This document shows, piece after piece, positions 1 through 64,000 of a stretch of 64,000 nt of DNA. This DNA comes from Candidatus Omnitrophota bacterium (lineage in GTDB: Bacteria; Omnitrophota; Gorgyraeia; Gygaellales; Profunditerraquicolaceae). The notes under the pieces are model-generated. The model was not told the DNA's origin. It did not search any database and was given only the letters and a program-made list of their open reading frames with translations. How positions within the stretch are numbered: the first letter of the stretch is position 1; each line of letters opens with the position of its first letter. Made by a program: the position numbers and the translations under genes. The stretch lies in NCBI GenBank assembly GCA_028717885.1, contig JAQUMX010000002.1, positions 12,237 to 76,236 of the forward strand, read 5' to 3'.

Positions 1-1
1 C

Positions 2-1036
2 TGCATTTCGCTTTTTAATTCCGTTGACCTAAAAGACAGTTGGCGCGGCGGAGTATTAAGGTTGCTGCAATACGTTTTCGTATTTTTTGCGGTTGCGGCA
101 GAAGCGAAAGACAAAGCACTGATTAAAAAGGTTTGTTTTTCCGTTTTTTTCGGGGTAATGCTTGCTTCAATCGATGCGATTTGGCAAGTGATTACCGGGC
201 ACGATTTTATCCGCGGGTATGAGCCGATATTGAATATCGGGTTGCTGCGCGCAACAGCAGCATTCAAAGAATCGAATATGTTGGGGATTTATTTAAGCGC
301 CCTGGCGCCGTTACTATTCGGGATTACCTTTTATTTTTTTACCAGGGGCAAAAAAGCTTTTTTTGGAGTAATCAGCCTATTAGTTTTGATTGCAACGGCG
401 CTCACCTTTTCCCGCCCGACATTGCTGGCAGTTTATGTGGTTTTTCTGTTTTTTACCTGGGTAAAGAAACAAAAGATTATTTTTGCCTCGTTAATCTTAT
501 TAATCCTGATTTCTCCGTTTATCGCCCCCAAGCAGGTAAAGAACTGGGCAAAAGAAGTCAATTACAACCCTTTAAGGTTTATGTGCAATGACGACCGGAT
601 TGCCGTGTACCGGAATAGTTTTCATATGATCAAGGCGCATCCGATAATCGGGGTAGGGGCGAATGCTTTTATGAAAAGTTACAAAAAATACAAGGAATTT
701 CCGGAATACCGCAATGTAGTTACGCTTGATGAAATGAAGGCGCATAACCTTTACTTGCATTTAGCAGGAGAGGTCGGCCTCGTTGGATTAGGCATTTTTT
801 TCTGGTTATTATACAAGCTATTCGCTTTCGCAAGAAAGGCCTATAAAAAAACAACGGACCATTTTCTTAAAACCATCATTCTTTCGCTATTTGCCTGTTT
901 AATTGCTTTCTTGGTAAATGGCTTGACTGAAAGTAGTTTAAGTTATTCGCGGGTAGCTATACTTTTTTGGTATCTATCCGGATTATTATGCGCGGCAGCA
1001 AGCTTAAGCAATGCAGATAGATCAAAGCAAAGTTAA
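2..1036 (+). CDS. O-antigen ligase / polymerase family (Wzy_C-type) integral membrane protein, 5' end outside the window
   Basis: The frame of listed ORF 62..1036 has no stop back to nt 2, so the gene enters from the left edge. The protein is polytopic and hydrophobic. Loop motif KAHNLYLHLAGEVGLVGL resembles the H-N-x-Y-L...E-x-G signature of WaaL/Wzy_C proteins. Confidence 0.6.
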   Translation, partial: CISLFNSVDLKDSWRGGVLRLLQYVFVFFAVAAEAKDKALIKKVCFSVFFGVMLASIDAIWQVITGHDFIRGYEPILNIGLLRATAAFKESNMLGIYLSALAPLLFGITFYFFTRGKKAFFGVISLLVLIATALTFSRPTLLAVYVVFLFFTWVKKQKIIFASLILLILISPFIAPKQVKNWAKEVNYNPLRFMCNDDRIAVYRNSFHMIKAHPIIGVGANAFMKSYKKYKEFPEYRNVVTLDEMKAHNLYLHLAGEVGLVGLGIFFWLLYKLFAFARKAYKKTTDHFLKTIILSLFACLIAFLVNGLTESSLSYSRVAILFWYLSGLLCAAASLSNADRSKQS

Positions 1037-1982
1037 AAATATTCTGGTAGTGCGGAATGACCGGTTCGGGGAATTCCTGCTGAATATCCCGGCTTTTAGG
1101 GCATTAAGGGAAAGTTTTTCTTCTGCGCGCATAATTGCAGCTGTGGATCCTGCGGTAAAAGAATTAGCTCTCAGTGTGCCTTATCTTGATGAAACGTTTC
1201 CCTGGGAAGGCAAGAAGCATTCCTTGAGTGAAAAATTACGATTAGCCGGGCAGCTTAAGGCTAAGAAAATAGATATTGCTATTATGCTTAATCCCTCGCA
1301 GGAGTTTAATCTGGTTTGTTTTTTGGCCGGAATTCCTGTCAGGGCAGGTTATAACCGTAAATGGGGATTTTTGCTGAATAGAAAAATCCCTGATAAAAAA
1401 GCTTTAGGGTTAAAGCATGAAGTAGAGTATAATCTGGAGTTGGCGCAGGCTATCGGCGCAAAAACCGCGGATAAATCCATTAAGCTGAACATTGCGCAGA
1501 GCCTTGCGCAAGAACTGGTTTTGGCGGCGCGGCTGGATGAGCAAAAAGATTTTGTGGTTTTGCATCCTTGGAGCAGTGATCCGGTCAAGCTTTGGCCCAG
1601 GGAAAAATTTTCTGAATTAGCGGAACTTTTAGCCGAAGAGCTGAAGTTAAAAGTGGTGGTTGTCGGCGCGGTTAAAAATCCGGCATTTCCGGCAATATCG
1701 GGCAGCACTTTGATTGACCTAACCGGAAAAACCACTTTAACGCAATTGGCCTTAATTTTAAAGCGCGCAAAATTACTGGTTTCCGCTGATAGCGGCCCAG
1801 TGCATCTGGCTTGCGCAGTAGGTTGCCCGGTAATTGCGCTTTTCCGCAATGACCTGCCGGGAAAAACCGCCAAAAGATGGGGGCCCCGGGGAGAAAAAAC
1901 AAAAATTATCGAAAGTAATAATTTGGCACAGATTAGCGCTCAAGAGGTCTTTTTAACGGTAAAGGAGATTTTAAAAAGATGA
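1011..1982 (+). CDS. Glycosyltransferase family 9 (LPS heptosyltransferase-like)
   Basis: 323 aa. N-terminal ILVVRNDRFGEFLL and C-terminal SADSGPVHLACAVGCPVIALF match the GT9 pattern (iGD..., nDsGpmHlA). Confidence 0.75.
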   Translation: MQIDQSKVKNILVVRNDRFGEFLLNIPAFRALRESFSSARIIAAVDPAVKELALSVPYLDETFPWEGKKHSLSEKLRLAGQLKAKKIDIAIMLNPSQEFNLVCFLAGIPVRAGYNRKWGFLLNRKIPDKKALGLKHEVEYNLELAQAIGAKTADKSIKLNIAQSLAQELVLAARLDEQKDFVVLHPWSSDPVKLWPREKFSELAELLAEELKLKVVVVGAVKNPAFPAISGSTLIDLTGKTTLTQLALILKRAKLLVSADSGPVHLACAVGCPVIALFRNDLPGKTAKRWGPRGEKTKIIESNNLAQISAQEVFLTVKEILKR

Positions 1983-3034
1983 ATTACGCGATTATTTTAG
2001 CCGGAGGTAGCGGCAGCCGCTTTTGGCCGTTAAGCAGAAAGCAACAGCCAAAACAGTTTTTGAATCTCTTTTCTGATCAGCCGATGATTGACAAAACAAT
2101 CAGCAGGATCAGCCGCTTAATCGATAAAAAAAATATCTATATTGCTACAAACAAAATCTATGCCAGGAAAATCGGCGCTTGCCTGGCTAAAATGAAGATT
2201 CCGCGCAGTAATGCCTTTTTTGAGCCGCAGGCACGCAACACCTTTGCGCCTATTGCGGTCCTTACTAAAAAAATATATGATGCGGATAAAGACGCGGTAG
2301 TGCTGGTATTGCCTTCCGACCACTATATAAAAGATGAAGATAGGTGCATTCAGGCTTACAAAAAAGCGGTCTTTGCCGCGCAAAAAGGCTATATCGTGAC
2401 TATCGGTATAATTCCCGCCCATCCGGAAACCGGGTATGGCTATATTAAGGTTAGATCCAAAGGCCAAAGGGTTGCCGGCACACAAGCTTATATGGTGGAA
2501 AAATTCCTGGAGAAGCCTAAAATCGAATTGGCGAGGAAGTTTACCCGGCGTAAGAATTATTACTGGAATGCCGGGATGTTTATTTTTAAGGCGCAAACCT
2601 TGTTGGAAGAAATCAAAAGGTTATTGCCCGCCGATTATAAGCTTTTATTAAAAATTAAATCTGCGGAAAATATAAGCGGGGCCTGGAAAAAGTTTTTAGC
2701 TACTTCCATAGATTATGCAATTATGGAAAGGACAAAACGCAGCGCTTTGATCCCCGCGGGTTTTTCCTGGTCGGATTTGGGCAGTTGGCTGGCATTGGCA
2801 GACCTTTTGCCCGGGGACAAAGTAGGAAATATCTCGCGCGGAAATTGCATCGATATCGGAAGCAGTAATATCCTTGCCTGGTCAGATAAGAAGCTGCTAA
2901 CTACTTTAGGCTTAAAAGATTTGATTGTTGTTTCTACGAATGATGCAGTATTGGTTTGCGCCAAGGACCAGAGCCAGGATGTCAAAAAACTCGTGGAAAC
3001 TCTAAAAAAGAGGAAACTCTCTAAACTGCTTTGA
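1979..3034 (+). CDS. manC: Mannose-1-phosphate guanylyltransferase (nucleotidyltransferase domain only, no C-terminal PMI cupin)
   Basis: 351 aa. N-terminus AIILAGGSGSRFWPLSRKQQPKQFL is the classic ManC/CpsB signature. ATGA overlap with the upstream gene. Confidence 0.75.
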   Translation: MNYAIILAGGSGSRFWPLSRKQQPKQFLNLFSDQPMIDKTISRISRLIDKKNIYIATNKIYARKIGACLAKMKIPRSNAFFEPQARNTFAPIAVLTKKIYDADKDAVVLVLPSDHYIKDEDRCIQAYKKAVFAAQKGYIVTIGIIPAHPETGYGYIKVRSKGQRVAGTQAYMVEKFLEKPKIELARKFTRRKNYYWNAGMFIFKAQTLLEEIKRLLPADYKLLLKIKSAENISGAWKKFLATSIDYAIMERTKRSALIPAGFSWSDLGSWLALADLLPGDKVGNISRGNCIDIGSSNILAWSDKKLLTTLGLKDLIVVSTNDAVLVCAKDQSQDVKKLVETLKKRKLSKLL

Positions 3035-4104
3035 AAAAAATCCTTATTATTAACCCGTTTGGGATCGGAGATTGTTTATTTACCCTTCCGGTAATCAAGA
3101 ACCTGCAAAATCATTATCCGGGAAGTTTTATCGGCTTCTGGTGTAACGAAAGAGTAAAAGATATCTTGAAAAGTGCCCCGGGAATTGATAAAATCTTTGC
3201 TTTATCGCGAGGGGACATTAAAAAGGCGTATCGCCGGTCAAAAATAGAGGGAATAAAAAAATCTCTCGGTTTGTTTCTGGCGATAAAAAAAGAGCGGTTC
3301 GACCTGGCAGTTGATTTTTCCCTGGACCACCGTTACGGATTAGTAGGTTTACTTTGTGGTATCCGGGAACGTATCGGTTTCGATTATAAAGGCCGGGGCC
3401 GGTTCCTGACAAAAAAAATTCAAATTACCGGATACACCGGTAAGCATGCAATAGAATATTATCTTGATCTTTTGAAATTAATCGGCATAGAGCCAAAACA
3501 GGCAGATTTGGAGCTTAAGGTTGACCCGCAGGCAAGGGCAAAAATAAAAACAATCCTGGAGCAGAATGCGGTAAACGAAAGAACGCTCTTGATTGCTTTT
3601 GCTCCCGGAGCAGGTGCCAGCTGGGGTGAGCAGGCAAACTTAAAGCATTGGCCGGTACAAAATTATGCCCGCTTGGCAGATTCTTTGATTGAGCGCCTGA
3701 ATGCAAAAATCATGCTCTTGGGCGATGCTACAGAAGGGCAAATTGCCCAAGCTATTACCAGCGCAATGCGTCATAAAGCAGTTGACCTGGTTGGTATGAC
3801 TTCTCTATCGGAATTTGCCGCTGCCATTGATTGTGCACAAGCCTTGGTCACCAATGACGGCGGGCCGTTGCATATCGCGGTTGCATTAGGCAAAAAGACT
3901 TTATCCTTTTTTGGGCCGGTTGACCCTAAAGTTTACGGCCCGTTTTCCCGGGATAAGGCTAAACATATTGTTTTAAGAAGCAGCCTGGAATGTAGCCCTT
4001 GTTACAAAAATTTTAGCCTCACACCTTGCGAAAAAAAACGCGAGTGCCTGGTAAAAATCAATGTGCCGGAAGCATTGGAAGCGGCGATTAAATTATTATC
4101 TTAA
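3031..4104 (+). CDS. Glycosyltransferase family 9 (heptosyltransferase-like), second copy
   Basis: 357 aa with a TTG start overlapping the manC stop. Motifs ILIINPFGIGDCLF and TNDGGPLHIAVALGKKTLSFFGP. Confidence 0.7.
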   Translation: MKKILIINPFGIGDCLFTLPVIKNLQNHYPGSFIGFWCNERVKDILKSAPGIDKIFALSRGDIKKAYRRSKIEGIKKSLGLFLAIKKERFDLAVDFSLDHRYGLVGLLCGIRERIGFDYKGRGRFLTKKIQITGYTGKHAIEYYLDLLKLIGIEPKQADLELKVDPQARAKIKTILEQNAVNERTLLIAFAPGAGASWGEQANLKHWPVQNYARLADSLIERLNAKIMLLGDATEGQIAQAITSAMRHKAVDLVGMTSLSEFAAAIDCAQALVTNDGGPLHIAVALGKKTLSFFGPVDPKVYGPFSRDKAKHIVLRSSLECSPCYKNFSLTPCEKKRECLVKINVPEALEAAIKLLS

Positions 4105-4122
4105 AGAACGGAGTTTAGGCTT

Positions 4123-5235
4123 GTGGAAAGAATACCGATTTTGGATTTAAAAAGGCAGATTGCGCCCATACGCCAGGAATTAGACGCAGCAATAAAAAAG
4201 ATTATTGACCAGGCTAATTTTGTTCTTGGAAAAGAAATCGCAGATTTCGAAAACAGCGCCATCGATTATACAAAAGCGAAATTTGCCTGCGCAGTTTCTA
4301 ACGGTACCGACGCTATTCGTTTGTCTTTACTGGCTGTGGGGGTAGAGCCGGGGGATAAAGTATTGTGTCCGGCTTTTACTTATTATGCTACAGCCGCGGC
4401 AATTGCCTCTATCGGCGCAGTGCCGGTTTTAACAGAAATTGACCCTAATACCTATAATATCCTGCCCGAAGAAATCGCTAGAATAGCCAAGAAAAAAAAG
4501 ATTAAAGCAGCTGTGCCGGTGCACCTTTACGGGCAATGCGCAGATATGGATAATATTCTTCAGGCTGCCAAGAAATACAATATCAAGGTGGTCGAGGACA
4601 CGGCCCAGGCATTTGGCGCCAGTTACAAAGGCAGAAAAGCCGGCACAATCGGAGATTGCGGGGCAATAAGTTTCTTTCCCGGAAAAAACCTGGGAGGATT
4701 CGGCGATAGCGGGATGGTACTTAGCAATAGTAAAAAGTATGACGATACCTTGCGTTTGTTAAGAAACCAGGGGAATAAAGAAAAATATAACCATGTAATT
4801 ATAGGGTATAACCACCGTATGGATACGCTGCAAGCTGCTATATTGAACGTTAAATTGAAATACCTTGATTCCTGGAACCGCAGAAGGCAGGAAACCGCCG
4901 CATACTATAATCAAGCTTTGAAAGGCTTGAATCTGGCCTTACCTTTTGTCCCGGATTATAACGAGCATATCTACCATCAATATGTGTTCAGGGTGAAAAA
5001 CGGCAGGGACAAATTAATGCAGTACCTGATTGATAAAGGAATCGATGCCAGGGTTTATTATCCGCAACCCATATATTTACAAAAACCCTTCCGGTATTTA
5101 GGTTACCGTAAGGGCGATTTTGCGCAATCAGAAAAAGCCGCGAGGCAAGTTTTGGCAATCCCTGTTTACCCGGATTTAACCCGGGAAGAAAAAGAATATA
5201 TCGTAGCTGCAATCAAGGAGTTCTTTCGATGCTGA
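4123..5235 (+). CDS. DegT/DnrJ/EryC1/StrS-family PLP-dependent sugar aminotransferase
   Basis: 370 aa with a GTG start. Family-typical IPILDLKRQ N-terminus and AISFFPGKNLGGFGDSG, with the Schiff-base Lys retained. Confidence 0.8.
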   Translation: MERIPILDLKRQIAPIRQELDAAIKKIIDQANFVLGKEIADFENSAIDYTKAKFACAVSNGTDAIRLSLLAVGVEPGDKVLCPAFTYYATAAAIASIGAVPVLTEIDPNTYNILPEEIARIAKKKKIKAAVPVHLYGQCADMDNILQAAKKYNIKVVEDTAQAFGASYKGRKAGTIGDCGAISFFPGKNLGGFGDSGMVLSNSKKYDDTLRLLRNQGNKEKYNHVIIGYNHRMDTLQAAILNVKLKYLDSWNRRRQETAAYYNQALKGLNLALPFVPDYNEHIYHQYVFRVKNGRDKLMQYLIDKGIDARVYYPQPIYLQKPFRYLGYRKGDFAQSEKAARQVLAIPVYPDLTREEKEYIVAAIKEFFRC

Positions 5236-5996
5236 ATTTATCGGTAGTGGTTTTGACTAAAAACGAAGAGCGTAACATTAAGGATTGCCTGGAATCCGTA
5301 GCCGGATGGGCGAATGAGATTATCGTCGTAGATGACGAAAGCACAGACCGTACGGTTGATATTGCCAGCCAGTATACGCAAAGGATCATTAACCGTAAAA
5401 TGGAGAATGAAGGCAGGCAAAGGAATTTCGCTTATGCGCAGGCAAAAAATTTATGGGTTTTAAGCCTGGATGCCGATGAGCGGGTAAGCGATGAATTGCA
5501 GGATGAAATCAGGGAAGTTTTAAGCAAACATCATATAGATTGCAACGGTTTTACAATTCCGCGCCGTAATTTCATCGGAAATTACTGGGTTAAATACGGC
5601 GGCTGGTATCCTAGTCCGCAATTAAGGCTCTTTCGCAAGGATAAATTCCGCTACGAAGAAGTGAGCGTCCACCCGCGCGCTTTTATGGACGATCCCTGCG
5701 GCCATTTAAAATGCGATATTATCCACTATTCGTATAAAAATATCGAAGATTTCCTGAATAAACTGAATAACCAGACTACTCGAGAAGCGCAAAAGTGGTA
5801 CGGCCAAAATAAGCCGATGCGCTTGGGCAGGTTTTGGTACAGGGCAGTCGACCGTTTTGTCAGGTCCTACTTTGTACGTAAAGGCTATAAGGACGGCTTT
5901 TACGGGTTTCTCATTGCTTACTTTGCCGCACTTTATCAATTTTTAAGTTATCTAAAATACCGGGAGATCGTTCGACACAGAAAGGAGAATCAATGA
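5229..5996 (+). CDS. Glycosyltransferase family 2
   Basis: 255 aa. LSVVVLTKNEERNI ... IVVDDESTDRT and LDADE (DxD-like). Confidence 0.75.
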   Translation: MLNLSVVVLTKNEERNIKDCLESVAGWANEIIVVDDESTDRTVDIASQYTQRIINRKMENEGRQRNFAYAQAKNLWVLSLDADERVSDELQDEIREVLSKHHIDCNGFTIPRRNFIGNYWVKYGGWYPSPQLRLFRKDKFRYEEVSVHPRAFMDDPCGHLKCDIIHYSYKNIEDFLNKLNNQTTREAQKWYGQNKPMRLGRFWYRAVDRFVRSYFVRKGYKDGFYGFLIAYFAALYQFLSYLKYREIVRHRKENQ

Positions 5997-7036
5997 GAGT
6001 TTTGGTAACAGGCGGGGCAGGAATGGTAGGCAGCCACGCCGCAGAATTTTTTGCTTCAAGTAACCCTAAGAACAAGGTGATTGTTTTGGACAACCTGATG
6101 CGTTCTGAAATTTTTGGATATGAGAAGGCTTCGGTAGAATTTAATTGGAATTACCTGAAAAAATTTAAAAATATTGAACGCATAAAAGGCGATGTGCGTA
6201 ATGACAAAGATTTGTCAAAAGCAGTGGGCCGCGGGGTAGATGTTTTGATCCATACCGCTGGCCAGCCAGGGGTACCTTCCAGCGTACGTATGCCGAAAGA
6301 GGATTTCAGTATCAATGCCTTTGGTACGCTTAATGCCCTGGAAGCGGTGCGCAAAAAATCCAAAGATACGATAGTAGTCTATTGTTCTACCAATAAAGTT
6401 TACGGAGAAAATGTCGATAAGATCCCTTTGGATGAGCAGGAAAAAAGGTATACTTTTAAAGGGGTCAAGGGCGTTACCGAGTCAATGCTTACGGATTTGA
6501 CCGGCCACACGCCATACGGAGTTTCCAAGCTGGTCGGTGATTTGTATGTTCAGGAATACAGTTATATCTATAAAATGAAAACCGCGGTTTTTCGCATGTC
6601 CTGTACTTATGGAACCCGGCAGTTTGGTTTTGAGGACCAAGGCTGGGTAGCGTGGTTTATTATCGCGGCATTGTTTAACCGGCCGATTACGATTTATGGA
6701 AACGGCAAGCAAGTGCGCGATATGCTTTATGCGGATGATTTAGTCGATGCCTTTAACCGTTTTATCAATAGCGACCTTGAAAGGGGGCTTTTTAATATCG
6801 GTGGCGGGCCCGAAAACACTATTTCTCTTTTGGAGTTCCTGGAGGAATTAAAGGTCCTAACCGGTAAATGCCCAAAGGTGAAATTTTCGGATTGGCGTCC
6901 GTCTGATCAGAAGGTCTATATTACCGATACTACGAAACTTCAGAATACGCTTGGCTGGAAGATTAAAACACCGGTCAGGGAAGGGATGAAGAAATTAAGC
7001 ATCTGGATAAAGGAGAACGAGGGTTTTTTTGTATGA
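5993..7036 (+). CDS. Extended SDR NDP-sugar epimerase, CDP-paratose 2-epimerase (tyvelose epimerase)-like
   Basis: 347 aa. VLVTGGAGMVGSH, STNKVYG, YGVSKLVGD, DQGWVAWF, GNGKQVRD and SDQKVYITD resemble RfbE/tyvelose epimerase as I recall it. Confidence 0.65.
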   Translation: MRVLVTGGAGMVGSHAAEFFASSNPKNKVIVLDNLMRSEIFGYEKASVEFNWNYLKKFKNIERIKGDVRNDKDLSKAVGRGVDVLIHTAGQPGVPSSVRMPKEDFSINAFGTLNALEAVRKKSKDTIVVYCSTNKVYGENVDKIPLDEQEKRYTFKGVKGVTESMLTDLTGHTPYGVSKLVGDLYVQEYSYIYKMKTAVFRMSCTYGTRQFGFEDQGWVAWFIIAALFNRPITIYGNGKQVRDMLYADDLVDAFNRFINSDLERGLFNIGGGPENTISLLEFLEELKVLTGKCPKVKFSDWRPSDQKVYITDTTKLQNTLGWKIKTPVREGMKKLSIWIKENEGFFV

Positions 7037-7578
7037 AAGCGGTATTCCTGGACCGCGATGGCGTGATTAACCGCTATCCCGGAGACAAAAAATACGTTAC
7101 TAACGTAAACGCCTTTAAGTTCCTCCCAGGAGTAAAGAAGGCAATTGCCCAATTAACCAAGAGAGGATATGGGATTTTTGTCATTTCTAACCAGGCAGGC
7201 GTAGGGAGAAAGATTTATTCCCGTAGTACTCTGGCGGCAATTACCGAAAAAATGCTGCAAGGGATAAGAAACGCAGGAGGGGACCTTGCCGGCGTATATT
7301 ATTGCACGCACCGTAAAGAAGAAAATTGTTCCTGCCGTAAGCCAAAAACAGGCTTGATTCACCGGGTTATTTCGGAATTTCCGGTAGACCTAAAAGAAGC
7401 GTATTTTGTAGGCGACACTATTCGTGATGTCCTTACTGCCAAAGCAGCCGGATGCAAGTCTATCCTCGTATTTTCCGGGAAAGAAAAATTGAGCAATAAA
7501 AAGAGCTGGGAAGCTGCGCCGGATTTTTTTTGCCGTGACCTTTCTTTGGCCGCAAAACTGATCTTGAGAGGAAAATAG
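7033..7578 (+). CDS. gmhB: D-glycero-D-manno-heptose 1,7-bisphosphate 7-phosphatase (HAD-IIIA)
   Basis: 181 aa. FLDRDGVIN catalytic motif and the Zn-binding insert CTHRKEENCSCRKPKTGL. Confidence 0.8.
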   Translation: MKAVFLDRDGVINRYPGDKKYVTNVNAFKFLPGVKKAIAQLTKRGYGIFVISNQAGVGRKIYSRSTLAAITEKMLQGIRNAGGDLAGVYYCTHRKEENCSCRKPKTGLIHRVISEFPVDLKEAYFVGDTIRDVLTAKAAGCKSILVFSGKEKLSNKKSWEAAPDFFCRDLSLAAKLILRGK

Positions 7579-7585
7579 AATCCCT

Positions 7586-8701
7586 ATGAAGGTAATTATC
7601 GTGCATGCTTCCTGCGGTGCAGGGCATACCAAGGCTGCGCAGGCGATACAAAAGTTTCTCTCCAAGCACGATCAGGAAATAGATTGTCAACTGGTTGATG
7701 TGTTGGAATATTCCCGCGGGCTGTTCAGGTATTCCTATATTCGCGGCTACGCCTTCCTGGTTTTACATGCGCCTTTTTTGTGGTTTCTTTGTTTTTCCGT
7801 GACTCAAGCCTATTTTCTGCGCTGGTTTACCCGGCCGATAGCCATTTTCTTAAACCGGATGGAAACCAGGAAGTTTTGCGATTACCTGATCAAAGAAAAC
7901 CCGGATTTTATCATCTCAACGCATTTTTTACCCTCGGAGATCGCAGCCTCCCTAAAGAAATCAAAGAAAATCAAGTCGCAATTACTTACCGTAATTACTG
8001 ATTTTGGAGTGCATCCTTTTTGGATCTCGCATCCTACCGATTGCTATATTGTCAGCTCCGCTTTTACAAAAAGGCAGTTATTACAGCAAGGCATAATAGA
8101 GGCGCATATCCGGGATATCGGTATTCCCGTAGACGAAAAGTTCTATGCGGCTTATGAGCGCGAGGGCCTAGCCCGGAACCTTGGCCTTAATAGCGATAAG
8201 TTTACCGTATTGATCATGACCGGTTCATTCGGGACCGGGCCACTGGAGGAGATTGCCAGTGCATTATCGCCTTTGGCACAGGTGATCGTGGTTTGCGCCA
8301 GGAACGAAAAACTTTTCCGCAGGCTAAGAGAAAAGGCCTATAAGAACGTAAAGGTATTCGGGTTTGTCGATAATATCCATGAGTTAATGGCGGTTTCCGA
8401 CTGTATGATTACTAAGCCCGGGGGCCTAAGCATTTCCGAAGCTTTGGCAATGGAATTGATCCCGGTATTTATTTCTGCTATTCCCGGGCAGGAAGTGGAA
8501 AATATCGAAGCATTGCGGGAAAGCGGAATAGGTATGTATTTGAAAGAAACCCGGGAAATAAAGGAATTAATTTCAGATTTGAAGGATCACCCCGAGGTAT
8601 TTAGCCGTTTAAAAGAAGACTTAAAAGAAATCCGTAAACCGAATACATTAGAGGAAATTTATAATGTTATATGCAAAAGTCGTCCTGGGGCTGGCAGTTG
8701 A
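7586..8701 (+). CDS. GT28-type glycosyltransferase (MGDG synthase / diacylglycerol glycosyltransferase-like)
   Basis: 371 aa. N-terminus IIVHASCGAGHTKAAQAI is typical of the MGDG-synthase/UgtP-like family. C-terminal GT-B half contains ITKPGGLSISEA. Confidence 0.65.
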   Translation: MKVIIVHASCGAGHTKAAQAIQKFLSKHDQEIDCQLVDVLEYSRGLFRYSYIRGYAFLVLHAPFLWFLCFSVTQAYFLRWFTRPIAIFLNRMETRKFCDYLIKENPDFIISTHFLPSEIAASLKKSKKIKSQLLTVITDFGVHPFWISHPTDCYIVSSAFTKRQLLQQGIIEAHIRDIGIPVDEKFYAAYEREGLARNLGLNSDKFTVLIMTGSFGTGPLEEIASALSPLAQVIVVCARNEKLFRRLREKAYKNVKVFGFVDNIHELMAVSDCMITKPGGLSISEALAMELIPVFISAIPGQEVENIEALRESGIGMYLKETREIKELISDLKDHPEVFSRLKEDLKEIRKPNTLEEIYNVICKSRPGAGS

Positions 8702-10508
8702 AGGCCCATTCGATTATCTTGTACCGGAAGAATTTAAGGGTACGATTGCACCCGGAAAAAGAGTCCGCGTTAATTTCGCCCACCAAAGAAAAATTGGGTT
8801 TTGCGTTGCCGTAACTTCCAAAAGTAAAATCAAATACCATAAGCCAATATTGGAAGTGCTTGATGAGTTGCCGATTTTGGGTAGTAGCATGCTTTTGCTT
8901 ACCCAGCGGATGGCAGATTATTATTGCTGTTTTTGGGGCGAAGCAATTGAAACTGCCCTGCCGGAAGGGATTCGAAATGGAAGAAAACTAAAACTCTGTG
9001 ATTATAGCAGGCAAGGCCGCATTGAACAAAAAGCGCAAACGGTTTTGTTGCATGATTTGGACTCTACGCAAAGATGGGAGTTTTACTGTGGAAAGATCAA
9101 GAAAATCCTTGAAATTAAGCGCAAGGTAATCGTGATTGTGCCTGATGTACCCGCACTTTTACGTGCAAAGAAAAAAATCGAAGCGGTTTTAAAAGCCGAT
9201 ATTTGCCTTTTATACCGGCATGCCAGAGGAGAAAATGAACTTTGGGAGAAAATCTTTTCTGCAAAAGTAGATATTGTCATCGGCACCCGTTCGGCAATTT
9301 TTGCTCCTCTGCCCGATTTGGGCTTGATTATTATTGACGCAGAAGAAGACCATGTTTATAAGCAGGATCAGGTGCCGCATTATCATGCCAGGGAAATCGG
9401 CCTCATGCGTTCGGAAATTGAAAATGTTGACCTGGTTTTAGGCTCAGCCACGCCTTCTTTGGAAGCCTTTTTTCTGGCGAAAAATGGAGCAATCGGATAC
9501 CTGCCTTTGGCCAGGAAATCAAATTTTCCGGAAATCAGGTTTGTAGATACCGCTAACCTTTCTTTTGCCGAAAGAAAAAAAGGCGGCAATATCAGCCGTT
9601 TACTGGAAGATGCGGTTTTTTCGGTTTTAACGGAAAAAGGCAAATCCTTGCTTTTTATGAACCGTAAAGGATATTCTGGAGCGGCAGCTTGTATGCAATG
9701 TAACGCGCTGCTAAAATGCCCGCGCTGCAGCATAAACTTGGTATATCATTTTCACGAGAATACGCTAAAGTGCCATTACTGTAATTTTAAAATGGATGCC
9801 CCTAAAATCTGCCCGGTTTGTAATTCCGGTTATATCAAGTTTTCTGGAGCCGGAACAGAAAAAATCGAGAATGAGCTTTTGCGAATTTTCCCTCAGGCAA
9901 AAATTACGCTCCTGGAAAGCGACCGGCAAGCCAACTTAAAGGACTATGATATTTTTGTTGCTACCAGTGCCGTATTAAAACAGGAAGGCCTGCAATTTGA
10001 TCTCGTCGGCGCCTTGGCTGTGGACAATGCATTGAATTTTCCGCAGTTACGTTCGGCAGAAAATGCTTTCCGGCTGGTTTGGGGGCTGGCAAACCTGACG
10101 GAGGGCAAACTCATCATCCAGACCGCATTTGTTACGCATCCGGTTTTTCAGTCTCTTTGGAAGAAAGACCAGTTATTTTTTTATAATCATGAACTAGAGC
10201 AGAGGAAACAGTTAAAATTCCCTCCTTTTGGGCATTTTGTATTGATAAAATTACGTGGAAAGAATGAAGAAAAGGTAAAAGCATCTGCAGGGGCCTTAAG
10301 CGAACAATTGATAGCTGCCTTGCCAAAGAAAAATTACAAGTTTCTTTCTTCGAATCCTGCGGTTCCGAATAAATTACGGGGGAATTTCTACTGGGAAATC
10401 ATCGGGGTGAGTTGCGAACCGCAAAAATTATCCCCCGGCCTAAAAAAAGAACTAAAAAAATTCGCGCATTCGGGTATAATAATAACAGTAGACGTTGACC
10501 CAATCTAA
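8664..10508 (+). CDS. priA: Primosomal protein N' (PriA) with degenerate Walker A
   Basis: 614 aa. N-terminus YAKVVLGLAVEGPFDYLVP, DExH-like IIIDAEEDHVYKQ, GSATPS, and a Cys-rich region CMQCNALLKCPRCSINLVYH...CHYCNF...CPVCNS. The P-loop position reads HDLDSTQRW instead of GxxGxGKT. Confidence 0.85.
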   Translation: MLYAKVVLGLAVEGPFDYLVPEEFKGTIAPGKRVRVNFAHQRKIGFCVAVTSKSKIKYHKPILEVLDELPILGSSMLLLTQRMADYYCCFWGEAIETALPEGIRNGRKLKLCDYSRQGRIEQKAQTVLLHDLDSTQRWEFYCGKIKKILEIKRKVIVIVPDVPALLRAKKKIEAVLKADICLLYRHARGENELWEKIFSAKVDIVIGTRSAIFAPLPDLGLIIIDAEEDHVYKQDQVPHYHAREIGLMRSEIENVDLVLGSATPSLEAFFLAKNGAIGYLPLARKSNFPEIRFVDTANLSFAERKKGGNISRLLEDAVFSVLTEKGKSLLFMNRKGYSGAAACMQCNALLKCPRCSINLVYHFHENTLKCHYCNFKMDAPKICPVCNSGYIKFSGAGTEKIENELLRIFPQAKITLLESDRQANLKDYDIFVATSAVLKQEGLQFDLVGALAVDNALNFPQLRSAENAFRLVWGLANLTEGKLIIQTAFVTHPVFQSLWKKDQLFFYNHELEQRKQLKFPPFGHFVLIKLRGKNEEKVKASAGALSEQLIAALPKKNYKFLSSNPAVPNKLRGNFYWEIIGVSCEPQKLSPGLKKELKKFAHSGIIITVDVDPI

Positions 10509-10547
10509 ACCAGAATATAAAAAAAGGGGTAAAGTTATTCGTTTGTC

Positions 10548-10630
10548 GGTTACGTAGCTCGAAACGTTTATCGTCAACTGTTAACCGTGCCGTTTAACCT
10601 TAACCGAATTCCGTAACGAGCTACGTAACC
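10548..10630. repeat. Perfect 14-bp inverted repeat (GGTTACGTAGCTCG / CGAGCTACGTAACC) separated by 55 nt in the priA-fmt spacer
   Basis: Read directly: arms at 10548-10561 and 10617-10630. The loop contains reiterated GTTAACC/TTTAACC/TTAACC words. Confidence 0.7.
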
Positions 10631-10650
10631 ATTCAACGATTGACCATTAT

Positions 10651-11595
10651 ATGAATATTGTATTTTTTGGTAGTTCTCACTTTGCAGCCCCGTCGCTAGA
10701 AGCCTTAATCCGCGAGAAATACAATGTTACTTTGGTTGTGACCCAGCCGGACAAAAAGAGCGGAAGAGGGATGCATCCTTCCCATACCGTCATTAAGTCA
10801 GTGGCGCAGGGCTCATCAATCGGAATTTATCAGCCGGAAAACATCAACAGCAAAGAAGCGGCAAGCGTCCTAAAAAAACAAAATGCCGATCTTTTTGTGG
10901 TGATTGCCTATGGGCAAATCTTAACGCAGGCTGTATTGGATATCCCGAAGATTTTTGCCATTAACCTACACGCTTCACTGCTGCCGGAATACCGCGGAGC
11001 AGCCCCGATAAACCGGGCAATCATCAACGGAGTTAAGACTACGGGAATCACGGTAATTAAAATGAACAGGAAGATGGATGCCGGAGAGGTCTTTCTTAAA
11101 AAAGAAACCGAGATTTCGCAAACCGATACTGTTATAGATTTGGAAAGCAGGTTGTCTGAAATGGCTGCACAGGCATTAATTGAGGCTTTAAGATTAATCA
11201 AGGACAAGAATTACAAACTTGTCCCGCAAGACGATAAAGAAGCCAGCTTTGCCCCGAAATTGCATAAATCAGACGGAGAAATTCACTGGGAAGAGCCGGC
11301 AGAAACAATCTACAATTCGTTTCGCGGCACTTTGAATTGGCCGGGTTCCTTTACTTATTATCGCGGTAAACTGCTTAGGGTTTGCAAGCTCAGCGTCTAT
11401 CCTCAGGAGCTGGAAAAAGAAAAATTATCGGCTGGTACGGTCACACATATTTTCAAGGATAGTATCGTTGTGGCGTGCGGAAAAGGAGCTTTACTGATCG
11501 AGGAGCTGCAGCTGGAAGGAAAAAGAAAAATGCCGGTGCAGGAATTTCTTTCCGGGCATAAAATTTCACTAGGGGAAGTGCTAGGAAAAAAATAA
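10651..11595 (+). CDS. fmt: Methionyl-tRNA formyltransferase
   Basis: 314 aa. MNIVFFGSSHFAAPSLEAL and HASLLPEYRGAAPINRAI signatures. Confidence 0.9.
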   Translation: MNIVFFGSSHFAAPSLEALIREKYNVTLVVTQPDKKSGRGMHPSHTVIKSVAQGSSIGIYQPENINSKEAASVLKKQNADLFVVIAYGQILTQAVLDIPKIFAINLHASLLPEYRGAAPINRAIINGVKTTGITVIKMNRKMDAGEVFLKKETEISQTDTVIDLESRLSEMAAQALIEALRLIKDKNYKLVPQDDKEASFAPKLHKSDGEIHWEEPAETIYNSFRGTLNWPGSFTYYRGKLLRVCKLSVYPQELEKEKLSAGTVTHIFKDSIVVACGKGALLIEELQLEGKRKMPVQEFLSGHKISLGEVLGKK

Positions 11596-11623
11596 TTGCA
11601 TAAATTATTTAGTATGATATAAT
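11596..11623 (+). promoter_or_regulatory. Sigma70-like promoter with extended -10 (TTGCAT, 16-nt spacer, TGaTATAAT)
   Basis: TTGCAT at 11596-11601, TG at 11615-11616, TATAAT at 11618-11623, about 50 nt upstream of the 11676 start. Confidence 0.55.
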
Positions 11624-11675
11624 TAACAAGCTTTAAAAGAGATTAGAAAATATTGCCTTTCTAAATTAATTTAAA

Positions 11676-12701
11676 ATGCCAGAATTAAGAAAAGATCCAG
11701 TTATCGGAAGATGGGTGATTATTGCTACTGAAAGGGCTAACCGTCCAGATCAGTTCGCGACCGTTTCCGAAGCCGGCCCCGCAGAAAAGACTTGCCCGTT
11801 TTGCGAAGGCAGCGAACCGCAAACCCCTCCTGAAATTTATTCTATCCGCCCGAAAAACACGCCTCGAAACAGCCCGGGATGGGAATTACGCGTAGTGCCA
11901 AGCATAGCCCCGTTTTTGCGTATCGAAGGAGAGTTGGAACGCAGAGGCAAAGGCATGTATGATTTAATGAACGGCATTGGCGCGCACGAGATCGTGATCG
12001 AAACTAACCAGCATATTGCAAATATGGCGGATTTAAGCGAGGAACAGATTACCAATGTTTTTAATTGCTATATCGACAGGATGAATGACCTGGAAAAAGA
12101 CCTGCGTTTTAAATATGTGATGATTTTTAAGAACTATGGTTGGGTTGCCGGAGGCGGCAGGGTAAAACATTCGCGCAGCCAGTTGATTGCTACGCCAGTA
12201 AACCCTAAACGCGTAAAAGAGGAATTGGTGGGTGCCCGGCAATATTTTGATTATCATGAACGTTGTATTTTTTGTGATTTAATCAAGCAGGAGATTGCCT
12301 CGAAAGACCGTTTGATTTTGGATTCCGACGGGTTTATTGCAGTTGCGCCCTTTGCTGCGCGTTTTCCCTTTGAAACCTGGGTATTGCCTAAAAAACACTC
12401 CTGTGATTTTACCGCTCTTGATAATGACAGCAGAAAGAATCTGGCGCATTTAATGAAGGTTTTGCTATCGAAGTTAAAAAAGGGCTTAAACGACCCGCCG
12501 TATAATTACGTCTTGCATACTGCGCCTTTTAGAAGGCAAAAGCTCGGTTATTGGAAGTCTATTGATAGCGATTATCATTGGCATATCGAAATTATTCCGC
12601 GGTTAACCCGTGTAGCGGGTTTTGAGTGGGGCACGGGTTTTTATATTTGCCCGTTACCTCCGGAAAACGCGGCAAAATTCTTAAGAGAGGTCGAGGTTTA
12701 A
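11676..12701 (+). CDS. GalT-family (HIT superfamily) hexose-1-phosphate nucleotidyltransferase-like protein; predicted catalytically inactive paralogue
   Basis: 341 aa. Zn motif CPFCEGSE and the C-terminal YHWHIE metal site are retained. The active-site H-x-H-x-Q reads KHSRSQ, with Arg (codon 12174-12176) in place of the nucleophilic His. Confidence 0.75.
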   Translation: MPELRKDPVIGRWVIIATERANRPDQFATVSEAGPAEKTCPFCEGSEPQTPPEIYSIRPKNTPRNSPGWELRVVPSIAPFLRIEGELERRGKGMYDLMNGIGAHEIVIETNQHIANMADLSEEQITNVFNCYIDRMNDLEKDLRFKYVMIFKNYGWVAGGGRVKHSRSQLIATPVNPKRVKEELVGARQYFDYHERCIFCDLIKQEIASKDRLILDSDGFIAVAPFAARFPFETWVLPKKHSCDFTALDNDSRKNLAHLMKVLLSKLKKGLNDPPYNYVLHTAPFRRQKLGYWKSIDSDYHWHIEIIPRLTRVAGFEWGTGFYICPLPPENAAKFLREVEV

Positions 12702-13700
12702 ATGTCGGAATTACGCAGGGACCCGATAGTCGGCAGGTGGGTAATCGTAGATACGGATCATCCGAACAAACCGGAAGATTTCGAATACGAACAGTATATC
12801 CCGAAAGGAGGGACTTGCCCTTTTTGCTACGGCAACGAGGCAATGACCCCTCCGGAAATCGATTGTTTCCGCGATTCTAATACCACGCCTAATACCCCTG
12901 GTTGGCAGGTAAGAGTGGTGCCGAATAAATTTCCTGCTTTGCAGATCGAGGGTGAATTGGATAGAAGAGGTGTCGGTATTTATGATATGTCCAATGGTGT
13001 CGGCGCGCATGAAGTATTGGTCGAAACGCCATATCATCACAAAGACCTCTCTGATCTAATGAATACGGAAGTAGAAAATATCCTGCAAATGTGGTGCCGC
13101 AGGGCGAACGACCTGACTAAGGATAAGCGTTTTAAATATATTATGCTTTTCAGGAACTACGGAAAGGCAGCAGGCGCTTCTCTGGAACATCCGCATACGC
13201 AGATGGTTGCCCTTCCGATGATCCCGAAGAATGTAGCGGAAGAAATCCACGGCGCGGAAAACTATTTCGATTACCGCGAACGCTGCATTTTTTGCGATAT
13301 TATCCGGCAGGAAACACAGGAAAAGGAGAGGATTGTCTTCGAAAATAAATATTTTCTTTCTTTTTGCCCTTTTGTCTCGCGTTTTCCTTTTGAAATTTGG
13401 ATTATCCCAAAGAAACATGCCGGGTATTTTTGCCATATGCCGGCTGAAGAGATTCCCGCACTAGCTTCGATTTTGATCGAAACTATTGCCAGGGTTAAAA
13501 CTGTATTTGCGAATCTGTCTTACAATTTTATTTTGCACTCTTCTCCGGTTAACGGAGATAGCGGCCCGGAATATTATCATTGGCACATTGAATTCATGCC
13601 TAAGTTAATGCGCACCGCAGGATTTGAGTGGGGTAGTGGCTTTTATTTGGACCCCACCTCTCCGGAACTCGCTGCAAAATATTTAAAAAACCAAAAATAA
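12702..13700 (+). CDS. GalT-family hexose-1-phosphate nucleotidyltransferase (UDP/ADP-hexose type), intact active site
   Basis: 332 aa. The start abuts the previous stop (TAAATG). CPFCYGNE, canonical EHPHTQ (His codons 13188-13190 and 13194-13196) and YHWHIE. Confidence 0.8.
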   Translation: MSELRRDPIVGRWVIVDTDHPNKPEDFEYEQYIPKGGTCPFCYGNEAMTPPEIDCFRDSNTTPNTPGWQVRVVPNKFPALQIEGELDRRGVGIYDMSNGVGAHEVLVETPYHHKDLSDLMNTEVENILQMWCRRANDLTKDKRFKYIMLFRNYGKAAGASLEHPHTQMVALPMIPKNVAEEIHGAENYFDYRERCIFCDIIRQETQEKERIVFENKYFLSFCPFVSRFPFEIWIIPKKHAGYFCHMPAEEIPALASILIETIARVKTVFANLSYNFILHSSPVNGDSGPEYYHWHIEFMPKLMRTAGFEWGSGFYLDPTSPELAAKYLKNQK

Positions 13701-13746
13701 TAACCAAATAACACCCGGGCACTAATAGCGCCGCACCTTGGCATAA

Positions 13747-14826
<1,080 letters not shown>

Positions 14827-14848
14827 AAGGTTTTAAAGTTGTGGTTAG

Positions 14849-14885
14849 AAGAGGGGTGAAGCGTATTTTCACCCCTCTTTTTTGT
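14849..14885 (+). terminator. Rho-independent terminator after gap
   Basis: 12-bp stem AAGAGGGGTGAA (14849-14860) / TTCACCCCTCTT (14868-14879), a 7-nt loop, then a T-run. Confidence 0.8.
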
Positions 14886-14897
14886 TGCGCAATTCCC

Positions 14898-14925
14898 TTG
14901 ATTTTTGCCGGCAGTATGCTAAAAT
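14898..14925 (+). promoter_or_regulatory. Sigma70-like promoter with extended -10 (TTGATT, 16-nt spacer, TGcTAAAAT) for the rml genes
   Basis: TTGATT at 14898-14903, TG at 14917-14918, TAAAAT at 14920-14925. AAGGAG ribosome-binding site just before the 14978 ATG. Confidence 0.5.
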
Positions 14926-14977
14926 TTAAGTTCAAACCAATCAATTTTTCCCGTCTAAACACAAGGAGCTTTTAAAG

Positions 14978-15844
14978 ATGAAAGGGATAATTTTAGCTGG
15001 AGGCAAAGCAACCAGGCTTTATCCGCTTACCAAAGGCGTATGTAAACAGATGCTGCCGGTTTATGATAAGCCGATGATTTATTATCCGCTTTCAGCGCTG
15101 ATGTTCGGGGGTATACGCGATATCCTGATCATTTCAACTGCCCGCGACCTGCCGAGGTTTAAAGACCTGCTTGGCAATGGCGATAGCTTAGGGATTCGTT
15201 TAAGTTATGCCGCTCAGAAAGAGCCGAAAGGGATCGCCCAGAGCCTGATTATCGCAGAAAAATTCATTCATAACGATACGGTTTGCCTGATCCTGGGCGA
15301 TAATATTTTCTACGGCAATAACCTGACGGAATTATTTAAAGAAGCCGCTAATGTAGATGATGGGGCGATAATTTTCGGCTATTATGTCAAAGACCCGCAG
15401 CGCTATGGCGTGATCGAATTCAATGAATGCTGCCAGGCACTTTCTTTGGAAGAGAAGCCTAAGAAACCAAAATCGAATTACGCGGTTTGCGGCATCTATT
15501 TTTACGACCAGCAAGCAGTAAAAATCGCCAAATCCTTGAAACCTTCTGCCAGGGGCGAGCTGGAAATTACCGACGTAAACAAGAAATACCTGAAGATGGG
15601 CAAGTTAAAAGTAAAGCTGCTTGGCCGCGGTTATGCCTGGCTTGATACAGGCACGCATGATGCTTTAATTGATGCCTCGATTTTTATCAAAACCGTGGAA
15701 GACAGGCAGGGTTTAAAGATCGGCTGTATCGAAGAAATTGCCTACCGAATGGGTTATATTGATAAGAAGAAACTCTTGAAATTGGCAGCGGGAACCAGCA
15801 TCGATTATGCCAATTATTTGAAAAAGGTCGGAACCGATGAATGA
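14978..15844 (+). CDS. rfbA: Glucose-1-phosphate thymidylyltransferase
   Basis: 288 aa. IILAGGKATRLYPLT and YAWLDTGTHDAL. Confidence 0.9.
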   Translation: MKGIILAGGKATRLYPLTKGVCKQMLPVYDKPMIYYPLSALMFGGIRDILIISTARDLPRFKDLLGNGDSLGIRLSYAAQKEPKGIAQSLIIAEKFIHNDTVCLILGDNIFYGNNLTELFKEAANVDDGAIIFGYYVKDPQRYGVIEFNECCQALSLEEKPKKPKSNYAVCGIYFYDQQAVKIAKSLKPSARGELEITDVNKKYLKMGKLKVKLLGRGYAWLDTGTHDALIDASIFIKTVEDRQGLKIGCIEEIAYRMGYIDKKKLLKLAAGTSIDYANYLKKVGTDE

Positions 15845-16655
15845 GAAAATTTTAATTTTAGGAAAAGGCTTTTTAGCGAGCAGGCTGAAGGAAGAGCTTG
15901 ACAGTGAAGTTTCCGGCGCAAGAATTTATTCATTTGCCGATGCTGATGCGGAAATCTCCAAATTTAACCCTACGGTGCTAATAAACTGCATCGGCCACAT
16001 CGGCGGTAATGTCGACGCCTGTGAATTGGATAAGGACAAAGCCTTAATGGCAAACTCCTTTGTTCCGCTCATGCTGGCGGAAGTATGTATCAGGAGGAAA
16101 ATCAGGTTTGTGCATATTAGTAGCGGTTGCATTTATCATTATGACTATAAGAAAAATGTCCCGCTCAAGGAAGAAGAGGCCCCGGATTTTTTCGAGCTTT
16201 TTTATAGCCGCACCAAGATTTATTCCGAGCAGCCGATCGATAATTTATCCAGGCAGTACCCGATACTGATTTTAAGGCTGCGTGTCCCGCTGGATAACCG
16301 GCCGCACCCGCGTAACCTGCTGACTAAACTAATCAGCTACGGAAAGATTATTGACCTGCCAAATTCCGTTACCTATATCCCGGATTTCCTTAAAGCCACC
16401 CGCCATTTACTGGAAATCAATGCTACGGGGATTTATAATGTGGTGAATAAGGAACCGTTGCGGTATAGGGATTTAATGGAGGCCTATAAACGTAAAGTTA
16501 AGGGTTTTCAATATGAAGAGATCGAGTTTAATAAGCTTAACCTGGTACGTACCAACCTGGTAATGTCGACGGAAAAATTAGAAAAAACCGGGTTTAAGGT
16601 GCGTACTATTAATGAGGTTTTGGAAGAATGCGTAGAGGGGTACCTAAAGTCCTAG
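15837..16655 (+). CDS. NDP-4-keto-6-deoxyhexose reductase of the plant NRS/ER-like type (possible bifunctional 3,5-epimerase/4-reductase)
   Basis: 272 aa. SSGCIYHYD, FYSRTK, LRLRVPL, PRNLLTKL, IIDLPNSVT and TGIYN line up with Arabidopsis NRS/ER as I recall it (GCIFEYD, FYSKTK, LRVRMPI, PRNFITKI, VVDIPNSMT, TGIYN). Confidence 0.6.
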   Translation: MNEKILILGKGFLASRLKEELDSEVSGARIYSFADADAEISKFNPTVLINCIGHIGGNVDACELDKDKALMANSFVPLMLAEVCIRRKIRFVHISSGCIYHYDYKKNVPLKEEEAPDFFELFYSRTKIYSEQPIDNLSRQYPILILRLRVPLDNRPHPRNLLTKLISYGKIIDLPNSVTYIPDFLKATRHLLEINATGIYNVVNKEPLRYRDLMEAYKRKVKGFQYEEIEFNKLNLVRTNLVMSTEKLEKTGFKVRTINEVLEECVEGYLKS

Positions 16656-17674
16656 TTACCGGCGGAGCCGGTTTTATCGGCAGCGCTTTTATGCGCCAGG
16701 CAATAAAGAGCGGCATGCGCGTGGTATTGTGCGATAAGCTCACTTATGCCGGTGACCTGGCAAGGTTAAAACAGGTAAAAGGCAAATATGTGTTTTACAA
16801 AGTAGATATCTGCGACCCCCGCGCTGTGGAAAAGCTCTTTAAAAAAGAAAAACCCGAATTTGTGGTAAATTTTGCTGCAGAAACCCATGTTGACCGCAGT
16901 ATCGTCGACCCCAGCGCATTTTTGCGTACTAATTTTATCGGTACCCAGGTCTTGCTTGATGCCGCGCGTAAAACCGCAGTTAAAAAATTCATCCAAATTT
17001 CTACGGATGAGGTTTATGGCGATATCGAAAGAGGGAGTTTCAAAGAAAGTTCGCCTTTAAAGCCAAACAGCCCATATGCTGCTTCAAAAGCAGCGGCTGA
17101 TTTGTTGATCCGTTCCTATATCAGGACCTATAAATTCCCTGCCGTGATTATCCGGCCATCTAACAATTACGGCCCTTGGCAATACCCGGAGAAGCTGGTT
17201 CCTTTGTCGATATTGAAGTTATTCCGTAACGAAAAAATCCCGGTTTATGCTACGGGAAAAAATGTCCGGGAATGGCTTTTCGTAGAGGATTGCGCTGCAG
17301 GTGTACTTAAGATACTCAAAAAAGGCTCTCCGGGAAAAATCTATAATCTTGGCGGAAGCTGTGAAAAGAAGAACATCGAAGTGGTGAAATCGCTTTTATC
17401 AGGCTTGCGTAAAGGCAATAATTCAATCGAATTTGTCAAAGACCGGCCAGGGCACGATATCCGCTATAGCCTGGATTCCTCATCTACGAGAACGGAAATC
17501 GGCTGGTCGCCCAATACCAGTTTTCAGAAGGGGATAAAGCTGACCACAAAGTGGTATTTTGAACACCAAAATTGGCTTTTTAGCAAATGGCAGGAGATCC
17601 GTAACCATAGGCAAAAACTAGAGCAAATTATGGCCTCGCAAAGCCTGTCTGTTCCATCCTCCAAACATTCGTAA
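16628..17674 (+). CDS. rfbB: dTDP-glucose 4,6-dehydratase
   Basis: 348 aa. VLVTGGAGFIGS, STDEVYG, YAASKAAAD and RPSNNYGP. About 30 aa of non-conserved C-terminal tail. Confidence 0.88.
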   Translation: MRRGVPKVLVTGGAGFIGSAFMRQAIKSGMRVVLCDKLTYAGDLARLKQVKGKYVFYKVDICDPRAVEKLFKKEKPEFVVNFAAETHVDRSIVDPSAFLRTNFIGTQVLLDAARKTAVKKFIQISTDEVYGDIERGSFKESSPLKPNSPYAASKAAADLLIRSYIRTYKFPAVIIRPSNNYGPWQYPEKLVPLSILKLFRNEKIPVYATGKNVREWLFVEDCAAGVLKILKKGSPGKIYNLGGSCEKKNIEVVKSLLSGLRKGNNSIEFVKDRPGHDIRYSLDSSSTRTEIGWSPNTSFQKGIKLTTKWYFEHQNWLFSKWQEIRNHRQKLEQIMASQSLSVPSSKHS

Positions 17675-17700
17675 CTACCTGGAAAAACAATGATTTTCGC

Positions 17701-17728
17701 TTGACTTGTAAAGGTATTCTGTTATCAT
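17701..17728 (+). promoter_or_regulatory. Sigma70-like promoter (TTGACT, 16-nt spacer, TGtTATCAT) heading the long glycan gene string
   Basis: TTGACT at 17701-17706 and TATCAT at 17723-17728 preceded by TGt. It lies in the only non-coding gap of 73 nt between rfbB and the MarR gene. Confidence 0.55.
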
Positions 17729-17730
17729 AT

Positions 17731-17745
17731 GTTCAAGGTTTGAAC
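17731..17745. promoter_or_regulatory. Palindrome GTTCAA-ggt-TTGAAC between the -10 box and the start codon; candidate MarR operator
   Basis: Read directly. The 6-bp arms sit at 17731-17736 and 17740-17745, 2 nt downstream of the -10 and 2 nt upstream of the ATG at 17748. Confidence 0.4.
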
Positions 17746-17747
17746 AA

Positions 17748-18095
17748 ATGAATAATTACAAAGAAGACATCCTGGATTCCGAGGAAACCCTTCAAATAAT
17801 CCGCAAAATTGAGTGTAACCCAAAAGTCACTCAGCGCGGCCTTTCTAAAGAGCTGGAAATCAGCCTCGGTAAGATCAACTTCCTAGTTAACTCTCTCATA
17901 GACAAAGGTATAATCGAAGCAAAAAATTTCAAAAATTCCAAGAATAAATTAGGCTATTTGTATTTAGTTACCCCTGAAGGGATTAGAACAAAAATCCGGC
18001 TAATGCAGAAATTTATCATTTGGAAGACTCAGGAGTACGAAAAACTAAAAACAGAAATTGAGAAGCTGAGGTCGGAGATTACCGTTGGGGATTAA
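17748..18095 (+). CDS. EPS-locus-associated MarR-family winged-helix transcriptional regulator
   Basis: 115 aa. VTQRGLSKELEISLGKINFLVNSLIDKGIIEAKNFKNSKNKLGYLYLVTPEGI matches my memory of the small MarR_EPS family found at the head of exopolysaccharide loci. Confidence 0.7.
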   Translation: MNNYKEDILDSEETLQIIRKIECNPKVTQRGLSKELEISLGKINFLVNSLIDKGIIEAKNFKNSKNKLGYLYLVTPEGIRTKIRLMQKFIIWKTQEYEKLKTEIEKLRSEITVGD

Positions 18096-19917
18096 AAGCA
18101 TGCTGAAGAAGCTCGCTAAGACACTTGTATGGACTGAGAAGAAGAGCCTGGTTATTTTAACCGCAGGCACTATCCTGCTTTCCTTGCTTGAAGTTTTTAG
18201 TATTGGAATTATCCTGCCTATCATGGGCCTGATTATTGCTCCGGAAAAAATTCATAGTAACAAGCTACTGATTCTTGTTAACAGGTGGATGGGGTCGCTG
18301 GATGACAGGTTTTTTCTTATATTGCTTATTCTCTCCGCGATTATTTTGTTTATTCTGAAATCAGCCTACTCTGTTTTTATCCTTAATCGGCAGCAAGCGA
18401 TTGTTGGGAAAATTTATACCCGCCTGACTAACCAGGCATTGGTTGCTTACCTGAAGAAGCCATATGCTTTTCATCTGCTGAATAATTCCAGCGTTCTCTT
18501 TAAGAATGTGATTGTCGAAATTAGTGATTTTGTTTTAGGTTTTCTTTCTTCGCTGGTAGTTATCGGCTCGGAAATGATTGTTTTTCTGGGGATTGCCTTG
18601 TTGCTGTTTTTTACTTATCCAGCCGCTACCTTCGCGTTAGTAGGCTTGTTTGGCCTGGTCACTTTATTTACCAACCAGGTTTTTAAAAATAGGATTAAGG
18701 CATATGCTTCCAGGCGCCAGAGTTCAAGTGAGCAGATCTATAAATCAGCCTTGGAGGCATTGAATGGGATTAAGGAAATTCAGGTTTATGATACCTGGAA
18801 TTTTTTTAGCCGGCGTTTTCAGAATTCCACAGAGCAATATGCTTCTAACTCGGTCAAATTTTATACCGTATCTGCTTTATCCCGTACAGCATTAGAAGTA
18901 TTCCTTTTTGTTTCCGTTTTTACTTTTTTATTGATAAACATTATTTTAAAAGCAGATTACTCGCAGATGATTCCTGCAATGACGTTAATTGCCGTGGCCT
19001 CGATCCGCCTGATACCTTCGTTCAATAAAATCAGCATTAACATGAATACTTTGCATTATTATGCCAATAGCCTCGATATGGTTTATAGGATTGTGTTGGA
19101 GAGTAATGCTGTGGACGGCCATCAGAAACTTAAAGAACAGGCTCCTTTCGTGCCTCAGGGAGAAGACGATACCATAAGGTTAAGCAATATTAAATTTTGC
19201 TATGATAGCGCCAATACCCCGATCTTTGAAAAACTCGATTTTTCTGTTGCCATCGGCCGCACAACTGCGTTATTCGGCGCTACCGGTGCGGGCAAGTCCA
19301 CACTTATAGATATTATTACGGGATTATTGATTCCGCAAGACGGGGTATTCTATTATAAGGGCAAGCTGATTAATGAAAATAATTTTAAAGAATATATAGC
19401 CAAGGTCGGTTATGTTCCGCAGCAGGTCTTCCTTTATGACGATACGCTTGAGGCGAATATTATCTTTGGTTCACAGGGAGGAAAACCCGACCGCCGTAAG
19501 CTGGAGAAAGTATTAAAAATCTCTCAGCTTGATTCTTTGGTAGAGGAGCTGCCGCTTGGATTAGAAACTTTGATTGGAGATAAAGGGGCCCGGCTATCCG
19601 GAGGGCAGCGGCAGAGGATCGGGATAGCGCGTGCTTTTTACAGAGATCCTGAAATAATTATTTTAGATGAAGCTACCGGTGCTTTAGATAGGCTTACAGA
19701 GAGCAAAATATTTAAGGCTATCTCTGAGATGCCTGATAAAAAGACGTTGATTATGATCACCCATCGGTTAAGTACTATCGAATACGCTGATTTAATCTTT
19801 GTGATGGAACGCGGGAAAATAATTGATCAGGGGGAATTTTTGGAACTATCAAGCCGTTCTCAGGCTTTTAAACGGATTATTGAAAAAAAACCGCTTGAGA
19901 CGGCAAAGGAAATATAA
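18085..19917 (+). CDS. Fused TMD-NBD ABC exporter (MsbA/PglK-like)
   Basis: About 605-610 aa. Six predicted TM helices, then Walker A GATGAGKST, signature LSGGQRQR and Walker B IIILDEAT. The start is either TTG 18085 (GGAG 7 nt upstream) or ATG 18100. Confidence 0.85.
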   Translation: MGIKSMLKKLAKTLVWTEKKSLVILTAGTILLSLLEVFSIGIILPIMGLIIAPEKIHSNKLLILVNRWMGSLDDRFFLILLILSAIILFILKSAYSVFILNRQQAIVGKIYTRLTNQALVAYLKKPYAFHLLNNSSVLFKNVIVEISDFVLGFLSSLVVIGSEMIVFLGIALLLFFTYPAATFALVGLFGLVTLFTNQVFKNRIKAYASRRQSSSEQIYKSALEALNGIKEIQVYDTWNFFSRRFQNSTEQYASNSVKFYTVSALSRTALEVFLFVSVFTFLLINIILKADYSQMIPAMTLIAVASIRLIPSFNKISINMNTLHYYANSLDMVYRIVLESNAVDGHQKLKEQAPFVPQGEDDTIRLSNIKFCYDSANTPIFEKLDFSVAIGRTTALFGATGAGKSTLIDIITGLLIPQDGVFYYKGKLINENNFKEYIAKVGYVPQQVFLYDDTLEANIIFGSQGGKPDRRKLEKVLKISQLDSLVEELPLGLETLIGDKGARLSGGQRQRIGIARAFYRDPEIIILDEATGALDRLTESKIFKAISEMPDKKTLIMITHRLSTIEYADLIFVMERGKIIDQGEFLELSSRSQAFKRIIEKKPLETAKEI

Positions 19918-19942
19918 AAAACCTAAAAACACAGGAGAAAAA

Positions 19943-20779
19943 ATGCCAGTATTCATTATTGCAGAACTCGGGATTAATCATAATGGTGATATCAATATTG
20001 CCAAGAAGCTTATTGATGGGGCAGTTTTTTCCGGGGCCGACGCCGTAAAGTTTCAGAAGCGGACCATAGATAAAGTTTATTCTAAAGCAGAACTGGATAA
20101 AACCAGGGAAAGCCCTTGGGGTAATACTACGCGTGAACAAAAATTCGGGCTTGAATTTTCTGAAGATGAGTATGATGAGATTGACCAGTATTGCCGTGAA
20201 AAAAAAATTCAGTGGTTTGCTTCCGCTTGGGATATAGACAGCCAGGTTTTTCTTAGAAAATATAATTTAAAATATAACAAAGTTTCCTCGGCCATGCTTA
20301 CGCACAGAGACCTTTTGGAAAAGGTCTCGGAAGAAAAAAAATATACTTTTATCTCTACGGGCATGAGCAACATGGAAGAAATAGAAAAGGCAATAAAAAT
20401 ATTTAAACAGAATAAATGCCCATTTGAATTGATGCATTGTAACAGTACTTATCCTATGCCTGACATTGAAGCAAACCTTAAACTCATCCCGTTTTTTAAA
20501 GAAAAATTTGGTTGTCAGGTTGGTTACAGCAGCCATGATGTCGGCTTAATTACGCCTTGTGCTGCGGTAGCTTTAGGAGCTACTTCAGTAGAAAAACATA
20601 TTACCCTTGACCGGGCAATGTATGGTTCTGACCAGGCAGCTTCAGTAGAGATTATGGGTTTTTATCGATTGGTAAATTATATCAGGACAATTGAAAAAGC
20701 CCTCGGAGACGGATTAAAGAGGGTTACTGCACAGGAAGAAATCATAAAACAGAAGTTAAGAAAGGTAAATACGCTCTAA
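19943..20779 (+). CDS. NeuB-family nonulosonic/ulosonic acid synthase lacking the C-terminal SAF domain
   Basis: 278 aa from the ATG at 19943 (AGGAGA ribosome-binding site). The listed 19823 start overlaps the ABC gene. FIIAELGINHNGD signature. It ends about 60-70 aa short of canonical NeuB. Confidence 0.75.
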   Translation: MPVFIIAELGINHNGDINIAKKLIDGAVFSGADAVKFQKRTIDKVYSKAELDKTRESPWGNTTREQKFGLEFSEDEYDEIDQYCREKKIQWFASAWDIDSQVFLRKYNLKYNKVSSAMLTHRDLLEKVSEEKKYTFISTGMSNMEEIEKAIKIFKQNKCPFELMHCNSTYPMPDIEANLKLIPFFKEKFGCQVGYSSHDVGLITPCAAVALGATSVEKHITLDRAMYGSDQAASVEIMGFYRLVNYIRTIEKALGDGLKRVTAQEEIIKQKLRKVNTL

Positions 20780-20781
20780 CA

Positions 20782-21540
20782 ATGAAGCCATTAGTATATT
20801 CATTGATTCCGGCGCGCGGAGGCTCAAAGGGGGTACCAGGAAAAAACTTGCGTTTGCTTGGGGGTTACCCTTTGATTGCTTATTCTATCGCAGCATCAAA
20901 ACTTACCACAGGCATCCAGCGGACTATTGTTTCTACCGATTCACAGGAGATCGCTTTGATTGCCAAGGAGTATGGTGCAGAAGTGCCATTTTTGCGCCCG
21001 GCTGAATATGCCCGGGATACTTCGCCTGACTTGGAGTTTGTACTACATGCCTTAAACTGGATGAAAAAAGAAGAACGCCGGGTGCCGGATTACTTCGTGC
21101 ACCTGCGCCCTACGACACCTTTCAGAGACCCGCAGGTGATCGTAAATGCAATCAATATGATCGTGCAGCATCCTGAGGCAACATCACTACGCTCAGCTCA
21201 TCCGGCCGCAGAGTCCCCTTACAAATGGTTTATCCGGGAAGGCGGTTATTTTAAAAGTATTCTTTCGCAATCATCGAACGATGAAGCGAATAAGCCCAGG
21301 CAGTGTTTTCCGGAAGTTTACATCCCGGACGGATATGCGGATGTGCTTAAGGTCGCTTTTATCGACAAGCAGCAGGAACTTCTGGGGGAAAGGATGCTTG
21401 GTTTTATTTCTCCGGTTTGCCATGAGGTTGATCAACCGGAAGACTTGGATATCCTGGAATGGCAGTTAAAACAGAAAACAATGCCGGTATATGAATTTTT
21501 GAAGCAAAGTTTTCCTCAGAAAGGAAAAAATGTCGGGTAA
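20782..21540 (+). CDS. Acylneuraminate cytidylyltransferase family (CMP-nonulosonate synthetase)
   Basis: 252 aa. LIPARGGSKGVPGKNL signature. Confidence 0.8.
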   Translation: MKPLVYSLIPARGGSKGVPGKNLRLLGGYPLIAYSIAASKLTTGIQRTIVSTDSQEIALIAKEYGAEVPFLRPAEYARDTSPDLEFVLHALNWMKKEERRVPDYFVHLRPTTPFRDPQVIVNAINMIVQHPEATSLRSAHPAAESPYKWFIREGGYFKSILSQSSNDEANKPRQCFPEVYIPDGYADVLKVAFIDKQQELLGERMLGFISPVCHEVDQPEDLDILEWQLKQKTMPVYEFLKQSFPQKGKNVG

Positions 21541-22915
21541 AAGTTTTAATGTATCACCCTCAAGGGTTGTTTCGCAGAGAACTAAATTTAGAAGGATTAT
21601 TACGAGTATTCCCGTCCCGCAAAGCTTAAGCACCTTGCGGCGCTTGGGCCGTTATGAAGCTAGGTCTATGCATGGGCAACTTCCGGTTCTTTGGCACAAA
21701 GCAAAAGATTTTCAGGTTTATGATAAATTCGGAAACTGCTGGATCGATTTTACTTCTACTATATTTGTCGCTAACACCGGCCATGCTAATCCGCGCGTGG
21801 TTTCTGCTTTAAAAAAACAGTTAGCGCAGGGATTGCTCCATACTTATACCTTTGCTAGTGAGATTCGGGCTAAATTCCTGGAAAAGTTAATTAAAAGCCT
21901 ACCGTCGTTCTGCCAAAAGGCATTTTTGCTTTCTTCAGGTACCGAGGCAACAGAATGTGCGATAAAACTAATGCGCATGTACGGAATCGGAGTCAATCCG
22001 GAAAAAAAGGTAATTATTTCTTTCAAAGGCAATATGCACGGCCGGACTATGGGCGCTGAAATGTTAAGAGGCGATCCGGTTTTGTCGGATTGGATCGGTT
22101 ATAAAGATCCTAATATGCAGGCGCTTAATTTTCCTTACCCTTGGCTGGCTGATAGCAGCCGGTATGATTGGGGTTTGAAATTCAAGAAGGATATGGACCT
22201 TCTGTTAAAGCATGGCTTAAAGCCTCAGAATATCTGCGGTTTTATCATAGAATCCTACCAGGGGTGGGGGGCGGTTTTTTATCCCAAAGATTATATTAAA
22301 GCCCTTTGTTCTTTTGCGAAAAAGAACCGTGCACTGGTTACTTTTGATGAAATACAGGGAGGATTCGGCAGGACGGGAAAACTTTTTGTTTTTCAACATT
22401 ACGGAGTAACGCCGGATCTTATTTGTTTGGGAAAAGGTATTAGCGGGTCATTGCCTCTTTCGGCAGTAGTAGGCAGAAAAAAGATCATGGATTTGCCTCA
22501 AATTGGCTCCATGAGCAGTACGCATTCTGCCAATCCTTTGTGTTGTGCGGCGGGGCTGGCTAATCTAGAAGCACTGTCAGAAAATGATTTAGTCCGGCAG
22601 TCACAAAGAAAAGGCAAGCTGCTTTCTGAAAGATTGCTGCAGCTTAAAGATAAATACCCGGAGAGAGTATTCTGGGTTTCTGTTAGGGGTTTGTTGGCTG
22701 CGCTTATACTTAAAGACCCGAAAACCGGAAAGCCTGATGCGGATTTTGCCAACAAGGTATGCGAGAAGGCGATGCAGAAGGGTTTATTGTTAGTGCATAC
22801 CGGCAGAGAATCGATTAAGATCGGCCCGCCTTTGACGATTCCCGATGCGGCTTTGCAGGAAGGCTTGGATGTATTAGAAGAATGTTTCGAAGAGGTTGAA
22901 AGGCAGGCAAGATAA
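21530..22915 (+). CDS. Class III (omega-type) PLP aminotransferase
   Basis: 461 aa. SGTEATECAIKLMR and FDEIQGGFGRTGKLF. Confidence 0.8.
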   Translation: MSGKSFNVSPSRVVSQRTKFRRIITSIPVPQSLSTLRRLGRYEARSMHGQLPVLWHKAKDFQVYDKFGNCWIDFTSTIFVANTGHANPRVVSALKKQLAQGLLHTYTFASEIRAKFLEKLIKSLPSFCQKAFLLSSGTEATECAIKLMRMYGIGVNPEKKVIISFKGNMHGRTMGAEMLRGDPVLSDWIGYKDPNMQALNFPYPWLADSSRYDWGLKFKKDMDLLLKHGLKPQNICGFIIESYQGWGAVFYPKDYIKALCSFAKKNRALVTFDEIQGGFGRTGKLFVFQHYGVTPDLICLGKGISGSLPLSAVVGRKKIMDLPQIGSMSSTHSANPLCCAAGLANLEALSENDLVRQSQRKGKLLSERLLQLKDKYPERVFWVSVRGLLAALILKDPKTGKPDADFANKVCEKAMQKGLLLVHTGRESIKIGPPLTIPDAALQEGLDVLEECFEEVERQAR

Positions 22916-23346
22916 TGCAGGGTATCAGGCATACCGGAATCGTCGTTAGGGACTTAAAACGAGAAGTTTATTTTTATCAGCGATTGTTGGGTTTGAAAAT
23001 TGCGCGGTCCAACGATGAGCAGCCGGATTATGTGAAGAAGATTTTGAATATACGCAATGGCAGACTAAAAACAATTAAACTGCAGGCTAAAGACGGTAAC
23101 CTTATTGAACTTTTGTATTTTTCAGGATACCGTAGAAGCGGCCGTAGGCATGCACTTTATTTGCCAGGTTACACACATGTTTCTTTTACGGTAAAAGATA
23201 TTGATAAGCAGTATGAAAGATTAAAAAAGGCAGGTATAAAATTTTTATCAAAACCACAGCTTGCTCCGCACGGGTATGCAAAATTAGCCTTCTGCTTTGA
23301 TTACGAAGGTAACGCCATAGAATTAGTCGAGGAATTATCGAAATGA
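22915..23346 (+). CDS. VOC/glyoxalase-family protein
   Basis: 143 aa. IRHTGIVVRDLKREVYFYQRLLGL, a typical VOC beta-alpha-beta-beta-beta start. TAATG coupling. Confidence 0.65.
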   Translation: MQGIRHTGIVVRDLKREVYFYQRLLGLKIARSNDEQPDYVKKILNIRNGRLKTIKLQAKDGNLIELLYFSGYRRSGRRHALYLPGYTHVSFTVKDIDKQYERLKKAGIKFLSKPQLAPHGYAKLAFCFDYEGNAIELVEELSK

Positions 23347-24038
23347 AAAACCGTGATTATCTTTCCGTGGTTTACGACAAAAAACGAACGCCTGTTTCGG
23401 ATTATCCGCAGCAATTAGCAGGGTATTTATCGAAGAGGTTTAACTTGAAGAAAGGGATGCAGTTTTTAGAAATCGGCTCTGGCAGAGGAGATTTCGTAAA
23501 AGAGTTCCAGCACTATGGAATGGTTTGCTCTGCGGTAGACCGCCAGGCCGGATTAAATTACCCCGGAGTAAAATTTTTTCCTTGTGATATCTTGAAAGAC
23601 AGGCTGCCGTTCGGCGATTCTACATTTGATGTGGTTTTTCATAAGTCTTTGGTTGAGCATTTATATGAACCGGATAACCTAATGAAAGAAACTTACCGTG
23701 TGTTGAAGAACTCAGGTAAGTTGATTATTTTGACTCCGGACTGGGAGAGTCAGATGAAGGTATTTTACGAAGATTTTACCCACTCTAGGCCTTACACGGT
23801 TTTGGCAATGAGCGACCTTCTGAAGGTATACAATTTTCGTGCGGTTACTGCGGAAAAATTCTATCAGCTTCCGCCATTCTGGAGGCACCGTTTTTTATTA
23901 ATCTTTGCTAAAGTCCTCCAACTGTTTTTTCCGGTTAAGGCTGCCAGATGGCTTACGGAAAAAACGGGATGGAAATTTTTCCGTTTTTCAGTAGAGTTAA
24001 TGATTCTTGGTTATGGAGAAAAAAATAGTGCAGACTAA
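23343..24038 (+). CDS. Class I SAM-dependent methyltransferase
   Basis: 231 aa. Motif I FLEIGSGRGDF and post-I/II FDVVFHKSLVEH. Confidence 0.75.
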   Translation: MKNRDYLSVVYDKKRTPVSDYPQQLAGYLSKRFNLKKGMQFLEIGSGRGDFVKEFQHYGMVCSAVDRQAGLNYPGVKFFPCDILKDRLPFGDSTFDVVFHKSLVEHLYEPDNLMKETYRVLKNSGKLIILTPDWESQMKVFYEDFTHSRPYTVLAMSDLLKVYNFRAVTAEKFYQLPPFWRHRFLLIFAKVLQLFFPVKAARWLTEKTGWKFFRFSVELMILGYGEKNSAD

Positions 24039-24834
24039 AACCTTTGCCGGATTGGCTAATGTGAATGTCGAACTTACCTCGCGTTGTAATAAAGACTGCT
24101 GGATGTGCGGCCGCAGGGAGAGAGACAAGCTCTATAAGGACATGGCTTATGGCGACATGGATTTCGCGCTGGTGGAGAAAATTGCTTCGGAGCTTCCACC
24201 GGGAATTGTAATCCAGTTACACAATAACGGTGAGCCGTTATTATACCCAAAATTTAAAGAGGTGGTTACATTATTTAAAAAAAGAAACTTTATTACCAAT
24301 ATCGTGACTAACGGAGAGTTGTTGGTAGAGAAATCACAGGAAATTATCGGCATTCTTGATACACTGTCAATTTCTGTTTTTGAAAATGACCGGCGTGCGG
24401 ATATGCAGTTGAAAATAATCAAGGAGTTTATTAAATTAAAAGGCGAAAACAGCCCTTTTACTACTTTAAGATTTGTTGGCAGGGTAGATGAAGCAAAATA
24501 CGCCGATATCAGAATATTAAAAATTAAGAGGCTGTTACATTCTCCTAAGGGGAGCTTCGATTATAAAAGGAAAGATCCGACTATTCCTGAGATCGGGATT
24601 TGCCTGGATTTTTTGAACCACCTGGCCATTGACAGGAACGGCGATGTATCGGTCTGTGTGCGTTTTGATCCAAATCGGGAATTGGTGCTAGGCAACGTAA
24701 GGAATGAAAGTTTACTTGATCTTTGGAATTGCCGCAAAAGGCAAAACATGCTTGCTTTGCATGTTGCAGGGCAAAGAAATAAAATTCCTTTTTGTAGTAA
24801 GTGCCATTTTTGGGGGGTACCTACCGGCGAATAG
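24013..24834 (+). CDS. Radical SAM protein with a Cys-rich SPASM/twitch-like C-terminus
   Basis: CNKDCWMC (codons 24085-24108). C-terminal GDVSVCV ... CSKCHFWG. ATG at 24013; the listed ORF starts at TTG 24007. Confidence 0.75.
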   Translation: MEKKIVQTKTFAGLANVNVELTSRCNKDCWMCGRRERDKLYKDMAYGDMDFALVEKIASELPPGIVIQLHNNGEPLLYPKFKEVVTLFKKRNFITNIVTNGELLVEKSQEIIGILDTLSISVFENDRRADMQLKIIKEFIKLKGENSPFTTLRFVGRVDEAKYADIRILKIKRLLHSPKGSFDYKRKDPTIPEIGICLDFLNHLAIDRNGDVSVCVRFDPNRELVLGNVRNESLLDLWNCRKRQNMLALHVAGQRNKIPFCSKCHFWGVPTGE

Positions 24835-24836
24835 AG

Positions 24837-26225
24837 ATGAGAATATTGCTGATTGTTTATGATAATGATTCGCACCTGTCGAACTTTCCTTTTGGTATAG
24901 CCTATATTGCCGCGGCCTGCCGTAAAGCCGGGCATAAGGTGGAGATTTATAACCAGGATCTGTATCATTGGCCGGAAACCCATCTGCGGGATCTTCTAGA
25001 CCGGGAAGATTTTGACCTGGTAGGGATTGGTGTAGTTGGCGGATATTACCAGTATAGAAAATTACTTAAAATCTCAGAAGCGATAAATCAGTCAAAGAAA
25101 AGGCCTTTTTATTTGATTGGCGGGCACGGCCCATCCCCGGAACCGGAATATTTCCTAAAAAAAACAAAGGCAGACGCGGTGGTTATCGGAGAAGGTGAGG
25201 AAACGGTAGTAGAGCTGTTGCGCGCCTTGGAAGAAAAGCAGAGTTTTGTTGATGTCGCAGGGATTGCTTTTTTGAATCATGGTAAGCTCATCCAGACCCC
25301 TCGGCGTAAATTGATCAGCGATATTGATAAAATCCCTTTTCCCGCGTGGGACCTTTTACCGATGGATTATTACGCGCTTTTTCGCGCGGTAAATATCCGC
25401 AATAACCAGCGTTATATGGCAGTTTTGTCCGGCAGGGGTTGCGTTTTTCAGTGTGCTTTTTGCTATCGTATGGATCCGGGGTTTAGGCCGCGTTCGGCAG
25501 AAAGTATTATTGAGGAAATAAACATCCTTAAAAGCAAATACCAGGTTTCTTATATTGAATTTCTTGATGAATTATTCATGAATTCGGTAGAACGGACAGT
25601 GGGGCTTTGCGAAAGTTTTATTAAGGCTAAACTGGACATTAATTGGGCCTGCAATGGGAGGCTGAATTTTGCCAGGAAGGATGTCTTAAAGCTGATGAAG
25701 GAATCTGGCTGTGTTTTTATTAATTACGGCATCGAATCATTGGATGAGCAAGCATTGCGCCTGATGAATAAAGCGCTGACCGTTAAACAGATTACCGAGG
25801 GGATAGAGAATACTTTGGATTGCGGTATTAGCCCGGGATTTAATATTATTTTCGGAAATCGAGGCGAAACCAAGGAGTCTCTTAAAAAGGGAGTTGATTT
25901 TTTACTTAAATACGATAATCACGCTCAGTTAAGGACAATTAGGCCGGTGACGCCTTATCCCGGTTCACCTCTTTATTATTACGCGATCGAAAAAGGGTTG
26001 CTTAAGGATTGCGCCGATTTCTATGAAAAAAAGCATCTGAACTCTGACCTGCTTTCGGTAAATTTTACCGATTTAAGCGACAAAGAATTCCATCGTGCGT
26101 TATTAGAGGCTAATGTGAAGTTGATCAATAAATATTTTGAGTCTAAAAAGAAATCCGTGGTCAGGCAAAGCGAAAATTTATATTTGAATAAGGACGCCGG
26201 CTTCCGGGGTTACCGGCAAACTTAG
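24837..26225 (+). CDS. Cobalamin-binding (class B) radical SAM enzyme, paralogue A
   Basis: 462 aa from the ATG at 24837, 2 nt after the upstream stop. N-terminal B12-type domain with VIGEGEETVVELL. SGRGCVFQCAFCY at 25440-25463. Confidence 0.8.
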   Translation: MRILLIVYDNDSHLSNFPFGIAYIAAACRKAGHKVEIYNQDLYHWPETHLRDLLDREDFDLVGIGVVGGYYQYRKLLKISEAINQSKKRPFYLIGGHGPSPEPEYFLKKTKADAVVIGEGEETVVELLRALEEKQSFVDVAGIAFLNHGKLIQTPRRKLISDIDKIPFPAWDLLPMDYYALFRAVNIRNNQRYMAVLSGRGCVFQCAFCYRMDPGFRPRSAESIIEEINILKSKYQVSYIEFLDELFMNSVERTVGLCESFIKAKLDINWACNGRLNFARKDVLKLMKESGCVFINYGIESLDEQALRLMNKALTVKQITEGIENTLDCGISPGFNIIFGNRGETKESLKKGVDFLLKYDNHAQLRTIRPVTPYPGSPLYYYAIEKGLLKDCADFYEKKHLNSDLLSVNFTDLSDKEFHRALLEANVKLINKYFESKKKSVVRQSENLYLNKDAGFRGYRQT

Positions 26226-26233
26226 GGGTTGCA

Positions 26234-27421
26234 ATGGCTAAAAGTATAAACTACGCGATAAATTTTGATTTTGAAGAGGTGAATTCTGCGGCTTTTCGTA
26301 ACGCGCAACTGCATTTTCGCAAAAGGCACAGCGGAAAAACAGGTAAAATCATGGTGATCGTGCCTTATTATTTCAAGGACATGTTCTCTAACGCCGATTT
26401 GCTGGCAGTGATTTCGCCAGAAGTCCTTAAGCGTTACGGCCTTTCGCAATACCGTAGGATTTCCGAAGATATCGGTGACTGGAACAGGCGTTGGCCGGAA
26501 AGGATGAGAAACAGGTTATTAGAAATAACATTGGGGATGATTCCGGAAAGGCTGTCGCCGCTAAGAAGCGCGCTTTATTCAAGTATCTACTATAGTTACC
26601 GCGCGAGAAAATATTATGTTAACAGCGGGCTTGAGGCGTATTGCCTGAATTATCTTAAGCGCCAGCAATTCGATTTTAAGTATTTGAGGATTTCCGATTA
26701 TTTTGACGCTTCGACATTTAGAGTCGGTGATTTCAAATTGATCTCGCAATGGGACAGGTATCATCTTTTGATTGATATCATGATCCGTGATGCTAATCTG
26801 TACTATTATCATAGCGCTGATTTACTACAGGATTTATCTCAATGCGCCGAAATTAATCAAGAGCAGGTTGGAAGGCTTAAGGAGTTTCTGGATTTTAAAG
26901 GAAAAAAAGTTATTTTACGTACCAGGAATTTTTTGAAGAAAGCACCGGTACATAACAGCAAGCCGGAAATTTTTTATAGTCTTGCTAAAGGCCTGGTAGA
27001 GAATGGTGTTTTTGTTTTAAACCTAGGGTGCCCGTTGCTTAAATTTCCGATTGATAGCCCTAATTATTTTGAGATCGACCATAATATGCCATTTGGGCTG
27101 GAGCTTGCTTTATGCCAGAATGCAGACGCTTGTTTAATGACGGCTGAGGCCGGGATATTCCATGCTTTTGCGGCAAGCGCGATTACCTTGATCCAATTTG
27201 AAGAAGAGGCGCCAAAAATCGTCTATGCAAAAGAACCGGTATGTTCGTGGTTTGATTCTCGCAAGAAAATCGGCTTGCGTGATATCGACATCAGGGGAAA
27301 GATCGAATCAAAGGAATACGCCTCAGCTGTTAGGTTAATCATTGGGCATCTGGGGAATTCCACCCATCCTGAATTTTTTAAGCCCGGTTTTGATAAACCA
27401 CAGGTTATCCAGATCAAATAG
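26234..27421 (+). CDS. Hypothetical protein (no family recognised; C-terminal half possibly GT-B-like)
   Basis: A 395-aa ORF in the operon frame with tight spacing. No motif I can name. Confidence 0.55.
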   Translation: MAKSINYAINFDFEEVNSAAFRNAQLHFRKRHSGKTGKIMVIVPYYFKDMFSNADLLAVISPEVLKRYGLSQYRRISEDIGDWNRRWPERMRNRLLEITLGMIPERLSPLRSALYSSIYYSYRARKYYVNSGLEAYCLNYLKRQQFDFKYLRISDYFDASTFRVGDFKLISQWDRYHLLIDIMIRDANLYYYHSADLLQDLSQCAEINQEQVGRLKEFLDFKGKKVILRTRNFLKKAPVHNSKPEIFYSLAKGLVENGVFVLNLGCPLLKFPIDSPNYFEIDHNMPFGLELALCQNADACLMTAEAGIFHAFAASAITLIQFEEEAPKIVYAKEPVCSWFDSRKKIGLRDIDIRGKIESKEYASAVRLIIGHLGNSTHPEFFKPGFDKPQVIQIK

Positions 27422-27428
27422 GAATATA

Positions 27429-28319
27429 ATGAAGATTTCTTCTTATGAATGGTTCTTGAACCGGGAAAAAGGCAGGGCTTGTTTAGTAGCGGGAGTAGCC
27501 CCAAGTATTACAGATTTTCCCTTTCAGAAATTTAAAGGAGTTTATCTTACTTGCGGCGACGGAGCGCTGCGTTTAAGGGACCTTTTTGATGCTAATTACT
27601 GGGTAGTGGCAAATGATGTTTTTCCTGTCCCCGGGGAGCATTCAGAGATTATCAACAAGTTTAAAAAGACGGTCTTTATTTTTTCTGATTCAGTGGCCTG
27701 TTCGCGAAAGAATGTCGATACCGAAATTTTTGACAAGGAACTGGAAGTGGATTGGTTTGCATTTGACCAGAGGCATTTTAACGGATCAGCCTGTAGGCAA
27801 GGAGGCGCAAGCTGCTGTAAACTGACTAAGCTTTATCCGCAAAGGTTAACCTTGCAAGAATATATGAAGAAACAGTTTAACCGTCAAGGGTGCTATTCCA
27901 GTGGCTCAACGGTAGCTGTGCATGCTCTGGCTTTCGCAATTTTACTTGGTTGTAATCCGATCTATCTGCAGGGGATTGAAATTCCTGTTTACGCCGATGA
28001 GTATAAGTATAAGCCGGATGCTTATGCGGATAGCTTATTGCCGTTTTCACCGGCCAGAAGGCCAGATTTAAGGAAGTTATTTAATTTTATTTCGGTAGTA
28101 AATTTAGGCAAGAGAAAAATAAAAGGCGCCTTGATTAGAAGCGGCTTCGTCAGGGAAAAATCCCCTTTTTTTAGGGATATCCCCCAGATCCTCGAAGATT
28201 TTAATTATCTTTTAAGCCTGGCCGGAGAAAACGGAATCAGCATCTTCAATTTGAGTAAAACTTCTACCTTGAACAAAGTCAAGAATTTAAAGTACTTGGA
28301 GCCTGCACAAATATGCTAA
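27429..28319 (+). CDS. DUF115 / MptE-like (Maf-type) protein, putative nonulosonic acid transferase
   Basis: 296 aa from the ATG at 27429; the listed 27342 start overlaps the previous gene. YSSGSTVAVHALAFAILLGCNPIYLQGIE resembles the DUF115 core of motility-accessory-factor proteins. Confidence 0.55.
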   Translation: MKISSYEWFLNREKGRACLVAGVAPSITDFPFQKFKGVYLTCGDGALRLRDLFDANYWVVANDVFPVPGEHSEIINKFKKTVFIFSDSVACSRKNVDTEIFDKELEVDWFAFDQRHFNGSACRQGGASCCKLTKLYPQRLTLQEYMKKQFNRQGCYSSGSTVAVHALAFAILLGCNPIYLQGIEIPVYADEYKYKPDAYADSLLPFSPARRPDLRKLFNFISVVNLGKRKIKGALIRSGFVREKSPFFRDIPQILEDFNYLLSLAGENGISIFNLSKTSTLNKVKNLKYLEPAQIC

Positions 28320-29314
28320 ATGTCAGGGTTTCTTATCCTTTTTCATCTTGGCCCATAGGCTATCAGACGCCTGGCTCGAAAGGGGAGTGGGGGAACTGCC
28401 GTTTTTTTATAAACCAGGAAATCCCGGAATGTGATTATTGGATTGTCTATTATTCTTTGTTGAAGCCCGAAAGCCAGGTTTGCCCAAAGCAAAATACGAT
28501 TCTTTTTGCCACGGAAACCCATACTGTCTTGAAGTATGACCCCGTATTTTTAAAACAATTCGCTACAGTCATCGCTTCTCAAAGAGGGCTTCCACATTCT
28601 CGGGTAATATTCGGGCAGCCTGCTTTTCCATGGCACGTAGGAAGAAAGGAAAAAAACAACCGCAATTTAAATTTTACCATGGGTTACGATTGTTTGAAGG
28701 CAATTAAAGAATATAAAAAGGATAAGCTGATATCCGTGGTATCTTCGAGCAAGGCTTTCACTAAGGGGCACTGCCTCAGGCTTGATTTCGTGAGAAAATT
28801 AAAAGAATACTTTGGCGAGAGAATCGATGTTTTTGGCCGGGGAATCAGGGATTTTGAGGATAAATGGGATGTGGTTGCTCCCTATAAATACCACATCGTG
28901 TTGGAAAATAATAGTGCGCCTGATTATTGGACGGAAAAACTCTCCGACGCTTTTTTAGGATGCAGTTATCCGTTATATTACGGGTGTACAAACATCAAAG
29001 ACTATTTTCCTGAAGGCTCATTTACTTGTATTGATATGAATGACGCAGATTGGGCTATTAAAAAAATCGAATCCTGCATTAACGGCCAGGTTTATGAGCG
29101 GTCTATCGGCAAGCTCTTGGAAGCAAAAAGCCTGATATTGGATAAATATAACTTTTTTCCTTATGCGGCCGCTTTGGTCAATGGACTAGGCAATCAGAAC
29201 GATTATTTGAACGAAAAAATTACTTTATTTCCACAGGAAGAAAAGATGAACTTTTATCAACGTTGCGTGGGCAAGGCAAGGTACCTTACTGATAGCCTGC
29301 GGGGAAAGTTTTAG
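28313..29314 (+). CDS. Glycosyltransferase family 10 (alpha-1,3/4-fucosyltransferase-like)
   Basis: 333 aa. YKYHIVLENNSAPDYWTEKLSDAF matches the GT10 FENS...Y-x-TEK motif. Confidence 0.75.
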   Translation: MLNVRVSYPFSSWPIGYQTPGSKGEWGNCRFFINQEIPECDYWIVYYSLLKPESQVCPKQNTILFATETHTVLKYDPVFLKQFATVIASQRGLPHSRVIFGQPAFPWHVGRKEKNNRNLNFTMGYDCLKAIKEYKKDKLISVVSSSKAFTKGHCLRLDFVRKLKEYFGERIDVFGRGIRDFEDKWDVVAPYKYHIVLENNSAPDYWTEKLSDAFLGCSYPLYYGCTNIKDYFPEGSFTCIDMNDADWAIKKIESCINGQVYERSIGKLLEAKSLILDKYNFFPYAAALVNGLGNQNDYLNEKITLFPQEEKMNFYQRCVGKARYLTDSLRGKF

Positions 29315-29321
29315 GAATTCA

Positions 29322-30821
29322 ATGAAAAAGAAAATACTGCTGATTAGCAGTAGTTTTGAAGAAGTTTCTTTGATCTCCTCCGGGATTGACCCGAAATTAG
29401 AGATTAAGTATTCGGAGGACGCAAATTATCCTCTTGGCCTGTCGTACCTGGAGTCTTATCTTGTTTCCCGCGGGCATCAAGCATTGACTTTGATGTCCAA
29501 TACTTGCAGTTTTGAGGAATGTTTTAAGAAAACCGTAAAATTGATAGAAGATTTTGCCCCGGATCTAATCGGGTTGCAAATGCTTACTCAGAACCGCGTA
29601 AGTACTTACAGGCTGATTGAACACATTCACCAACAACATCCAGGGATTAAAATTATTATAGGAGGGATTCATGCCACGATAATGCACCGCCAGATTATCG
29701 AAAAATACCCTTTTTTGATTGTAGTTTTGGGAGAAGGGGAGTTAACGCTTGCGGAATTGGCCGAGAAATTACCCCTTGATAATAAGGAATTAGAGGGGGT
29801 CCCCGGAATAGCTTTTAGCCGCGCCGGCGCAGTTTTAGAAACAGCGCCAAGAGGGTTAATAAATGATTTAGATGCGCTTCCTTTTCCGAATCATGAAATC
29901 TTTTTTAGTGAGCAAAGGACTTGCGCTTCTATTATTACTTCGCGAGGTTGCCCATTTGCCTGTAGTTTTTGTTGTTTAAATTCAATATCCCAGCGAAAAG
30001 TAAGAAGCAGGTCAATTCCTAATGTTATTGCGGAAATCGAATGGCTTCTAAGAAAAAATCCTCAAATAACCACGATATGGATTCAGGATGATGGTTTCTT
30101 GATTAATAACCAGCGCGCGGTCGAATTCTGCAATGAAGTCATCCGCAGAAAATTGAAAGTGAATTTTGTTTGTAGCGGCAGGGTAAAGCCCATTAGCAGC
30201 GAGGTGGTAAAAAAATTGGAAGAGGCTAATTTTCAGAAGGTACTCTTTGGTATGGAGAGCGGCGATAATAGTATTTTGAAAAGATGCCATAAGGAAATCA
30301 CTCAAGAAGACGTGCTAAGGGCGTTTCAGCTTTTTAAAAGGTCAAAAATAGAATTACAGGCTTTTGTGATTCTGGGGTTGCCGGGAGAAGATGAGCAAAC
30401 CGTCGCGGAAACCATAAGGTTTGTAAAAAAACTGCAAAAAATCAAATATATGTATTATCCCAACGTATCAATTTTAACGATTTATCCGGGGACAGAAGTA
30501 TATCAAATCGCTAAGAATGCCGGCATAATCGATGACCAGTATTGGTTAACCGATCAGACGACACCGATTTTTACTTTGGAGAACAGCCGGGAACATCTTT
30601 TTGCATTTAAAGAGAAGGTTCTGAATAATATTTCTTCTGATAGAGTGTTTACTCCTGCAGGATTACGGGCACAATTTTTCATGATCCCTGCAATTATTTC
30701 CTATATTTTTCAATATAGGAATTTTAATATTATCAAAGGCGCTGTTTCTAAGTTTTTCAGGGCATTTTTATCGCCAAGGGCTTACGATTCCTTGAAAATG
30801 GCCTATACTAGGCTTAAGTAA
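29322..30821 (+). CDS. Cobalamin-binding (class B) radical SAM enzyme, paralogue B
   Basis: 499 aa. VLGEGELTLAEL, and TSRGCPFACSFCC at 29949-29972. Confidence 0.8.
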   Translation: MKKKILLISSSFEEVSLISSGIDPKLEIKYSEDANYPLGLSYLESYLVSRGHQALTLMSNTCSFEECFKKTVKLIEDFAPDLIGLQMLTQNRVSTYRLIEHIHQQHPGIKIIIGGIHATIMHRQIIEKYPFLIVVLGEGELTLAELAEKLPLDNKELEGVPGIAFSRAGAVLETAPRGLINDLDALPFPNHEIFFSEQRTCASIITSRGCPFACSFCCLNSISQRKVRSRSIPNVIAEIEWLLRKNPQITTIWIQDDGFLINNQRAVEFCNEVIRRKLKVNFVCSGRVKPISSEVVKKLEEANFQKVLFGMESGDNSILKRCHKEITQEDVLRAFQLFKRSKIELQAFVILGLPGEDEQTVAETIRFVKKLQKIKYMYYPNVSILTIYPGTEVYQIAKNAGIIDDQYWLTDQTTPIFTLENSREHLFAFKEKVLNNISSDRVFTPAGLRAQFFMIPAIISYIFQYRNFNIIKGAVSKFFRAFLSPRAYDSLKMAYTRLK

Positions 30822-30832
30822 AGAGGGTAATC

Positions 30833-31786
30833 ATGGATAAAGATAGAAGGATTTTTGTTGCTGGGCATAAGGGAATGGTAGGTTCTGCCATCTTGAGGGC
30901 GTTAAAAAAAGATGGCTATGAAAATGTCATCTTAGCTAATAGGCAAGAACTTGACTTGCGTGATGAAACCGCAGTCCGGGAATTCTTTAAAGAGAAAAAA
31001 CCGGAATATGTATTTTTGGCTGCTGCCAGGGTAGGCGGTATAAAAGCGAACATGTCTTTTCCTGCAGAATTCCTGCGCGATAACCTGATGATTCAAAATA
31101 ATGTTATTCATTATTCGTATATATCAGGGGTAAAGAAGTTGATTTTTCTTGGTTCTTCCTGCATATATCCAAGGGATTGCCAGCAGCCGATAAAGGAAGA
31201 ATATTTGTTTACCGGGCCGCTTGAGCCTACTAATGAAGGTTATGCTTTGGCAAAAATAGCGGGTTTGAGAATGGTACAGTATTACTTCAGAGAGCATGGT
31301 TTAAAGAGCATCTGCCTGATGCCATGCAATTTATACGGCCCAAATGATAATTTTGACCCGGAGAGTTCTCATTTTTTCCCGGCCTTGGTAAAGAAATTTG
31401 TTGATGCCTGTGATAACAATAGTGCTTCGGTAACGCTTTGGGGGACTGGCAATGCCAGGCGCGACCTGATGCATGTTGATGATTTGGTGAGGGCGCTATT
31501 CTTTCTTTTGGGCAAACTGGATTCTCCCGAAATCATCAATATTTCCAGCGGCCAGGATGTTTCAATCAGGGAGTTGGCAGAGCTTATTGCCAGAAAAGTC
31601 GATTTTAAAGGCAATATCATTTGGGACACTAAGATGCCTGACGGGATGCCCAGAAAATACCTGGATATTACAAAATTAAGGAATTTAGGTTTTCAATCGC
31701 AAATTAGCCTGGAAGATGGCGTTAGCGCCGTGATTGCGGAATATCGCAAGCTTAAAAATAATAAGGGAGAGCCTGCGCATGAATAG
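30833..31786 (+). CDS. fcl: GDP-L-fucose synthase (GDP-4-keto-6-deoxy-D-mannose 3,5-epimerase/4-reductase)
   Basis: 317 aa. RIFVAGHKGMVGSAI, GSSCIYP, YALAKIAG and CNLYGPNDNF. Confidence 0.85.
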   Translation: MDKDRRIFVAGHKGMVGSAILRALKKDGYENVILANRQELDLRDETAVREFFKEKKPEYVFLAAARVGGIKANMSFPAEFLRDNLMIQNNVIHYSYISGVKKLIFLGSSCIYPRDCQQPIKEEYLFTGPLEPTNEGYALAKIAGLRMVQYYFREHGLKSICLMPCNLYGPNDNFDPESSHFFPALVKKFVDACDNNSASVTLWGTGNARRDLMHVDDLVRALFFLLGKLDSPEIINISSGQDVSIRELAELIARKVDFKGNIIWDTKMPDGMPRKYLDITKLRNLGFQSQISLEDGVSAVIAEYRKLKNNKGEPAHE

Positions 31787-32720
31787 GGATCCTAATGTCA
31801 GCGTAATCGTTCCGGCTTTTAATCGTGAATTGCTGATTACTGAAACCTTGAATAGTGTTTTTGCGCAAACATACGGCGATTTTGAAGTTATCGTAGTTGA
31901 TGATGGTTCTACAGATAATACGAAAGATGCGGTTTTAAAATATTCGGCATTTAACTTGCGCTATCTTAGGCAGGATAACCGGGGCGCAGCAGCTGCGCGT
32001 AACCTTGGAATTAAGTCTGCTAAGGGCAGATTTTTGGCTTTTCTTGATTCAGATGATTTATGGCTGCCCAAAAAGCTGGAAAAACAGGTTGCTTTATTAG
32101 AGGCAGACCATGAACTGGGCATGGTTTATTGTGATTGCATGGTTTTTAATCATGAAACCGGCAGAAACCTGCATTTGTATAGCAAGGAATATCCGGTTGC
32201 GCCAAGCCTGTTATTAAGATGTTTTATTCCTTCTCCTTCGCCATTGGTACGCAGGGAAGTTTTTGATAACCTGGGTGCCTTCTGCGAAGATATCGCTCCT
32301 TGCGAAGACTGGGAGATGTGGATGAGAATCGCCGCAAAATATAAAGTAGGCTTCGTAAATGAGCCGTTAGCCCGGTATCGCCTGCACAGGGATAATTTGG
32401 AACGCAGGATGGATGTGCTGGCCGCGTATGGCAGTATCTTTCGCGCAATAGAAAAGGCGGTTGATTTTGCACCGCAATTTTATAATCCTTTTAAGCAGCG
32501 CTCAATAGCGGAATTTTCTTTTTGCGCCGGCCGGGTTTTATTGCTGCATGGGAGGCAACAAGAAGCCAGGGGTTATTTTAAGAAAGCGGCGAAGTGCCGG
32601 TTTACTGCATTACGAGGATTGCCCTTTCTTGCATTGTCTTATTTGAACAAAACCTGTTTAGATAATATCGTGAATTATTACCGGCTTATGAAGAAATCGG
32701 CAGTGATTAAGGAATCTTAA
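31779..32720 (+). CDS. Glycosyltransferase family 2
   Basis: VSVIVPAFNRE ... VIVVDDGSTDNT ... LDSDD. The ATG at 31779 overlaps the fcl stop by 8 nt; the listed 31734 start is an extension. Confidence 0.8.
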   Translation: MNRDPNVSVIVPAFNRELLITETLNSVFAQTYGDFEVIVVDDGSTDNTKDAVLKYSAFNLRYLRQDNRGAAAARNLGIKSAKGRFLAFLDSDDLWLPKKLEKQVALLEADHELGMVYCDCMVFNHETGRNLHLYSKEYPVAPSLLLRCFIPSPSPLVRREVFDNLGAFCEDIAPCEDWEMWMRIAAKYKVGFVNEPLARYRLHRDNLERRMDVLAAYGSIFRAIEKAVDFAPQFYNPFKQRSIAEFSFCAGRVLLLHGRQQEARGYFKKAAKCRFTALRGLPFLALSYLNKTCLDNIVNYYRLMKKSAVIKES

Positions 32721-32721
32721 G

Positions 32722-33585
32722 ATGGTTATCGTCAAGCTAACCGGAGGGCTGGGAAATCAACTTTTTCAGTATGCGCTTGGGCGAAAGATCGCGCATTTGA
32801 AAGCAGTAGAATTGAAGTTGGATATTTCCGGGTTTAAGACCTATAAGTTGCACAAATATAGCCTCAGCCATTTTAATATTATAGAGGAGTTTGCTTCTGT
32901 GCATGAGCTGGCGCGTTTTAACAGAAAAGGCCTTATTCCGTATTTAACAGAAAGATTGAAGCCGTATTACAAGCGCTGCGTTGTCTACGATCGCCACCAT
33001 TATTTTGATAAAAATATTTTTAAAACAAATAATGATGTTTATATAGACGGTTATTTTCAGAGCGAAAAATACTTTAGCGATATTGAACCTATTTTGCGAA
33101 ATGAGATATCTTTTAAGGTTCCGCCAGAAGGAGAGAATATGCGCTTAGCGGAACTTGTCGGTAAAAATACATCCGTAAGCTTGCATGTGCGCAGGGGTGA
33201 TTATATCCGCGACCCATTAACGTTTAAGATTCACGGGGTTTGTTCCATGGATTACTACGGGGAGGCTGTGCGGCTAATTGCGCAAAGAACTACTAAGCCT
33301 CATTTTTTTATTTTTTCCGACGATCCTTGCTGGGCGGAAAAAAACTTAAATTTTGATTATCCGGTTACCTTTGTTACGCATAATAATGCGGACCACAATT
33401 TTGAAGACCTGCGTTTAATGAGCCTCTGTAAGCACCATATTATTGCCAATAGCACTTTTAGTTGGTGGGGCGCGTGGCTAAACGCAAATCCGGAGAAAAT
33501 CGTCGTCGCCCCTAAAAAATGGCTGAATTCGCCTGAATTTTACGATAAACGCGATCTTCTGCCGGAACCTTGGATAAAAGTGTAA
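32722..33585 (+). CDS. Glycosyltransferase family 11 (alpha-1,2-fucosyltransferase)
   Basis: 287 aa. GGLGNQLFQYALGR, HVRRGDY and IIANSTFSWWGAWL. Confidence 0.85.
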   Translation: MVIVKLTGGLGNQLFQYALGRKIAHLKAVELKLDISGFKTYKLHKYSLSHFNIIEEFASVHELARFNRKGLIPYLTERLKPYYKRCVVYDRHHYFDKNIFKTNNDVYIDGYFQSEKYFSDIEPILRNEISFKVPPEGENMRLAELVGKNTSVSLHVRRGDYIRDPLTFKIHGVCSMDYYGEAVRLIAQRTTKPHFFIFSDDPCWAEKNLNFDYPVTFVTHNNADHNFEDLRLMSLCKHHIIANSTFSWWGAWLNANPEKIVVAPKKWLNSPEFYDKRDLLPEPWIKV

Positions 33586-33586
33586 A

Positions 33587-34534
33587 ATGAATACTGAATT
33601 AATCAAGAAATTCTATGCCTTGCTTTTTTTGATCCGCAGGACTGAAGAGGAAATTATCCGGCTTTACCCGACGGACATAATCAAGAGCCCGGTACATTTA
33701 TCTATTGGCCAGGAAGCGGTTTCCGTGGCTGTTTGCCAGGCGCTTAAGCCTTTAGACCTGGTATTCGGGACATACCGCGGCCATGCGATGTACTTGGCAA
33801 AAGGCGGTAATTTGCGCTCCATGATTGCTGAGTTGTATGGAAAGATTTCCGGGTGCGCAAAAGGAAAGGGCGGATCAATGCACCTTATTGATTTGCGCAA
33901 AGGGGTAATGGGGACTTCAGCAGTAGTAGGGACTACTATTCCTCTTGCCGTTGGTTATGCTTATGCTTTAAAATATAAAAACCGCAATGATATCGTTGCC
34001 TGTTTTTTTGGCGATGGAGCTGTAGATGAAGGGGATTTCCATGAAGCGCTTAATTTCGCGGCATTAAAAAAATTACCTGTGCTGTTTGTTTGCGAAAATA
34101 ATTTTTATGCTATTCATTCCCACCATCTTAGCCGACATCATTCCGATAATATTTGCGAGCGTGCGAAGAGTTATGGCATGCCTGCAATGAGGATAAAAGA
34201 TGGGGATATTTTCAAAATATACAAGGCTGCAAGTAGGTATATGGAAAAGATTAGAAAGGGTAGTGGCCCGGCTTTTATCGAGTGTATTACCTGCCGCTGG
34301 AAAGAGCATGTCGGCCCCGGGGATGATTTCCACTTAGGCTATAGAAAAAAGGAAGAAGTTGCTTGCTGGAAGCATAACGACCCTTTAGATAAAATGAGGG
34401 TTTTATTGGATGATAAGGCCAGGGGCTTGATTGAATCGAAAATAGAAAAAGAAATCGAAGCAGCTTTTCTTTTTGCGCAAAAAGATAGTTTTCCGGGAAA
34501 AAATGAACTTTTGAAGGATCTTTTTGATGATTAA
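33587..34534 (+). CDS. ThDP-dependent 2-oxoacid dehydrogenase E1 component, alpha subunit-like
   Basis: 315 aa. ThDP motif GDGAVDEGDFHEALNFAALKKLPVLFVCENN (GDG-x-NN). Confidence 0.8.
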   Translation: MNTELIKKFYALLFLIRRTEEEIIRLYPTDIIKSPVHLSIGQEAVSVAVCQALKPLDLVFGTYRGHAMYLAKGGNLRSMIAELYGKISGCAKGKGGSMHLIDLRKGVMGTSAVVGTTIPLAVGYAYALKYKNRNDIVACFFGDGAVDEGDFHEALNFAALKKLPVLFVCENNFYAIHSHHLSRHHSDNICERAKSYGMPAMRIKDGDIFKIYKAASRYMEKIRKGSGPAFIECITCRWKEHVGPGDDFHLGYRKKEEVACWKHNDPLDKMRVLLDDKARGLIESKIEKEIEAAFLFAQKDSFPGKNELLKDLFDD

Positions 34535-35585
34535 AGGCGCGATGCGTATTTTAAGCTATCCTCAGGCTATTAAAGAAGCAATTGACCAGGAGATGTCCAG
34601 GGATCATTCGGTAATCCTGCTTGGCCAGGGAGTTGATGATCCTAAGGGGACTCTGGGGACGACTAAAGGATTAGCAGAGAAATTCGGCAGAGAAAGGGTT
34701 TTTGATACGCCTTTATCCGAAGACGGAATGACCGGCGTAGCCATTGGCGCTGCTTTAGCAAGATTGCGGCCGATCCATGTGCATATTAGGATGGATTTTC
34801 TGCTTTTAGCAATGAATCAAATTGTAAATATGGCCGCAAAAATGCGTTATATGTTTGGCGCAACTCTCTCTGTGCCTCTAGTGATTCGTGCGATAATCGG
34901 CAAGAGTTGGGGGCAGGGGCCGCAACATTCGCAAAGCCTCTACCCTTTATTGATGAATATCCCGGGATTAAAAATCGTTGCTCCGGTAACTCCTTATGAC
35001 GCCAAGGGCTGCATGATTCAGAGTATCCGTGATAATAATCCGGTAATTTTCATGGAACACCGCCTACTTTATTATCAGAAGGGGTATGTTGCGCAAAAAC
35101 CGTATCTTGTGCCGTTGGGAAAGGCAAGAATCCTGGCACGGGGGCCTGATATCACTTTGGTAGGCGTTTCTTCGATGGTGATAGAATGTTTAAGGGCGCG
35201 GGAATATCTGAGAGAAACCGGGGTACGCGCAGAAGTAATCGATCTTTTATCTTTGAGCCCTTTGGATGCTGATACAGTAATCAAATCTGCTTTAAAAACA
35301 GGAAACCTCCTGGTTATTGATAATGCCTGGTTGCCTTGTGCGGCTGGCGCTGAAATTATCGCCAGGCTCTGTGAAAAAAACCTTTCCCGGAAAATAAAAT
35401 TTGCGCGGATGGGGTTTGCCTTTGTCCCTTGCCCGACTACGCCGTCATTGGAAAAAGAGTTTTATCCTAACGCAGAAAGGATAGCTATACGTGCCTTTCA
35501 GATGTTATTCCCGCGTAAAAAACCATGGGAACCAAAAAATAAAAAAAACAGGCCGGAAGAGGTGTTATTTAAAGGGCCTTTTTAG
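34524..35585 (+). CDS. ThDP-dependent E1 component, beta subunit-like (transketolase-type pyrimidine-binding and C-terminal domains)
   Basis: 353 aa. VFDTPLSEDGMTGVAIGAAL and FMEHRLLY. The start overlaps the alpha stop; an alternative ATG lies at 34542. Confidence 0.8.
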   Translation: MMIKGAMRILSYPQAIKEAIDQEMSRDHSVILLGQGVDDPKGTLGTTKGLAEKFGRERVFDTPLSEDGMTGVAIGAALARLRPIHVHIRMDFLLLAMNQIVNMAAKMRYMFGATLSVPLVIRAIIGKSWGQGPQHSQSLYPLLMNIPGLKIVAPVTPYDAKGCMIQSIRDNNPVIFMEHRLLYYQKGYVAQKPYLVPLGKARILARGPDITLVGVSSMVIECLRAREYLRETGVRAEVIDLLSLSPLDADTVIKSALKTGNLLVIDNAWLPCAAGAEIIARLCEKNLSRKIKFARMGFAFVPCPTTPSLEKEFYPNAERIAIRAFQMLFPRKKPWEPKNKKNRPEEVLFKGPF

Positions 35586-35599
35586 AAAGGGAAACCAAG

Positions 35600-36592
35600 A
35601 TGAATATTTTAATTACCGGTATTACCGGATTTGTGGGCAGCCATCTGGCGGAATATATCTTGAGCTTGAAGGAAAAGCACGAGATTTATGGGGTTTGCCG
35701 TTGGAGGAGCCAGAGGGAAAACCTGGCAAATATTTATAATCAGGTTAATTTGCTTGAAGCCGACCTGGTTGATTTAGGTTCTTTAATCCGTACTTTGCAG
35801 AAGGTAAAACCGCAGGTTATCTTTCATCTTGCAGCGCAAAGCTATGTCTTAAGCAGTTTTAATTCTCCAATGCAGAGTCTTTTTGTAAATGCCATAGGGA
35901 CGCAGAACCTGCTTGAAGCGATAAGGATTAGCGAGATGGATCCGGTAGTCCACATTTGTTCATCATCGGAAGTTTATGGCCAGGTAACGAAGGATGAATT
36001 ACCTATTAAAGAAAATTGCCCTTTTAGGCCGGCTTCGCCTTATGCAGTAAGCAAGGTCGCGGAGGATATGATTGCTTATCAGTACTGGGTTTCCCATAAG
36101 GTCCGCACGATCCGCACCAGGATGTTTACGCATACCGGCCCTCGAAGAGGGGACGTATTTGCGCTTTCTTTTTTTTCTAAACAGGTTGCAGCTGCAGAAT
36201 TAGGCTTAAAAAAGGCCGTGATTCAGGTTGGCAATCTTAATTCTGTAAGGACGTTTTGCGATGTCAGGGATACTGTTAGGGCATATTGGATACTGGTAAA
36301 CAAGTGCCAGCCGGGAGAAGTCTATAATATCGGGGGAAACCGGACTGCTACAATTAAAGAAGCGTTGGATATTTTACTTACTTTTTCGAAGCTAAAATTT
36401 GAAATCAAGGTGGATCAGGCATTATTAAGGCCTTCTGATGTGACTCTGCAGGTCCCCTGTATAGAGAAATTTCAAAAAGAAACCGGTTGGAAACCTGAGA
36501 TTCCTTTAGAAGTTACCTTAAAGGACATGCTTGAATATTGGAGAAAAGAACTTAAAACTTGCCCTTGGAAGGCAAATACGGTAGTGAAATAA
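35600..36592 (+). CDS. GDP-mannose 4,6-dehydratase-family SDR (Gmd/Rmd-like)
   Basis: 330 aa. ILITGITGFVGSHLAEY, SSSEVYG, YAVSKVAED and FTHTGPRRG (compare FNHESPRRG of Gmd). Confidence 0.65.
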   Translation: MNILITGITGFVGSHLAEYILSLKEKHEIYGVCRWRSQRENLANIYNQVNLLEADLVDLGSLIRTLQKVKPQVIFHLAAQSYVLSSFNSPMQSLFVNAIGTQNLLEAIRISEMDPVVHICSSSEVYGQVTKDELPIKENCPFRPASPYAVSKVAEDMIAYQYWVSHKVRTIRTRMFTHTGPRRGDVFALSFFSKQVAAAELGLKKAVIQVGNLNSVRTFCDVRDTVRAYWILVNKCQPGEVYNIGGNRTATIKEALDILLTFSKLKFEIKVDQALLRPSDVTLQVPCIEKFQKETGWKPEIPLEVTLKDMLEYWRKELKTCPWKANTVVK

Positions 36593-36601
36593 AGGTAAAT
36601 T

Positions 36602-38077
36602 ATGAAAAGAGGGGCGGACATAGTTTTAATTAATCCGGGCCATCGCAAAGCCGTTTTTCAGGATTTAGCGGCTGATTATTCAGCGATTGAGCCGCCATTC
36701 TGGATAGCCGCTATTGCTGCTTATCTATTAAACAAAGGGTTTCAGGTCGCGGTAATTGATGCTAACGCCGAAACAATAAGTCCAGAAGAGATTACTAAAG
36801 AAGTAAAAGAAATACAGCCATTGATTTGTGCGGTAATTGTATACGGTTCTCAGCCTTCTGCTTCAACGCAAAATATGACTGTTGCCGGCTTGATCTGCCG
36901 GGAACTTAAGAATCATACAACTTCTAAGATTGCTCTTGGTGGGCTGCATCCTTCTGCTTTACCTGGGAGGACAATGGAGGAAGAGGCGGTAGATTTTGTT
37001 ATTGATGGAGAGGGGCCGTATACCTTGGCAAGCCTGTTAGAACTTCTTAAAGCCAATAGAAGCGATTATTCTAAGGTACCCGGATTATGGTATCGCCAGA
37101 AGAAGGCGGTAATAAGCAATCCGCGCGCGGCGCTAATAAAAAACCTTGATGAGATTTCGCCTCTTGCTGCGTGGGAGCTATTGGCGATGCATAAATACAG
37201 GGCGCATAATTGGCACTGTTTCGATGGCCTTGATAATCGCATGCCTTATGCGGCAATTTATACCAGCCTGGGGTGCCCTTATGCATGTACTTTCTGTTGT
37301 ATTAATGCGCCTTTTGGCGAGCATATTATCAGGTACCGTAGCCCGGCTTTAGTAGTAAACGAAATTGAATTTTTGGTAAAGAAATACGGTATTAGCAACC
37401 TGAAAATAGTTGATGAATTATTCATATTTAATGAAGAACATTATATGGCAATTGTCGATCTAATATTAGAGAAAGGCCTTGATTTAAATATCTGGGCTTA
37501 TGCCAGGATAGATACGGTAAATTTCTCTAATTTAGAGAAAATGAAGCGCGCGGGGATTAATTGGCTGGCAGTGGGGATAGAATCGGCAAGTGAATTTGTC
37601 AGGGATGGAGCGGATAAACGTATACGGCGGCGGGATATTATCGAAACAGTCAGAAAGATCCAGTCTGCCGGCATTAATGTGGTAGGGAATTATATTTTTG
37701 GCTTACCCGACGATAACCATGATACCATGCAACAGACCTTGGATTTGGCTTTGGAGATAAACGCAGAATGGGCGAATTTTTATTGCGCGATGGCGTATCC
37801 GGGTTCAAAGCTTTATGAGATCGCCCTGGCAGAGAAGTGGGCGTTACCGCAAAGTTGGATAGGATTTTCCCAGCATGCGTACGAGACGCTTCCTTTGCCG
37901 ACGAAATATCTCAATGCCAAAGAGGTTTTGAATTTTAGGGACGAAGCCTTTCTTAAATATTTCCAGAGCGATAGATACCTGGCTTTAATAAGAAAAAAAT
38001 TCGGGGAAAAACCAGAAAGGCATATTCGTGAAGTAACCGGGGTAAAATTAACAAGGAAAATACTTCAGGGGGAATAA
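36602..38077 (+). CDS. Cobalamin-binding (class B) radical SAM enzyme, paralogue C
   Basis: 491 aa. IDGEGPYTLASL, and TSLGCPYACTFCC at 37274-37297. Confidence 0.8.
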   Translation: MKRGADIVLINPGHRKAVFQDLAADYSAIEPPFWIAAIAAYLLNKGFQVAVIDANAETISPEEITKEVKEIQPLICAVIVYGSQPSASTQNMTVAGLICRELKNHTTSKIALGGLHPSALPGRTMEEEAVDFVIDGEGPYTLASLLELLKANRSDYSKVPGLWYRQKKAVISNPRAALIKNLDEISPLAAWELLAMHKYRAHNWHCFDGLDNRMPYAAIYTSLGCPYACTFCCINAPFGEHIIRYRSPALVVNEIEFLVKKYGISNLKIVDELFIFNEEHYMAIVDLILEKGLDLNIWAYARIDTVNFSNLEKMKRAGINWLAVGIESASEFVRDGADKRIRRRDIIETVRKIQSAGINVVGNYIFGLPDDNHDTMQQTLDLALEINAEWANFYCAMAYPGSKLYEIALAEKWALPQSWIGFSQHAYETLPLPTKYLNAKEVLNFRDEAFLKYFQSDRYLALIRKKFGEKPERHIREVTGVKLTRKILQGE

Positions 38078-38082
38078 GAGGG

Positions 38083-40068
38083 ATGGCTGCTGACAGGCGC
38101 AGGGTTTATTTTAACGAATTTAATGTTTTGATGGACAGGACGGCTTATCTGCCGCTAGTGTCCGGATTATTGGCTGCTTATGCCTCTAAATTCGAAGAGA
38201 TAAAATCCAATTATGAATTTATGCCCTTTTTATTTGTACGCAATTCAGTAGAAAATCTATTATTGAATTACCGGCAACCTTGCGTGGCTGCTTTTTCCGT
38301 ATCGGTATGGAATGAACAGCTTAACCTGCAAGTAGCCAGGAGGCTCAAAGAACTATTTCCTGCCTGCCTGGTTGTTTTTGGCGGGCCCCAGGTTCCGCGT
38401 GATTCAAAAGAATACTTCAAGAAACACCCTTTTATCGACTTGGTAGTGCATGGTGACGGAGAAGAAACCCTGGCTGCAATACTACTCAGGTATTTGGTTT
38501 CTTCTGATTTTAGCAATATCCCGAACATTTCCTGGAGGGACCCTATTAAAGGAGGGTATCGGCAAAGTGGAGTTTCAGCTGCCCGGGCAAAAGAACTTGA
38601 TGACTATCCTTCTCCATATGTAAGCGGAATTTTTGATTATCTTTTTACAGATAGCCAGGCACTGAATTTTCAGGCAATCATTGAAACTAACCGGGGTTGC
38701 CCATATCAATGTGCTTATTGTGTTTGGGGTGGAATGAATAAAAAAATGCGTTTTCATAGTTTAGAATATGTTTATGCTGAAATTGAATGGTGCGCAAACC
38801 ATGGTATTAGATACGTTTTTAATGCCGATTCAAATTTCGGAATTAATGAGCGCGATAAACAAATAGCCGAGAAGCTTGCGGAAGCTAAGCATAGATTTGG
38901 GTTTCCGGAGAAATTCAGAAGTTGTTTTGCTAAGAACTGCGAAGAAAGGATTTACGATATAGCTAAGATCCTGGTTCAGGAAAAACTGGAAAAGGGTATT
39001 ACTTTAAGTTTTCAAAGTATGGACAGTAATGTCCTGGATAATATTAAGAGGCAGAATATCGACCTGGGCATATATAAGAAGTTGGTAGGGAGGTTTAATC
39101 AAGAAGGAATCCCGGTTTATTCAGAATTGATTCTGGGGTTACCGGGAGAAAATTTTAAAACCTGGAGCAAGGGGGTGGAGGAGATATTGGAAGCCGGCCT
39201 TAAAGATCAGCTTTTTATTTATCCGTGCGAGGTCTACCCCAATACTGCGCTATCAGAAGAAGGATACCGCAAAGAATTCGGTATTATTACCAAGCGTATC
39301 CGTTTAAGCGAGATTCACGGCCTCATTCGGCAGGAAGAAGAAATCACGGAATACCAGGATATTGTCATTTCTACAACAACCATGGGTTTAGAAGAATGGA
39401 AAAAAATGATGATCTTTTCTTGGTTGATGATGTTCTTTTTTAGTATGAAAGTGGGATTCTTTATTTTATCCTACATTTTTTTACGTTATAAAATTCAATT
39501 TGTTAAACTTATTGAATTTATCTATCAGGATCAATCTGCTATCCCCGCGTTCTTGCGCGAGGAATTAGCCAGCTATAAGCAGATTTTGGAGCAAATACTC
39601 CAGGGAGGCAGAAAAGCTGTGATAATGCCGTTATTCGGCAATATCTATTGGGATGTAGAAGAAGCAAGTTTCTTAAGGCTATCCGAAAGGAGCGGTGAAT
39701 TTTATGAACAGATGCTGCCGTTCCTGGAAAATTTCCTTAACCAGCAAGGGGTATCTTTTGAGCAGAAAGAACTAATGGAGTCCGTTAAATATCAAAGGAT
39801 GCGTTTTCCTTCTTTTATGCCCTCGGCAATAACCGAGTATGAATTCCAATACAATTTCCCGGAATTTTTTGAAAACTATCTTAGGAATAAGGCCATTCCC
39901 CTAGAACAAAAAAGTCAAATATTAAGGATTTTTCCAAAGGATTTTAAGTCTGATAGGTTTGCCTACGCCCGCCAGATAGTTTTAGAAGGCAGAAAGAGCA
40001 ATCGTATATTGACGGAATCAAGTTGGTCTAATAAAAAAACGGAAGCGCCATTGGCAAGGAAAGGTTGA
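38083..40068 (+). CDS. Cobalamin-binding (class B) radical SAM enzyme, paralogue D, with a long C-terminal extension containing one hydrophobic helix
   Basis: 661 aa. VHGDGEETLAAI, and TNRGCPYQCAYCV at 38698-38721. Hydrophobic segment MMIFSWLMMFFFSMKVGFFILSYIFL at 39406-39483. Confidence 0.75.
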   Translation: MAADRRRVYFNEFNVLMDRTAYLPLVSGLLAAYASKFEEIKSNYEFMPFLFVRNSVENLLLNYRQPCVAAFSVSVWNEQLNLQVARRLKELFPACLVVFGGPQVPRDSKEYFKKHPFIDLVVHGDGEETLAAILLRYLVSSDFSNIPNISWRDPIKGGYRQSGVSAARAKELDDYPSPYVSGIFDYLFTDSQALNFQAIIETNRGCPYQCAYCVWGGMNKKMRFHSLEYVYAEIEWCANHGIRYVFNADSNFGINERDKQIAEKLAEAKHRFGFPEKFRSCFAKNCEERIYDIAKILVQEKLEKGITLSFQSMDSNVLDNIKRQNIDLGIYKKLVGRFNQEGIPVYSELILGLPGENFKTWSKGVEEILEAGLKDQLFIYPCEVYPNTALSEEGYRKEFGIITKRIRLSEIHGLIRQEEEITEYQDIVISTTTMGLEEWKKMMIFSWLMMFFFSMKVGFFILSYIFLRYKIQFVKLIEFIYQDQSAIPAFLREELASYKQILEQILQGGRKAVIMPLFGNIYWDVEEASFLRLSERSGEFYEQMLPFLENFLNQQGVSFEQKELMESVKYQRMRFPSFMPSAITEYEFQYNFPEFFENYLRNKAIPLEQKSQILRIFPKDFKSDRFAYARQIVLEGRKSNRILTESSWSNKKTEAPLARKG

Positions 40069-40069
40069 G

Positions 40070-41053
40070 ATGATTATCAGCAGAACTCCTTTACGTATTT
40101 CTTTTTTTGGCGGCGGAACCGATTATCCGCTTTGGTACAACGAAAATGGCGGGGCTGTTTTAGCCACAACTATTAATAAGTACTGCTTTATTACCTGCAG
40201 GCACCTGCCGCCGTTTTTTGAGCACAAATCGCGTATTGTTTATTCGCATATAGAGAACGTCAAAGAAATCTCTGAGATCAGGCATCCTTCCGTAAAGTCA
40301 TGCCTTGAATTTATGAAGATTAAGCAGGGGATTGAAATCCATCATGACGGTGACCTGCCGGCAAGGTCAGGCCTGGGCTCAAGCTCCGCTTTTACAGTCG
40401 GGTTGCTGCATAGTTTGTATGCATTAGCAGGAAAAATGCCGACAAAGCGGCAGCTGGCGCTGGATGCCATTCAGGTGGAACAGAAAATGATTAAGGAAAA
40501 TGTCGGTTCACAGGACCAGGTCCTGGCTGCTTTTGGGGGCTTTAACCGCGTTGAATTCGGCGGTAATCAGCATATTCAGGTGCGCAAGATTACTGTCAGC
40601 CAGGAAAAACTTGAATCTTTGCAATCTCATATGATGCTTTTTTTTACGGGGTTCTCCAGGATTGCTTCGGAAATTGCCAGCGAACAGCTAAAGAATATCC
40701 CTCAAAAAAAGAAAGAACTAAAAACTATGCATCAAATGGTTGACCAGGCTACCGAAATCATGAATAGTGGCAGGATTGATGAATTCGGCAGGTTATTGCA
40801 TGAATCCTGGAAGCTTAAGAAATCACTTTCGCACAAAATCAGCAATCCCGATATTGACGAAATTTACGCTTGTGCAAGAAAGTCCGGAGCAACCGGTGGA
40901 AAGCTGCTGGGGGCCGGCGGCGGCGGTTTTATCCTGTTTTTTGTCCAACCGGAAAAACAAAAACAACTAAAAGAAAAATTAAAAAAACTTTTATGGGTGC
41001 CTTTCAGGTTCGAGGACCTAGGCAGCCAGATAATTTTTTATCAGCAAACATAA
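40070..41053 (+). CDS. hddA: GHMP kinase, D-glycero-alpha-D-manno-heptose 7-phosphate kinase-like
   Basis: 327 aa. ISRTPLRISFFGGGTDYPLWY and the GHMP motif PARSGLGSSSAFTVGL. Confidence 0.7.
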   Translation: MIISRTPLRISFFGGGTDYPLWYNENGGAVLATTINKYCFITCRHLPPFFEHKSRIVYSHIENVKEISEIRHPSVKSCLEFMKIKQGIEIHHDGDLPARSGLGSSSAFTVGLLHSLYALAGKMPTKRQLALDAIQVEQKMIKENVGSQDQVLAAFGGFNRVEFGGNQHIQVRKITVSQEKLESLQSHMMLFFTGFSRIASEIASEQLKNIPQKKKELKTMHQMVDQATEIMNSGRIDEFGRLLHESWKLKKSLSHKISNPDIDEIYACARKSGATGGKLLGAGGGGFILFFVQPEKQKQLKEKLKKLLWVPFRFEDLGSQIIFYQQT

Positions 41054-41793
41054 TGCTAAAAACTAAAGATATCGATGTAGTTATTCTTTCCGGAGGATTG
41101 GGGAAGAGGTTGCGGAAAGTGATAAATGACCGCCCAAAGCCTATGGCAGAAATTAACGGACAACCGTTCCTGGAGATAATTGTAACTTACCTAAGGAAGA
41201 TCGGATTCAAAAGTTTTATCTTCAGCACCGGTTATAAAGCGGGAAAAATCAAACAATATTTTATCAAAAAGGGTAGCCAGCGGTATTATTTCTCGCACGA
41301 AAAAATACCATTGGGTACCGGAGGGGCGGTAAAGAATGCGAAGAAATTTATTAAGAGTAGGCTTTTTCTTGTTTTGAACGGGGATTCATTCTGTAAGGTT
41401 GATTTTTCCGGCTTTTTGAAATTTCACTCCAGAAAAAAAGCTGTTTTTTCGATGGTTTTAGTAAAAAACATGAATAACTGTGATTTTGGTTCGGTTAAGC
41501 TGGAGAAAACAGGCAGGGTCAGTAATTTCAAGGAAAAGGGGATCCCTCTTGCCGGCAGTAATTTGTTAAATGCGGGCATTTATCTTTTTTCTTCGCGCAT
41601 ATTCTCGTTAATGCCTCGGAAAAAAAGATTTTCCCTGGAATACGACCTCCTGCCTCTATTGGTGAAAAAAAGGTTATTTGGGTTCCGAACGCAGGGGCCG
41701 TTAATTGATATAGGGACAAAGCAAGGATTGGCTGCTGCTGGGGTATATTTTAAAAAATACGGTGGATTCTTGTCTAAGGGGGTTGGGAGTTAA
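41053..41793 (+). CDS. hddC: Sugar-1-phosphate nucleotidyltransferase, heptose-1-phosphate guanylyltransferase-like
   Basis: 246 aa from the ATG at 41053 (TAATG overlap); the listed 40870 start is an out-of-frame overlap with hddA. VVILSGGLGKRLR ... PKPMAEINGQPFLE. Confidence 0.7.
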   Translation: MLKTKDIDVVILSGGLGKRLRKVINDRPKPMAEINGQPFLEIIVTYLRKIGFKSFIFSTGYKAGKIKQYFIKKGSQRYYFSHEKIPLGTGGAVKNAKKFIKSRLFLVLNGDSFCKVDFSGFLKFHSRKKAVFSMVLVKNMNNCDFGSVKLEKTGRVSNFKEKGIPLAGSNLLNAGIYLFSSRIFSLMPRKKRFSLEYDLLPLLVKKRLFGFRTQGPLIDIGTKQGLAAAGVYFKKYGGFLSKGVGS

Positions 41794-42993
41794 ATGAGAA
41801 TTGATTTCGGTACGGTAGAAATAACGGAATATTCAAAAAAGTTAATTGCACAGATACTTGATTCTGGCAGAGTTTCCAGCGGGAAATATGTCCGTGAATT
41901 TGAAAAAAAATTTGCCGAATTAGTCGGCGTTAAAGAAGCTGTGGCAGTTTCAACCGGCACTGACGCCGATGCTTTGGCGTTGGCTGTGCTTTATGATTTC
42001 GGTGCCAACAGGGAAGATGAAATAATTATTCCTGCCTTGTCTTTTGTAGCGACGGGTAATGCTGTATTACAGGCTGGTTTTAAGCCGGTTTTTGTGGATG
42101 TAAAAAGAGAAACTTTTAATATCGATCCGCAATTGATTGAAAAAGCGATTACTCCCAGGACCCGGGCAATCATGCCGGTGCATCTTATGGGTAAACCGGC
42201 ACAGATGCAGGAAATAAGCAGTTTAGCAAAGAAGCATAAACTCTACGTAATTGAGGACGCGGCAGAAGCTCACGGAGCGGTTTATCATGGGAATAATGTA
42301 GGCTGTTTATGCGATATGGGGGCTTTTAGCCTCTATGTTGCGCATATTATCACTACTGTCGAAGGCGGGATTATTACTACTAATAACCCGGAATTTGCCG
42401 AGATCCTAAGGTCATTGAGAAGCCATGGCCGTGCCTGTAAATGTGAGTCATGCGTAATTAATACAAGTTCTGCACATTGTCCGAAACGTTTTAAATCCAA
42501 TGGTAGCGCAGATATCAGGTTTATCTTCGAGAGGATTGGTTTTTCTGCTAAAATGAACGAGTTGGAAGCAGCAGTCGGGCTTGGTAATTTACAATTTTAC
42601 AGGGATATTCTTGATAAAAGAAGGGATAATCTCTACTATCTAATGGATAAATTCCGGAAATTTTCTTCTTATATGCAGACAATTGAAAAAGAAAATGATG
42701 AAGAGATCGGGCCACACGCCTTTCCGATCGTAATCAACGAAGGAGCAGGTTTTAGCCGGAATTCATTCGTCGAATTTCTTGCCAGCAAAGGCATTGATTC
42801 ACGTAATTTATTTACTTCTATGCCTACGCAATGCCGTGGGTTTGCATTCCTCGGGTACAAGCCGGGTGATTTTCCGAATGCCGAATATATCGGCAACAAT
42901 GGGCTGCATATCGGGGTACATCAAAATTTGGGAAAAACGGAATGTGATTATTTTATCGATATGGTTAATGAATTTTTAGAAAAGTATCTTTAG
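41794..42993 (+). CDS. DegT-family PMP/PLP enzyme with His replacing the Schiff-base Lys: NDP-4-keto-6-deoxyhexose 3-dehydratase (ColD/E1-like)
   Basis: 399 aa. FSLYVAHIITTVEGG places His184 (codon 42343-42345) at the -6 position from EGG, where aminotransferases carry Lys. Downstream Cys cluster CKCESCVINTSSAHC (42436-42480). Confidence 0.65.
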   Translation: MRIDFGTVEITEYSKKLIAQILDSGRVSSGKYVREFEKKFAELVGVKEAVAVSTGTDADALALAVLYDFGANREDEIIIPALSFVATGNAVLQAGFKPVFVDVKRETFNIDPQLIEKAITPRTRAIMPVHLMGKPAQMQEISSLAKKHKLYVIEDAAEAHGAVYHGNNVGCLCDMGAFSLYVAHIITTVEGGIITTNNPEFAEILRSLRSHGRACKCESCVINTSSAHCPKRFKSNGSADIRFIFERIGFSAKMNELEAAVGLGNLQFYRDILDKRRDNLYYLMDKFRKFSSYMQTIEKENDEEIGPHAFPIVINEGAGFSRNSFVEFLASKGIDSRNLFTSMPTQCRGFAFLGYKPGDFPNAEYIGNNGLHIGVHQNLGKTECDYFIDMVNEFLEKYL

Positions 42994-43012
42994 TGTTTTG
43001 GAGGGAGTTGAA

Positions 43013-43972
43013 ATGAAGAAGGAAAGGGTTTTGGTAACAGGCGCTGGCGGGTTCATCGGCCATCATCTCATAAAATACCTCAAGAAGAAAGGTTATTGGG
43101 TAAGAGGGGTGGATATTAAGGCGCCGGAATACGAAAAGACACCGGCCGATGAATTTATGATCCTTGATTTGCGCAGTTGGCCGAATTGCCTGCGTGCCCT
43201 CATTGGGATCAACCATGTTTATAATCTGGCGGCAAATATGGGAGGGATTGGTTTTATTCATTCTCATAAAGCAGAAATTGTGCATGATAATACTTTGGTG
43301 AGCATAAATATGTTGGAGGCTGCCAGGTTAAACGGGGTTTCGAAATTTCTTTTTACTTCCTCTGCCTGTGTTTATCCTTCTTACCGGCAGGATATACCGG
43401 AGGTTACAGGGCTTAAAGAGGAAGATGCGTATCCTGCTGACCCGGAAGACGGCTATGGCTGGGAAAAGCTTTATACTGAAAGGGCTTGCCGGCATTATTA
43501 TGAGGACTTCGGATTAAATACTTATATTGTACGTTTCCATAATATTTATGGCCCGCTGGGGACTTACGATGGAGGAAGAGAGAAATCGCCTGCGGCGATT
43601 TGCCGTAAAATTGCCCTTGCCAAGAAAAATGGCACAATTGAAGTCTGGGGAGACGGAAAGCAAACGCGTTCTTATTGCTATATTGGTGATTGCGTCGAAG
43701 GTATTTATCGCCTTATGCAATCCGATTATCATCAGCCGCTTAATCTCGGTACGGATCGGATGGTTACAATAGACGAATTAGTAGGGATAGTGGCTAAGAT
43801 CGCCGGAAAAAAGATATTGAAACGCTACGATTTAAGCAAGCCCCAGGGGGTACGGGGAAGAAACAGCGACAATAGCCGGTTACGTAAAGTTTTAGGATGG
43901 GAACCGAAAACCCCGCTGGAAAAAGGCTTAACCATAACCTATAAATGGATTCGCAGGCAACTTAAAACGTAA
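43013..43972 (+). CDS. GDP-mannose 3,5-epimerase (GME)-like SDR
   Basis: 319 aa from the ATG at 43013 (GGAGGGA ribosome-binding site). LAANMGGIGFI, SSACVYP, YGWEKL and RFHNIYGPLGTYDGGREKSPAAICRK closely parallel plant GME (LAADMGGMGFI, SSACIYP, YGLEKL, RFHNIYGPFGTWKGGREKAPAAFCRK) as I recall it. Confidence 0.75.
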   Translation: MKKERVLVTGAGGFIGHHLIKYLKKKGYWVRGVDIKAPEYEKTPADEFMILDLRSWPNCLRALIGINHVYNLAANMGGIGFIHSHKAEIVHDNTLVSINMLEAARLNGVSKFLFTSSACVYPSYRQDIPEVTGLKEEDAYPADPEDGYGWEKLYTERACRHYYEDFGLNTYIVRFHNIYGPLGTYDGGREKSPAAICRKIALAKKNGTIEVWGDGKQTRSYCYIGDCVEGIYRLMQSDYHQPLNLGTDRMVTIDELVGIVAKIAGKKILKRYDLSKPQGVRGRNSDNSRLRKVLGWEPKTPLEKGLTITYKWIRRQLKT

Positions 43973-45121
43973 ATGCGGGAAAAAATAAAGATTCTTTATC
44001 TTTGTGAAAGCCTAAAGGTCGGCGGCGCCGAACAGCTCGTGCTGACGACCATAAAAAACCTGGATCGCTCCCTTTTTTCTCCGGCGGTGTATTGCTTACA
44101 TGAAAAAGGAATGATCGGCCAAGAGATAGAGAAACAGGGGGTTAAGGTATTTACGTTGGAAGAAAGCCTAAATCTGTTTAATTTTAAGATTATTTATGAA
44201 TTATTCAAGGTATTTAAGAAAGAGAAACCCGGGATCCTGCATACTCATCTTTTTTACGCCAATTACTACGGCAGGATCGCAGCTCTGTTTAGTGCAATAC
44301 CGGTTCGAATAATCACAGAGCACGGCACTCATTCTAATTTCAAAAAGTTTTATCATCATATGATAGATTTTGTGCTTTCTTTCTTTACCAGCAGGATCAT
44401 TGCGGTGTCCCTTGCGGTGAAGCGATATCTCTGCAGGTTTTCTTTTATACCGCAAAGCAAGATCAGTGTGATTTATAATGCAATTGATACAGACCGGTTT
44501 GACCTCGCCGCCGGCCTGGATAAGAATTCACTGCGTCAAAAGTTTGGGCTTTCGGATTCGGAACTCGTATTCGGATGTATCTCCACGCTTGTACCCTGGA
44601 AAGGGCAGGATTTTTTATTAAAGGGGTTTGCCAGCGTAGCTAAACGTTTTCCTTCTGCCAAGCTTTGTTTGATCGGCAGGGATGATGCTGGGTTTAAAAG
44701 CGATTTGCAGGCTTATGTAAGAAGGAATGATTTAGAAAAAAACGTGCTTTTTTTAGGAGAGCGCAGGGATATTCCGGAAGTCCTAAGGCTATTGGATATT
44801 TTTGTCATGCCTTCGCTTACCGAAGGCTTAGGAATAGCTTTGCTGGAAGCGATGTATATGGGGCTTCCTTCGATAGCCACAAATACCGAAGGTATCGCTG
44901 AGATCGTAGAGCATCAAAAGGACGGTTTACTTTTTAAGCGAGGAGACCTTGAAGGGATGACTAATGCCATGTTGACTCTGGCTTCTGATAAAGAGAAGGC
45001 GAGGCAAATAGGCTCAAACGCACGCTTAAAAGTAGACCAGTTATTCTTGCCTCGGCATTATATGGATGGGTTACAGTCATTGTATAGGCAATTGGCAGAA
45101 GGGAAAAAAGTTAACCAATGA
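43973..45121 (+). CDS. Glycosyltransferase family 4
   Basis: 382 aa. GGAEQLV, and the E-x7-E region PSLTEGLGIALLEAMYMGLPSIAT. Confidence 0.85.
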   Translation: MREKIKILYLCESLKVGGAEQLVLTTIKNLDRSLFSPAVYCLHEKGMIGQEIEKQGVKVFTLEESLNLFNFKIIYELFKVFKKEKPGILHTHLFYANYYGRIAALFSAIPVRIITEHGTHSNFKKFYHHMIDFVLSFFTSRIIAVSLAVKRYLCRFSFIPQSKISVIYNAIDTDRFDLAAGLDKNSLRQKFGLSDSELVFGCISTLVPWKGQDFLLKGFASVAKRFPSAKLCLIGRDDAGFKSDLQAYVRRNDLEKNVLFLGERRDIPEVLRLLDIFVMPSLTEGLGIALLEAMYMGLPSIATNTEGIAEIVEHQKDGLLFKRGDLEGMTNAMLTLASDKEKARQIGSNARLKVDQLFLPRHYMDGLQSLYRQLAEGKKVNQ

Positions 45122-46779
45122 CAAAAAAAATGAATTTTTTATTTGTTAACCCCAGATATGCCAATCCCGGCCAGCTTTATAATTTCCCCCTTGGTATGGC
45201 TTATGTTTCAGCCAGTATGAAAGCAAAGGGATTTAATGTTTGCTGCCTGAACCTTTGCCATTATAGCGAGCCGGTGGATAACATTATTGCGGAATGGATA
45301 AAGAACAACAGTATTGATGTTTTGTGTACAGGCGCCATGTCGATTTACTGGGCAGAATTAAGCCATGTTCTGGAAGCGGCAAAGAAAGCAAAACCGGATA
45401 TTATTAATGTTGTAGGAGGTGCGATTATTACTTCCGACCCGGAAATGGCAATGCAGAACCTAAAGATAGATTATGGGGTGATCGGTGAGGGTGAGATTAC
45501 GATGGTGGAGGCTGCCGAGGCTTTAAGCTGCGGAAAAGAAATAGGTTCTGTTAAGGGGGTAGTTTATTTTGATAAGAGCCATAATTTAGTCAAGACCGGG
45601 TCCAGGGAAGCAATTTCAGAGCTTGATATACTGCCTCTTCCGGATTACGAAGGCTTTGAATTTGGAAAATTTCTTTCTTGGATGAAAGATAGCGATGATC
45701 TACTATTTACGCGTTTAGATGGAGAACCGAGGCTGGTTGAGATCATAGCTTCCAGGGGATGCCCGTTCAGCTGTACTTTTTGTTACCATCCGCTTGGTAA
45801 AAAATACCGCAAACGCTCTCTGGATAATGTCTTTAAAGAGATCGAATACCTGGTAAAGACTTATAAGGTCAATCTTTTAAGCTTGCTTGACGAGCTTTTT
45901 TCGGAAAATAAAGAAAGAATTATTGAATTCGCTCGGCGCATAGAAAAATACCATCTTCGCTGGTTTGCCCAGTGGAGAGTAGGCAATATCGACGAGGAAA
46001 CGGTAAAATCACTCAAGAAATCGGGTATATTGCTTGTTGGTTTCGGTGTGGAAGCTATGAGCAATACAATCCTAAAGAGCATGAAAAAACATACTACAAC
46101 TTCCGAAATTGAAAATGATTTTAAGCTTTTATTGGAAAACAATATCTGCCCTTGCGGGAATATTATTTTGGGAGACCCGCAGGAAACAGAAGAAACGGCC
46201 AATGAATCTATCGGCTGGTACATTAAACATCCGGAATATAATATCAATCTTGGCTTTATCCAGGCGGTTCCTGATTCGCAAGATTATCGTTATGCATTGG
46301 CAAACTCCATAATCAAAGATAAGCTGTGCCACGTCAAAGAAAAATTCCCTTTAATTAACATGTCCAGGCTTTCCGATGGAGAGTTTAAAAAATTAAAAAC
46401 TAAAGTTTATCGCTACGAATACGGAAGAAAGAATTATTTGCCGGCACGGCTCCTCTCGTCAAAATGCAATATATCCAACGAAAATGGAAAAAGATCGTAT
46501 AACCTTGAGGTTGCCTGTCCGCTTTGTGGTTGCGTATCCGTATACAAAAATTTTAAAAAAAGCACCAAGCATCCTTTCGCGTCAATCTTATGCAAGAATT
46601 GCGGCAAGCGCCTTAAGATTAAGACCAGGCAGGCCTTTCCGGAAGAGTACAGTTTTTTTTCCGATTACCTGCCATATTTAAAAAGAATGCTGGTTTATGG
46701 TTATTTACTGGAGTTTGATATTTTTCATAAGGCGTTTAAGCAATTTTTTCAATACCGGGAACGTTTACTTAAAAAATGA
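45118..46779 (+). CDS. Cobalamin-binding (class B) radical SAM enzyme, paralogue E, with a C-terminal CxxC...CxxC zinc-ribbon-like tail
   Basis: 553 aa. VIGEGEITMVEA, and ASRGCPFSCTFCY at 45760-45783. CPLCGC ... CKNCGKRL at 46516-46602. Confidence 0.8.
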   Translation: MTKKMNFLFVNPRYANPGQLYNFPLGMAYVSASMKAKGFNVCCLNLCHYSEPVDNIIAEWIKNNSIDVLCTGAMSIYWAELSHVLEAAKKAKPDIINVVGGAIITSDPEMAMQNLKIDYGVIGEGEITMVEAAEALSCGKEIGSVKGVVYFDKSHNLVKTGSREAISELDILPLPDYEGFEFGKFLSWMKDSDDLLFTRLDGEPRLVEIIASRGCPFSCTFCYHPLGKKYRKRSLDNVFKEIEYLVKTYKVNLLSLLDELFSENKERIIEFARRIEKYHLRWFAQWRVGNIDEETVKSLKKSGILLVGFGVEAMSNTILKSMKKHTTTSEIENDFKLLLENNICPCGNIILGDPQETEETANESIGWYIKHPEYNINLGFIQAVPDSQDYRYALANSIIKDKLCHVKEKFPLINMSRLSDGEFKKLKTKVYRYEYGRKNYLPARLLSSKCNISNENGKRSYNLEVACPLCGCVSVYKNFKKSTKHPFASILCKNCGKRLKIKTRQAFPEEYSFFSDYLPYLKRMLVYGYLLEFDIFHKAFKQFFQYRERLLKK

Positions 46780-47567
46780 AGATTACTGCGCAAGAGGTCA
46801 GAAGGATAATCCTGGAGCAGGCAAAAAGGGCCAATGTCGGGCATATCGGCTCAGCATTATCAATTGCCGATATTGTCGCAACATTGTATGATAAGGTGCT
46901 TAATATTCCCGATCCTGATTCAGTGGAACGGGATAAATTTATCCTTTCTAAGGGGCACGCTGCCTTGGCTGTTTATGCGGCATTATACCTTAAGGGCTGG
47001 ATTAGCGCCGAGGAATTAAATACCTATTGTGCCGATGGCAGTTTATTGGGGGTACATCCGGAGCATGCCCTTACAGGAATAGATTTTTCCACCGGGTCTC
47101 TTGGCCATGGCCTAAGTATTGCTTCTGGAGCAGCGCTTGCAGCAAGGTTAAGAAATAAGCATCAGCGCGTATTTGCCTTAATCAGCGACGCCGAGTGCAA
47201 TGAAGGATCGGTCTGGGAGGCAGTGATGTTTGCCGCGCATCACCGGCTTTCCAATTTAATTGCAATTATTGACCTGAATGGCCAACAGGCATTCGGTTAT
47301 ACCAAAGAGGTGATTGCTATGCCTGATATGGAAGGGCGCTGGAAATCTTTTAATTGGGATACTCACGAACTAGACGGGCATAATCAGGAACAGATCCGTA
47401 AGGTAATTGAAGGATTGAATACTGGCTCCGGACAGCCGCATGTTTTGATTGCACATACAACATTTGGCAAGGGTGTATCTTTTATGGAGAATAAAATTAA
47501 ATGGCATTACTGGCCGATGTCCGAGGAAGAATATAAAACCGCATTAAACGAGGTTAAAGGTTATTAA
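46776..47567 (+). CDS. Transketolase, N-terminal (ThDP-binding) subunit
   Basis: 263 aa. GHIGSALSIADIVATLY, SKGHAALAVYA and SDAECNEGSVWEA...DLNG. Confidence 0.85.
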   Translation: MKITAQEVRRIILEQAKRANVGHIGSALSIADIVATLYDKVLNIPDPDSVERDKFILSKGHAALAVYAALYLKGWISAEELNTYCADGSLLGVHPEHALTGIDFSTGSLGHGLSIASGAALAARLRNKHQRVFALISDAECNEGSVWEAVMFAAHHRLSNLIAIIDLNGQQAFGYTKEVIAMPDMEGRWKSFNWDTHELDGHNQEQIRKVIEGLNTGSGQPHVLIAHTTFGKGVSFMENKIKWHYWPMSEEEYKTALNEVKGY

Positions 47568-48502
47568 TGAGAAAGGCATTTGTCAATACGCTTGTAGAAT
47601 TGGCTGCTAAGGATGAGCGGGTGCTCTTGCTTACCGGAGACTTAGGATATACGGTCCTAGAGCCGTTCATAGAAAAATTTCCCGATAGATTCTTCAATGT
47701 GGGCGTCGCTGAGCAGAATATGATTGGGATCGCAACTGGATTAGCTGAGTCAGGATTCATTCCTTTTGTTTATTCTATCGCTACCTTCGCTTTGTTAAGG
47801 CCGTATGAATTTATCCGCAACGGGCCCGTATTGCATAAGCTTGCAGTGCGAATCATCGGGTTAGGCGGCGGTTTTGAGTATGGCCCTGCAGGAATAACTC
47901 ATCATGCGTTGGAAGACTTGGGAGTGACGAGGCTACAACCGGGGATGGCCGTAATAGCCCCTTCTGATTTTCAGCAGGCTCGCTCTGCGCTTTTGGCTTC
48001 CTGGAATTTACCAGGGCCGGTTTATTATCGTTTGGGCAAAGATGAAAAAACAGTTATACCTGGATTACAGGGAAAATTTGAATTGGGTAAGCCTCAAGTT
48101 ATCCGGGAAGGCACTGACTTGGTAATTCTTACTTGCGGGGGAATAGCTTGCGAAGCATACGCTGCAACTGAAATACTTGCCTCTAAAGGCATATCTACAG
48201 AGGTTGTTTTAGTTTCTACATTAAGCCCCGCGCCTATTAAGGATCTTGCAGGAATCCTGGAAAATTTTCCGTTAGCCCTTACAGTAGAGGCACATTATAC
48301 CACCGGAGGAATCGGTTCGTTGGTTTCCGAAATCATTGCAGAAAAAAATATTCCGTGCCGCCTGGTGCGTTGCGGCGTTGACAGTACCAAGAATGTAGCA
48401 ACGGGAAGCCAGGCCTATTTACACAAAAAATATAATCTTTCTGCAGATGCCCTGGCCAAGCAAGTTATACAAAATCTGCGGATGCGGAGGGTAAACAGGT
48501 GA
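47567..48502 (+). CDS. Transketolase, C-terminal (pyrimidine-binding) subunit
   Basis: 311 aa. FFNVGVAEQNMIGIATGLA. TAATG coupling to the N-terminal subunit. Confidence 0.85.
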   Translation: MRKAFVNTLVELAAKDERVLLLTGDLGYTVLEPFIEKFPDRFFNVGVAEQNMIGIATGLAESGFIPFVYSIATFALLRPYEFIRNGPVLHKLAVRIIGLGGGFEYGPAGITHHALEDLGVTRLQPGMAVIAPSDFQQARSALLASWNLPGPVYYRLGKDEKTVIPGLQGKFELGKPQVIREGTDLVILTCGGIACEAYAATEILASKGISTEVVLVSTLSPAPIKDLAGILENFPLALTVEAHYTTGGIGSLVSEIIAEKNIPCRLVRCGVDSTKNVATGSQAYLHKKYNLSADALAKQVIQNLRMRRVNR

Positions 48503-49212
48503 CGAGTAATTTGATTTCATTAGTATTGCCGGTTTATTTTCAGGCAGACCATATTGACAAGGTAGTTAAGGAATACGATCAGATATTGCAACGCCTGCGC
48601 CTTCAATATGAGATGATCCTAGTGGTTAATGGGGCAGGAGACGAGTCTTTAAAGAAATGCGATAATCTGGCAAAAGAATATGCTAATGTACAGGTAGTTT
48701 ATATTAGGCAGAGTGGATGGGGCAGGGCTGTGAGAGCCGGGTTAAAAGAATGCAAAGGCGATTTGGTCTGTTATGCTAATTCCGCGCGGACTAGCGCCAA
48801 AGACCTGTTGTTGATATTAACATATGCTATTGCTTATCCTGATGTAGTGATTAAAGCGAACCGTGAAAGCAGGGATTCCTGGCAGCGCAGGATAGGCTCC
48901 TGGTTATATAACATTGAATGCAGGACATTATTTAACCTGCCTTATTGGGATATAAACGGAACACCGAAAATATTCCCGCGTTCTTTTAATAAGCTGCTTT
49001 CGCTCACTGCAAATGATGATTTGATTGATCTTGAGTTTAATCTTATCTGCCGCAGCGAGAATTATCCGGTGATTGAGGTGCCTATTTTTTACAGCAAGCG
49101 CCAGGGCGGCAGAAGCACAACAAATTATTATTCCGCATTTAAGCTGTATCTTGGCGCTTATAAGATTTGGCAAGAAAAAAGAAGGCAAGATGAAAGAAAG
49201 AAGAAAACGTAA
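48499..49212 (+). CDS. Glycosyltransferase family 2 (short, polyprenol-phosphate glycosyltransferase-like)
   Basis: 237 aa with a GTG start. ISLVLPVYFQADHI ... LVVNGAGDES, a variant of the DDGSxD motif. Confidence 0.6.
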   Translation: MTSNLISLVLPVYFQADHIDKVVKEYDQILQRLRLQYEMILVVNGAGDESLKKCDNLAKEYANVQVVYIRQSGWGRAVRAGLKECKGDLVCYANSARTSAKDLLLILTYAIAYPDVVIKANRESRDSWQRRIGSWLYNIECRTLFNLPYWDINGTPKIFPRSFNKLLSLTANDDLIDLEFNLICRSENYPVIEVPIFYSKRQGGRSTTNYYSAFKLYLGAYKIWQEKRRQDERKKKT

Positions 49213-50353
49213 CCTGGGGCGGATTTGGTACGGCCACAACATGGAATGGCGTGATCCTGCTCAGGTTGTCGGGCAATGGAAGGAAGCTTCCCATGTTGCT
49301 CCGGGGTTAATTGCATATTCAATACGGGGTAAATGGTGGGATATCCTGGCAGAAAATAAAATTACACTTTTGGTGACGCGTGAATATGAACATCTGGCAA
49401 TGGCAATGCGGGCGGATAGCAAAGGGGGTTCAATTTCCTATATCAGGCTGGCGCATCCTTCCGGTTTAGCAGTTGACCGGGATAAAAATATTATTTATTT
49501 GGCTTCTACGCGTAATCCTAATCAAATTTATGACTTTTTGCCGGCAAAATCAGGTATCCCAGTGTTGCTTCCGCACAGGTCACGGTTTTTTCCTGGTAAT
49601 CTCTATATCCATGATTTAGCCCTGATAAAGAATACGCTTTTTGCAAATGCTGTCGGGCATAATTCAGTAATTCGAATCCTTGATCATGGGAATTTTCTCC
49701 CTGTTTGGTGGCCTAAATGCATGGAGCAAGCCGGTAAGGCAGCATTTTCGCGTAATTACATACAATTAAATTCTATTGCTTGCGGAAATAGTTTACGCAA
49801 TTCATTCTTTTCTGCATCTGCAGACACAATTTCGCGGATTAGGCCTGGGCAGAAGAATTTTCCAGTAGATAAACGTGGCGTGATTTTTTCAGGAGCTACT
49901 CGGGAACCAGTAGTCAGGCAATTGACGCGCCCACATTCTGCTCGTTTATATCATAAAGAGCTATGGGTCAATAATAGCGGTTACGGTGAATTTGGGATAG
50001 CCGATACAAAAAAAGGGACATTTTCGCCGCTAAGGCGTTTTTCAGGCTGGACGCGCGGCCTGTGTTTTTACAAGAATATTGCTTTTGTGGGGACTTCCAG
50101 GGTAATTCCGCGTTTCCGTCAATACGCTCCAGGCGTAGACATGAATAAAAGCGAGTGCGCAGTCCACGCTATTGAAATAAAATCAGGAAAAATTTTGGCA
50201 AGCTTGGTTTGGCCTCAGGGGAATCAAATATTTGCCCTGGATTGGATAAAAAGCGGGATAACCACTGGTTTCCCTTTTTTCGCTTTTGACAGTAAGACAG
50301 CAAAAAAACAAAAAGAACTTTTTTATAATTTCAAAATTGGAGGGAATGCATGA
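49190..50353 (+). CDS. Hypothetical protein, possibly TIGR03032/DUF4915-like beta-propeller
   Basis: About 387 aa from the ATG at 49190 (alternative ATG at 49241). The listed 49073 start overlaps the GT2. The family assignment is only a memory-based resemblance (LLVTREYEHLAMAM..., repeated beta-strand-like pattern). Confidence 0.45.
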   Translation: MKERRKRNLGRIWYGHNMEWRDPAQVVGQWKEASHVAPGLIAYSIRGKWWDILAENKITLLVTREYEHLAMAMRADSKGGSISYIRLAHPSGLAVDRDKNIIYLASTRNPNQIYDFLPAKSGIPVLLPHRSRFFPGNLYIHDLALIKNTLFANAVGHNSVIRILDHGNFLPVWWPKCMEQAGKAAFSRNYIQLNSIACGNSLRNSFFSASADTISRIRPGQKNFPVDKRGVIFSGATREPVVRQLTRPHSARLYHKELWVNNSGYGEFGIADTKKGTFSPLRRFSGWTRGLCFYKNIAFVGTSRVIPRFRQYAPGVDMNKSECAVHAIEIKSGKILASLVWPQGNQIFALDWIKSGITTGFPFFAFDSKTAKKQKELFYNFKIGGNA

Positions 50354-51279
50354 AGGATGGATTTCGGTTCCTGATGATCAGCGCAATGTATGAAAATGGC
50401 GGCAACACTACTCAAAGGTTTTTGGACGGGCATCCTCAGATGCTGGTATACCCCTTTGAATCACAGCTGGGCACGCGCCTGGTAAATGACAGCCTAACTT
50501 CGTTTTTTCCGGTAAAATACCGCTGGCCAGTATTTGACCTCGCAGCTTGCGCCCTGGATGATTACCGCATGATTATTGATGAAGAAGCAAAGGTAAGAGC
50601 CAGGACGCCTAATGTAAGTAAATTCCGCCATATGCCTTTTGATTTTTCCGACGATGAGCGTTGCCAGATCTACCAGCATTACATCAATAGGGAGGGCCGG
50701 TCAAGGCCAAAAAACATAAGCGCATTCTTTCGCTCTACTTTTGATGCCTGGAAAGATTATAACAGATCAGGCAAGGAAACTGTTTTTGTCGGGTATAGCC
50801 CGGTTATTGTTGTAGATGCAGAAAAAATCTTAAGCGAGTTGCCGCAAGCACATTTGTTGCATGTCGTGCGTAATCCCTGGTCTGCTTATGCCGATACTAA
50901 GAAAAGGCCCGTACCTTTATCGTTGGCAAATTACTTATTGGCCTGGAATTTAAACCAGTATTTTGCTTTGACTTTTAAGCTAAAATTTCCCGGCAGGCTG
51001 CACATCTTGCGTTTTGAAGATATTATTGAGAACCCCTTGAAAGTATTAGGGGGTTTATGCAGGAAGATTGGGCTTAATGCCTCATCTACGCTAAAAATTC
51101 CTACCTGGAATGGCAGAGAACTGAAAGAAGTTTATCCGTGGGGTACGATACGTAAGCCTGAACCAAAAGCAAATCTTGCCACAGCAAAAGAATTAACTGT
51201 TCAGGAGAGAAACGAAATTCGTGTGCTGGCACGGCAATATATCGAGATTTTTAATTACAGAAACTTTATACATTCATGA
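50350..51279 (+). CDS. Sulfotransferase-family protein
   Basis: 309 aa. N-terminal P-loop-like SAMYENGGNTTQRFL (5'-PSB position) and HVVRNPWSAYAD (3'-PB-like RNP...S). Confidence 0.6.
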   Translation: MKDGFRFLMISAMYENGGNTTQRFLDGHPQMLVYPFESQLGTRLVNDSLTSFFPVKYRWPVFDLAACALDDYRMIIDEEAKVRARTPNVSKFRHMPFDFSDDERCQIYQHYINREGRSRPKNISAFFRSTFDAWKDYNRSGKETVFVGYSPVIVVDAEKILSELPQAHLLHVVRNPWSAYADTKKRPVPLSLANYLLAWNLNQYFALTFKLKFPGRLHILRFEDIIENPLKVLGGLCRKIGLNASSTLKIPTWNGRELKEVYPWGTIRKPEPKANLATAKELTVQERNEIRVLARQYIEIFNYRNFIHS

Positions 51280-52259
51280 AACGAGTATTAATTACCGGCG
51301 CAACCGGGTTTGTTGGAGCTAATCTTGCCAGAAGGATGTTAACAGAAGGCCATTCTGTGGTTCTATTGGTTCGCCCTGGCTCAAATCGTTGGCGGCTTCA
51401 TAACATAGAAAAAGAGGCACAGATTCTGGAATTGGACCTTTGTAACACAGAAGCTATTTTTCAGGCAGTAGGCAGGGCCCGCCCTGAATGGGTGTTTCAC
51501 CTGGCAGCGCACGGAGCTTATTCCTGGCAGAGCGATTTCACACAAATGATCCAAACTAATATTATTGGTACGATTAATTTGGTTAACGCGTGCTTGAAGG
51601 CCGGCTTTGAAAGTTTTATCAATACAGGCTCTTCTTCAGAGTATGGTTTTAAGGATCATGCGGTTACGGAAGATGAATTGCTTGAGCCTAACAGTGATTA
51701 TGCAGTAACCAAGGCATCAGCTACGCATTTTTGTTTGAGCCTCGCCAAAAGCTACAATGCGCATATCACTACATTGAGGCTGTATTCAGTTTATGGAATT
51801 TATGAAGACCCTGCAAGATTAATCCCTGCGCTAATCTTGAATGGCTTAAGAGGCAAATTTCCTTTATTAGTGAGCCCGGATATTGCGCGGGATTTTGTTT
51901 TTATTGAAGATGTAGAAGCTGCATACCTGCTTGCTGCTCAACAGAAAAAATACCAGCCGGGTGCAATTTATAATGTAGGAACCGGCATTCAAACGACTTT
52001 ACAACAGGCGGTAGCAACGGCGGCAAAGTTGATGCAGATAAAAGAACAGCCACGCTGGTCCTCAATGCCATCACGAAAATGGGATACCGGTACCTGGGTA
52101 GCAAATAACCGTAAAATCAAAGAGGAGCTAGCTTGGGTTCCGGCTTATTCCTTTGAAAAGGGGTTCCAGAAGACCCTGGGCTTATTCCGCAATAACCAGG
52201 GGATATTGGATTTTTACGAACATGCTTCGCTAGTTTCATCAGGAAAGAACCGTGATTAA
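51276..52259 (+). CDS. NAD-dependent NDP-sugar epimerase/dehydratase (extended SDR)
   Basis: 327 aa. VLITGATGFVGANL, GSSSEYG and YAVTKASA. Confidence 0.8.
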   Translation: MKRVLITGATGFVGANLARRMLTEGHSVVLLVRPGSNRWRLHNIEKEAQILELDLCNTEAIFQAVGRARPEWVFHLAAHGAYSWQSDFTQMIQTNIIGTINLVNACLKAGFESFINTGSSSEYGFKDHAVTEDELLEPNSDYAVTKASATHFCLSLAKSYNAHITTLRLYSVYGIYEDPARLIPALILNGLRGKFPLLVSPDIARDFVFIEDVEAAYLLAAQQKKYQPGAIYNVGTGIQTTLQQAVATAAKLMQIKEQPRWSSMPSRKWDTGTWVANNRKIKEELAWVPAYSFEKGFQKTLGLFRNNQGILDFYEHASLVSSGKNRD

Positions 52260-52260
52260 T

Positions 52261-53766
52261 ATGGATAATAAGAAAAATATGCTTTTGATTAATCCGGCTG
52301 TAAGAAAAGAAACCCAACACCCGATTTTTAATTCTGTGGTTTTTTCATCGCCTCCGTTGGGGTTGGGGTATATCGCTGCCTATCTTAGGGCAAACAATAA
52401 GATGGAAGTACGGATTATTGATGAAGTAGTTAGCCCTCTGTCTGAGTTAGAGATAGAAAAACAGTTAAACTGGTTGGGAAGCCGGCCGACAATCGGTATT
52501 TCTTGTCTTACTGCTACCTATTCCAGGGCAAAAGAGCTGGCACGTACAATAAAGCAGATTAAACCTGATTCCTTTGTAATTTTTGGCGGAGCGCATCCCA
52601 CTGCCTTGCCTGAAGAATCACTAACAGATAAAACGGTTGATTTAGTCGTGCGCAATGAAGGGGAGGTTACCCTGGCAGAAGTTTGTGAAGCGAAATACTT
52701 TGGGCGCGATTGGAGCAATATAAAGGGGATTTCTTTTATAAAGAACGGCATGATTCAGCATAATCCGGGAAGAGGATATGCAGAACTGGATTCTTTTCCT
52801 GATTTTCCCTATGATCTATTTGAGCATAACCTTGAACATTATTCCGATTTTGGGATGATTTTAAGTTCACGCGGCTGTCCATTCGACTGTATTTTTTGTT
52901 CCAATCGTATTATCACGGGAAAAAAATACCGTACCTTTAAGGTTGATGCGGTAGTCGGCCAAGTAGAAAAACTGGTTTTACGCTACAATCAGAAGAGTAT
53001 CTATTTTGTTGACGATAATATCGTAGTCGATAAAAAAAGGTTTTTTCACCTGACTAACATGATTATGGAGAGAGGGCTGCATAAGAAGGCTTTCTTTACC
53101 GCTCAGTTCAGGGGCGAAGATATGACAGAAGAAATCCTTGTTCAGATGAAAAAAAGCAATTTTAAAATGCTTTCCTGCGGCATGGAAACCGGTTCCAACC
53201 GTTTAATGGCATTATTAAATAAAGGAGAGACTGTTGAAGAAATCAAGCAGGGGATTGAATTAGCCAGCTCCAGTGGTTTTTTGACTACTACCACTTTTAT
53301 TTTTGGTATTCCTACAGAAACAAGAAAAGAACGCTTGGATTCCTCAAGGCTGGCCAGGCGCTTAAAACTTGATAGCGCCAGGTTCAATATCGCCATTCCT
53401 TATCCCGGGACAAGGCTGTTTGAAATTGCCAAATCTGAAAACCGATTGCATGTTTCGCAGGAATGGAAGAATTTTAATGTCCAATATTATCTATTTGGCG
53501 ACGACATACCTTATATTCCTGCATCCTCCGGCCGTTATGCTTTGATTTTTGATACTATGATGGCAAACCTTAAGTTTTACCTTAGGCCTAAGATCATCTG
53601 GACTATAATCTTCAAGACAGATATTACCGGAGGAGGTGTTTTGTCCTTACAGAAAAGAAGAAACATTTTACGGACATATTTAAACCTGGTTTATATTTGG
53701 TTTTTTATTATGAAAAGATTCTGTTATGTGGGTATTAAGGCGGCATTTGAAAAAAATGGCAATTAA
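52261..53766 (+). CDS. Cobalamin-binding (class B) radical SAM enzyme, paralogue F
   Basis: About 501 aa (ATG 52261; the listed GTG 52252 is also possible). VRNEGEVTLAEV, and SSRGCPFDCIFCS at 52876-52899. Confidence 0.8.
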   Translation: MDNKKNMLLINPAVRKETQHPIFNSVVFSSPPLGLGYIAAYLRANNKMEVRIIDEVVSPLSELEIEKQLNWLGSRPTIGISCLTATYSRAKELARTIKQIKPDSFVIFGGAHPTALPEESLTDKTVDLVVRNEGEVTLAEVCEAKYFGRDWSNIKGISFIKNGMIQHNPGRGYAELDSFPDFPYDLFEHNLEHYSDFGMILSSRGCPFDCIFCSNRIITGKKYRTFKVDAVVGQVEKLVLRYNQKSIYFVDDNIVVDKKRFFHLTNMIMERGLHKKAFFTAQFRGEDMTEEILVQMKKSNFKMLSCGMETGSNRLMALLNKGETVEEIKQGIELASSSGFLTTTTFIFGIPTETRKERLDSSRLARRLKLDSARFNIAIPYPGTRLFEIAKSENRLHVSQEWKNFNVQYYLFGDDIPYIPASSGRYALIFDTMMANLKFYLRPKIIWTIIFKTDITGGGVLSLQKRRNILRTYLNLVYIWFFIMKRFCYVGIKAAFEKNGN

Positions 53767-56029
53767 AAGAAAAAATCTTGCATATCGCTTTACCTTAAGT
53801 GCATTTTTTTGTATTTTTTTAATCTTTAGTTTTCTTTTTTTCTCCAAGGCGCTGAATCGAAACTGGATTTATGTGGGGGATAGCTTGAATTCCTTAATGG
53901 GCTATTCTTTTCATTATTCCGGAATTGCCAGAGGAGAATATGCAATCTGGAACCCTTTAGTCAGGGCAGGAGATAATGAGGTTGTCTTTCAGATGTTCGG
54001 TTTAGCAAATCCGCTTTCAAATTTTGTAATTCTCGGGTCTGTTTTATTAAAACTGAAAGACATTGTCTTTTCTTATTCATTTTACATTTATCTTATGGTT
54101 ATTATATACGTGAGCGGAATGTTTTTTCTGCTTAGGGTATTGACTAAAAACCGCTATGCCGCGGTTTTAGCTGCCGCTTTAGCATTAAGTTCTTCCAGCG
54201 TATGCTTTTACACTTACCATGTTTTCTTTATTACTATATTATACGCGGTCCCTTGGATGTTGTATTCCTTAGTATCATATTTTCAGGAATTACGTTTGCG
54301 TTACATCGTCATTTTTACGTTGTCGTTTTGCCTGTTTCTGTATTCTTATGAAGCAGTAATGGGGATAATTTATTTAGGGTCGCTTTTCTTTTCATATTGC
54401 CTGTTTTATTATAAAGGCGCGAAGGAAAAATTAAAGCAGCTAGGTAAAATTAATCCTGGGCATGTCTTTCTTTTTTTTCTTCTTATGGTAATTTTCTCCT
54501 TGCCGATGGTTATAATGTTTTTTGAGTATAGGTCCGGGCTATTGCCAATCTCGCGCGTGGCCAATATTGCTGTAACGGAAAAATTCGGGCTGGTATTTGA
54601 CAAATTATTCTCCAAAAGCCACTGGTTTGCTTTTTCTTCGCCTAAATTTTTTGTGAATTTTTTTACCGGGTTCATTTTTCAGGATTTTAACGAAATCAGG
54701 CATTATATCGGCCCGGTAGCAGCAATACTGTTTATTAGCGCCCTTTTTTCCTTTCGCAGGCGTATTTATTGTCTGGCTTTTGCAGGAGCCCTGGTTGGGT
54801 TTTTTTCCGGCGATATTTTTCCGGTGAATCTTCTTTTAAAACTGCCGCTTTTAGAATCGATCAGGAACTTACACTTTTTAATGCAATTTTTCGTAATGAA
54901 TTCGATTATTCTGGCGGTTTTTGGATTTGATCTTCTTTTAAGAAAGCGTACCTTATGGCTAAAAAAGGGGTTTAATTTTGCGGTCATTATAATTTTTTTG
55001 GCGTCTTTATCTTGTTTTGTATCCGTTCCTTTCGGCTATCGGCTTTACGATTCTTTAACATTAGCCTTGGTGTTAGCAGCCTGTGCTGCGCTTTTTTATT
55101 GCGTGAACTTTGTTACACTGGCAAAACAGCCTGTTTTTATCGTAATAATTGGCTTATTCAGTTGTATTAGCTCATTCGCTATGATTAGCAGTATTCCGGT
55201 TTTATCCGGCGGCATTACGGAAAACAGCGAATTGCTCACATTACGCAACCGCAGGGCGCACGGCCTTGTGTTTCTGCGGCAGAGGCCATCCGAGATTAAG
55301 ACTATTGACCTTGGCCAGGCCTGGGATAAATGGGAGACCGATTTCGGGAAAGATGAATATTATTCTTTATTGGCCCTTACTGATAATTCCTACAAGAGCG
55401 AGAAAAAAAGCTTTGGGCTTTCTTCTTTTCCGGTTTTAAACGAATACTATCTTTTTTTATCAATTCCGGGGCATGAAAAATTCCTTAATGAGAAGTTCTT
55501 TTTCTTCCGTAATTATTATACTTCGAATGACCCCGCTGACATGTATTCTTTTGTAAAAAATCCTGGTTTATTGGAAGAGATGCTTTCTATGAACCAAGCA
55601 GTTATATTTGGTTATAAAGGCGGCTCTTATGGAATGCCATTGGGAGAATTTAAGCAATTTGCCTTAACGCGCGGCAGTTCGCAGGTTAGTGCTGTGGATG
55701 ATTTTTCCGTGAAGGTCAGAGACTATAAAGCCAACCGAATTAAACTGGATTTATTCCTAAAACATCCAGGGTTGTTTACTTTTACGGATTTTTGGGCAAA
55801 GGGATGGGCGGTTAAGGTTGATGGAAAAAATGCCTGTTTGCAGCGGGTTTTTTACGCATTTAAAGGCGTTTTTTTACCGGCAGGTAACCACAAGGTGGAG
55901 TTTTTCTACAGGGACAGCGCCTATTATTACCTGGTTTTAATGCATCTTGTTTTTCTTTTGTGCCTTGTTATTTTAGCAATCAGTTTATTGAAACCGCTAA
56001 TCAGGAGGAGGCTATGGCAGAACGCATAA
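53756..56029 (+). CDS. Large polytopic membrane protein, YfhO/GT-C-like (putative periplasmic glycosyltransferase)
   Basis: About 757 aa. More than 12 hydrophobic helices, a soluble domain of about 200 aa, and a terminal TM helix. This architecture resembles YfhO-family proteins. Confidence 0.55.
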   Translation: MAIKRKNLAYRFTLSAFFCIFLIFSFLFFSKALNRNWIYVGDSLNSLMGYSFHYSGIARGEYAIWNPLVRAGDNEVVFQMFGLANPLSNFVILGSVLLKLKDIVFSYSFYIYLMVIIYVSGMFFLLRVLTKNRYAAVLAAALALSSSSVCFYTYHVFFITILYAVPWMLYSLVSYFQELRLRYIVIFTLSFCLFLYSYEAVMGIIYLGSLFFSYCLFYYKGAKEKLKQLGKINPGHVFLFFLLMVIFSLPMVIMFFEYRSGLLPISRVANIAVTEKFGLVFDKLFSKSHWFAFSSPKFFVNFFTGFIFQDFNEIRHYIGPVAAILFISALFSFRRRIYCLAFAGALVGFFSGDIFPVNLLLKLPLLESIRNLHFLMQFFVMNSIILAVFGFDLLLRKRTLWLKKGFNFAVIIIFLASLSCFVSVPFGYRLYDSLTLALVLAACAALFYCVNFVTLAKQPVFIVIIGLFSCISSFAMISSIPVLSGGITENSELLTLRNRRAHGLVFLRQRPSEIKTIDLGQAWDKWETDFGKDEYYSLLALTDNSYKSEKKSFGLSSFPVLNEYYLFLSIPGHEKFLNEKFFFFRNYYTSNDPADMYSFVKNPGLLEEMLSMNQAVIFGYKGGSYGMPLGEFKQFALTRGSSQVSAVDDFSVKVRDYKANRIKLDLFLKHPGLFTFTDFWAKGWAVKVDGKNACLQRVFYAFKGVFLPAGNHKVEFFYRDSAYYYLVLMHLVFLLCLVILAISLLKPLIRRRLWQNA

Positions 56030-56529
56030 ATTCGGATTATAGAATTATAGTCTATAAAAAGAAGGCGTCTTTTTATATGGTTATACCGGAATTAAATCTT
56101 ATTACCAGAGGGGATGATATACTTTGCGCTTACCAAAACCTGGAAAAGGCTAAAAAAGAATTATTTGACAAGTTTAACGAGTTAGGCCAGGAGGAATTGA
56201 TACCGCAGCCACTAAAAGAAAACCGGCTGGTTTTTTGGGGCAATCTGAAGGATTTCTTAGCTAAGGAGCTTATTGTCTGCTTGACTGTTATTTTAATTAT
56301 TTTTGCTACTGGAGCGGTCTTTGCCGTATCATTAAGGCAATATCTTGTACGGGCACAAGCAGCAGTTACCATTGAATCCGTAGAGCGCTTTGCACAACGA
56401 CTGAGAGCTATTTCACCGGAAAGGAAAAAGAGGCTAAAAGACAGCCTTCATTCAGCCGTTAAGGAGCTGGAGCCCTATAGCGAAGAATTAAGCCCGCTTT
56501 TTAAACAGAAAAGTGATTTAAATAGATGA
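56014..56529 (+). CDS. Hypothetical single-pass membrane protein
   Basis: 171 aa from the ATG at 56014 (AGGAGGAGG ribosome-binding site). One TM helix (LIVCLTVILIIFATGAVFAV) sits between two charged, probably helical domains. Confidence 0.55.
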   Translation: MAERINSDYRIIVYKKKASFYMVIPELNLITRGDDILCAYQNLEKAKKELFDKFNELGQEELIPQPLKENRLVFWGNLKDFLAKELIVCLTVILIIFATGAVFAVSLRQYLVRAQAAVTIESVERFAQRLRAISPERKKRLKDSLHSAVKELEPYSEELSPLFKQKSDLNR

Positions 56530-57635
56530 AGTCGAAAAAACGCAGGAAATTTATTAGTATAGTTGGGGCTCGCCCAAATTTCATCAAAATAGCCCCCGTT
56601 CTAAAAAACCTTAAGGCGTATAAAGGGATAGATTCACTTTTGCTGCATACCGGCCAGCACTACGATAAAGAAATGTCAAAGATTTTTTTTGATGACCTAA
56701 AACTACCGAAACCTGATATTTACCTGGATGCTGGCGGGCGAGGCGGCAAAAACAAAGAAATAACAAAAATGATGAGTAGCCTGGAATGTGTACTGTCTCA
56801 GGAAAAACCTGACTTAGTAATTGTGGTTGGCGATGTGAATTCTACCGTTGCCGGGGCTATCGTTGCCAGTAGGCTTTCAATCCCTATCGCGCATATTGAG
56901 TCGGGATTAAGGAGCTTCGATCTTTCTATGCCGGAAGAGATTAACCGCATCGTTACGGATTCTCTTTCGAACCTGCTTTTTACGCCTTCAAGAGAAGCAA
57001 ACGAAAATTTATACCGCGAAGGTATCCGGCGCAACAAAGTTCATTATGTGGGCAACGTTATGATCGACACACTAACCAGCTTCAGGCGGCAGATTAATTC
57101 AAATACGCGCGCCCTTAGAGTGCTGGGTATTAACGAACGGCAATATGCAATGTTGACGTTACACCGGCCTTCAAACGTAGACAAACCCGAAGACTTAAGA
57201 AAGATCATAGAGGCGATTTCATTTATCCAAGATAAGGTAAAAATTATTTTTCCTGTCCATCCCAGGACTATGTCTTCTCTGGAAAAATTTAATTTTTCAA
57301 AGAGCCTTGCCAGGAAAAAAAATATCCGTTTGGTTCCTCCTATGGGATACCTTGATTTTTTAACGTTAATAAATAAGTCTTTATTCGTAATCACCGATTC
57401 CGGGGGAATCCAGGAAGAAACTACGATTTTAGGGGTTCCTTGCCTTACCGTGAGGAAAAATACAGAGCGCCCGGTTACGGTGGCTGAGGGGACAAATACT
57501 ATTGTGGGTACGGATCCCAAGGAAATTATTAAGGAGAGCCAGAAAATTCTCGAAGGTAAAGGAAAAGCCGGGCGGATCCCGGAATTATGGGATGGCAATG
57601 CGGCAAAGCGCATTGTTGAAATTTTAGTAAATTAA
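56526..57635 (+). CDS. wecB: UDP-N-acetylglucosamine 2-epimerase (non-hydrolysing type)
   Basis: 369 aa. VGARPNFIKIAPV, HTGQHYD and TDSGGIQEE. Confidence 0.85.
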   Translation: MKSKKRRKFISIVGARPNFIKIAPVLKNLKAYKGIDSLLLHTGQHYDKEMSKIFFDDLKLPKPDIYLDAGGRGGKNKEITKMMSSLECVLSQEKPDLVIVVGDVNSTVAGAIVASRLSIPIAHIESGLRSFDLSMPEEINRIVTDSLSNLLFTPSREANENLYREGIRRNKVHYVGNVMIDTLTSFRRQINSNTRALRVLGINERQYAMLTLHRPSNVDKPEDLRKIIEAISFIQDKVKIIFPVHPRTMSSLEKFNFSKSLARKKNIRLVPPMGYLDFLTLINKSLFVITDSGGIQEETTILGVPCLTVRKNTERPVTVAEGTNTIVGTDPKEIIKESQKILEGKGKAGRIPELWDGNAAKRIVEILVN

Positions 57636-57651
57636 TTAAAGGACACGGACG

Positions 57652-58608
57652 ATGAAAAATAAAAATATTTTAGTTACAGGCGGAGCTGGGGCTATCGGCG
57701 CCAACCTGGTGAATATTCTTTCTGCATCAAATAAAAATATTATCGTTATTGACGACCTCTCATCGGGGACGCCGGAGAATATTTTAAAAAACAAAAATGT
57801 CGTTTTGTATAAAGATTCAATACTAAATGACTTGCTGCTTAAGAGAATTTTTTTAAAAAGCAGGAATAAGATCGATATTGTTTTTCATCTTGCGGCGCTT
57901 TTTGCGAATCAAAATTCAGTAGAGCATCCCGAAAAAGACCTTTTAACCAACGCGCTAGGCACTTTAAAACTTTTGGACTTATCCACAAAATCGCGAGTTG
58001 AAAGGTTCGTTTATATTTCTTCTTCTTGTGTTTACGGCAGTGCCGGCGTGGATTTAAAGGAAGACCTTTCTTTCAGTCTCGAGACTCCTTATGCGATCTC
58101 TAAATTTTGCGGCGAGCAATATGCGCATTTTTATCACCATCTTTACGGCCTGAGAGCCGTGATTTTACGTTATTTTAATGCCTTCGGCCCAGGGGATCCT
58201 CCTGGCCGGTACAGGAATGTTATTCCAAACTTTATGCTTACCGCTTTGCAAGGCAAGCCGCTTAAGATTACCGGGACCGGAGACGAAACGCGTGATTTTA
58301 CATATATTGACGATATAATCAGGGGGACGATCCTGGCGGCAGAGGTAAAAAATGCTACAGGCCACATCTTTAATATCGGTTCCGGAAGAGAAATAAAAAT
58401 CAGGCACGTTGCGGAACTAATAAATTGCTTAAGCGGCAATAAAGCCGGAATTAAGTTTATTCCAAGGAGAAAATGGGACAAAATTACCAGGCGGGTGGCT
58501 AATATAGAAAAGTCCAGAAAAATCTTGGGCTATCGCCCTCAAATTAGCTTTGATGACGGGCTTAAGAAAACATACCGTTGGTTTAAAGAGAGGTATTGTA
58601 AAAAATGA
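57652..58608 (+). CDS. NAD-dependent NDP-sugar epimerase/dehydratase (extended SDR)
   Basis: 318 aa. ILVTGGAGAIGANL, SSSCVYG and YAISKFCGE. Confidence 0.8.
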   Translation: MKNKNILVTGGAGAIGANLVNILSASNKNIIVIDDLSSGTPENILKNKNVVLYKDSILNDLLLKRIFLKSRNKIDIVFHLAALFANQNSVEHPEKDLLTNALGTLKLLDLSTKSRVERFVYISSSCVYGSAGVDLKEDLSFSLETPYAISKFCGEQYAHFYHHLYGLRAVILRYFNAFGPGDPPGRYRNVIPNFMLTALQGKPLKITGTGDETRDFTYIDDIIRGTILAAEVKNATGHIFNIGSGREIKIRHVAELINCLSGNKAGIKFIPRRKWDKITRRVANIEKSRKILGYRPQISFDDGLKKTYRWFKERYCKK

Positions 58609-59399
58609 AGCATAATACCGAACTTAAACAGGACTGGGATGATGTCTGGAGCGATAAAACAGTGCCTTCCTGGGATTATTTATCACAGGTAATCCTAGGG
58701 CTTTTAAAAACCGAAATTGACGGCTTTGCGGCTAAAAGCTTTATCGAAGTAGGCAGCGGTTCAGGCAGGATTTCATTTAGGCTTGAGCGCTCCGGAGCCA
58801 CGGCGTATCTTTTGGACAAATCACGGCAAGCCTTAAGTTTCAGCAAGGAACATTTTTCCAGGACAAAAACACCCCATAAAGCAGTCTGTGCTTCGATATT
58901 CAACATGCCCTATCCCGATAATGCTTTCGATGTGGTTTGGAACGCCGGAGTCATCGAGCATTTTATCGGAAGAGAACAGGAAGATGCTTTAAAAGAAATG
59001 GTAAGAATTTGTAAGCGCGGGGGAATTATAATTACCTTAAATCCTTACGCAGGTTCCTTCTTGCATACTTTCGGAAAATGCATCATTGAAAAACTGACTC
59101 AATACCCTTTTGGCAGGGAGATCCCTATCGTTAGCCTAAAAGACTGCTGCCATGTTTTGAATTGCAAGCTAAAAAAAGATGAATACTCGGCCGGTTTTTT
59201 CGTTCTTGGTGTTGGTATGTTCAAAAGGTTGTCGTTGCTACCAATGGGGGGTGTTTTTAAACCACTGCTTTCAGTTTTAAACCGGGCATCTTGTAACCTG
59301 GATAATTCTTTTCTGGGAAACAAGATCAAGAAAACTGATTTGATGTTTTCCAAAGTTTTTGGCGGATATTTGCTGGTTTCGATACTTCAAAAGAATTAA
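58605..59399 (+). CDS. Class I SAM-dependent methyltransferase
   Basis: 264 aa. Motif I FIEVGSGSGRIS, and FDVVWNAGVIEHF. Confidence 0.75.
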   Translation: MKHNTELKQDWDDVWSDKTVPSWDYLSQVILGLLKTEIDGFAAKSFIEVGSGSGRISFRLERSGATAYLLDKSRQALSFSKEHFSRTKTPHKAVCASIFNMPYPDNAFDVVWNAGVIEHFIGREQEDALKEMVRICKRGGIIITLNPYAGSFLHTFGKCIIEKLTQYPFGREIPIVSLKDCCHVLNCKLKKDEYSAGFFVLGVGMFKRLSLLPMGGVFKPLLSVLNRASCNLDNSFLGNKIKKTDLMFSKVFGGYLLVSILQKN

Positions 59400-59419
59400 T
59401 TCATAAGAAGGGGAGGCAT

Positions 59420-60157
59420 ATGTTATTTATCTTATTGCCCGCTTTTAACGAAGAGGAAGGATTGGAAAAACTGCTTGATCGGATCGACAGGATAATCAAA
59501 GGGTTTTCGATACAATGTAAAATTATCATTGTAAACGACGGGAGCATGGACCGTACTCTTTATGTAATTGATTCTTATGCTAAGACATTGCCGATAGAGA
59601 TTATTAATTTTAAGAATAATCACGGGATTACCGAAGTTTTTCGTGTCGGCTTTAAAAGAGTCTGCGAAATAGGAAAAGATAATGATATCTGTATAACGAT
59701 GGATTCCGATAATACGCAGAACCCCTATGTCATCCTTGATATCATCGATAAAATCAATAATTCATCCGACGTAGTAATCGCCTCCCGTTTTCAAAAAGGT
59801 GGGAAGATGGTAGGTGCGCCTCTTTTACGAAAACTAATGAGCGTAGGAGTGGCAAAAATCCTGAAGCAGGTGGTTCCGATAAAAGGAGTCAGTGATTATT
59901 CCACTTTCTACCGGGGATACCGGGTGAAGGTTCTAAAACAGGCATTTAGTCATTACGGGGACAACTTAATAGAGGGCCAGGGTTTCTCCAGTATGGCGAA
60001 CTTATTGATCAAATTACGTAAAATTACGCAAAGGTTTGCTGAAGTACCGTTTATCTTGCGTTATGACCTCAAAGAAGGCGGTTCCGGCATAAGGGTTATT
60101 AAAACTATAAAAGGATACCTTAAGATAATCTCGGAAGTGCAAAAGGGTAAGCTATGA
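59420..60157 (+). CDS. GT2 polyprenol-phosphate glycosyltransferase (Dpm1/Ppm1/ArnC/GtrB-like)
   Basis: 245 aa. ILLPAFNEEEGL ... IIIVNDGSMDRT ... MDSDNTQNP. Confidence 0.7.
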   Translation: MLFILLPAFNEEEGLEKLLDRIDRIIKGFSIQCKIIIVNDGSMDRTLYVIDSYAKTLPIEIINFKNNHGITEVFRVGFKRVCEIGKDNDICITMDSDNTQNPYVILDIIDKINNSSDVVIASRFQKGGKMVGAPLLRKLMSVGVAKILKQVVPIKGVSDYSTFYRGYRVKVLKQAFSHYGDNLIEGQGFSSMANLLIKLRKITQRFAEVPFILRYDLKEGGSGIRVIKTIKGYLKIISEVQKGKL

Positions 60158-61713
60158 ACAGGAATTTTTTAAAAAAACAAGGCATTTTTCTGCTTTTTTT
60201 GTTTGCTTTGATTTGCCGTTTACCCGGTATAACCCGGCCGCTGATCATGGATGAAACCACGGCAGTAGCGGTTATCAAGCTGCCACTAGAGGGAATTATC
60301 AATGCCATGATTTACAATTCTCAGCCTCCGCTGTACTTCTATTTACTGAAACTATGGTCTCAAATCAGCAGCAGTGCCTGGTTTTTAAGGTTATTCGGCG
60401 TGTTGCTGGGAGCGGGAACTTGTATGCTAGTTTTACGTACGGCAAAAATAGCCTTTAATGAAAGGATTTCCCGAATAACGTTTCTGTTGGCAGCTTTATC
60501 TCCACAGCTTGTTTTTAATTCACAATACCTTCGGCCTTATTGCTTGGCTACATTTTTTACTGCCTGTTTAGTATTAATATTGCTGAAATTTATTAAAGAA
60601 GAAAAGGGGCAGGCGGCGTATTTTCTTTTGCTTACTTTAACTACTGCCGCTTGCTTTTATTCGTTTTACTTTTCTTTCCTGATTTTTGCGGCCCTCAACG
60701 CCTTTTGTGTAGTTTTTCTTGCCAGAAAAACAAGAAAATTACTTATCTGGCTGTTTTCACAGGCTACCGCGCTAACTTTATTTTCTTTCTGGTTCCCGGT
60801 TTTTTTGACACAGAAATACCTCATTGAAAATAATGTTACTTGTTATATTAAAAGCCTGAGCGATGCAAAGATGGGTTTTTACATGGGGAATTTCCATGTA
60901 GGCAATATCTTCAGGATTGTTTTGGCATATTTTAGCTTAGATGATATCCTTGGCAGCGCTTTAAGGTTTTCAAGCCATATACAGTATAAAGCGCTTTTTG
61001 TAACTTTGTCCTGCATTGCCCTTTTATTGCTTGCTGTGTACGTTTACAGGGCGATAAAGGCGATGTTTAAAGAGGAAAAAATCAAAAACATCTCATTTCT
61101 GCCGCTCTGCCTGATATTTTTTCCGGCAGGGCTCATGCTTATCTTTTCCATAGGTGCTGATTTGAAGCTCTGGCCGCAGAATGTGGTGAATATGCGTTAT
61201 TTTGGCCAAAGTTCCCTCTATTTCCTCATTATCGCGGCATTTTTCGTAACCGGATTTAAAAGAAAAACATTCAGAATTACGACCCTGGCAATGATAATAT
61301 TCTTGTTCTTTTTGGCTGACTTGCATATTTACCAGCATCCTTTTTATATCAATAATTCCGTAGTAAGCTATTTCCTGAAACACCAGAATAATGGCTGCAA
61401 GGTTATCATTGCTAGCCCAAGCACGGCGATGGGGTTTCTTCATCCGTTATCGGATAAACGGTTAGCGGACTATGAAATCCGTATTTATAGTGAAGACGAT
61501 AAACAGAACACTGCGGTCAAGGAAAGAATGAAGCACTTAGACAGGTTCTATTATTATTTCTTTAATTCTGCTGAAAATATCGTGCTTTATCCTGATTTAC
61601 AGGATAAATTCAATATTTTTGCCGGAAAACTTGGTTTTCAGCGGCAAGAGAATAGGCTTTTTTGCGATATTATTTCGGTTTCATATTACATAAAAAAACG
61701 GGGCATTGATTAA
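60154..61713 (+). CDS. GT-C membrane glycosyltransferase, GT39/GT83 (PMT/ArnT)-like
   Basis: 519 aa and polytopic. The first loop carries the D-E motif (PLIMDETTAV) typical of ArnT/PMT-type enzymes. ATGA coupling to the Dpm1-like gene. Confidence 0.6.
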   Translation: MNRNFLKKQGIFLLFLFALICRLPGITRPLIMDETTAVAVIKLPLEGIINAMIYNSQPPLYFYLLKLWSQISSSAWFLRLFGVLLGAGTCMLVLRTAKIAFNERISRITFLLAALSPQLVFNSQYLRPYCLATFFTACLVLILLKFIKEEKGQAAYFLLLTLTTAACFYSFYFSFLIFAALNAFCVVFLARKTRKLLIWLFSQATALTLFSFWFPVFLTQKYLIENNVTCYIKSLSDAKMGFYMGNFHVGNIFRIVLAYFSLDDILGSALRFSSHIQYKALFVTLSCIALLLLAVYVYRAIKAMFKEEKIKNISFLPLCLIFFPAGLMLIFSIGADLKLWPQNVVNMRYFGQSSLYFLIIAAFFVTGFKRKTFRITTLAMIIFLFFLADLHIYQHPFYINNSVVSYFLKHQNNGCKVIIASPSTAMGFLHPLSDKRLADYEIRIYSEDDKQNTAVKERMKHLDRFYYYFFNSAENIVLYPDLQDKFNIFAGKLGFQRQENRLFCDIISVSYYIKKRGID

Positions 61714-63152
61714 TGAAGGTATTTTTATTTTTATTAGCCGGGGCGCTTGCTGGTTTCTCGATAGCTATTTTACCGGCGGTTTCTTTAGTTCTCGGAGGTT
61801 GTATTGTCATTCTTCTCCTGATCCGTAATTATTTTCCTGCCGGTGGGAGAAAATTTATTCTTATTTTATTTTTATTCGGTTTCTCTTTGAGGGCATTATT
61901 TGCTACTTTTTATTATTTTGCCGCTCTGCATACAGCAAAAACCCAGACAACCTACGGCGTGGATTTTCAGCCTGATGCCGGTATTTATAATAATCACGCT
62001 TTATATCTAGCACATATTATCAACGGTATAGAGGTAAAGGATGAGATTCTGCGGGATAAACGGCTGGATCAGGATATGGAAGTAAGCTTTGCAGAATTTA
62101 AAGGGACTAACCCTCCTATGAGATGGTATCAATACGATGATTTCGTAAGGCTTATGGCAGCGTTTTATTCGTGGATAGGGTACTCGCCCATATCGGTCAA
62201 GTTACTAAATTGCCTTTTTGGTTGCTTAGCTGCGGTAGCGATTTATTTCTTTGCACTAAAGATCACTGAATCGGAATTCGTAGCCAAGGCGTCGGCTTTC
62301 TTAGTGATGTTTTTTCCAACTATGTTTCTTTGGTCGATTACGGGTTTAAAAGATGCCCCAACAACTTTATTATTCATTATTTTAATGTATGTGATTGTTT
62401 GGCTCGTCAGCTCAGAAGGCTCCCTAAAGAAACTTTGGCTGCTCCTGCTGGCCATGGCCCTTGCATATTTAATAGATATGATCCGCGAGAAATTTGCACC
62501 GGCTTTATTTTTTGGCATAGCCATAGCATTCATTTTCGGCATAATTAAATTCTGCAAAGAGCATAAGTTTTTTACCCGGCCAGTATTCGCCCTCACTTCT
62601 ATCTTATTGGCAACGGTTATAATATTATTCCTCTTAAGTAATCAGCATTTCCGCCACTTGATTAATTACAGTTTTTATAAGTTTTCTTCCAGGCAGATAG
62701 CTTCGGTAACAGATCTCTGCTCTGCTTCCGTTTATAAGATTTTTGACAATTGGGTTTATACAAAAGCATTCTTAAGGCCAAATGAATTAAGCGCACTATC
62801 TCTTCTGATAGCTTCGATTAAGGGATGGGTATATTTATTTTTAGTGCCTCTCCCTTGGCAGATAGACAGGGCCAGTTTTTTTGTTTTGCTCCCTCAACAG
62901 CTATTTTTTTATTTAAGCATCCCGTTTATCATCAGTGGAATTTGGCAGGCGTTAGTTAAGAATTTCTTTCCGGTTTTGACTATACTGGCAGTATTAGTGG
63001 TAATTATTACCCCTATAACCCTAACTGAAGGCGTAATCGGAATAGCGGTACGCCACAGGGATATGTTTACGCCTTTTTGGCTGGTCTTTGCCGCCTACGG
63101 ATTTTATTTTCATGCGATAAAGAATAGGATTAACGATAATGCAAAGCCTTAA
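61713..63152 (+). CDS. Polytopic membrane protein (GT-C-like or polymerase-like; family not recognised)
   Basis: 479 aa with 10 or more hydrophobic helices. TAATG coupling. Confidence 0.5.
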   Translation: MKVFLFLLAGALAGFSIAILPAVSLVLGGCIVILLLIRNYFPAGGRKFILILFLFGFSLRALFATFYYFAALHTAKTQTTYGVDFQPDAGIYNNHALYLAHIINGIEVKDEILRDKRLDQDMEVSFAEFKGTNPPMRWYQYDDFVRLMAAFYSWIGYSPISVKLLNCLFGCLAAVAIYFFALKITESEFVAKASAFLVMFFPTMFLWSITGLKDAPTTLLFIILMYVIVWLVSSEGSLKKLWLLLLAMALAYLIDMIREKFAPALFFGIAIAFIFGIIKFCKEHKFFTRPVFALTSILLATVIILFLLSNQHFRHLINYSFYKFSSRQIASVTDLCSASVYKIFDNWVYTKAFLRPNELSALSLLIASIKGWVYLFLVPLPWQIDRASFFVLLPQQLFFYLSIPFIISGIWQALVKNFFPVLTILAVLVVIITPITLTEGVIGIAVRHRDMFTPFWLVFAAYGFYFHAIKNRINDNAKP

Positions 63153-64000
63153 GCAGATTAATTTTTTAAGACAAAGAAAAACCCTAAAGATTTGTAAACA
63201 TATTATTGACGACCGAATCAGCGCTTTTAGAGTCAACAGAAAAAAAGTCGTCTTTAATCTTGGTTCAACCCACCAGGAACTATCTTTAGCGCAAAGCTGT
63301 TCCTATATCGAGACTGTCTTTGATGATTATTTGAAGTATGGCGGCATAAATCAAAATGACCTGGTTGGAATGAAGGTGTTGGAAATTGGGCCTGGAGATA
63401 ACCTGGGGGTAGCGCTTAACTTTCTGGCTGCAGGAGTTAAAAAGGTAGTCTGTTTGGATAGGATATATTCGAAGAGGAATACTGAACAGGAAAGATCAAC
63501 CTACCTTTATTTACGCGCTAAAATGGAACCTGTAAGCCGGCAACGATTTGATTCCGCAATAAAAATAGAAAATAATTCATTTTCTTGTAACCAAGAAAAG
63601 CTTAATTATTTTTATGGTATTGACGTAGCTCGGGCGGCGCAAGTCCTGGGGGAGGAAAAATTCGACCTGGTCGTTTCGCGTGCTGTGCTTGAACACATCT
63701 TTGAAATTGATAAAGCATTTGAAGTTATGGATAAATACCTGAAAGAGGGCGGTTTGCTTTTGCATAAAATTGATTTTAGGGACCATGAAATGTTTTCCCG
63801 CGATAAATTCCATCCTCTTGAATTCCTGACTATCCCAGAGTTTTTCTGGCGGCATATGACGCAGCACTCTGGGAAACCGAACAGAAGGCTGAAAAACTAT
63901 TATGAAGAGCGATTAAAGGCGCTGGGTTATGATTTTAAGATACTCATTACCCATTTAACAGGAAGACAGGAAGAATTTCTTCCTCCTAAAGAAAATATAG
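63139..64000 (+). CDS. Class I SAM-dependent methyltransferase, 3' end outside the window (absent from the ORF track)
   Basis: I translated from the ATG at 63139 and found no stop to nt 64000: MQSLKQINFL...MKVLEIGPGDNLGVALNFLAAGVKKVVCLD...FDLVVSRAVLEHI...GGLLLHKIDF. It carries methyltransferase motifs I and II/III and overlaps the upstream stop by 14 nt. Confidence 0.75.
   Translation, partial: MQSLKQINFLRQRKTLKICKHIIDDRISAFRVNRKKVVFNLGSTHQELSLAQSCSYIETVFDDYLKYGGINQNDLVGMKVLEIGPGDNLGVALNFLAAGVKKVVCLDRIYSKRNTEQERSTYLYLRAKMEPVSRQRFDSAIKIENNSFSCNQEKLNYFYGIDVARAAQVLGEEKFDLVVSRAVLEHIFEIDKAFEVMDKYLKEGGLLLHKIDFRDHEMFSRDKFHPLEFLTIPEFFWRHMTQHSGKPNRRLKNYYEERLKALGYDFKILITHLTGRQEEFLPPKENI

Follow-up and report, generated by a model that had tools for sequence, protein, structure and literature searches.

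Two neighbouring genes in a Candidatus Omnitrophota genome encode paralogous proteins of the galactose-1-phosphate uridylyltransferase (GalT) family, and in the first of them the nucleophilic histidine of the active site is replaced by arginine. The locus raises the question of what a GalT-like protein with such a replacement contributes beside a second copy whose H-P-H-T-Q motif is intact. The window, namely the whole stretch of DNA that was analysed, comprises 64,000 nucleotides.

A tandem pair of GalT-family genes upstream of gap

Copy 1 (positions 11676–12701, forward strand) is an open reading frame of 341 residues, and copy 2 (12702–13700, forward strand) is one of 332 residues. Both are GalT-like or ADP-glucose-phosphorylase-like, and both are currently annotated as "galactose-1-phosphate uridylyltransferase". 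The two proteins align by BLASTP over 337 columns with 46% identity and 67% positives (E 7e-121), which agrees with the preliminary description of full-length paralogues at roughly half identity. The stop codon TAA of copy 1 (12699–12701) directly abuts the start codon ATG of copy 2 (12702–12704), and a Shine–Dalgarno-like GAGG for copy 2 is situated within the 3' end of copy 1 (12693–12696, forward strand), 5 nt ahead of the ATG. These abutting codons, as well as the motif and codon coordinates given in the same description, are all present in the DNA; the CPFC and YHWHIE motifs that it assigned to both proteins are seen in both translations. With the starts of the reading frames taken from longest-ORF calls and amended by alignment, the distance between the copy 1 stop and the copy 2 start is 5 nt or less in 50 of 67 loci, and the genes mostly abut or overlap.

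Upstream of copy 1, a promoter-like site (11596–11623, forward strand) is formed by TTGCAT (11596–11601), a spacer of 16 nt, and the extended −10 element TGaTATAAT (11615–11623). A consensus promoter scanner missed this site because the −35 hexamer matches at three of six positions. The site is retained as promoter-like because its extended −10 element is conserved among related loci: in 57 of 72 of these, the 150 nt upstream of copy 1 contain TGnTAnAAT, compared with a mean of 1.6 of 72 in shuffled upstream regions. The earlier suggestion that the pair possesses its own extended −10 promoter is supported by this conservation. A Rfam scan of positions 10400–15100 gave nothing close to the gathering score; hence, this region contains no riboswitch or leader RNA of a known family.

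Downstream of copy 2 lies gap, encoding glyceraldehyde-3-phosphate dehydrogenase (13807–14826, forward strand; Pfam Gp_dh_N and Gp_dh_C). Its start is probably MAVKIG at 13807, and the longest open reading frame begins at 13747. The position of the pair immediately upstream of gap, also part of the earlier description, proves to be a conserved linkage: gap is scored as the immediate downstream neighbour in 59 of 80 loci, and the others are mostly contig ends or overlapping ORF calls. The conserved neighbours of the pair are fmt and gap; galK, galE and galM are not adjacent.

At the level of the family, both copies match PF01087 and PF02744 of Pfam and exceed the cut-off of TIGR00209, whereas the NF008724 score is far below the cut-off. 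The best match of both copies is the plant ADP-glucose phosphorylase At5g18200 (E 4e-74 for copy 1 and 4e-66 for copy 2, 36–37% identity), and the phmmer alignments to its structure 1z84 span residues 2–340 of copy 1 and residues 3–329 of copy 2. E. coli GalT matches both copies at only about 1e-21 to 1e-24. The AF2 model of copy 1 has a pLDDT of 91.9 and superimposes on 2h39/1z84 with Foldseek TM scores of 0.82–0.91; the Foldseek ranking for this model agrees with the At5g18200 type as the nearest relative. Since both copies are far closer to ADP-glucose phosphorylase, "GalT" here names the family and does not specify a substrate. The At5g18200-type enzyme carries out an adenylyl transfer from ADP-glucose to phosphate.

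Active-site residues kept and lost by each copy

Class I GalT enzymes utilize a ping-pong mechanism via a nucleotidyl-histidine. In their structures, a structural zinc site is made up of the CxxC motif, the first His of H-x-H-x-Q and one further His. The subunits have the active sites between them, and the hexose loop and Arg48 (R28 in E. coli) are derived from the chain opposite to that of the His and Gln (PMC5081055). In E. coli GalT, both R28 and R31 contact the substrate. This trans role of the Arg pair is taken here from the E. coli and human enzymes (PMC5081055), not from an enzyme of the At5g18200 type.

In copy 1, the motif reads K-H-S-R-S-Q. The segment H165-S-R167-S-Q169 (12168–12182, forward strand) keeps the first His, a zinc ligand, and the Gln, and the nucleophile is replaced by Arg167, whose codon cgc is located at 12174–12176, exactly as first read. 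In the phmmer alignment, Arg167 is opposite the second His of the SHSHSQ motif of 1z84, that is, the nucleophile His186, and the comparison with a characterised ADP-glucose phosphorylase upholds the original column assignment. The structure 2h39, a nucleophile mutant, has Gly in the same column (SHSGSQ). Among the 120 closest copy 1 homologues, 116 possess H-x-[R/K] at the motif, so the Arg substitution is no chance feature of one genome. The nucleophile column in 74 copy 1 orthologues contains R in 95%, K in 3% and H in 3%. Another His as the nucleophile of copy 1 was considered and rejected, there being no His in or beside that column. The earlier proposal that copy 1 would lack the nucleophile for a covalent intermediate is consistent with these residues, and no replacement His is found for the column among the 74 orthologues. 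Without the H-x-H-x-Q nucleophile, copy 1 is a structural but not a catalytic member of the class I GalT family.

Several other elements of copy 1 are retained. The segment R20-A-N-R23-P24 (11733–11747, forward strand) is the equivalent of R28 and R31 in E. coli GalT, and R20 and R23 are conserved in 100% and 96% of the 74 orthologues, respectively. Both Cys residues of the zinc-binding segment C40-P-F-C43 (11793–11804, forward strand) are 100% conserved; the zinc-site columns as placed by alignment (in copy 1, C40, C43, H104 and H165, with the corresponding residues in copy 2) are 97–100% conserved. N153 and Q169 are conserved at 100% and 99%. The hexose-binding loop A314-GFEWGTGFY323 (12615–12644, forward strand), corresponding to the Y316/E317 region of E. 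coli GalT and putatively acting in trans, is 97–100% conserved apart from T320 (T 89%, S 11%), with A314 at 100%. The nucleotide-binding strand N-K-F (N77, D78 and F79 in E. coli) is replaced by S76-I77-A78 (11901–11909, forward strand), and its columns contain S in 93%, I in 72% and A in 49%, compared with N in 97%, K in 76% and F/Y in 95% of the canonical relatives.

Copy 2 possesses the motif E-H-P-H-T-Q, in which H163-P-H165-T-Q167 (13188–13202, forward strand) provides the zinc ligand, the nucleophile and the Gln. Both His codons are cat (13188–13190 and 13194–13196), in accordance with the earlier reading. The H, H and Q of the motif are each present in 100% of 68 copy 2 orthologues and are aligned to H184, H186 and Q188 of 1z84. 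The nucleotide-binding strand N75-K-F-P-A-L80 (12924–12941, forward strand) is intact (N100, K96, F93, P100, A100, L100), and the hexose loop GFEWGTGFY is approximately 100% conserved in the two-gene form, its F, E, G, G, F and Y being at 99–100%. The counterpart of R-x-x-R-P is degenerate: it reads H20-P-N-K23-P24 (12759–12773, forward strand), and the Arg-pair columns in the 68 orthologues are occupied by H44/N16 and K44/G16.

In 89 canonical relatives, the Arg pair (R100/R100) occurs together with H-H-Q. An independent metagenome sample was seeded with copy 2; in this sample, none of 45 paired copy 2 types carries R..RP, which is found in 37 of 37 copy 1 types and in 32 of 32 single-copy relatives, and the nucleophile column of the upstream copy 1 types contains R in 35 cases and K in 4. 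Judged by these residues, the losses in copy 1 and copy 2 are complementary, each copy being without a different half of the catalytic machinery.

The strong conservation of Arg at the nucleophile column, together with the retention of the zinc ligands, N153 and Q169, would fit a copy 1 that is active by another chemistry, such as an Arg-assisted direct displacement by phosphate or pyrophosphate without a covalent intermediate. GalT mutants with His replaced by Gly can be rescued by exogenous nucleophiles. Such an activity is nevertheless very improbable: copy 1 has lost the nucleotide-binding Asn and Phe (the S 93% and A 49% columns), its partner has lost the Arg pair, and the nucleophile column tolerates Lys, while in related tandem or fused forms it contains Ser or Tyr, or the entire motif is missing. 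To our knowledge, no precedent for this non-covalent Arg chemistry exists in the HIT superfamily. A literature search for "histidine triad" with "pseudoenzyme" returned no papers, a result that does not bear on Arg-assisted chemistry.

Having lost the catalytic His and several further active-site residues, copy 1 might also be a decaying duplicate, a pseudogene in progress, but this reading has hardly any probability left. All 80 genomes and 41 metagenome loci carry an intact copy 1 reading frame, and the AF2 model is confident. Copy 1 has a median dN/dS of 0.049 and copy 2 one of 0.054, dS being saturated for many of the genome pairs compared, and in 92% of the pairs copy 1 is the more conserved of the two. 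Relaxed selection on copy 1, raised in the preliminary description as a sign of decay, was looked for and not found; with a dN/dS of about 0.05, selection refutes the pseudogene.

Adjacency, natural fusions and degenerate relatives

Wherever the contig permits, the 80 genome loci all show the tandem order copy 1–copy 2, and in the metagenome sample a copy 1 type lies directly upstream in 41 of the 41 copy 2 loci having upstream sequence. The idea that an HSRSQ-type copy is conserved and adjacent to an HPH copy is borne out in both samples (80 genome and 41 metagenome loci). In a crude NJ tree, the copy 1 and copy 2 clades have a congruent internal topology. Some contigs labelled "Planctomycetales" in third-party assemblies contain an Omnitrophota-type locus.

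Three divergent natural fusions of copy 1 and copy 2 (P0121, P0271 and P0272) exist in three samples, with lengths of 596–599 residues and the same synteny; P0271 and P0272 are 52–56% identical to P0121. Their N-terminal half retains the VERAKRPNDF segment and the VAGFEWGTGxY loop of copy 1. From copy 2, they retain CPFC, NKFPAL and HxHTQ. Simultaneously, the CPFC and the nucleotide strand of copy 1 are deleted and its HxHxQ is lost; the first ~37 residues of copy 2, including the degenerate Arg-pair segment, are also deleted, and the hexose loop of copy 2 has degenerated. By their motifs, the fusions drop exactly the elements of the putative dead site and keep one composite set of site elements. 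The fused genes are followed by gap-pgk-tpi in two loci (L087 and L092), and in one lineage phosphoglucomutase is near gap-pgk-tpi. In the MAFFT alignment for P0121, the copy-1-type sequences are all situated on the second half, and the first half comprises three sequences.

Degeneration goes further in other relatives. More degenerate forms of copy 1 occur that are still in tandem with copy 2, among them P0180, with QRVSSH and without CPFC, in which ERARRP is kept. Three degenerate relatives have no adjacent partner (P0130 in L084, P0133 in L083 and P0127 in L086). Tandem pairing as a universal rule of the family was rejected, several degenerate relatives standing alone. In the same subfamily, P0156 is fused to a GlgA-type glycogen synthase, P0162 and P0191 are fused to GH57 domains, and the relative in L091 adjoins a glgA-like ORF. 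A literature search on GH57 with GalT found nothing relevant.

The unpartnered relatives, along with the fact that all characterised members of the class I GalT family are homodimers, might suggest that the two copies form separate homodimers, in which copy 2 would be an ordinary transferase or phosphorylase, copy 1 would have an independent non-covalent or binding function, and the operon would merely be shared. However, copy 2 is without the Arg pair that is invariant in the 89 canonical and the 32 single-copy relatives, so a copy 2 homodimer would consist of two incomplete sites. Furthermore, the adjacency is strict in both samples, with genes that abut or overlap, and the fusions hold only one composite set of site elements. 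On balance, separate homodimers are improbable.

A candidate one-site heterodimer and its known counterparts

Since each copy has lost a different catalytic half, the two proteins are most likely functional only when combined. The favoured reading, and a probable one, is that they form an obligate heterodimer whose one composite active site would act on an NDP-hexose next to gap. Copy 2 would be the catalytic subunit, providing the zinc-held H-x-H-x-Q loop with the nucleophile His165 and the nucleotide-binding strand. Copy 1 would be a non-catalytic, trans-complementing subunit, providing the N-terminal R-x-x-R-P pair and the C-terminal hexose-binding loop. By this complementary retention, a copy 1–copy 2 dimer would contain one complete site, composed of His165 of copy 2 with R20/R23 and the loop of copy 1, and one degenerate site; a homodimer of either copy would contain no complete site. 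Both subunits would be produced from one transcript with coupled translation. The predicted reaction interconverts an NDP-hexose, most likely NDP-glucose, and a hexose-1-phosphate, probably via a covalent nucleotidyl-His on copy 2, and would feed or drain the hexose-phosphate pool next to gap.

The preliminary description had offered copy 1 as a possible non-catalytic partner in a heterodimer. That part gains the missing Arg pair of copy 2, the strict adjacency and the fusions; the physical heterodimer with its single active site, as well as the substrate and the reaction direction, is what we infer from them. The fusions, as evidence of the Rosetta-stone type, are the sole indication of a physical complex between copy 1 and copy 2. 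His is kept at the nucleophile column in two copy 1 orthologues (L059 and L078) whose partners are already without the Arg pair, and this retention would count against the one-site heterodimer.

Sequence comparison also raises doubts about the second site being simply dead, given that the copy 2 loop is approximately 100% conserved and N153 and Q169 of copy 1 are kept. As the alignment stands, the 95% conservation of Arg at the nucleophile column exceeds what mere loss requires. A heterodimer can be envisaged, though it is judged unlikely, in which the second site is a non-covalent binding site for a hexose-phosphate or nucleotide-sugar, regulatory or substrate-holding; Arg167 of copy 1, often with a second inserted Arg, would replace the lost trans Arg pair in phosphate binding. 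The hexose-phosphate subsite is conserved accordingly in copy 1 (N153 and Q169) and in the copy 2 loop (99–100%), the nucleophile column holds Arg or Lys in 98%, and an apparent charge swap exists, the trans Arg pair of copy 2 being lost and a cis Arg of copy 1 being gained. In human GALT, the Q188R substitution places an Arg near the nucleophile, and a clash of this residue with the trans Arg48 is reported as likely (PMC5081055). On the other hand, N153, Q169 and the loop may be conserved for structural reasons or for the dimer interface. Moreover, the second site is deleted or scrambled in the fusion lineage and in the P0180-type genes, yet the pair persists, so a regulatory site would be dispensable at least there.

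The arrangement with a binding second site would have a parallel in the yeast NAD-isocitrate dehydrogenase IDH2/IDH1, with its catalytic and regulatory sites. It is a rather doubtful proposal that the Arg site of copy 1 has been converted into a sensor, which would bind a hexose-phosphate or nucleotide-sugar unreactively and control the single catalytic site. If true, the pair would be a self-regulating valve in Omnitrophota, set between glycolysis (gap, pgk, tpi) and an NDP-glucose/alpha-glucan pool, and this would be, as far as known, the first time that a former active site has become an allosteric one in the HIT superfamily.

Returning to the one-site heterodimer, the residues indicate that copy 1 cannot be a transferase and that copy 2 is probably unable to work alone, despite the shared annotation. 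The proximity of gap, and in one lineage of gap-pgk-tpi with phosphoglucomutase, suggests that NDP-glucose phosphorolysis may play a part in bacterial carbon flow, and the glycogen synthase and GH57 fusions of the relatives suggest the same. A 2024 review on alpha-glucan metabolism in prokaryotes (PMC11046441) mentions neither GalT nor ADP-glucose phosphorylase in its first 300,000 characters.

The characterised enzymes of the class I GalT family are all symmetric homodimers, including human GALT, which is mutated in galactosaemia, and the plant ADP-glucose phosphorylase. The proposed pair would be a natural, phylum-wide and reciprocally degenerated heterodimer with still more degenerate fused descendants. 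Together, the pair and the fusions would form an evolutionary series separating the cis-acting from the trans-acting parts of a shared active site, and the pair would offer a natural one-site enzyme for studies of half-site behaviour. A full-text literature search for a HIT pseudoenzyme or a heterodimer of GalT paralogues found no prior description of a reciprocal-loss pair.

Among the known systems, At5g18200 (PDB 1Z84, 1ZWJ and 2H39) shares with the pair a HIT-like fold of two lobes, the CxxC/His/His zinc ligands and the GFExGTG loop; in addition, it has the H-x-H-x-Q motif in common with copy 2 and the R-A-K-R-P segment in common with copy 1. However, the two sites of the At5g18200 homodimer are identical and complete, whereas in the pair these elements are split over two paralogues and one site would be degenerate. 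E. coli GalT and human GALT belong to the same class I family and likewise build the active site from both chains, but the similarity is distant, the pair is without adjacent Leloir genes, and copy 1 is without the nucleophile. The heterodimer of wild-type and Q188R human GALT comes closer in one respect: one of its inter-subunit sites is crippled by an Arg beside the nucleophile, with the trans Arg48 implicated. That heterodimer is a pathological mix of alleles with reduced activity, while the asymmetry of the pair is genetically fixed, reciprocal and conserved in the phylum.

Heteromers of a catalytic and a degenerate paralogue include the Trypanosoma brucei deoxyhypusine synthase DHSc/DHSp, AdoMetDC/prozyme, the yeast NAD-isocitrate dehydrogenase IDH2/IDH1, and GlgC/GlgD of Firmicutes. 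Although these systems differ from the pair in fold and chemistry, the proposed heterodimer would resemble them in that a homodimer with shared sites is duplicated, the losses are reciprocal, the complete site exists only in the heteromer, and the degenerate partner is kept under purifying selection.

The abutting pair and the nucleophile column

On the + strand of the window, copy 1 (11676–12701, 341 aa) and copy 2 (12702–13700, 332 aa) lie end to end, the TAA of the former (12699–12701) being followed without a gap by the ATG of the latter (12702–12704). The two proteins align over their whole length with 46% identity (E 7e-121), and the CPFC and YHWHIE motifs are common to both. Copy 2 carries E-H-P-H-T-Q (His codons 13188–13190 and 13194–13196), and copy 1 carries K-H-S-R-S-Q, with Arg167 encoded at 12174–12176. 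On re-reading of the sequence, the preliminary description of two contiguous, full-length paralogues at about half identity is correct in every coordinate and motif.

Both GalT half-domains are matched in each copy (Pfam), and both score above the TIGR00209 cut-off. The closest solved relative of both, by a wide margin, is At5g18200, the Arabidopsis ADP-glucose phosphorylase (PDB 1z84 and 2h39), which is hit at E 4e-74 (copy 1) and 4e-66 (copy 2), whereas E. coli GalT reaches only approximately 1e-21 to 1e-24. In the alignments to 1z84 and 2h39, Arg167 of copy 1 falls under the second His of S-H-S-H-S-Q, the nucleophile of At5g18200, and this column is occupied by Gly in the nucleophile mutant 2h39; the column assignment thus holds against a characterised ADP-glucose phosphorylase. 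Copy 1 contains a one-residue insertion within the G-A-S loop; its zinc ligands are retained, as is its C-terminal GFEWGTGFY loop. Its AF2 model (pLDDT 91.9, pTM 0.91) superposes on 2h39 and 1z84 with TM 0.82/0.91. The confident model, the superposition, and the Arg at the nucleophile column together indicate that copy 1 belongs to the family and folds well but lacks the nucleophile.

Reciprocal loss, distribution and selection

Active-site columns were compared in an alignment of 74 copy-1 and 68 copy-2 orthologues with At5g18200, mapped onto E. coli GalT. The nucleophile column is R95/K3/H3 (per cent) in copy 1, in agreement with the loss of the His first noticed in the window, and H100 in copy 2. 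The nucleotide-strand Asn (E. coli N77) is S93 in copy 1 and N100 in copy 2, and the neighbouring aromatic residue (E. coli F79) is A49/S24 and F93, respectively. The N-terminal Arg pair, R..RP (E. coli R28 and R31), is kept in copy 1 (R20 100%, R23 96%) and replaced in copy 2 by H44/N16 and K44/G16. The first His and the Gln of the motif are maintained in both (H100/Q99 in copy 1, H100/Q100 in copy 2). The 89 canonical relatives retrieved in a representative search combine H-H-Q with the Arg pair (R100/R100).

The same pattern is observed in an independent metagenome sample, scanned with copy 2 as the seed, which yielded 48 close copy-2 types plus 32 single-copy relatives, the latter at approximately 54% identity. 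R..RP is present in 0/45 paired copy-2 types, 37/37 copy-1 types, and 32/32 single-copy relatives. Wherever a copy-2 locus includes upstream sequence (41 loci), a copy-1 type lies directly 5', its nucleophile column being R in 35 and K in 4; the seven loci without a copy-1 type offer at most 283 nt upstream. Two genome loci, L059 (6001–7032, RHAHSQ) and L078 (6001–7017, KHAHTQ), encode copy-1 orthologues with His at the nucleophile column. Both are nested within the Arg-bearing clade in a rough NJ tree, and each is paired with a copy 2 from which the Arg pair is already gone; either these are reversions or the losses elsewhere in the clade are independent.

The locus was assigned to Candidatus Omnitrophota from source names and record titles. 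H-x-[R/K]-[S/T]-Q is found in 116 of the 120 closest copy-1 homologues (78–97% identity). Across 80 species-level genomes, with copy-1 identity to the window copy falling from 84% to 60%, a copy-1 type stands immediately 5' of an H-x-H copy-2 type wherever the contig permits. Decay of copy 1 is ruled out by a median dN/dS of 0.049 in the 40 closest genome pairs (0.054 for copy 2) and by its higher conservation than copy 2 in 92% of all genome pairs. The rough NJ tree recovers one monophyletic clade for copy 1 and another for copy 2, with matching branching inside the two, consistent with a single ancient duplication and subsequent co-inheritance.

Gene neighbourhood, expression signals and metabolic role

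The conserved gene block consists of fmt, copy 1, copy 2, and gap (glyceraldehyde-3-phosphate dehydrogenase). The gap gene, already placed immediately downstream in the preliminary description, is directly 3' in 59/80 loci and fmt directly 5' in 49/80, the remainder being mostly contig ends or overlapping ORF calls. The block reaches beyond fmt to genes for a HAD phosphatase, an MGDG-synthase-like glycosyltransferase, and priA (7033–10508), syntenic also in the distant Omnitrophota loci L082 and L088. The longest gap ORF opens at 13747; its 20-codon extension (13747–13806) is probably not translated, since the conserved GAPDH N-terminus begins at 13807, with AAGGAGG ahead of it.

Within the window, the pair is flanked by a large envelope-glycan island whose genes are not the conserved neighbours. 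Downstream (24007–53766), the island holds five B12-binding radical SAM genes (24801–26225, 29322–30821, 36602–38077, 45118–46779, and 52252–53766) and two further radical SAM genes (24007–24834, with a SPASM domain, and 38083–40068), interspersed with glycosyltransferases (GT2, GT4, GT10-like, GT11), DegT aminotransferases, epimerases/dehydratases, and a sulfotransferase. Such a density of candidates for sugar C-methylation or modification is unusual. Two two-gene thiamine-diphosphate enzyme sets (33587–35585 and 46776–48502) also lie there, one combining E1_dh with Transket_pyr/Transketolase_C and the other, a split transketolase-like pair, Transketolase_N with Transket_pyr/Transketolase_C. 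Strand bias is extreme over the 64 kb: among 58 ORFs with a length of 180 aa or more, all but one are on the + strand, and the exception (57044–57613), inside a + strand ORF, is probably spurious.

The stop of copy 1 and the start of copy 2 are at most 5 nt apart in 50/67 loci, and in the window GAGG lies 5 nt 5' of the copy 2 ATG. A strong extended −10 promoter had been proposed at 11596–11623 (TTGCAT, 16 nt, TGaTATAAT). A promoter scanner does not list the site, since its −35 hexamer matches at 3/6 positions, but its extended −10, 61 nt upstream of copy 1, is borne out by such elements within 150 nt 5' of copy 1 in 57/72 loci, against 1.6/72 in shuffles. In 27/72 loci (among L001–L080, the genome loci with copy-1 type), TGnTAnAAT begins 16–18 nt 5' of the ATG; so short a distance suggests that the mRNAs there have little or no leader. 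The region around the pair gave no Rfam family match.

Relatives of the same At5g18200-like subfamily are linked to alpha-glucan genes: P0156 (814 aa) is fused to a GlgA-type starch/glycogen synthase, P0162 (875 aa) and P0191 (858 aa) to GH57 domains, and P0169 is followed by a glgA-like ORF (L091, 1274–1597). Together with the ADP-glucose phosphorylase kinship, the conserved gap and the glycolytic neighbours of the fusion genes described below, these links point to a role close to central carbon metabolism, in the interconversion of NDP-glucose and hexose-1-phosphate. The preliminary description had likewise favoured a central sugar-phosphate role, and glycan tailoring is less well in keeping with these observations. 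Neither GalT nor ADP-glucose phosphorylase is mentioned in the text examined of a 2024 review in Chem Rev on the alpha-glucan enzymes of prokaryotes (PMC11046441).

A putative composite site and its natural fusions

Both At5g18200 and the class I GalTs form homodimers whose active sites lie between the subunits; in these sites the first His of the motif is a zinc ligand, the second is the nucleophile, and the hexose is bound by residues of the neighbouring subunit. The Glc-1-P site of human GALT is built by K334 to Q346 from one chain and Q188/N173 from the other. E. coli R28 and R31 touch the substrate, and human Arg48 (E. coli R28) sits on the chain opposite Gln188 (PMC5081055). Given this geometry and the reciprocal loss, a copy 1–copy 2 dimer would contain one complete site, absent from either homodimer, in which copy 2 would supply H-P-H-T-Q and the nucleotide strand, and copy 1 the Arg pair and loop. 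In the second site, nucleophile, nucleotide contacts, and Arg pair would all be missing. Its remaining residues, the copy 2 hexose loop and copy 1 N153 and Q169, are nevertheless approximately 100% conserved in the two-gene form, and the Arg at the copy 1 nucleophile column is itself 95% conserved, a poor fit to a simple dead site. This conservation leaves room for a regulatory role in which the second site binds a phosphorylated ligand without reaction, although we consider this unlikely.

The single complete site of the proposed heterodimer recurs in three copy 1–copy 2 fusions from different samples, P0121 (599 aa, representative search) and P0271 (596 aa) and P0272 (599 aa) from a further search, the latter two sharing 52–56% identity with P0121 at 99–100% coverage. 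In each, one site is dismantled further. The N-half retains ELRKD...VERAKRPNDF, the second half-domain, and LTxVAGFEWGTGxYINP; a deletion of approximately 48 residues has taken out CPFC and the nucleotide strand, and H-x-H-x-Q is absent as well. The C-half begins at CPFC, the first ~37 residues with the degenerate Arg-pair segment being missing, and retains NKFPAL, G-x-HE, and AGASLEHxHTQ, with a degenerated hexose loop (GFEWSTGSY, GFERETEIY, GFELATGSY). The surviving elements are exactly those of the predicted composite site. The gap-pgk-tpi genes lie directly 3' in the two of three contigs that reach far enough, and a phosphoglucomutase gene lies upstream in two of three. Tandem pairs in which copy 1 is still more degenerate also occur; one such copy 1, P0180 (in priA-fmt-copy1-copy2-gap), has QRVSSH and no CPFC, and ERARRP is retained.

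Several degenerate relatives stand alone, so the family is more varied than the reciprocal-loss pattern alone. Such genes without an adjacent partner occur at L083, L084/L085, L086, and L089/L090. P0133 has H-x-Y at the motif and adjoins a baeRF-family gene; P0130 has H-x-V, between pantothenate kinase and Usp genes; P0127 has H-C-S-S-R, 3' of fmt, and is followed by 850 nt without an ORF; and P0122, between lptD and ruvX, has H-H-Q without the Arg pair. In contrast to the half-dead fusions, P0151 (871 aa) joins two apparently intact copies, with two complete GalT-like domains and H-x-H-S-Q in each (approximately residues 307 and 695).

In targeted full-text literature searches, neither a pseudoenzyme of the HIT superfamily nor a heterodimer of GalT paralogues was found described, and the nearest known relatives are homodimers. 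Comparative evidence gives good support to the arrangement proposed for the pair. Its logic, in which an enzyme with shared sites is duplicated and the two copies then undergo reciprocal loss, is known from other families: trypanosome deoxyhypusine synthase, AdoMetDC/prozyme, and yeast IDH1/IDH2.

Follow-up and report, generated by a model that had tools for sequence, protein, structure and literature searches.

A conserved promoter-palindrome cassette at the MarR_EPS gene of a long co-directional surface-glycan gene array in Candidatus Omnitrophota

Is a gene array that runs for tens of kilobases on one strand a single transcription unit, and is it controlled by the regulator gene near its start? 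The question is raised by a 64-kb stretch of a Candidatus Omnitrophota contig (hereafter the window), which holds the variable part of a biosynthesis region for a cell-surface glycan of the LPS, O-antigen, capsule or glycoprotein type. A preliminary description proposed that all genes from a MarR-type gene at 17748 to the window edge form one unit behind one promoter, gated or autoregulated by the MarR-family protein. The relevant features are given below as window positions, strand and identity.

14848-14880, +, intrinsic terminator following gap and marking the upstream limit of the glycan array (-20.9 kcal/mol; perfect stem of 14 bp)
14898-14925, +, candidate promoter P_rmlA, TTGATT-16-TGcTAAAAT, resembling class II marR promoters of relatives
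14978-15844, +, rmlA-like glucose-1-phosphate nucleotidyltransferase (PF00483, 1.5e-72)
15837-16655, +, rmlD-like reductase (PF04321)
16628-17674, +, rmlB-like 4,6-dehydratase (PF16363, 1.1e-74)
17701-17728, +, promoter P_marR: -35 TTGACT, 16-nt spacer, extended -10 TGtTATCAT; same layout in relatives
17730-17746, no strand, candidate operator tGTTCAAggtTTGAACa; -10 box 2 nt before, ATG 2 nt after
17748-18095, +, marR_EPS, 115-aa winged-HTH regulator with long C-terminal helix (TIGR04176)
18100-19917, +, PglK/MsbA-like ABC half-transporter, lipid-linked glycan flippase type (PF00664, PF00005; top NCBIfam matches PglK and MsbA, each under its cutoff)
19943-20779, +, NeuB-family nonulosonic-acid synthase-like enzyme (PF03102, 4.6e-69)
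20782-21540, +, CMP-sugar cytidylyltransferase (PF02348)
21530-22915, +, class III aminotransferase (PF00202, 2.3e-89)
22915-23346, +, glyoxalase-fold protein (PF00903)
23343-24038, +, SAM methyltransferase (PF08241)
24013-24834, +, radical SAM/SPASM enzyme (PF13186, PF04055)
24837-26225, +, B12-binding radical SAM enzyme 1 (PF02310, PF04055)
26234-27421, +, 395-aa protein, no Pfam or NCBIfam match
27429-28319, +, 296-aa protein, weak MptE-like match (PF01973, 7e-4, below cutoff)
28313-29314, +, GT10-like fucosyltransferase-type glycosyltransferase (PF00852)
29322-30821, +, B12-binding radical SAM enzyme 2
30833-31786, +, SDR epimerase/dehydratase (PF01370)
31779-32720, +, GT2 glycosyltransferase (PF00535)
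32722-33585, +, GT11 glycosyltransferase (PF01531)
33587-35585, +, TPP-dependent E1 pair: alpha 33587-34534 (PF00676), beta 34527-35585 (PF02779, PF02780)
35600-36592, +, GDP-mannose 4,6-dehydratase-like SDR (PF16363, 8e-73)
36602-38077, +, B12-binding radical SAM enzyme 3
38083-40068, +, B12-binding radical SAM enzyme 4, KedN5-like C-methyltransferase type (NF033712, 4e-80, below cutoff)
40070-41793, +, GHMP sugar kinase 40070-41053 (PF00288, PF08544), then nucleotidyltransferase 41053-41793 (PF00483)
41794-42993, +, DegT-type sugar aminotransferase (PF01041, 2.9e-97)
43013-43972, +, SDR epimerase
43973-45121, +, GT4 glycosyltransferase (PF00534, PF13439)
45118-46779, +, B12-binding radical SAM enzyme 5
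46776-48502, +, split transketolase: N 46776-47567 (PF00456), C 47567-48502 (PF02779, PF02780)
48499-49212, +, GT2 glycosyltransferase
49190-50353, +, DUF4915/TIGR03032-like protein
50350-51279, +, sulfotransferase (PF13469)
51276-52259, +, SDR epimerase
52261-53766, +, B12-binding radical SAM enzyme 6
53756-56029, +, YfhO-like polytopic membrane protein, GT-C type (PF09586; about 12 hydrophobic segments by hydropathy)
56014-56529, +, 171-aa protein, no Pfam or NCBIfam match
56526-57635, +, UDP-GlcNAc 2-epimerase (PF02350, 7e-110)
57652-58608, +, SDR epimerase
58605-59399, +, SAM methyltransferase
59420-60157, +, GT2 glycosyltransferase
60154-61713, +, PMT_2-type GT-C membrane glycosyltransferase (PF13231; 8 hydrophobic segments by hydropathy)
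61713-63152, +, 479-aa polytopic membrane protein, no Pfam or NCBIfam match (about 13 hydrophobic segments by hydropathy)
63139-64000, +, SAM methyltransferase, truncated at the window edge

The layout agrees well with the preliminary description. Between 17748 and the window edge lie the 43 consecutive + strand ORFs that it counted, 39 of them with Pfam support, and a Pfam search of the eight longest minus-strand ORFs within this block gave no match. No gap above about 25 nt had been reported, and the widest junction measured in the window is 25 nt (19917 to 19943); the overlaps, put at roughly twenty with all example coordinates correct, occur as start/stop overlaps at 22 of the 42 junctions, and the gap is zero at two. 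The locus was expected to continue beyond the window, and inspection of the downstream sequence in identical contigs showed that the array reaches 55 genes and 60.0 kb, where a 61-nt gap is the first to exceed 25 nt, making 54 consecutive junctions of at most 25 nt across the window and the identical contig. The SAM methyltransferase cut at the window edge is 333 aa when whole and is present at full length in L001 and L046. The block had also been said to contain no hairpin-plus-T-run terminator, and our scan of its junctions (17.7-64 kb) found no credible intrinsic one, none being comparable to the gap terminator, whose hairpin and T-run rank first on the + strand across the whole window; terminator-like counts in consensus scans equalled the shuffled expectation. 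Judged by intergenic distances and terminators, the block thus counts as one predicted operon, which continues to 55 genes.

The first gene of the block was called an EPS-type MarR, and its full-model match to TIGR04176 (125.7 bits, cutoff 88) identifies it by sequence as a true MarR_EPS protein; the gene belongs to a Candidatus Omnitrophota MAG. It has no match to PF01047 in Pfam. The structure model (pLDDT 88) consists of a winged HTH and a helix at residues 76-114, and its nearest folds in Foldseek are Lrs14-like, PadR-like and MarR repressors. The homologues in this family number in the hundreds, many from Omnitrophota. Our literature search on the family turned up neither an experimental study nor a described operator, the only mention found being a passing remark on up-regulation in a transcriptome study (PMC10599003).

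The palindrome noted beside the MarR start, GTTCAAggtTTGAAC, is present at 17731-17745 and is the sole GTTCA-N5-TGAAC in the window, where 0.01 would be expected by chance. We compared 40 marR_EPS loci spanning Omnitrophota, Desulfobacterota-type MAGs, Accumulibacter, SAR86 and Pelagibacteraceae, and at 38 of them the exact core lies at most 160 nt upstream of the marR_EPS start or overlaps it. The 658 kb examined contain 44 exact copies, every one at a marR_EPS or marR-type promoter cassette, including the only three (3/3) found beyond the start copies of those 38 loci. The 17-bp cross-locus consensus is tGTTCA-N5-TGAACa, with the flanking T in 33 of 42 and the flanking A in 37 of 42 extending the symmetry. 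A -35 box (TTGAC/T) and a -10 box are conserved across loci 0-31 nt upstream of the palindrome, which in class I promoters begins 0-2 nt past the -10 box. The proposed autoregulation is well in line with this cassette, kept at 38 of 40 marR_EPS loci with the appearance of an autoregulatory operator, and its conservation, together with the arrangement in the relative L007 described below, supports an autoregulatory operator that would drive polycistronic transcription; that MarR_EPS binds the palindrome is suggested by their co-occurrence only.

Two other readings of the palindrome are a hairpin formed in the marR leader RNA and a target for some different DNA-binding protein. The palindrome can fold into a 6-bp hairpin, but across phyla 38 of 40 loci keep the 5+5 core bases unchanged and the 5-nt spacer varies freely, a pattern of base-specific protein recognition rather than compensatory RNA pairing, and the class I spacing places the left arm at or before the transcription start. 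The site also moves together with the marR_EPS gene in unrelated phyla, and we regard both readings as very improbable. Much harder to set aside is the idea that the unit really begins at P_rmlA, just past the gap terminator, with P_marR as a secondary, internal promoter, giving two inputs and a unit three genes and 2.8 kb longer than first proposed. P_rmlA has the same TTGAY-16-TGn-TAnnAT design and an intergenic position, and a single GTTCAA half-site comes after it at 14930. The genes behind it, rmlA-rmlD-rmlB (14978-17674), are glycan genes, so the array start at 17701 is not clean, and because no terminator was found in the rmlB-marR interval, read-through from rmlADB into marR is expected. 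In most relatives marR lies ahead of rmlADB, in at least eight directly before it and behind a promoter closely resembling P_rmlA; as marR does not keep one place with respect to rmlADB, the operon head is not fixed at 17701. On the other side, the read-through is something that we infer, and P_rmlA, having no full operator, would be outside MarR_EPS control. On balance, we lean slightly towards P_rmlA as the head. The claim of one unit behind one promoter stands as a predicted operon, but its "one promoter" is doubtful. Likewise, the sigma70-type promoter at 17701-17728 exists, but to call it the only recognisable one was too strong: the strict pattern derived from relatives matches the + strand of the 64 kb only at 14898 and 17701 and, poorly and within a gene, at 26772, and generic hexamer pairs scoring at least as high as P_marR occur inside the block at chance frequency. 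P_marR is probably not the sole promoter but a regulated one that acts internally or as a booster, and further promoters within coding sequence are possible.

Such promoters, placed inside upstream coding sequences, would be needed if the array were a mosaic of many ordinary operons, with P_marR driving only marR and a few downstream genes, and with the shared strand reflecting replication-strand bias and genome compaction. The entire window is indeed co-directional (61 of 61 genes on the + strand, including priA, fmt and gap) with positive GC skew throughout, and unrelated upstream genes overlap too (MGDG synthase and priA, by 38 nt), so that a shared strand and close spacing argue only weakly for a single transcript. 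Hexamer pairs with 10-11 of 12 consensus positions lie inside the block at 33005, 37210, 51537, 60805 (11/12) and 61964, and modules of the block recur separately in relatives (NeuB-CMP transferase-aminotransferase-glyoxalase-SPASM; the TK_N/TK_C pair). However, internal promoter-like sites are no commoner than in shuffled sequence, none of the internal pairs fits the extended -10 type of the lineage well, and the 54 junctions in a row of at most 25 nt contrast with the recognisable boundaries of transcription units in the window, where the gaps measure 73-151 nt and a promoter or terminator is present. One relative, L007, bears on the question in another way. Its marR starts 2 nt past the stop codon of a GT2 gene, and the full promoter-palindrome cassette lies 6.7 kb upstream with six tightly packed genes between, the only sensible reading being that these genes are co-transcribed; the operator there would act across at least six genes. 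We therefore consider a mosaic rather doubtful. Among the relatives from Omnitrophota, marR is preceded by a gap of 70-240 nt and followed within 30 nt by the start of the next gene, and every gene out to the end of the 10-kb flanks is co-directional.

The explanation that we prefer, and think likely with the above limits included, combines P_marR, the operator, autoregulation and a long polycistronic mRNA. A MarR_EPS dimer (a winged HTH with one long C-terminal helix) would bind the palindrome, whose half-sites would lie one helical turn apart. As the palindrome spans the predicted transcription start, binding is proposed to block RNA polymerase, which would amount to negative autoregulation, relievable by some signal. 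Transcription would then proceed across marR and on into the genes after it, giving long polycistronic mRNA, and unbroken translational coupling would leave no untranslated RNA where Rho could load. The promoter, operator and autoregulation are the part we hold with most confidence; it is probable that large parts of the array are transcribed as long polycistronic units, and a single 46-60 kb transcript from P_marR alone is unlikely.

The MarR_EPS protein lies in a polysaccharide locus, as its family name implies. Like the classical MarR autorepressors (E. coli MarR at marO, SlyA, MepR, FabT), it would be a winged-HTH dimer at a short palindrome over its own -10/+1 region, and its core fold is similar to theirs (Foldseek 3vod, 6jbx, 1lj9). 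Unlike them, it has only 115 aa, and its model lacks an N-terminal dimerisation helix and carries a single long helix at the C-terminus, an architecture closer to PadR-like and Lrs14-like (AbfR2) regulators (TM 0.66-0.69). Long co-directional polysaccharide operons that require processive antitermination include those with RfaH/ops-JUMPStart (enterobacterial O-antigen and capsule), UpxY (Bacteroides capsule) and EAR (Bacillus subtilis eps). In the present array, as in those operons, sugar-nucleotide, glycosyltransferase, flippase and polymerase genes stand on a single strand after a regulated promoter region at the 5' end, but the array is far longer (at least 55 genes, 60 kb), and searches for ops in the marR leader, for Rfam elements and for a NusG paralogue among the Pfam results of the window revealed neither an element nor a factor for processive antitermination. 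One SAR86 relative has an ops-like GCGGTAGC beside its marR start. A survey of Omnitrophota (bioRxiv 10.64898/2026.06.07.730766) describes population-variable surface-polysaccharide cassettes, including a 25-kb example, as well as variable loci rich in glycosyltransferases; its passages on operons, strands, polysaccharides and glycosyltransferases contain nothing on a cassette regulator, operator or operon structure. The present locus resembles the hypervariable cassettes in those passages, as gene content 3' of marR differs among relatives and the upstream priA-fmt-galT-gap backbone is conserved. We conclude that this large hypervariable surface-glycan cluster is of a known kind, while its conserved operator, the tGTTCA-N5-TGAACa site, appears to be undescribed before and newly defined here.

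The preliminary description of this locus had proposed a 43-gene, ~46-kb super-operon of glycan genes on a single strand, headed by one promoter and one EPS-type MarR, and the layout that it gave was borne out by a six-frame ORF map. Every long ORF of the 64-kb window lies on the + strand, and 43 successive genes run from marR to the window edge, where the last is cut at 64000. Pfam families matched 39 of the 43, leaving four proteins without any family match. Of the minus-strand ORFs inside the block, the eight longest matched no family and were rejected as genes for this reason. With start codons picked from position and Shine-Dalgarno context, all 42 junctions are 25 nt or shorter, the widest (19917 to 19943) being 25 nt, in agreement with the claimed limit; 22 junctions overlap and two more have zero gap, close to the roughly twenty overlaps reported, and all 12 junction coordinates given as examples were correct. 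The features needed below are as follows.

1-17674, + strand: 18 genes, namely a Wzy_C ligase, two GT9 heptosyltransferases, ManC, DegT, GT2, SDR, a HAD phosphatase, MGDG synthase, PriA, Fmt, two GalT-like proteins, GAPDH (gap) and RmlADB
14848-14880: terminator of gap, -20.9 kcal/mol
14898-14925, + strand: P_rmlA, candidate promoter
14978-17674, + strand: rmlA-rmlD-rmlB
17701-17728, + strand: P_marR, TTGACT, 16-nt spacer, TGtTATCAT
17731-17745: palindrome GTTCAAggtTTGAAC, putative operator, preceded by "at" and followed by "aa" and the marR ATG, and so 2 nt from both the -10 box and the ATG
17748-18095, + strand: marR_EPS, 115 aa
24013-24834, + strand: SPASM radical SAM gene
24837-53766, + strand: range of six B12-binding radical SAM genes
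33587-35585, + strand: TPP-dependent E1 alpha/beta pair, split
46776-48502, + strand: TPP-dependent transketolase N/C pair, split

Generic sigma70 and terminator consensus scans gave counts equal to the shuffled expectation, and the terminator scan overlooked the very strong hairpin and T-run of gap, so that its negatives are insufficient alone. Because these scans were uninformative, an RNAfold-based terminator scan and a lineage-specific promoter pattern were built. In the RNAfold-based scan the gap terminator ranked first in the whole window, and no comparable intergenic hairpin with a T-run was detected between 17.7 and 64 kb, as had been stated before, this criterion covering terminators of the intrinsic type; among intragenic hairpins, even the best (47214-47253 and 38333-38374) suffer from poor T tails or large loops. 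Judged on strand, junction length and lack of a terminator, which are the usual criteria of computation, the block is a single predicted operon.

As the preliminary description had also claimed, the locus continues past 64000, and the + strand array runs on in contigs identical to the source of the window. Contigs of GCA_028706935.1 and of Logan assemblies share sequence with the window at an identity of 100% or close to it, and a Candidatus Omnitrophota MAG has an annotated protein identical to the MarR of the window. The extension rests on three of these contigs (L001, L002 and L046), breaks off within a WecA-like gene at window-equivalent 78.3 kb, and was read from L046 (JAQTVE010000012.1) to its end via a look-up of one downstream protein. 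It adds, all on the + strand, two GT1 glycosyltransferases; an AsnB-type amidotransferase followed by a gene of unknown family; two methyltransferases followed by a Wzx-type flippase; a GT1-DUF218 protein followed by a DUF4330 protein; and a second unknown gene, an epimerase and a GT4 glycosyltransferase. The first gap longer than 25 nt after marR is one of 61 nt (L046 16340-16430, window-equivalent about 77.75-77.77 kb), and each of the 12 further junctions up to it is 24 nt or shorter, so that the array comprises at least the 55 genes and 60.0 kb from marR to this gap. As a rough comparison, the upstream part of the window has 17 junctions, just 12 of which are as short. The gap holds a promoter-like TTGCAC-17-TGcTAAAAT, the extended -10 box of which matches that of P_rmlA, and the gene behind it, cut by the contig end, encodes a WecA-type (Glycos_transf_4) initiating transferase. 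The predicted unit may end at this gap, or the gap may be where the next promoter lies.

The context of marR is a surface-glycan locus, with rmlADB on one side and at least 54 glycan genes on the other. The block encodes a PglK/MsbA-like ABC exporter; a module of nonulosonic-acid type with NeuB, CMP transferase, aminotransferase, glyoxalase-fold protein, methyltransferase and the SPASM enzyme; GT10-like, GT11, GT4 and three GT2 glycosyltransferases; and two membrane enzymes of GT-C type, one YfhO-like and one PMT_2. Sugar-nucleotide enzymes comprise five SDR epimerases/dehydratases, a DegT aminotransferase, a GHMP kinase with nucleotidyltransferase and a UDP-GlcNAc 2-epimerase, and a sulfotransferase and three SAM methyltransferases are available for modification. 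The two split TPP-dependent pairs may make branched or two-carbon-extended sugars, and the presence of six B12-binding radical SAM genes and one SPASM gene in a single glycan locus hints at sugars that are heavily C-methylated or altered by other radical chemistry. The six are not recent tandem duplicates, a reading that was rejected at a mutual identity of just 26-27%.

Parts of this gene content recur in contigs of relatives that carry marR_EPS loci. The transketolase N/C pair was also found in L007, L012 and L021, and B12 radical SAM genes lie downstream of marR in L008, L009, L021 and L023 as well. A module after marR, consisting of NeuB, CMP transferase, class III aminotransferase, glyoxalase-fold protein, methyltransferase, SPASM and B12 radical SAM enzymes, is kept in three Omnitrophota genomes (window 19943-26225, L010 11994-17300 and L023 10407-17500), its gene order differing slightly between them.

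The TIGR04176 (MarR_EPS) model matches the window MarR at 125.7 bits against an NCBIfam cutoff of 88, over model positions 3-104 of 105; the sole Pfam match is PF13412 (HTH_24), PF01047 being present in some homologues. In canonical MarR proteins (PF01047), N- and C-terminal helices form the dimer interface around the winged HTH. The AlphaFold model of MarR_EPS (pLDDT 88) has a winged HTH followed by a single long helix, residues 76-114, and the N-terminal helix pair is absent. Its Foldseek neighbours are the Lrs14-like AbfR2 and PadR-like regulators (TM 0.66-0.69), while MarR-type repressors align at TM 0.5-0.6. Because of the model fold and these neighbours, MarR_EPS is assigned as a minimal MarR-like winged-HTH protein, and we infer from the model that it would dimerise through its C-terminal helix.

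The 64 kb contain a single copy of the palindrome GTTCA-N5-TGAAC, where 0.01 copies would be expected. We compared 40 marR_EPS loci including the window (658 kb), gathered via homologue contigs and a scan of one genome per species, from sources including Omnitrophota, Desulfobacterota-type and Syntrophaceae MAGs, Accumulibacter, SAR86 and Pelagibacteraceae; in the relatives, marR_EPS stands in the same glycan-locus context as in the window. In 38 of the 40 loci an exact copy either overlaps the marR_EPS ATG or stands no more than 160 nt upstream of the start. The set contains just three other exact copies, and all 44 copies are at marR-type cassettes. The flanks of the core prolong the symmetry (T in 33 and A in 37 of 42 unique sites), giving the consensus tGTTCA-N5-TGAACa, in which the 5-nt spacer is free to vary. 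In nearly all loci a -35 box (TTGAC/T) and a -10 box that often carries TGn stand upstream of the palindrome, which begins 0-2 nt past the -10 box in a class I layout (window, L007, L010, L012, L013, L016, L017, L019 and L023) and about 10-30 nt further downstream in a class II layout. The invariant half-sites, the free spacer and the position at or over the transcription start favour an operator recognised by a protein over an RNA hairpin. Autoregulation by the MarR protein, which had been proposed from the window alone, is well supported by this comparison, as the putative operator is conserved at the regulator's own promoter and travels with the gene. Searchable literature on TIGR04176 or 'EPS-associated MarR' yielded no functional study or operator, and the cross-phylum putative operator seems to be new.

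In one relative the cassette is distant from its gene: marR of L007 begins 2 nt past a GT2 stop, with no room for a promoter, and the palindrome lies 6.7 kb upstream, in a 117-nt gap after rmlB. The cassette there is complete (TTGACT-16-TATGAT-at-GTTCAAtgaATGAAC-aaATG); after it come a Shine-Dalgarno sequence and a nucleotidyltransferase gene that starts with GTG. Between the cassette and marR lie six tightly packed genes, and an autoregulatory loop in L007 would therefore need co-transcription across them. Another relative, L021, has about four marR_EPS-like starts in 9 kb (5270-5340, 9930-10000, 11000-11080 and 14040-14100). Two of the three extra palindromes follow promoter cassettes before additional, apparently degenerate marR-like starts in this contig, and two full-length marR copies stand behind a different repeat (…ccatcgacccatagtttttctATG) without the palindrome.

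The claim that the only recognisable promoter lies at 17701 was too strong. A strict promoter pattern derived from relatives gave three matches in total on the + strand of the window: one at 17701, a poor intragenic one at 26772, and one at 14898, an intergenic promoter of the same design as P_marR, before rmlA-rmlD-rmlB. These glycan genes lie between the gap terminator and marR, and there is no terminator ahead of marR. At least eight Omnitrophota have the order gap, terminator, promoter-operator, marR, rmlADB and variable genes, whereas rmlADB precedes marR in the window, L012, L019 and L007. Because the order of marR and rmlADB differs in this way, 17701 would be a movable internal cassette, and the array would more naturally start at 14978. 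Generic promoter-like hexamer pairs, the best of them with 11 of 12 matches at 60805, are as frequent in the block as in shuffled sequence, and at this chance level they carry no weight for or against internal starts.

Shared strand and compaction are themselves insufficient for co-transcription, because they are true of the whole window, priA, fmt, galT and gap included: the MGDG synthase and priA genes overlap by 38 nt, and GC skew is positive from end to end of the window. A single promoter with a single 46-kb transcript is probably too simple a picture. It is also unlikely, in our estimation, that everything from marR to the 61-nt gap is one mRNA under a single MarR_EPS operator, without an antitermination factor and protected by coupling only; if this were true, a 55-gene, 60.0-kb mRNA would be among the largest bacterial operons by gene count, and tGTTCA-N5-TGAACa would be a cross-phylum master switch for hypervariable surface-glycan cassettes.

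Some smaller observations concern the upstream part. A lone GTTCAA half-site at 14930-14935, in the spacer after P_rmlA (14926-14977), lacks the right arm and resembles a marR operator that has decayed, which fits an ancestral order gap-promoter-operator-marR-rmlADB, seen in most relatives. Between fmt and gap stand two tandem GalT/HIT-like paralogues (11676-13700, 46% identical), and the order priA-fmt-galT-galT-gap is kept in many Omnitrophota relatives (L008, L009, L018, L020 and L024). The ATG of gap at 13807 has a strong AAGGAGG Shine-Dalgarno sequence, with an alternative ATG upstream at 13747; the NCBI call on the identical contig (gap, 339 aa) starts at 13807, with which the galT2-gap spacer is 106 nt, not 46 nt.

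Omnitrophota are uncultured and very small, and their surface is probably central to host attachment and phage defence. At least 60 kb of this locus are given over to an elaborately modified glycan. A 17-bp putative operator, common to an uncharacterised regulator family across several phyla, offers a testable handle on cassette switching and a sequence tag for finding regulated heads of glycan loci in metagenomes. It also provides a defined system in which to study how very long operons escape premature termination.

The locus is of an already known type, a surface-polysaccharide cluster that is large and variable and whose variable part is headed by a MarR-type regulator. A recent survey describes variable polysaccharide cassettes in Omnitrophota chromosomes (bioRxiv 10.64898/2026.06.07.730766), and term searches of this preprint returned no regulator or operon structure for them. 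RfaH/ops (JUMPStart) polysaccharide operons feature ops (GGCGGTAG...) in the 5' leader, but no ops element was found in the marR leader (17674-17748), and the two intragenic copies of the core (36985 and 52007) are at chance level. UpxY/LoaP-type loci feature a NusG/KOW paralogue at their head, whereas such a domain is absent from all 61 window proteins; no Rfam element matched in a scan of the window. Since no ops, Rfam leader element or NusG paralogue was found, very long transcripts, if any, would rely on translational coupling alone. In the SAR86 contig L028 (9888-9985), two operators stand in tandem, and after them an ops-like GCGGTAGC directly precedes the marR ATG; this marR-headed glycan operon of a gammaproteobacterium may also use RfaH-type antitermination.

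What the first reader, a model, noticed from the sequence alone, without database searches (positions are those of the whole stretch)
24013..53766. Six divergent cobalamin-type radical SAM enzymes plus a SPASM-type radical SAM interleaved with sugar-nucleotide genes
Seen in sequence:
- Six ORFs (24837-26225, 29322-30821, 36602-38077, 38083-40068, 45118-46779, 52261-53766) share one layout.
- Each has an N-terminal Rossmann-like domain ending in a G-E-G-E-type motif: VIGEGEETVVELL, VLGEGELTLAEL, IDGEGPYTLASL, VHGDGEETLAAI, VIGEGEITMVEA, VRNEGEVTLAEV.
- About 80 residues later each has (S/T)xxGC-xxx-C-xx-C, at codons 25440-25463, 29949-29972, 37274-37297, 38698-38721, 45760-45783 and 52876-52899.
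- A seventh, smaller radical SAM (24013-24834, CNKDCWMC) directly precedes the first.
- The six are strongly diverged from each other, so they are not recent duplicates, and each sits between NDP-sugar enzymes or glycosyltransferases.

Established knowledge: this architecture defines class B (B12-binding) radical SAM enzymes. Characterised members methylate or rearrange unactivated carbons, including on sugars (GenK and GenD1 in gentamicin, Fom3, OxsB).

Inference: the locus makes a surface glycan carrying several radical-installed C-modifications (C-methyl, branched or rearranged sugars). To my knowledge this chemistry is not biochemically described for bacterial polysaccharides. Seven radical SAM genes within 30 kb of one glycan operon is far outside the content of ordinary O-antigen or capsule loci.
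Basis: partly seen in the sequence, partly recalled or inferred. Interest (0 to 1): 0.85.

Follow-up and report, generated by a model that had tools for sequence, protein, structure and literature searches.

The report
Radical SAM sugar-tailoring cassettes in glycan locus
A 45-kb cell-surface sugar gene cluster of an uncultured Omnitrophota bacterium carries seven radical SAM enzymes, each inside a small sugar-pathway gene cassette that recurs in distant bacteria and archaea, which points to uncharacterised radical chemistry on surface sugars.

Summary
All seven ORFs, motifs and coordinates are as described. Six are Rossmann (PF02310) + radical SAM proteins, 23-29% identical to each other. The seventh is a small radical SAM with one auxiliary-cluster domain.

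The window is one + strand LPS/O-antigen-type superlocus from a Candidatus Omnitrophica MAG (GCA_028706935.1).

The new result is that each radical SAM sits in a cassette conserved across phyla:
- NeuB-like synthase, CMP-transferase, aminotransferase, VOC protein, methyltransferase, S0 and B1. B1 is 68-75% identical across phyla, and in Firmicutes it lies in flagellin/Maf/legionaminic-acid-type islands.
- GT10, B2, GDP-fucose synthase and GT11. This set is shared with a Methanoregula archaeon.
- Pyruvate-dehydrogenase-E1-like alpha/beta, 4,6-dehydratase, B3, B4, HddA-like kinase, HddC-like transferase and a His-type 3-dehydrase.
- B5 with a split transketolase.
- B6 with a YfhO-like membrane protein.

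B4 is a clear TokK/CysS homologue and keeps their hallmark residues, so it is probably an iterative C-methylase. The chemistry of the other five, and whether they bind cobalamin, cannot be decided in silico. B1's model fits the cobalamin-free sugar diol-dehydratase AprD4 best, and S0 resembles BtrN.

The glycan link is supported. "Several C-methylations" is only partly supported. I found no published precedent.

The parts
62..1036 (+). O-antigen ligase-like (Wzy_C/WaaL) gene, followed by two GT9 heptosyltransferases (1011-1982, 3031-4104). Context showing a diderm LPS setting.
   Evidence: Pfam PF04932 at 76.7 bits and PF01075 at 111/117 bits.
18085..19917 (+). PglK/MsbA-like ABC exporter, the likely flippase for the lipid-linked glycan. 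It is preceded by a small winged-HTH gene (17748-18095).
   Evidence: Pfam ABC_membrane + ABC_tran. NCBIfam PglK 304 bits and MsbA 284 bits, both below cut-off.
19823..21540 (+). NeuB-like nonulosonate synthase without a SAF domain (19823/19943-20779) and a PseF-like CMP-sugar cytidylyltransferase (20782-21540).
   Evidence: PF03102 at 232 bits and PF02348 at 70.6 bits. NCBIfam NeuB 250 bits (cut-off 399.65) and PseF 110 bits (cut-off 205.7). Orthologues at 47-65% identity lie next to S0 orthologues in about 24 of 32 metagenome loci.
21530..24038 (+). Class III (omega-type) aminotransferase 21530-22915, VOC/glyoxalase-fold protein 22915-23346 and SAM methyltransferase 23343-24038. All are members of the nonulosonate cassette.
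   Evidence: Pfam. Orthologues co-occur with S0 in metagenome loci: VOC in 13, methyltransferase in 12 and aminotransferase in 6 of 32.
24013..24834 (+). S0: a small radical SAM enzyme with one auxiliary-cluster (twitch-like) C-terminal domain, BtrN-like.
   Evidence: PF04055 + PF13186. Best PDB sequence match is BtrN at E 2.8e-10. Cys25/29/32 and Cys197/215/261/264 are conserved in 50 of 50 orthologues (49 of 50 for Cys264); Cys240 is not conserved.
24837..26225 (+). B1: a 462-aa Rossmann + radical SAM enzyme. It is 68-75% identical across phyla and linked to nonulosonic-acid genes.
   Evidence: AF2 model pLDDT 87.6; best fold match AprD4, TM 0.75.
26234..29314 (+). Conserved unknown protein 26234-27421, weak Maf/MptE-like protein 27342-28319 and a GT10-like glycosyltransferase 28313-29314.
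   Evidence: Pfam. 26234 (38%) and GT10 (39%) have orthologues next to the B2 orthologue in Methanoregula locus L089.
29322..30821 (+). B2: a class B-type radical SAM enzyme of the fucosyltransferase cassette.
   Evidence: AF2 model pLDDT 90; matches CysS, OxsB, TsrM, TokK and AprD4 about equally.
30833..33585 (+). GDP-L-fucose-synthase-like SDR 30833-31786, GT2 31734-32720 and GT11 (alpha-1,2-fucosyltransferase family) 32722-33585.
   Evidence: NCBIfam Fcl 418 bits (cut-off 500). Pfam. Orthologues flank B2 orthologues in L088-L090.
33587..36592 (+). Thiamine-diphosphate E1 alpha (33587-34534) and beta (34524-35585) pair without E2/E3, and a GDP-mannose-4,6-dehydratase-like SDR (35600-36592).
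   Evidence: Pfam. NCBIfam scores are below the pyruvate dehydrogenase cut-offs. Orthologues at 38-57% (E1) and up to 73% (SDR) lie next to TokK-like genes in many phyla.
36602..38077 (+). B3: a class B-type radical SAM enzyme and the conserved partner of B4.
   Evidence: Orthologues at 48-53% identity accompany the B4 orthologue (within the flanks held) in 10 of 17 species-representative genomes.
38083..40068 (+). B4: a 661-aa TokK/ThnK/CysS-type cobalamin radical SAM enzyme, a probable iterative C-methyltransferase.
   Evidence: TokK E 1.6e-85 and CysS E 1.2e-47. Trp76, Trp215 and Arg279 (TokK Arg280) are invariant in 24 family members. Residue roles are taken from preprint 10.1101/2021.07.10.451909.
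40070..43972 (+). HddA-like GHMP kinase 40070-41053; HddC-like nucleotidyltransferase (ORF 40870-41793, domain from about 41074); E1/ColD-type 3-dehydrase 41794-42993 (His184 in place of the PLP lysine, plus a CxCx2Cx9C insert); Fcl-like SDR 42998-43972.
   Evidence: NCBIfam. Kinase orthologues are 52-64% identical across phyla. The His and Cys motifs are conserved in L009 and L080.
43973..45121 (+). GT4 glycosyltransferase.
   Evidence: Pfam.
45118..46779 (+). B5: a class B-type radical SAM enzyme with a Cys-rich C-terminal tail.
   Evidence: An orthologue at 47% identity lies in L090 next to a Wzx-like flippase and an FkbM methyltransferase.
46776..52259 (+). Split transketolase (46776-47567, 47567-48502), GT2 48499-49212, DUF4915/TIGR03032 protein 49073-50353, sulfotransferase 50350-51279 and SDR 51276-52259.
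   Evidence: Pfam and NCBIfam.
52261..53766 (+). B6: a class B-type radical SAM enzyme with a hydrophobic C-terminal tail.
   Evidence: The B6 (37%) + YfhO-like (38%) pair is adjacent in Kuenenia locus L092.
53726..56029 (+). YfhO-like polytopic membrane protein (GT-C-type glycosyltransferase family), the conserved partner of B6.
   Evidence: PF09586 at 34.5 bits. Orthologue in L092.
56526..63152 (+). WecB UDP-GlcNAc 2-epimerase 56526-57635, SDR 57652-58608, methyltransferase 58605-59399, GT2 59420-60157, PMT_2/ArnT-like GT-C 60154-61713 and an unknown protein 61713-63152.
   Evidence: Pfam. WecB 350 bits, above its cut-off of 210.

Best explanation
The region from about 18 to 63 kb is an LPS/O-antigen-type surface-glycan superlocus of an Omnitrophota bacterium. 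It appears to be assembled from at least five portable sugar-pathway cassettes, each with its own radical SAM tailoring enzyme.

Shown:
- The domain architectures.
- Cross-phylum synteny of each cassette.

Inferred chemistry:
1. Nonulosonate cassette (19823-26225). A NeuB-like synthase and a CMP-transferase make an activated nine-carbon acid. S0, a BtrN-like enzyme with one auxiliary cluster, would oxidise a secondary alcohol to a ketone by H-atom abstraction. The adjacent aminotransferase would aminate that ketone. B1 would then either C-methylate or, like AprD4, dehydrate a vicinal diol.
2. Fucose cassette (26234-33585). B2 would modify a GDP-fucose-type 6-deoxyhexose, or the transferred residue, between the GT10 and GT11 transferases.
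3. Branched dideoxy-sugar cassette (33587-45121):
   - an HddA/HddC-like kinase and nucleotidyltransferase activate the sugar;
   - a 4,6-dehydratase and a His-type iron-sulfur 3-dehydrase give a 3,6-dideoxy-4-keto intermediate;
   - the E1 alpha/beta thiamine enzyme adds a two-carbon branch (yersiniose/aldgarose logic);
   - B4, a TokK/CysS-type enzyme, adds one or more methyl groups to an unactivated carbon, with B3 doing a further step. In that mechanism the 5'-deoxyadenosyl radical abstracts H, the substrate radical takes a methyl from methylcobalamin, and a second SAM re-methylates cob(I)alamin.
4. B5 with the split transketolase.
5. B6 with the YfhO-like membrane protein.
   These last two would tailor further residues. 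B6 possibly acts on a lipid-linked sugar.

The finished glycan would be flipped by the PglK-like ABC exporter and ligated by the WaaL-like protein.
For: - Architecture and motifs.
- LPS setting and flippase.
- B4: TokK E 1.6e-85 and CysS E 1.2e-47, with invariant Trp76/Trp215/Arg279.
- B3/B4 cassette: about 50% identical orthologues with the kinase (52-64%), nucleotidyltransferase, E1 alpha/beta or transketolase, and SDRs in Planctomycetota, Alpha-, Gamma- and Deltaproteobacteria, Vicinamibacterales (Acidobacteriota), Nitrospinota and others. Of 17 species-representative genomes with both flanks, 13 carry at least one homologous sugar-nucleotide or thiamine gene and 10 carry B3.
- 3-dehydrase hallmarks.
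- B2: the triad GT10 (or Glyco_trans_1_2 transferase), B2, GT11 occurs in Elusimicrobia, one unnamed metagenome contig and Methanoregula. Some B2 homologues are fused to FkbM methyltransferases.
- B1: 68-75% identity. It lies next to Maf, NeuB, CMP-transferase and legionaminic-acid-type genes in Desulfoscipio, Desulfitobacterium, Syntrophomonas and a proteobacterial MAG.
- S0: orthologues co-occur with NeuB, CMP-transferase, VOC protein, methyltransferase and B1. It has a BtrN match and a conserved four-Cys auxiliary site.
- B5 and B6: one conserved context each.
Against: - No substrate, product or cofactor was observed. All chemistry is by analogy.
- None of the seven reaches an NCBIfam equivalog cut-off.
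- Cobalamin binding has no diagnostic sequence motif. AprD4 and ArsL show that this architecture can be cobalamin-free.
- B1's best fold match is AprD4, so it may not methylate.
- TokK-like genes also occur in tandem arrays without sugar genes in Clostridia, so that family is not restricted to glycans.
- B5 and B6 rest on a single syntenic locus each.
- The acceptor of the glycan (LPS, protein or flagellin) is not shown. No initiating phosphoglycosyltransferase was found in the window.
Confidence: 0.6

Rival explanations
1. Most of the six are not cobalamin-dependent methylases. They are cobalamin-free radical SAM redox or elimination enzymes (AprD4-like 1,2-diol dehydratases, BtrN-like dehydrogenases, epimerases) that give an anaerobe oxygen-independent routes to deoxy and amino sugars. 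The glycan would then carry deoxy or amino positions rather than C-methyl branches.
For: - AprD4 is the best PDB sequence match for B1, B2 and B3 and the best full-length fold match for B1, at TM 0.75/0.76.
- AprD4 acts on a sugar and binds no cobalamin despite a Rossmann-like domain.
- S0 resembles BtrN and sits beside an aminotransferase.
Against: - The sequence matches to AprD4 cover only the radical SAM core.
- NCBIfam AprD4 scores are 43-101 bits against a cut-off of 500.
- The N-terminal domains pass the Pfam B12-binding threshold in five of six.
- B2's model fits cobalamin enzymes as well as it fits AprD4.
- B4 is clearly TokK-like.
Confidence: 0.25
2. The radical SAM enzymes act on lipids (lipid A acyl chains, hopanoid-like or other membrane lipids, or the polyprenyl carrier) rather than on sugars, and are merely co-transcribed with envelope genes.
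For: - The best partial NCBIfam hits are HpnJ, BchE, the ladderane-lipid B12 protein and HpnR.
- B2 and B6 have hydrophobic C-terminal helices.
- B6 pairs with a polytopic membrane protein.
Against: - All those hits are far below cut-off: 70-164 bits for HpnJ/BchE against 481-578, with the ladderane-lipid and HpnR hits likewise below theirs.
- The conserved neighbours are nucleotide-sugar enzymes and glycosyltransferases, not lipid genes.
Confidence: 0.07
3. The cluster makes a diffusible glycosylated secondary metabolite (aminoglycoside- or orthosomycin-like), not a cell-surface polymer.
For: The closest characterised analogues (TokK, CysS, AprD4, BtrN, GenK and the E1 alpha/beta branch-forming enzymes) all come from antibiotic pathways.
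Against: - The window has a WaaL-like ligase, heptosyltransferases, a PglK-like flippase, eight to ten glycosyltransferases of five families, and GT-C membrane transferases.
- It has no PKS, NRPS, cyclitol synthase or resistance genes.
- B1 orthologues sit in flagellin glycosylation islands.
Confidence: 0.05

Closest known systems
TokK/ThnK (carbapenem) and CysS (cystobactamid) sequential cobalamin-dependent radical SAM C-methyltransferases
   Same: B4 aligns over the Rossmann, radical SAM and part of the C-terminal domain (E 1.6e-85 and 1.2e-47). It keeps Trp76 under the corrin, Trp215 in the active site and the substrate-anchoring Arg280 position. All three are invariant in its family.
   Different: B4 scores below the NCBIfam KedN5-family cut-off (270 bits against 700). 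Its gene context is nucleotide-sugar enzymes, not beta-lactam or NRPS genes. Its substrate is unknown, and its family is about 50% identical across many phyla.
GenK, GenD1/GntE and MoeK5: class B radical SAM C-methyltransferases acting on sugars of gentamicin and moenomycin
   Same: Same enzyme class, with a carbohydrate carbon as the methyl acceptor (listed in the review read). This is the nearest functional precedent for what is proposed here.
   Different: Those enzymes tailor antibiotic pseudo-oligosaccharides in actinomycetes. The enzymes here sit in surface-glycan cassettes of anaerobes and archaea.
AprD4 (apramycin C3'-deoxygenation, radical SAM 1,2-diol dehydratase)
   Same: Same two-domain architecture and a sugar substrate. 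It is the best fold match for B1 (TM 0.75) and the best PDB sequence match for B1, B2 and B3.
   Different: 17-20% identity. The NCBIfam AprD4 model is not met. AprD4 binds no cobalamin. No AprD3-like partner was identified.
BtrN (butirosin 2-deoxy-scyllo-inosamine dehydrogenase, twitch-domain radical SAM)
   Same: S0 is of similar size and BtrN is its best PDB hit. It has a single four-Cys auxiliary site conserved in (almost) all 50 orthologues, and an aminotransferase is encoded nearby, as in the BtrN/BtrS logic.
   Different: The match covers only residues 18-114 (E 2.8e-10). The context is a nonulosonic-acid cassette, not aminocyclitol genes. BtrN's ligand numbering was recalled from memory and not verified here.
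CDP-yersiniose (DdhA-D, YerE, YerF) and GDP-colitose (ColB-D) 3,6-dideoxyhexose pathways; AviB1/B2 and AlmDI/DII E1-type two-carbon branch formation
   Same: Nucleotidyltransferase, 4,6-dehydratase, His-type (PMP) 3-dehydrase with a Cys cluster, thiamine enzyme and ketoreductase-type SDR are all present in 33587-43972.
   Different: - Activation is through an HddA-like kinase.
- The thiamine enzyme is an E1 alpha/beta pair, not YerE.
- Two class B radical SAM genes are inserted.
- No E3 reductase was found.
The pathway analogies rest on my own knowledge of these systems.
Helicobacter pylori-type Wzk(PglK)-dependent O-antigen assembly with GT10/GT11 fucosyltransferases
   Same: A PglK-like ABC exporter, a WaaL-like ligase and GT10- and GT11-family transferases lie in one locus.
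   Different: No WecA-type initiating enzyme is in the window. The assembly route was not tested. The comparison rests on my own knowledge.

Membership tests
Radical SAM superfamily | A CX3CX2C motif ligating the SAM-binding [4Fe-4S] cluster, and a PF04055 match above the gathering score. | tested here: met
   All seven have the motif at the stated codons. PF04055 scores 34-84 bits against 29.5.
Class B (cobalamin-dependent) radical SAM | An N-terminal Rossmann-type B12-binding domain (PF02310) preceding the radical SAM core. | tested here: met
   Five of six score above the gathering score (57-70 bits against 32.1). B4 scores 25 bits but is homologous to cobalamin-bound TokK from residue 4. 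AF2 models of B1 and B2 superpose on TsrM, OxsB, MgmA, CysS and TokK at TM 0.62-0.68.
Class B (cobalamin-dependent) radical SAM | Actual binding and use of cobalamin. | not testable with these tools
   There is no conserved sequence motif: binding is base-off, not His-on, with a variable residue under the cobalt. AprD4 and ArsL share the architecture without cobalamin.
TokK/ThnK/CysS sequential C-methylases (applies to B4) | Full-length homology plus Trp76 and Trp215, which among characterised methylases are shared only by these enzymes. | tested here: met
   E 1.6e-85 and 1.2e-47. Trp76, Trp215 and Arg279 (TokK Arg280) align and are invariant in 24 homologues.
NCBIfam KedN5-family methylcobalamin C-methyltransferase (NF033712) | Score at or above the curated cut-off of 700 bits. 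| tested here: not met
   B4 scores 269.8 bits over model positions 15-402 of 624.
HpnJ, BchE, HpnR, ladderane-B12, PhpK, MCR glutamine methylase, BzaD and AprD4 equivalogs (NCBIfam) | Score at or above each model's curated cut-off. | tested here: not met
   The best scores are 70-164 bits for HpnJ/BchE against cut-offs of 481-578. All other models are also below cut-off.
GenK / GenD1 / MoeK5 / Fom3 clades | Phylogenetic placement within the clade of a characterised sugar or phosphonate C-methylase. | not tested
No NCBIfam model for them appeared among the hits.
SPASM/twitch radical SAM, BtrN-like (applies to S0) | A C-terminal Cys-rich domain binding auxiliary Fe-S cluster(s). | tested here: met
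   PF13186 scores 43.1 bits against 21.5. Exactly four conserved Cys (197, 215, 261, 264) in 50 orthologues implies one cluster, that is twitch-like rather than full SPASM.
BtrN-type carbohydrate dehydrogenase (applies to S0) | Full-length homology to BtrN and a cyclitol or sugar alcohol substrate. | tested here: inconclusive
   Only residues 18-114 align (E 2.8e-10). The context has an aminotransferase, but the substrate is unknown.
Nonulosonic acid (sialic/legionaminic/pseudaminic) pathway | A NeuB-type PEP-condensing synthase plus a CMP-sugar synthetase. | tested here: inconclusive
   Both domains are present, but scores are below the equivalog cut-offs (NeuB 250 against 399.65; PseF 110 against 205.7) and the SAF domain is absent. 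Full legionaminic-acid-type sets flank B1 orthologues in L091 and L154.
E1/ColD-type sugar 3-dehydrase | A DegT fold with His replacing the PLP-binding Lys. E1 also has Cys ligands for a [2Fe-2S] cluster. | tested here: met
   His184 aligns with the Lys of the ordinary DegT at 4123-5235. A CxCx2Cx9C insert is conserved in L009 and L080. The RfbH model scores 265 bits against a cut-off of 423.

The most novel reading that the evidence does not exclude
These are the first recognisable members of several widespread, cross-domain radical SAM sugar-tailoring systems for cell-surface glycans. Two stand out.
- An anaerobic post-condensation route that remodels nonulosonic acids, combining a BtrN-like oxidase, a transaminase and the 462-aa B1 enzyme that is about 70% identical across phyla. 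It is used on LPS here and on flagellin in Firmicutes.
- TokK-like iterative C-alkylation of a yersiniose-type branched 3,6-dideoxy sugar.
Together they would yield monosaccharide classes (C-alkylated nonulosonates, higher branched-alkyl deoxysugars) not yet described in any polysaccharide.
Probability: 0.35. Interest if true: 0.85.

Novelty: new variant of a known kind. Interest (0 to 1): 0.62.

Why it matters
Class B radical SAM enzymes are known as tailoring enzymes of antibiotics, cofactors, lipids and peptides. More than 100 sequence groups remain unassigned.

This window, with the synteny found here, assigns at least five large unassigned groups to surface-glycan pathways. Three of them gave 1748-4309 hits at E<=1e-20 among the 8000 candidates scored per search. 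The pathways are nonulosonic acid, fucose-type and branched dideoxy-sugar routes in bacteria and archaea.

That gives enzymologists defined candidate substrates, namely the nucleotide-sugar intermediates of each cassette. It also gives culturable test organisms: Desulfoscipio geothermicus and Desulfitobacterium hafniense for B1, where only a Desulfitobacterium hafniense MAG contig was examined here, and a Bradyrhizobium isolate for a TokK-like paralogue.

It also predicts new monosaccharides on LPS and flagellin of anaerobes. Those would matter for glycan structure databases, phage and immune recognition, and biocatalytic C-alkylation of sugars.

Tried and rejected
- **RNA genes:** Rfam (gathering thresholds) and tRNA scans of the window found nothing.
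- **Literature:** searches combining radical SAM or cobalamin with O-antigen, polysaccharide, lipopolysaccharide, heptose, flagellin glycosylation and nonulosonic acid gave no relevant paper. The Omnitrophota and Elusimicrobia papers that mention radical SAM concern other things.
- **Combined B2+B6 search:** a two-sequence profile returned only B2 relatives in its top 120, so the B6 family was not sampled directly. B6 evidence comes only from the Kuenenia locus. B3, B5 and B6 had no protein-database search of their own.
- **Fold search:** it did not discriminate cobalamin binders from AprD4 for B2. I looked for a sequence signature of cobalamin binding in a structural review and found none.
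- **BtrN ligand residues:** I could not verify their numbering in the paper I read, so the spacing comparison with BtrN rests on memory.
- **Rejected, housekeeping pyruvate dehydrogenase or transketolase for 33587-35585 and 46776-48502:** scores are below the equivalog cut-offs, there are no E2/E3 genes, and orthologues are conserved inside sugar cassettes.
- **Rejected, recent duplication of the six genes:** they are 23-29% identical.
- **Not used:** The search of protein representatives, one fold search and the viral-contig scans, as they were unlikely to change the verdict.

Full report
**Observation**

The 64-kb window is a single array of + strand genes with short or overlapping junctions.
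- Each CX3CX2C motif starts at the nucleotide given, and each G-E-G-E-type motif lies 73-92 residues upstream.
- Pfam finds Radical_SAM above threshold in all seven.
- B12-binding PF02310 is above threshold in five of the six large proteins. It is below threshold (25 bits against 32.1) in 38083-40068.
- SPASM is found in 24007-24834.
- The six large proteins are 23-29% identical pairwise.

I call them B1 (24837-26225), B2 (29322-30821), B3 (36602-38077), B4 (38083-40068), B5 (45118-46779) and B6 (52261-53766). S0 is 24013-24834.

**Setting**

The window belongs to MAG GCA_028706935.1 (the same sequence is assembled from run SRR22315506). NCBI names the proteins 'Candidatus Omnitrophica bacterium'.

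Upstream lie a WaaL-like ligase, two GT9 heptosyltransferases, ManC, GmhB-like, PriA, GAPDH and RmlA/D/B genes, which indicates a diderm with LPS.

From 17.7 kb the gene order is:
- a winged-HTH gene and a PglK/MsbA-like ABC exporter;
- NeuB-like synthase, PseF-like cytidylyltransferase, class III aminotransferase, VOC protein, methyltransferase, S0, B1;
- an unknown protein, a weak Maf-like protein, GT10, B2, an Fcl-like SDR (418 bits against a cut-off of 500), GT2, GT11;
- E1 alpha/beta, a GMD-like SDR, B3, B4, an HddA-like GHMP kinase, an HddC-like nucleotidyltransferase, an RfbH-like DegT, an Fcl-like SDR, GT4;
- B5, a split transketolase, GT2, DUF4915, a sulfotransferase, an SDR;
- B6, a YfhO-like membrane protein;
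- WecB, an SDR, a methyltransferase, GT2 and an ArnT-like GT-C.

**What the enzymes resemble**

None of the seven reaches the curated cut-off of any NCBIfam model. The best partial hits are HpnJ, BchE and the ladderane-lipid B12 protein, and KedN5 for B4.

Sequence comparison with solved structures:
- B4 matches TokK at E 1.6e-85 and CysS at E 1.2e-47.
- B1, B2 and B3 match best the radical SAM core of AprD4.
- B5 and B6 match best 9CCB, the MCR glutamine C-methylase.
- S0 matches best BtrN.

B4 details. TokK Trp76 lies under the corrin, Trp215 lies in the active site, and Arg280 anchors the substrate carboxylate. All three align with identical residues in B4 (Arg280 aligns with B4 Arg279) and are invariant in a 24-member family alignment. 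The TokK preprint states that the two tryptophans are shared by TokK, ThnK and CysS but not by other characterised methylases. B4 is therefore very probably a cobalamin-dependent, possibly iterative, C-methyltransferase.

S0 details. S0 has exactly four further cysteines conserved in 50 orthologues. That means one auxiliary cluster, which is twitch-like.

Structure models.
- The B1 model (pLDDT 87.6) fits AprD4 best (TM 0.75/0.76), ahead of TsrM, OxsB, MgmA, CysS and TokK (0.64-0.68).
- The B2 model (pLDDT 90) fits all of these about equally.
- AprD4 has this architecture, acts on a sugar and binds no cobalamin, and no sequence motif diagnoses cobalamin binding.
- Cobalamin use by B1, B2, B3, B5 and B6 therefore stays open.

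**Comparative genomics (the main new evidence)**

1. B3/B4 cassette.
   - B4 gave 2759 hits at E<=1e-20, among the 8000 candidates scored, and about 50% identical full-length relatives in many phyla.
   - In three inspected loci (Albibeggiatoa, Planctomycetales and one unnamed MAG) it lies beside a B3 orthologue (about 49-50%), the GHMP kinase (55-56%), a nucleotidyltransferase and either a transketolase or an E1-like pair, with SDR genes in all three loci (the Albibeggiatoa SDR is seen only in the Pfam annotation, not as a tblastn match) and a DegT gene in two of them.
   - A scan of one genome per species returned 80 loci.
   - Among 17 loci with a B4 orthologue (>=38% identity) and >=5 kb on both sides, 10 have B3, 8 have the kinase, 8 have a thiamine-enzyme subunit, and 13 have at least one homologous sugar-nucleotide or thiamine gene.
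   - The kinase (52-64%), the GMD-like SDR (up to 73%) and E1 alpha/beta (38-57%) also accompany more distant TokK-like paralogues in Vicinamibacterales and other Acidobacteriota, Elusimicrobia, Leptonemataceae, Patescibacteria and a Bradyrhizobium isolate.
2. B2 cassette.
   - B2 relatives are 50-57% identical and occur in Kiritimatiellae, Elusimicrobia, Patescibacteria, Methanoregula and Diapherotrites. Some are fused to an FkbM methyltransferase.
   - In three inspected loci B2 sits between a GT10 or Glyco_trans_1_2 transferase and a GT11 transferase; an SDR and a DegT gene accompany them in two of the three.
   - The Methanoregula locus shares five genes with the window: 26234, GT10, B2, GT11 and the Fcl-like SDR at 59%.
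3. B1.
   - B1 relatives are 68-75% identical and almost all exactly 462 aa. They occur in Omnitrophica, Kuenenia/Brocadiaceae, WOR-1, Proteobacteria and Firmicutes.
   - In Desulfoscipio geothermicus the gene lies between flagellin/Maf genes and a complete legionaminic-acid-type set.
   - In Desulfitobacterium hafniense and Syntrophomonas it lies beside Maf, a CMP-transferase and a CBS-nucleotidyltransferase. In Syntrophomonas NeuB is also there.
   - In a proteobacterial MAG it lies beside a SAF-less NeuB, a CMP-transferase, an aminotransferase and an S0-like radical SAM/SPASM gene.
4. S0.
   - A metagenome scan gave 60 loci.
   - Of the 32 that are at least 6 kb long, about 24 carry a NeuB orthologue (47-65%), about 26 the CMP-transferase, 13 the VOC protein, 12 the methyltransferase, 6 the aminotransferase and 11 a B1 orthologue.
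5. B5 and B6.
   - A B5 orthologue (47%) lies next to a Wzx-like flippase and an FkbM methyltransferase in L090.
   - A B6 orthologue (37%) lies directly upstream of a YfhO-like orthologue (38%) in Kuenenia.

**Further pathway clue**

The DegT at 41794-42993 has His184 where ordinary sugar aminotransferases, such as the one at 4123-5235, have the PLP lysine. It also has a CxCx2Cx9C insert. Both features are conserved in orthologues at 61-65% identity. From established knowledge, these are the hallmarks of the E1/ColD sugar 3-dehydrases.

Taken with the 4,6-dehydratase-like SDR, the thiamine E1 alpha/beta pair and a ketoreductase-type SDR, the cassette follows the logic of yersiniose or colitose biosynthesis and of E1-type two-carbon branch formation in antibiotic sugars. 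These analogies come from my own knowledge and were not tested here. B3 and B4 are added on top of that scheme.

**Most likely mechanism**

The locus builds a lipid-linked heteroglycan from several unusual activated sugars. It flips the glycan with the PglK-like exporter and ligates it with the WaaL-like protein. This route is inferred.

Each cassette contributes one residue type, whose carbon skeleton or oxidation state is edited by a radical SAM enzyme:
- B4 by methylcobalamin-dependent radical C-methylation (strong inference).
- S0 by BtrN-type alcohol oxidation feeding a transaminase (moderate inference).
- B1, B2, B3, B5 and B6 by either C-methylation or AprD4-like elimination (undecided).

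I put 0.6 on the general statement that these enzymes tailor sugars of a surface glycan. The main rival, at 0.25, keeps the glycan link but replaces methylation with cobalamin-free redox or elimination chemistry for most of them. Lipid substrates (0.07) and a secondary-metabolite product (0.05) are disfavoured by the conserved neighbours.

**Novelty and score**

C-methyl sugars do occur in LPS. One example is virenose of Coxiella, predicted to arise from a classical C-methyltransferase (PMC3539893). Class B enzymes do methylate antibiotic sugars, as GenK, GenD1 and MoeK5 show.

I found no report of radical SAM tailoring in O-antigen, capsule, nonulosonic-acid or flagellin-glycan pathways.

The window is not a unique oddity. 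The families are very large, and 24 of 39 genomes have 2-9 class B genes within about 22 kb of a TokK-like gene, although some of those arrays lack sugar genes.

I rate it a new variant of a known kind, with interest 0.62. The value lies in the conserved cassettes and in the culturable carriers that make the chemistry testable.

Noticed in passing
L039 1-21899 (uncultured Eubacteriales MAG); also L040, L036, L068, L070: About nine tandem genes of 590-670 aa, most of them TokK-like class B radical SAM genes, on one strand. None of the window's sugar genes is nearby. Acutalibacteraceae and other Clostridia MAGs, and one Elusimicrobia MAG (L070), show 4-7 such genes per 22 kb. This appears to be a different, unexplained use of the TokK-like family.
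   Followed up: partly
window 41794-42993: A DegT-family protein with His184 in place of the PLP lysine and a conserved CxCx2Cx9C insert. This makes it an E1/ColD-type 3-dehydrase rather than an aminotransferase. No E3-type reductase gene was seen nearby.
   Followed up: yes
L089 (Methanoregula sp., 1.13-Mb contig) 4400-11550 against window 26234-33585: A five-gene block (unknown 26234, GT10, B2, GT11, Fcl-like SDR) is shared at 38-59% identity between this bacterium and a methanogenic archaeon. That suggests inter-domain transfer of a glycan cassette.
   Followed up: partly
P0168, P0181, P0183, P0192, P0198; L090 8001-10256: Natural fusions of B2-type radical SAM proteins to a C-terminal FkbM-family (PF05050) methyltransferase domain, about 750 aa in total.
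   Followed up: no
window 11676-13700: Two tandem, diverged GalT/HIT-family genes (also matching DUF4921 and DUF4931_N) lie between the formyltransferase gene and GAPDH. Their role is unknown.
   Followed up: no
window 19823-20779; L155 10538-11386: The NeuB-like synthase lacks the C-terminal SAF domain (278-282 aa). In Firmicutes the synthases flanking B1 have it. This may mark a distinct synthase subtype tied to the S0/B1 cassette.
   Followed up: no
window 49073-51279: A DUF4915/TIGR03032 protein lies next to a sulfotransferase-family gene inside the glycan locus, which hints at a sulfated residue.
   Followed up: no
window 54001-56000 and 60001-62000: GC falls to 0.384-0.385 with strongly negative AT skew (-0.24 and -0.16). 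These stretches coincide with the YfhO-like and PMT_2 polytopic membrane protein genes, so the cause is probably T-rich hydrophobic codons rather than foreign DNA.
   Followed up: no
window 45118-46779 (B5, residues about 466-514): The C-terminal tail of B5 carries two CxxC pairs (CPLCGC...CKNCGK), a zinc-ribbon-like feature. It gave a faint Elf1 hit in NCBIfam (E 0.0022). The other five proteins lack it.
   Followed up: no
L092 (Kuenenia stuttgartiensis) 867-19734: Within 19 kb there are four class B-type radical SAM genes (B1 and B6 orthologues and two more) and one plain radical SAM gene. A YfhO-like protein, a LIC12162-family protein, methyltransferases and glycosyltransferases sit among them. 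This is a second locus of the same kind as the window.
   Followed up: partly
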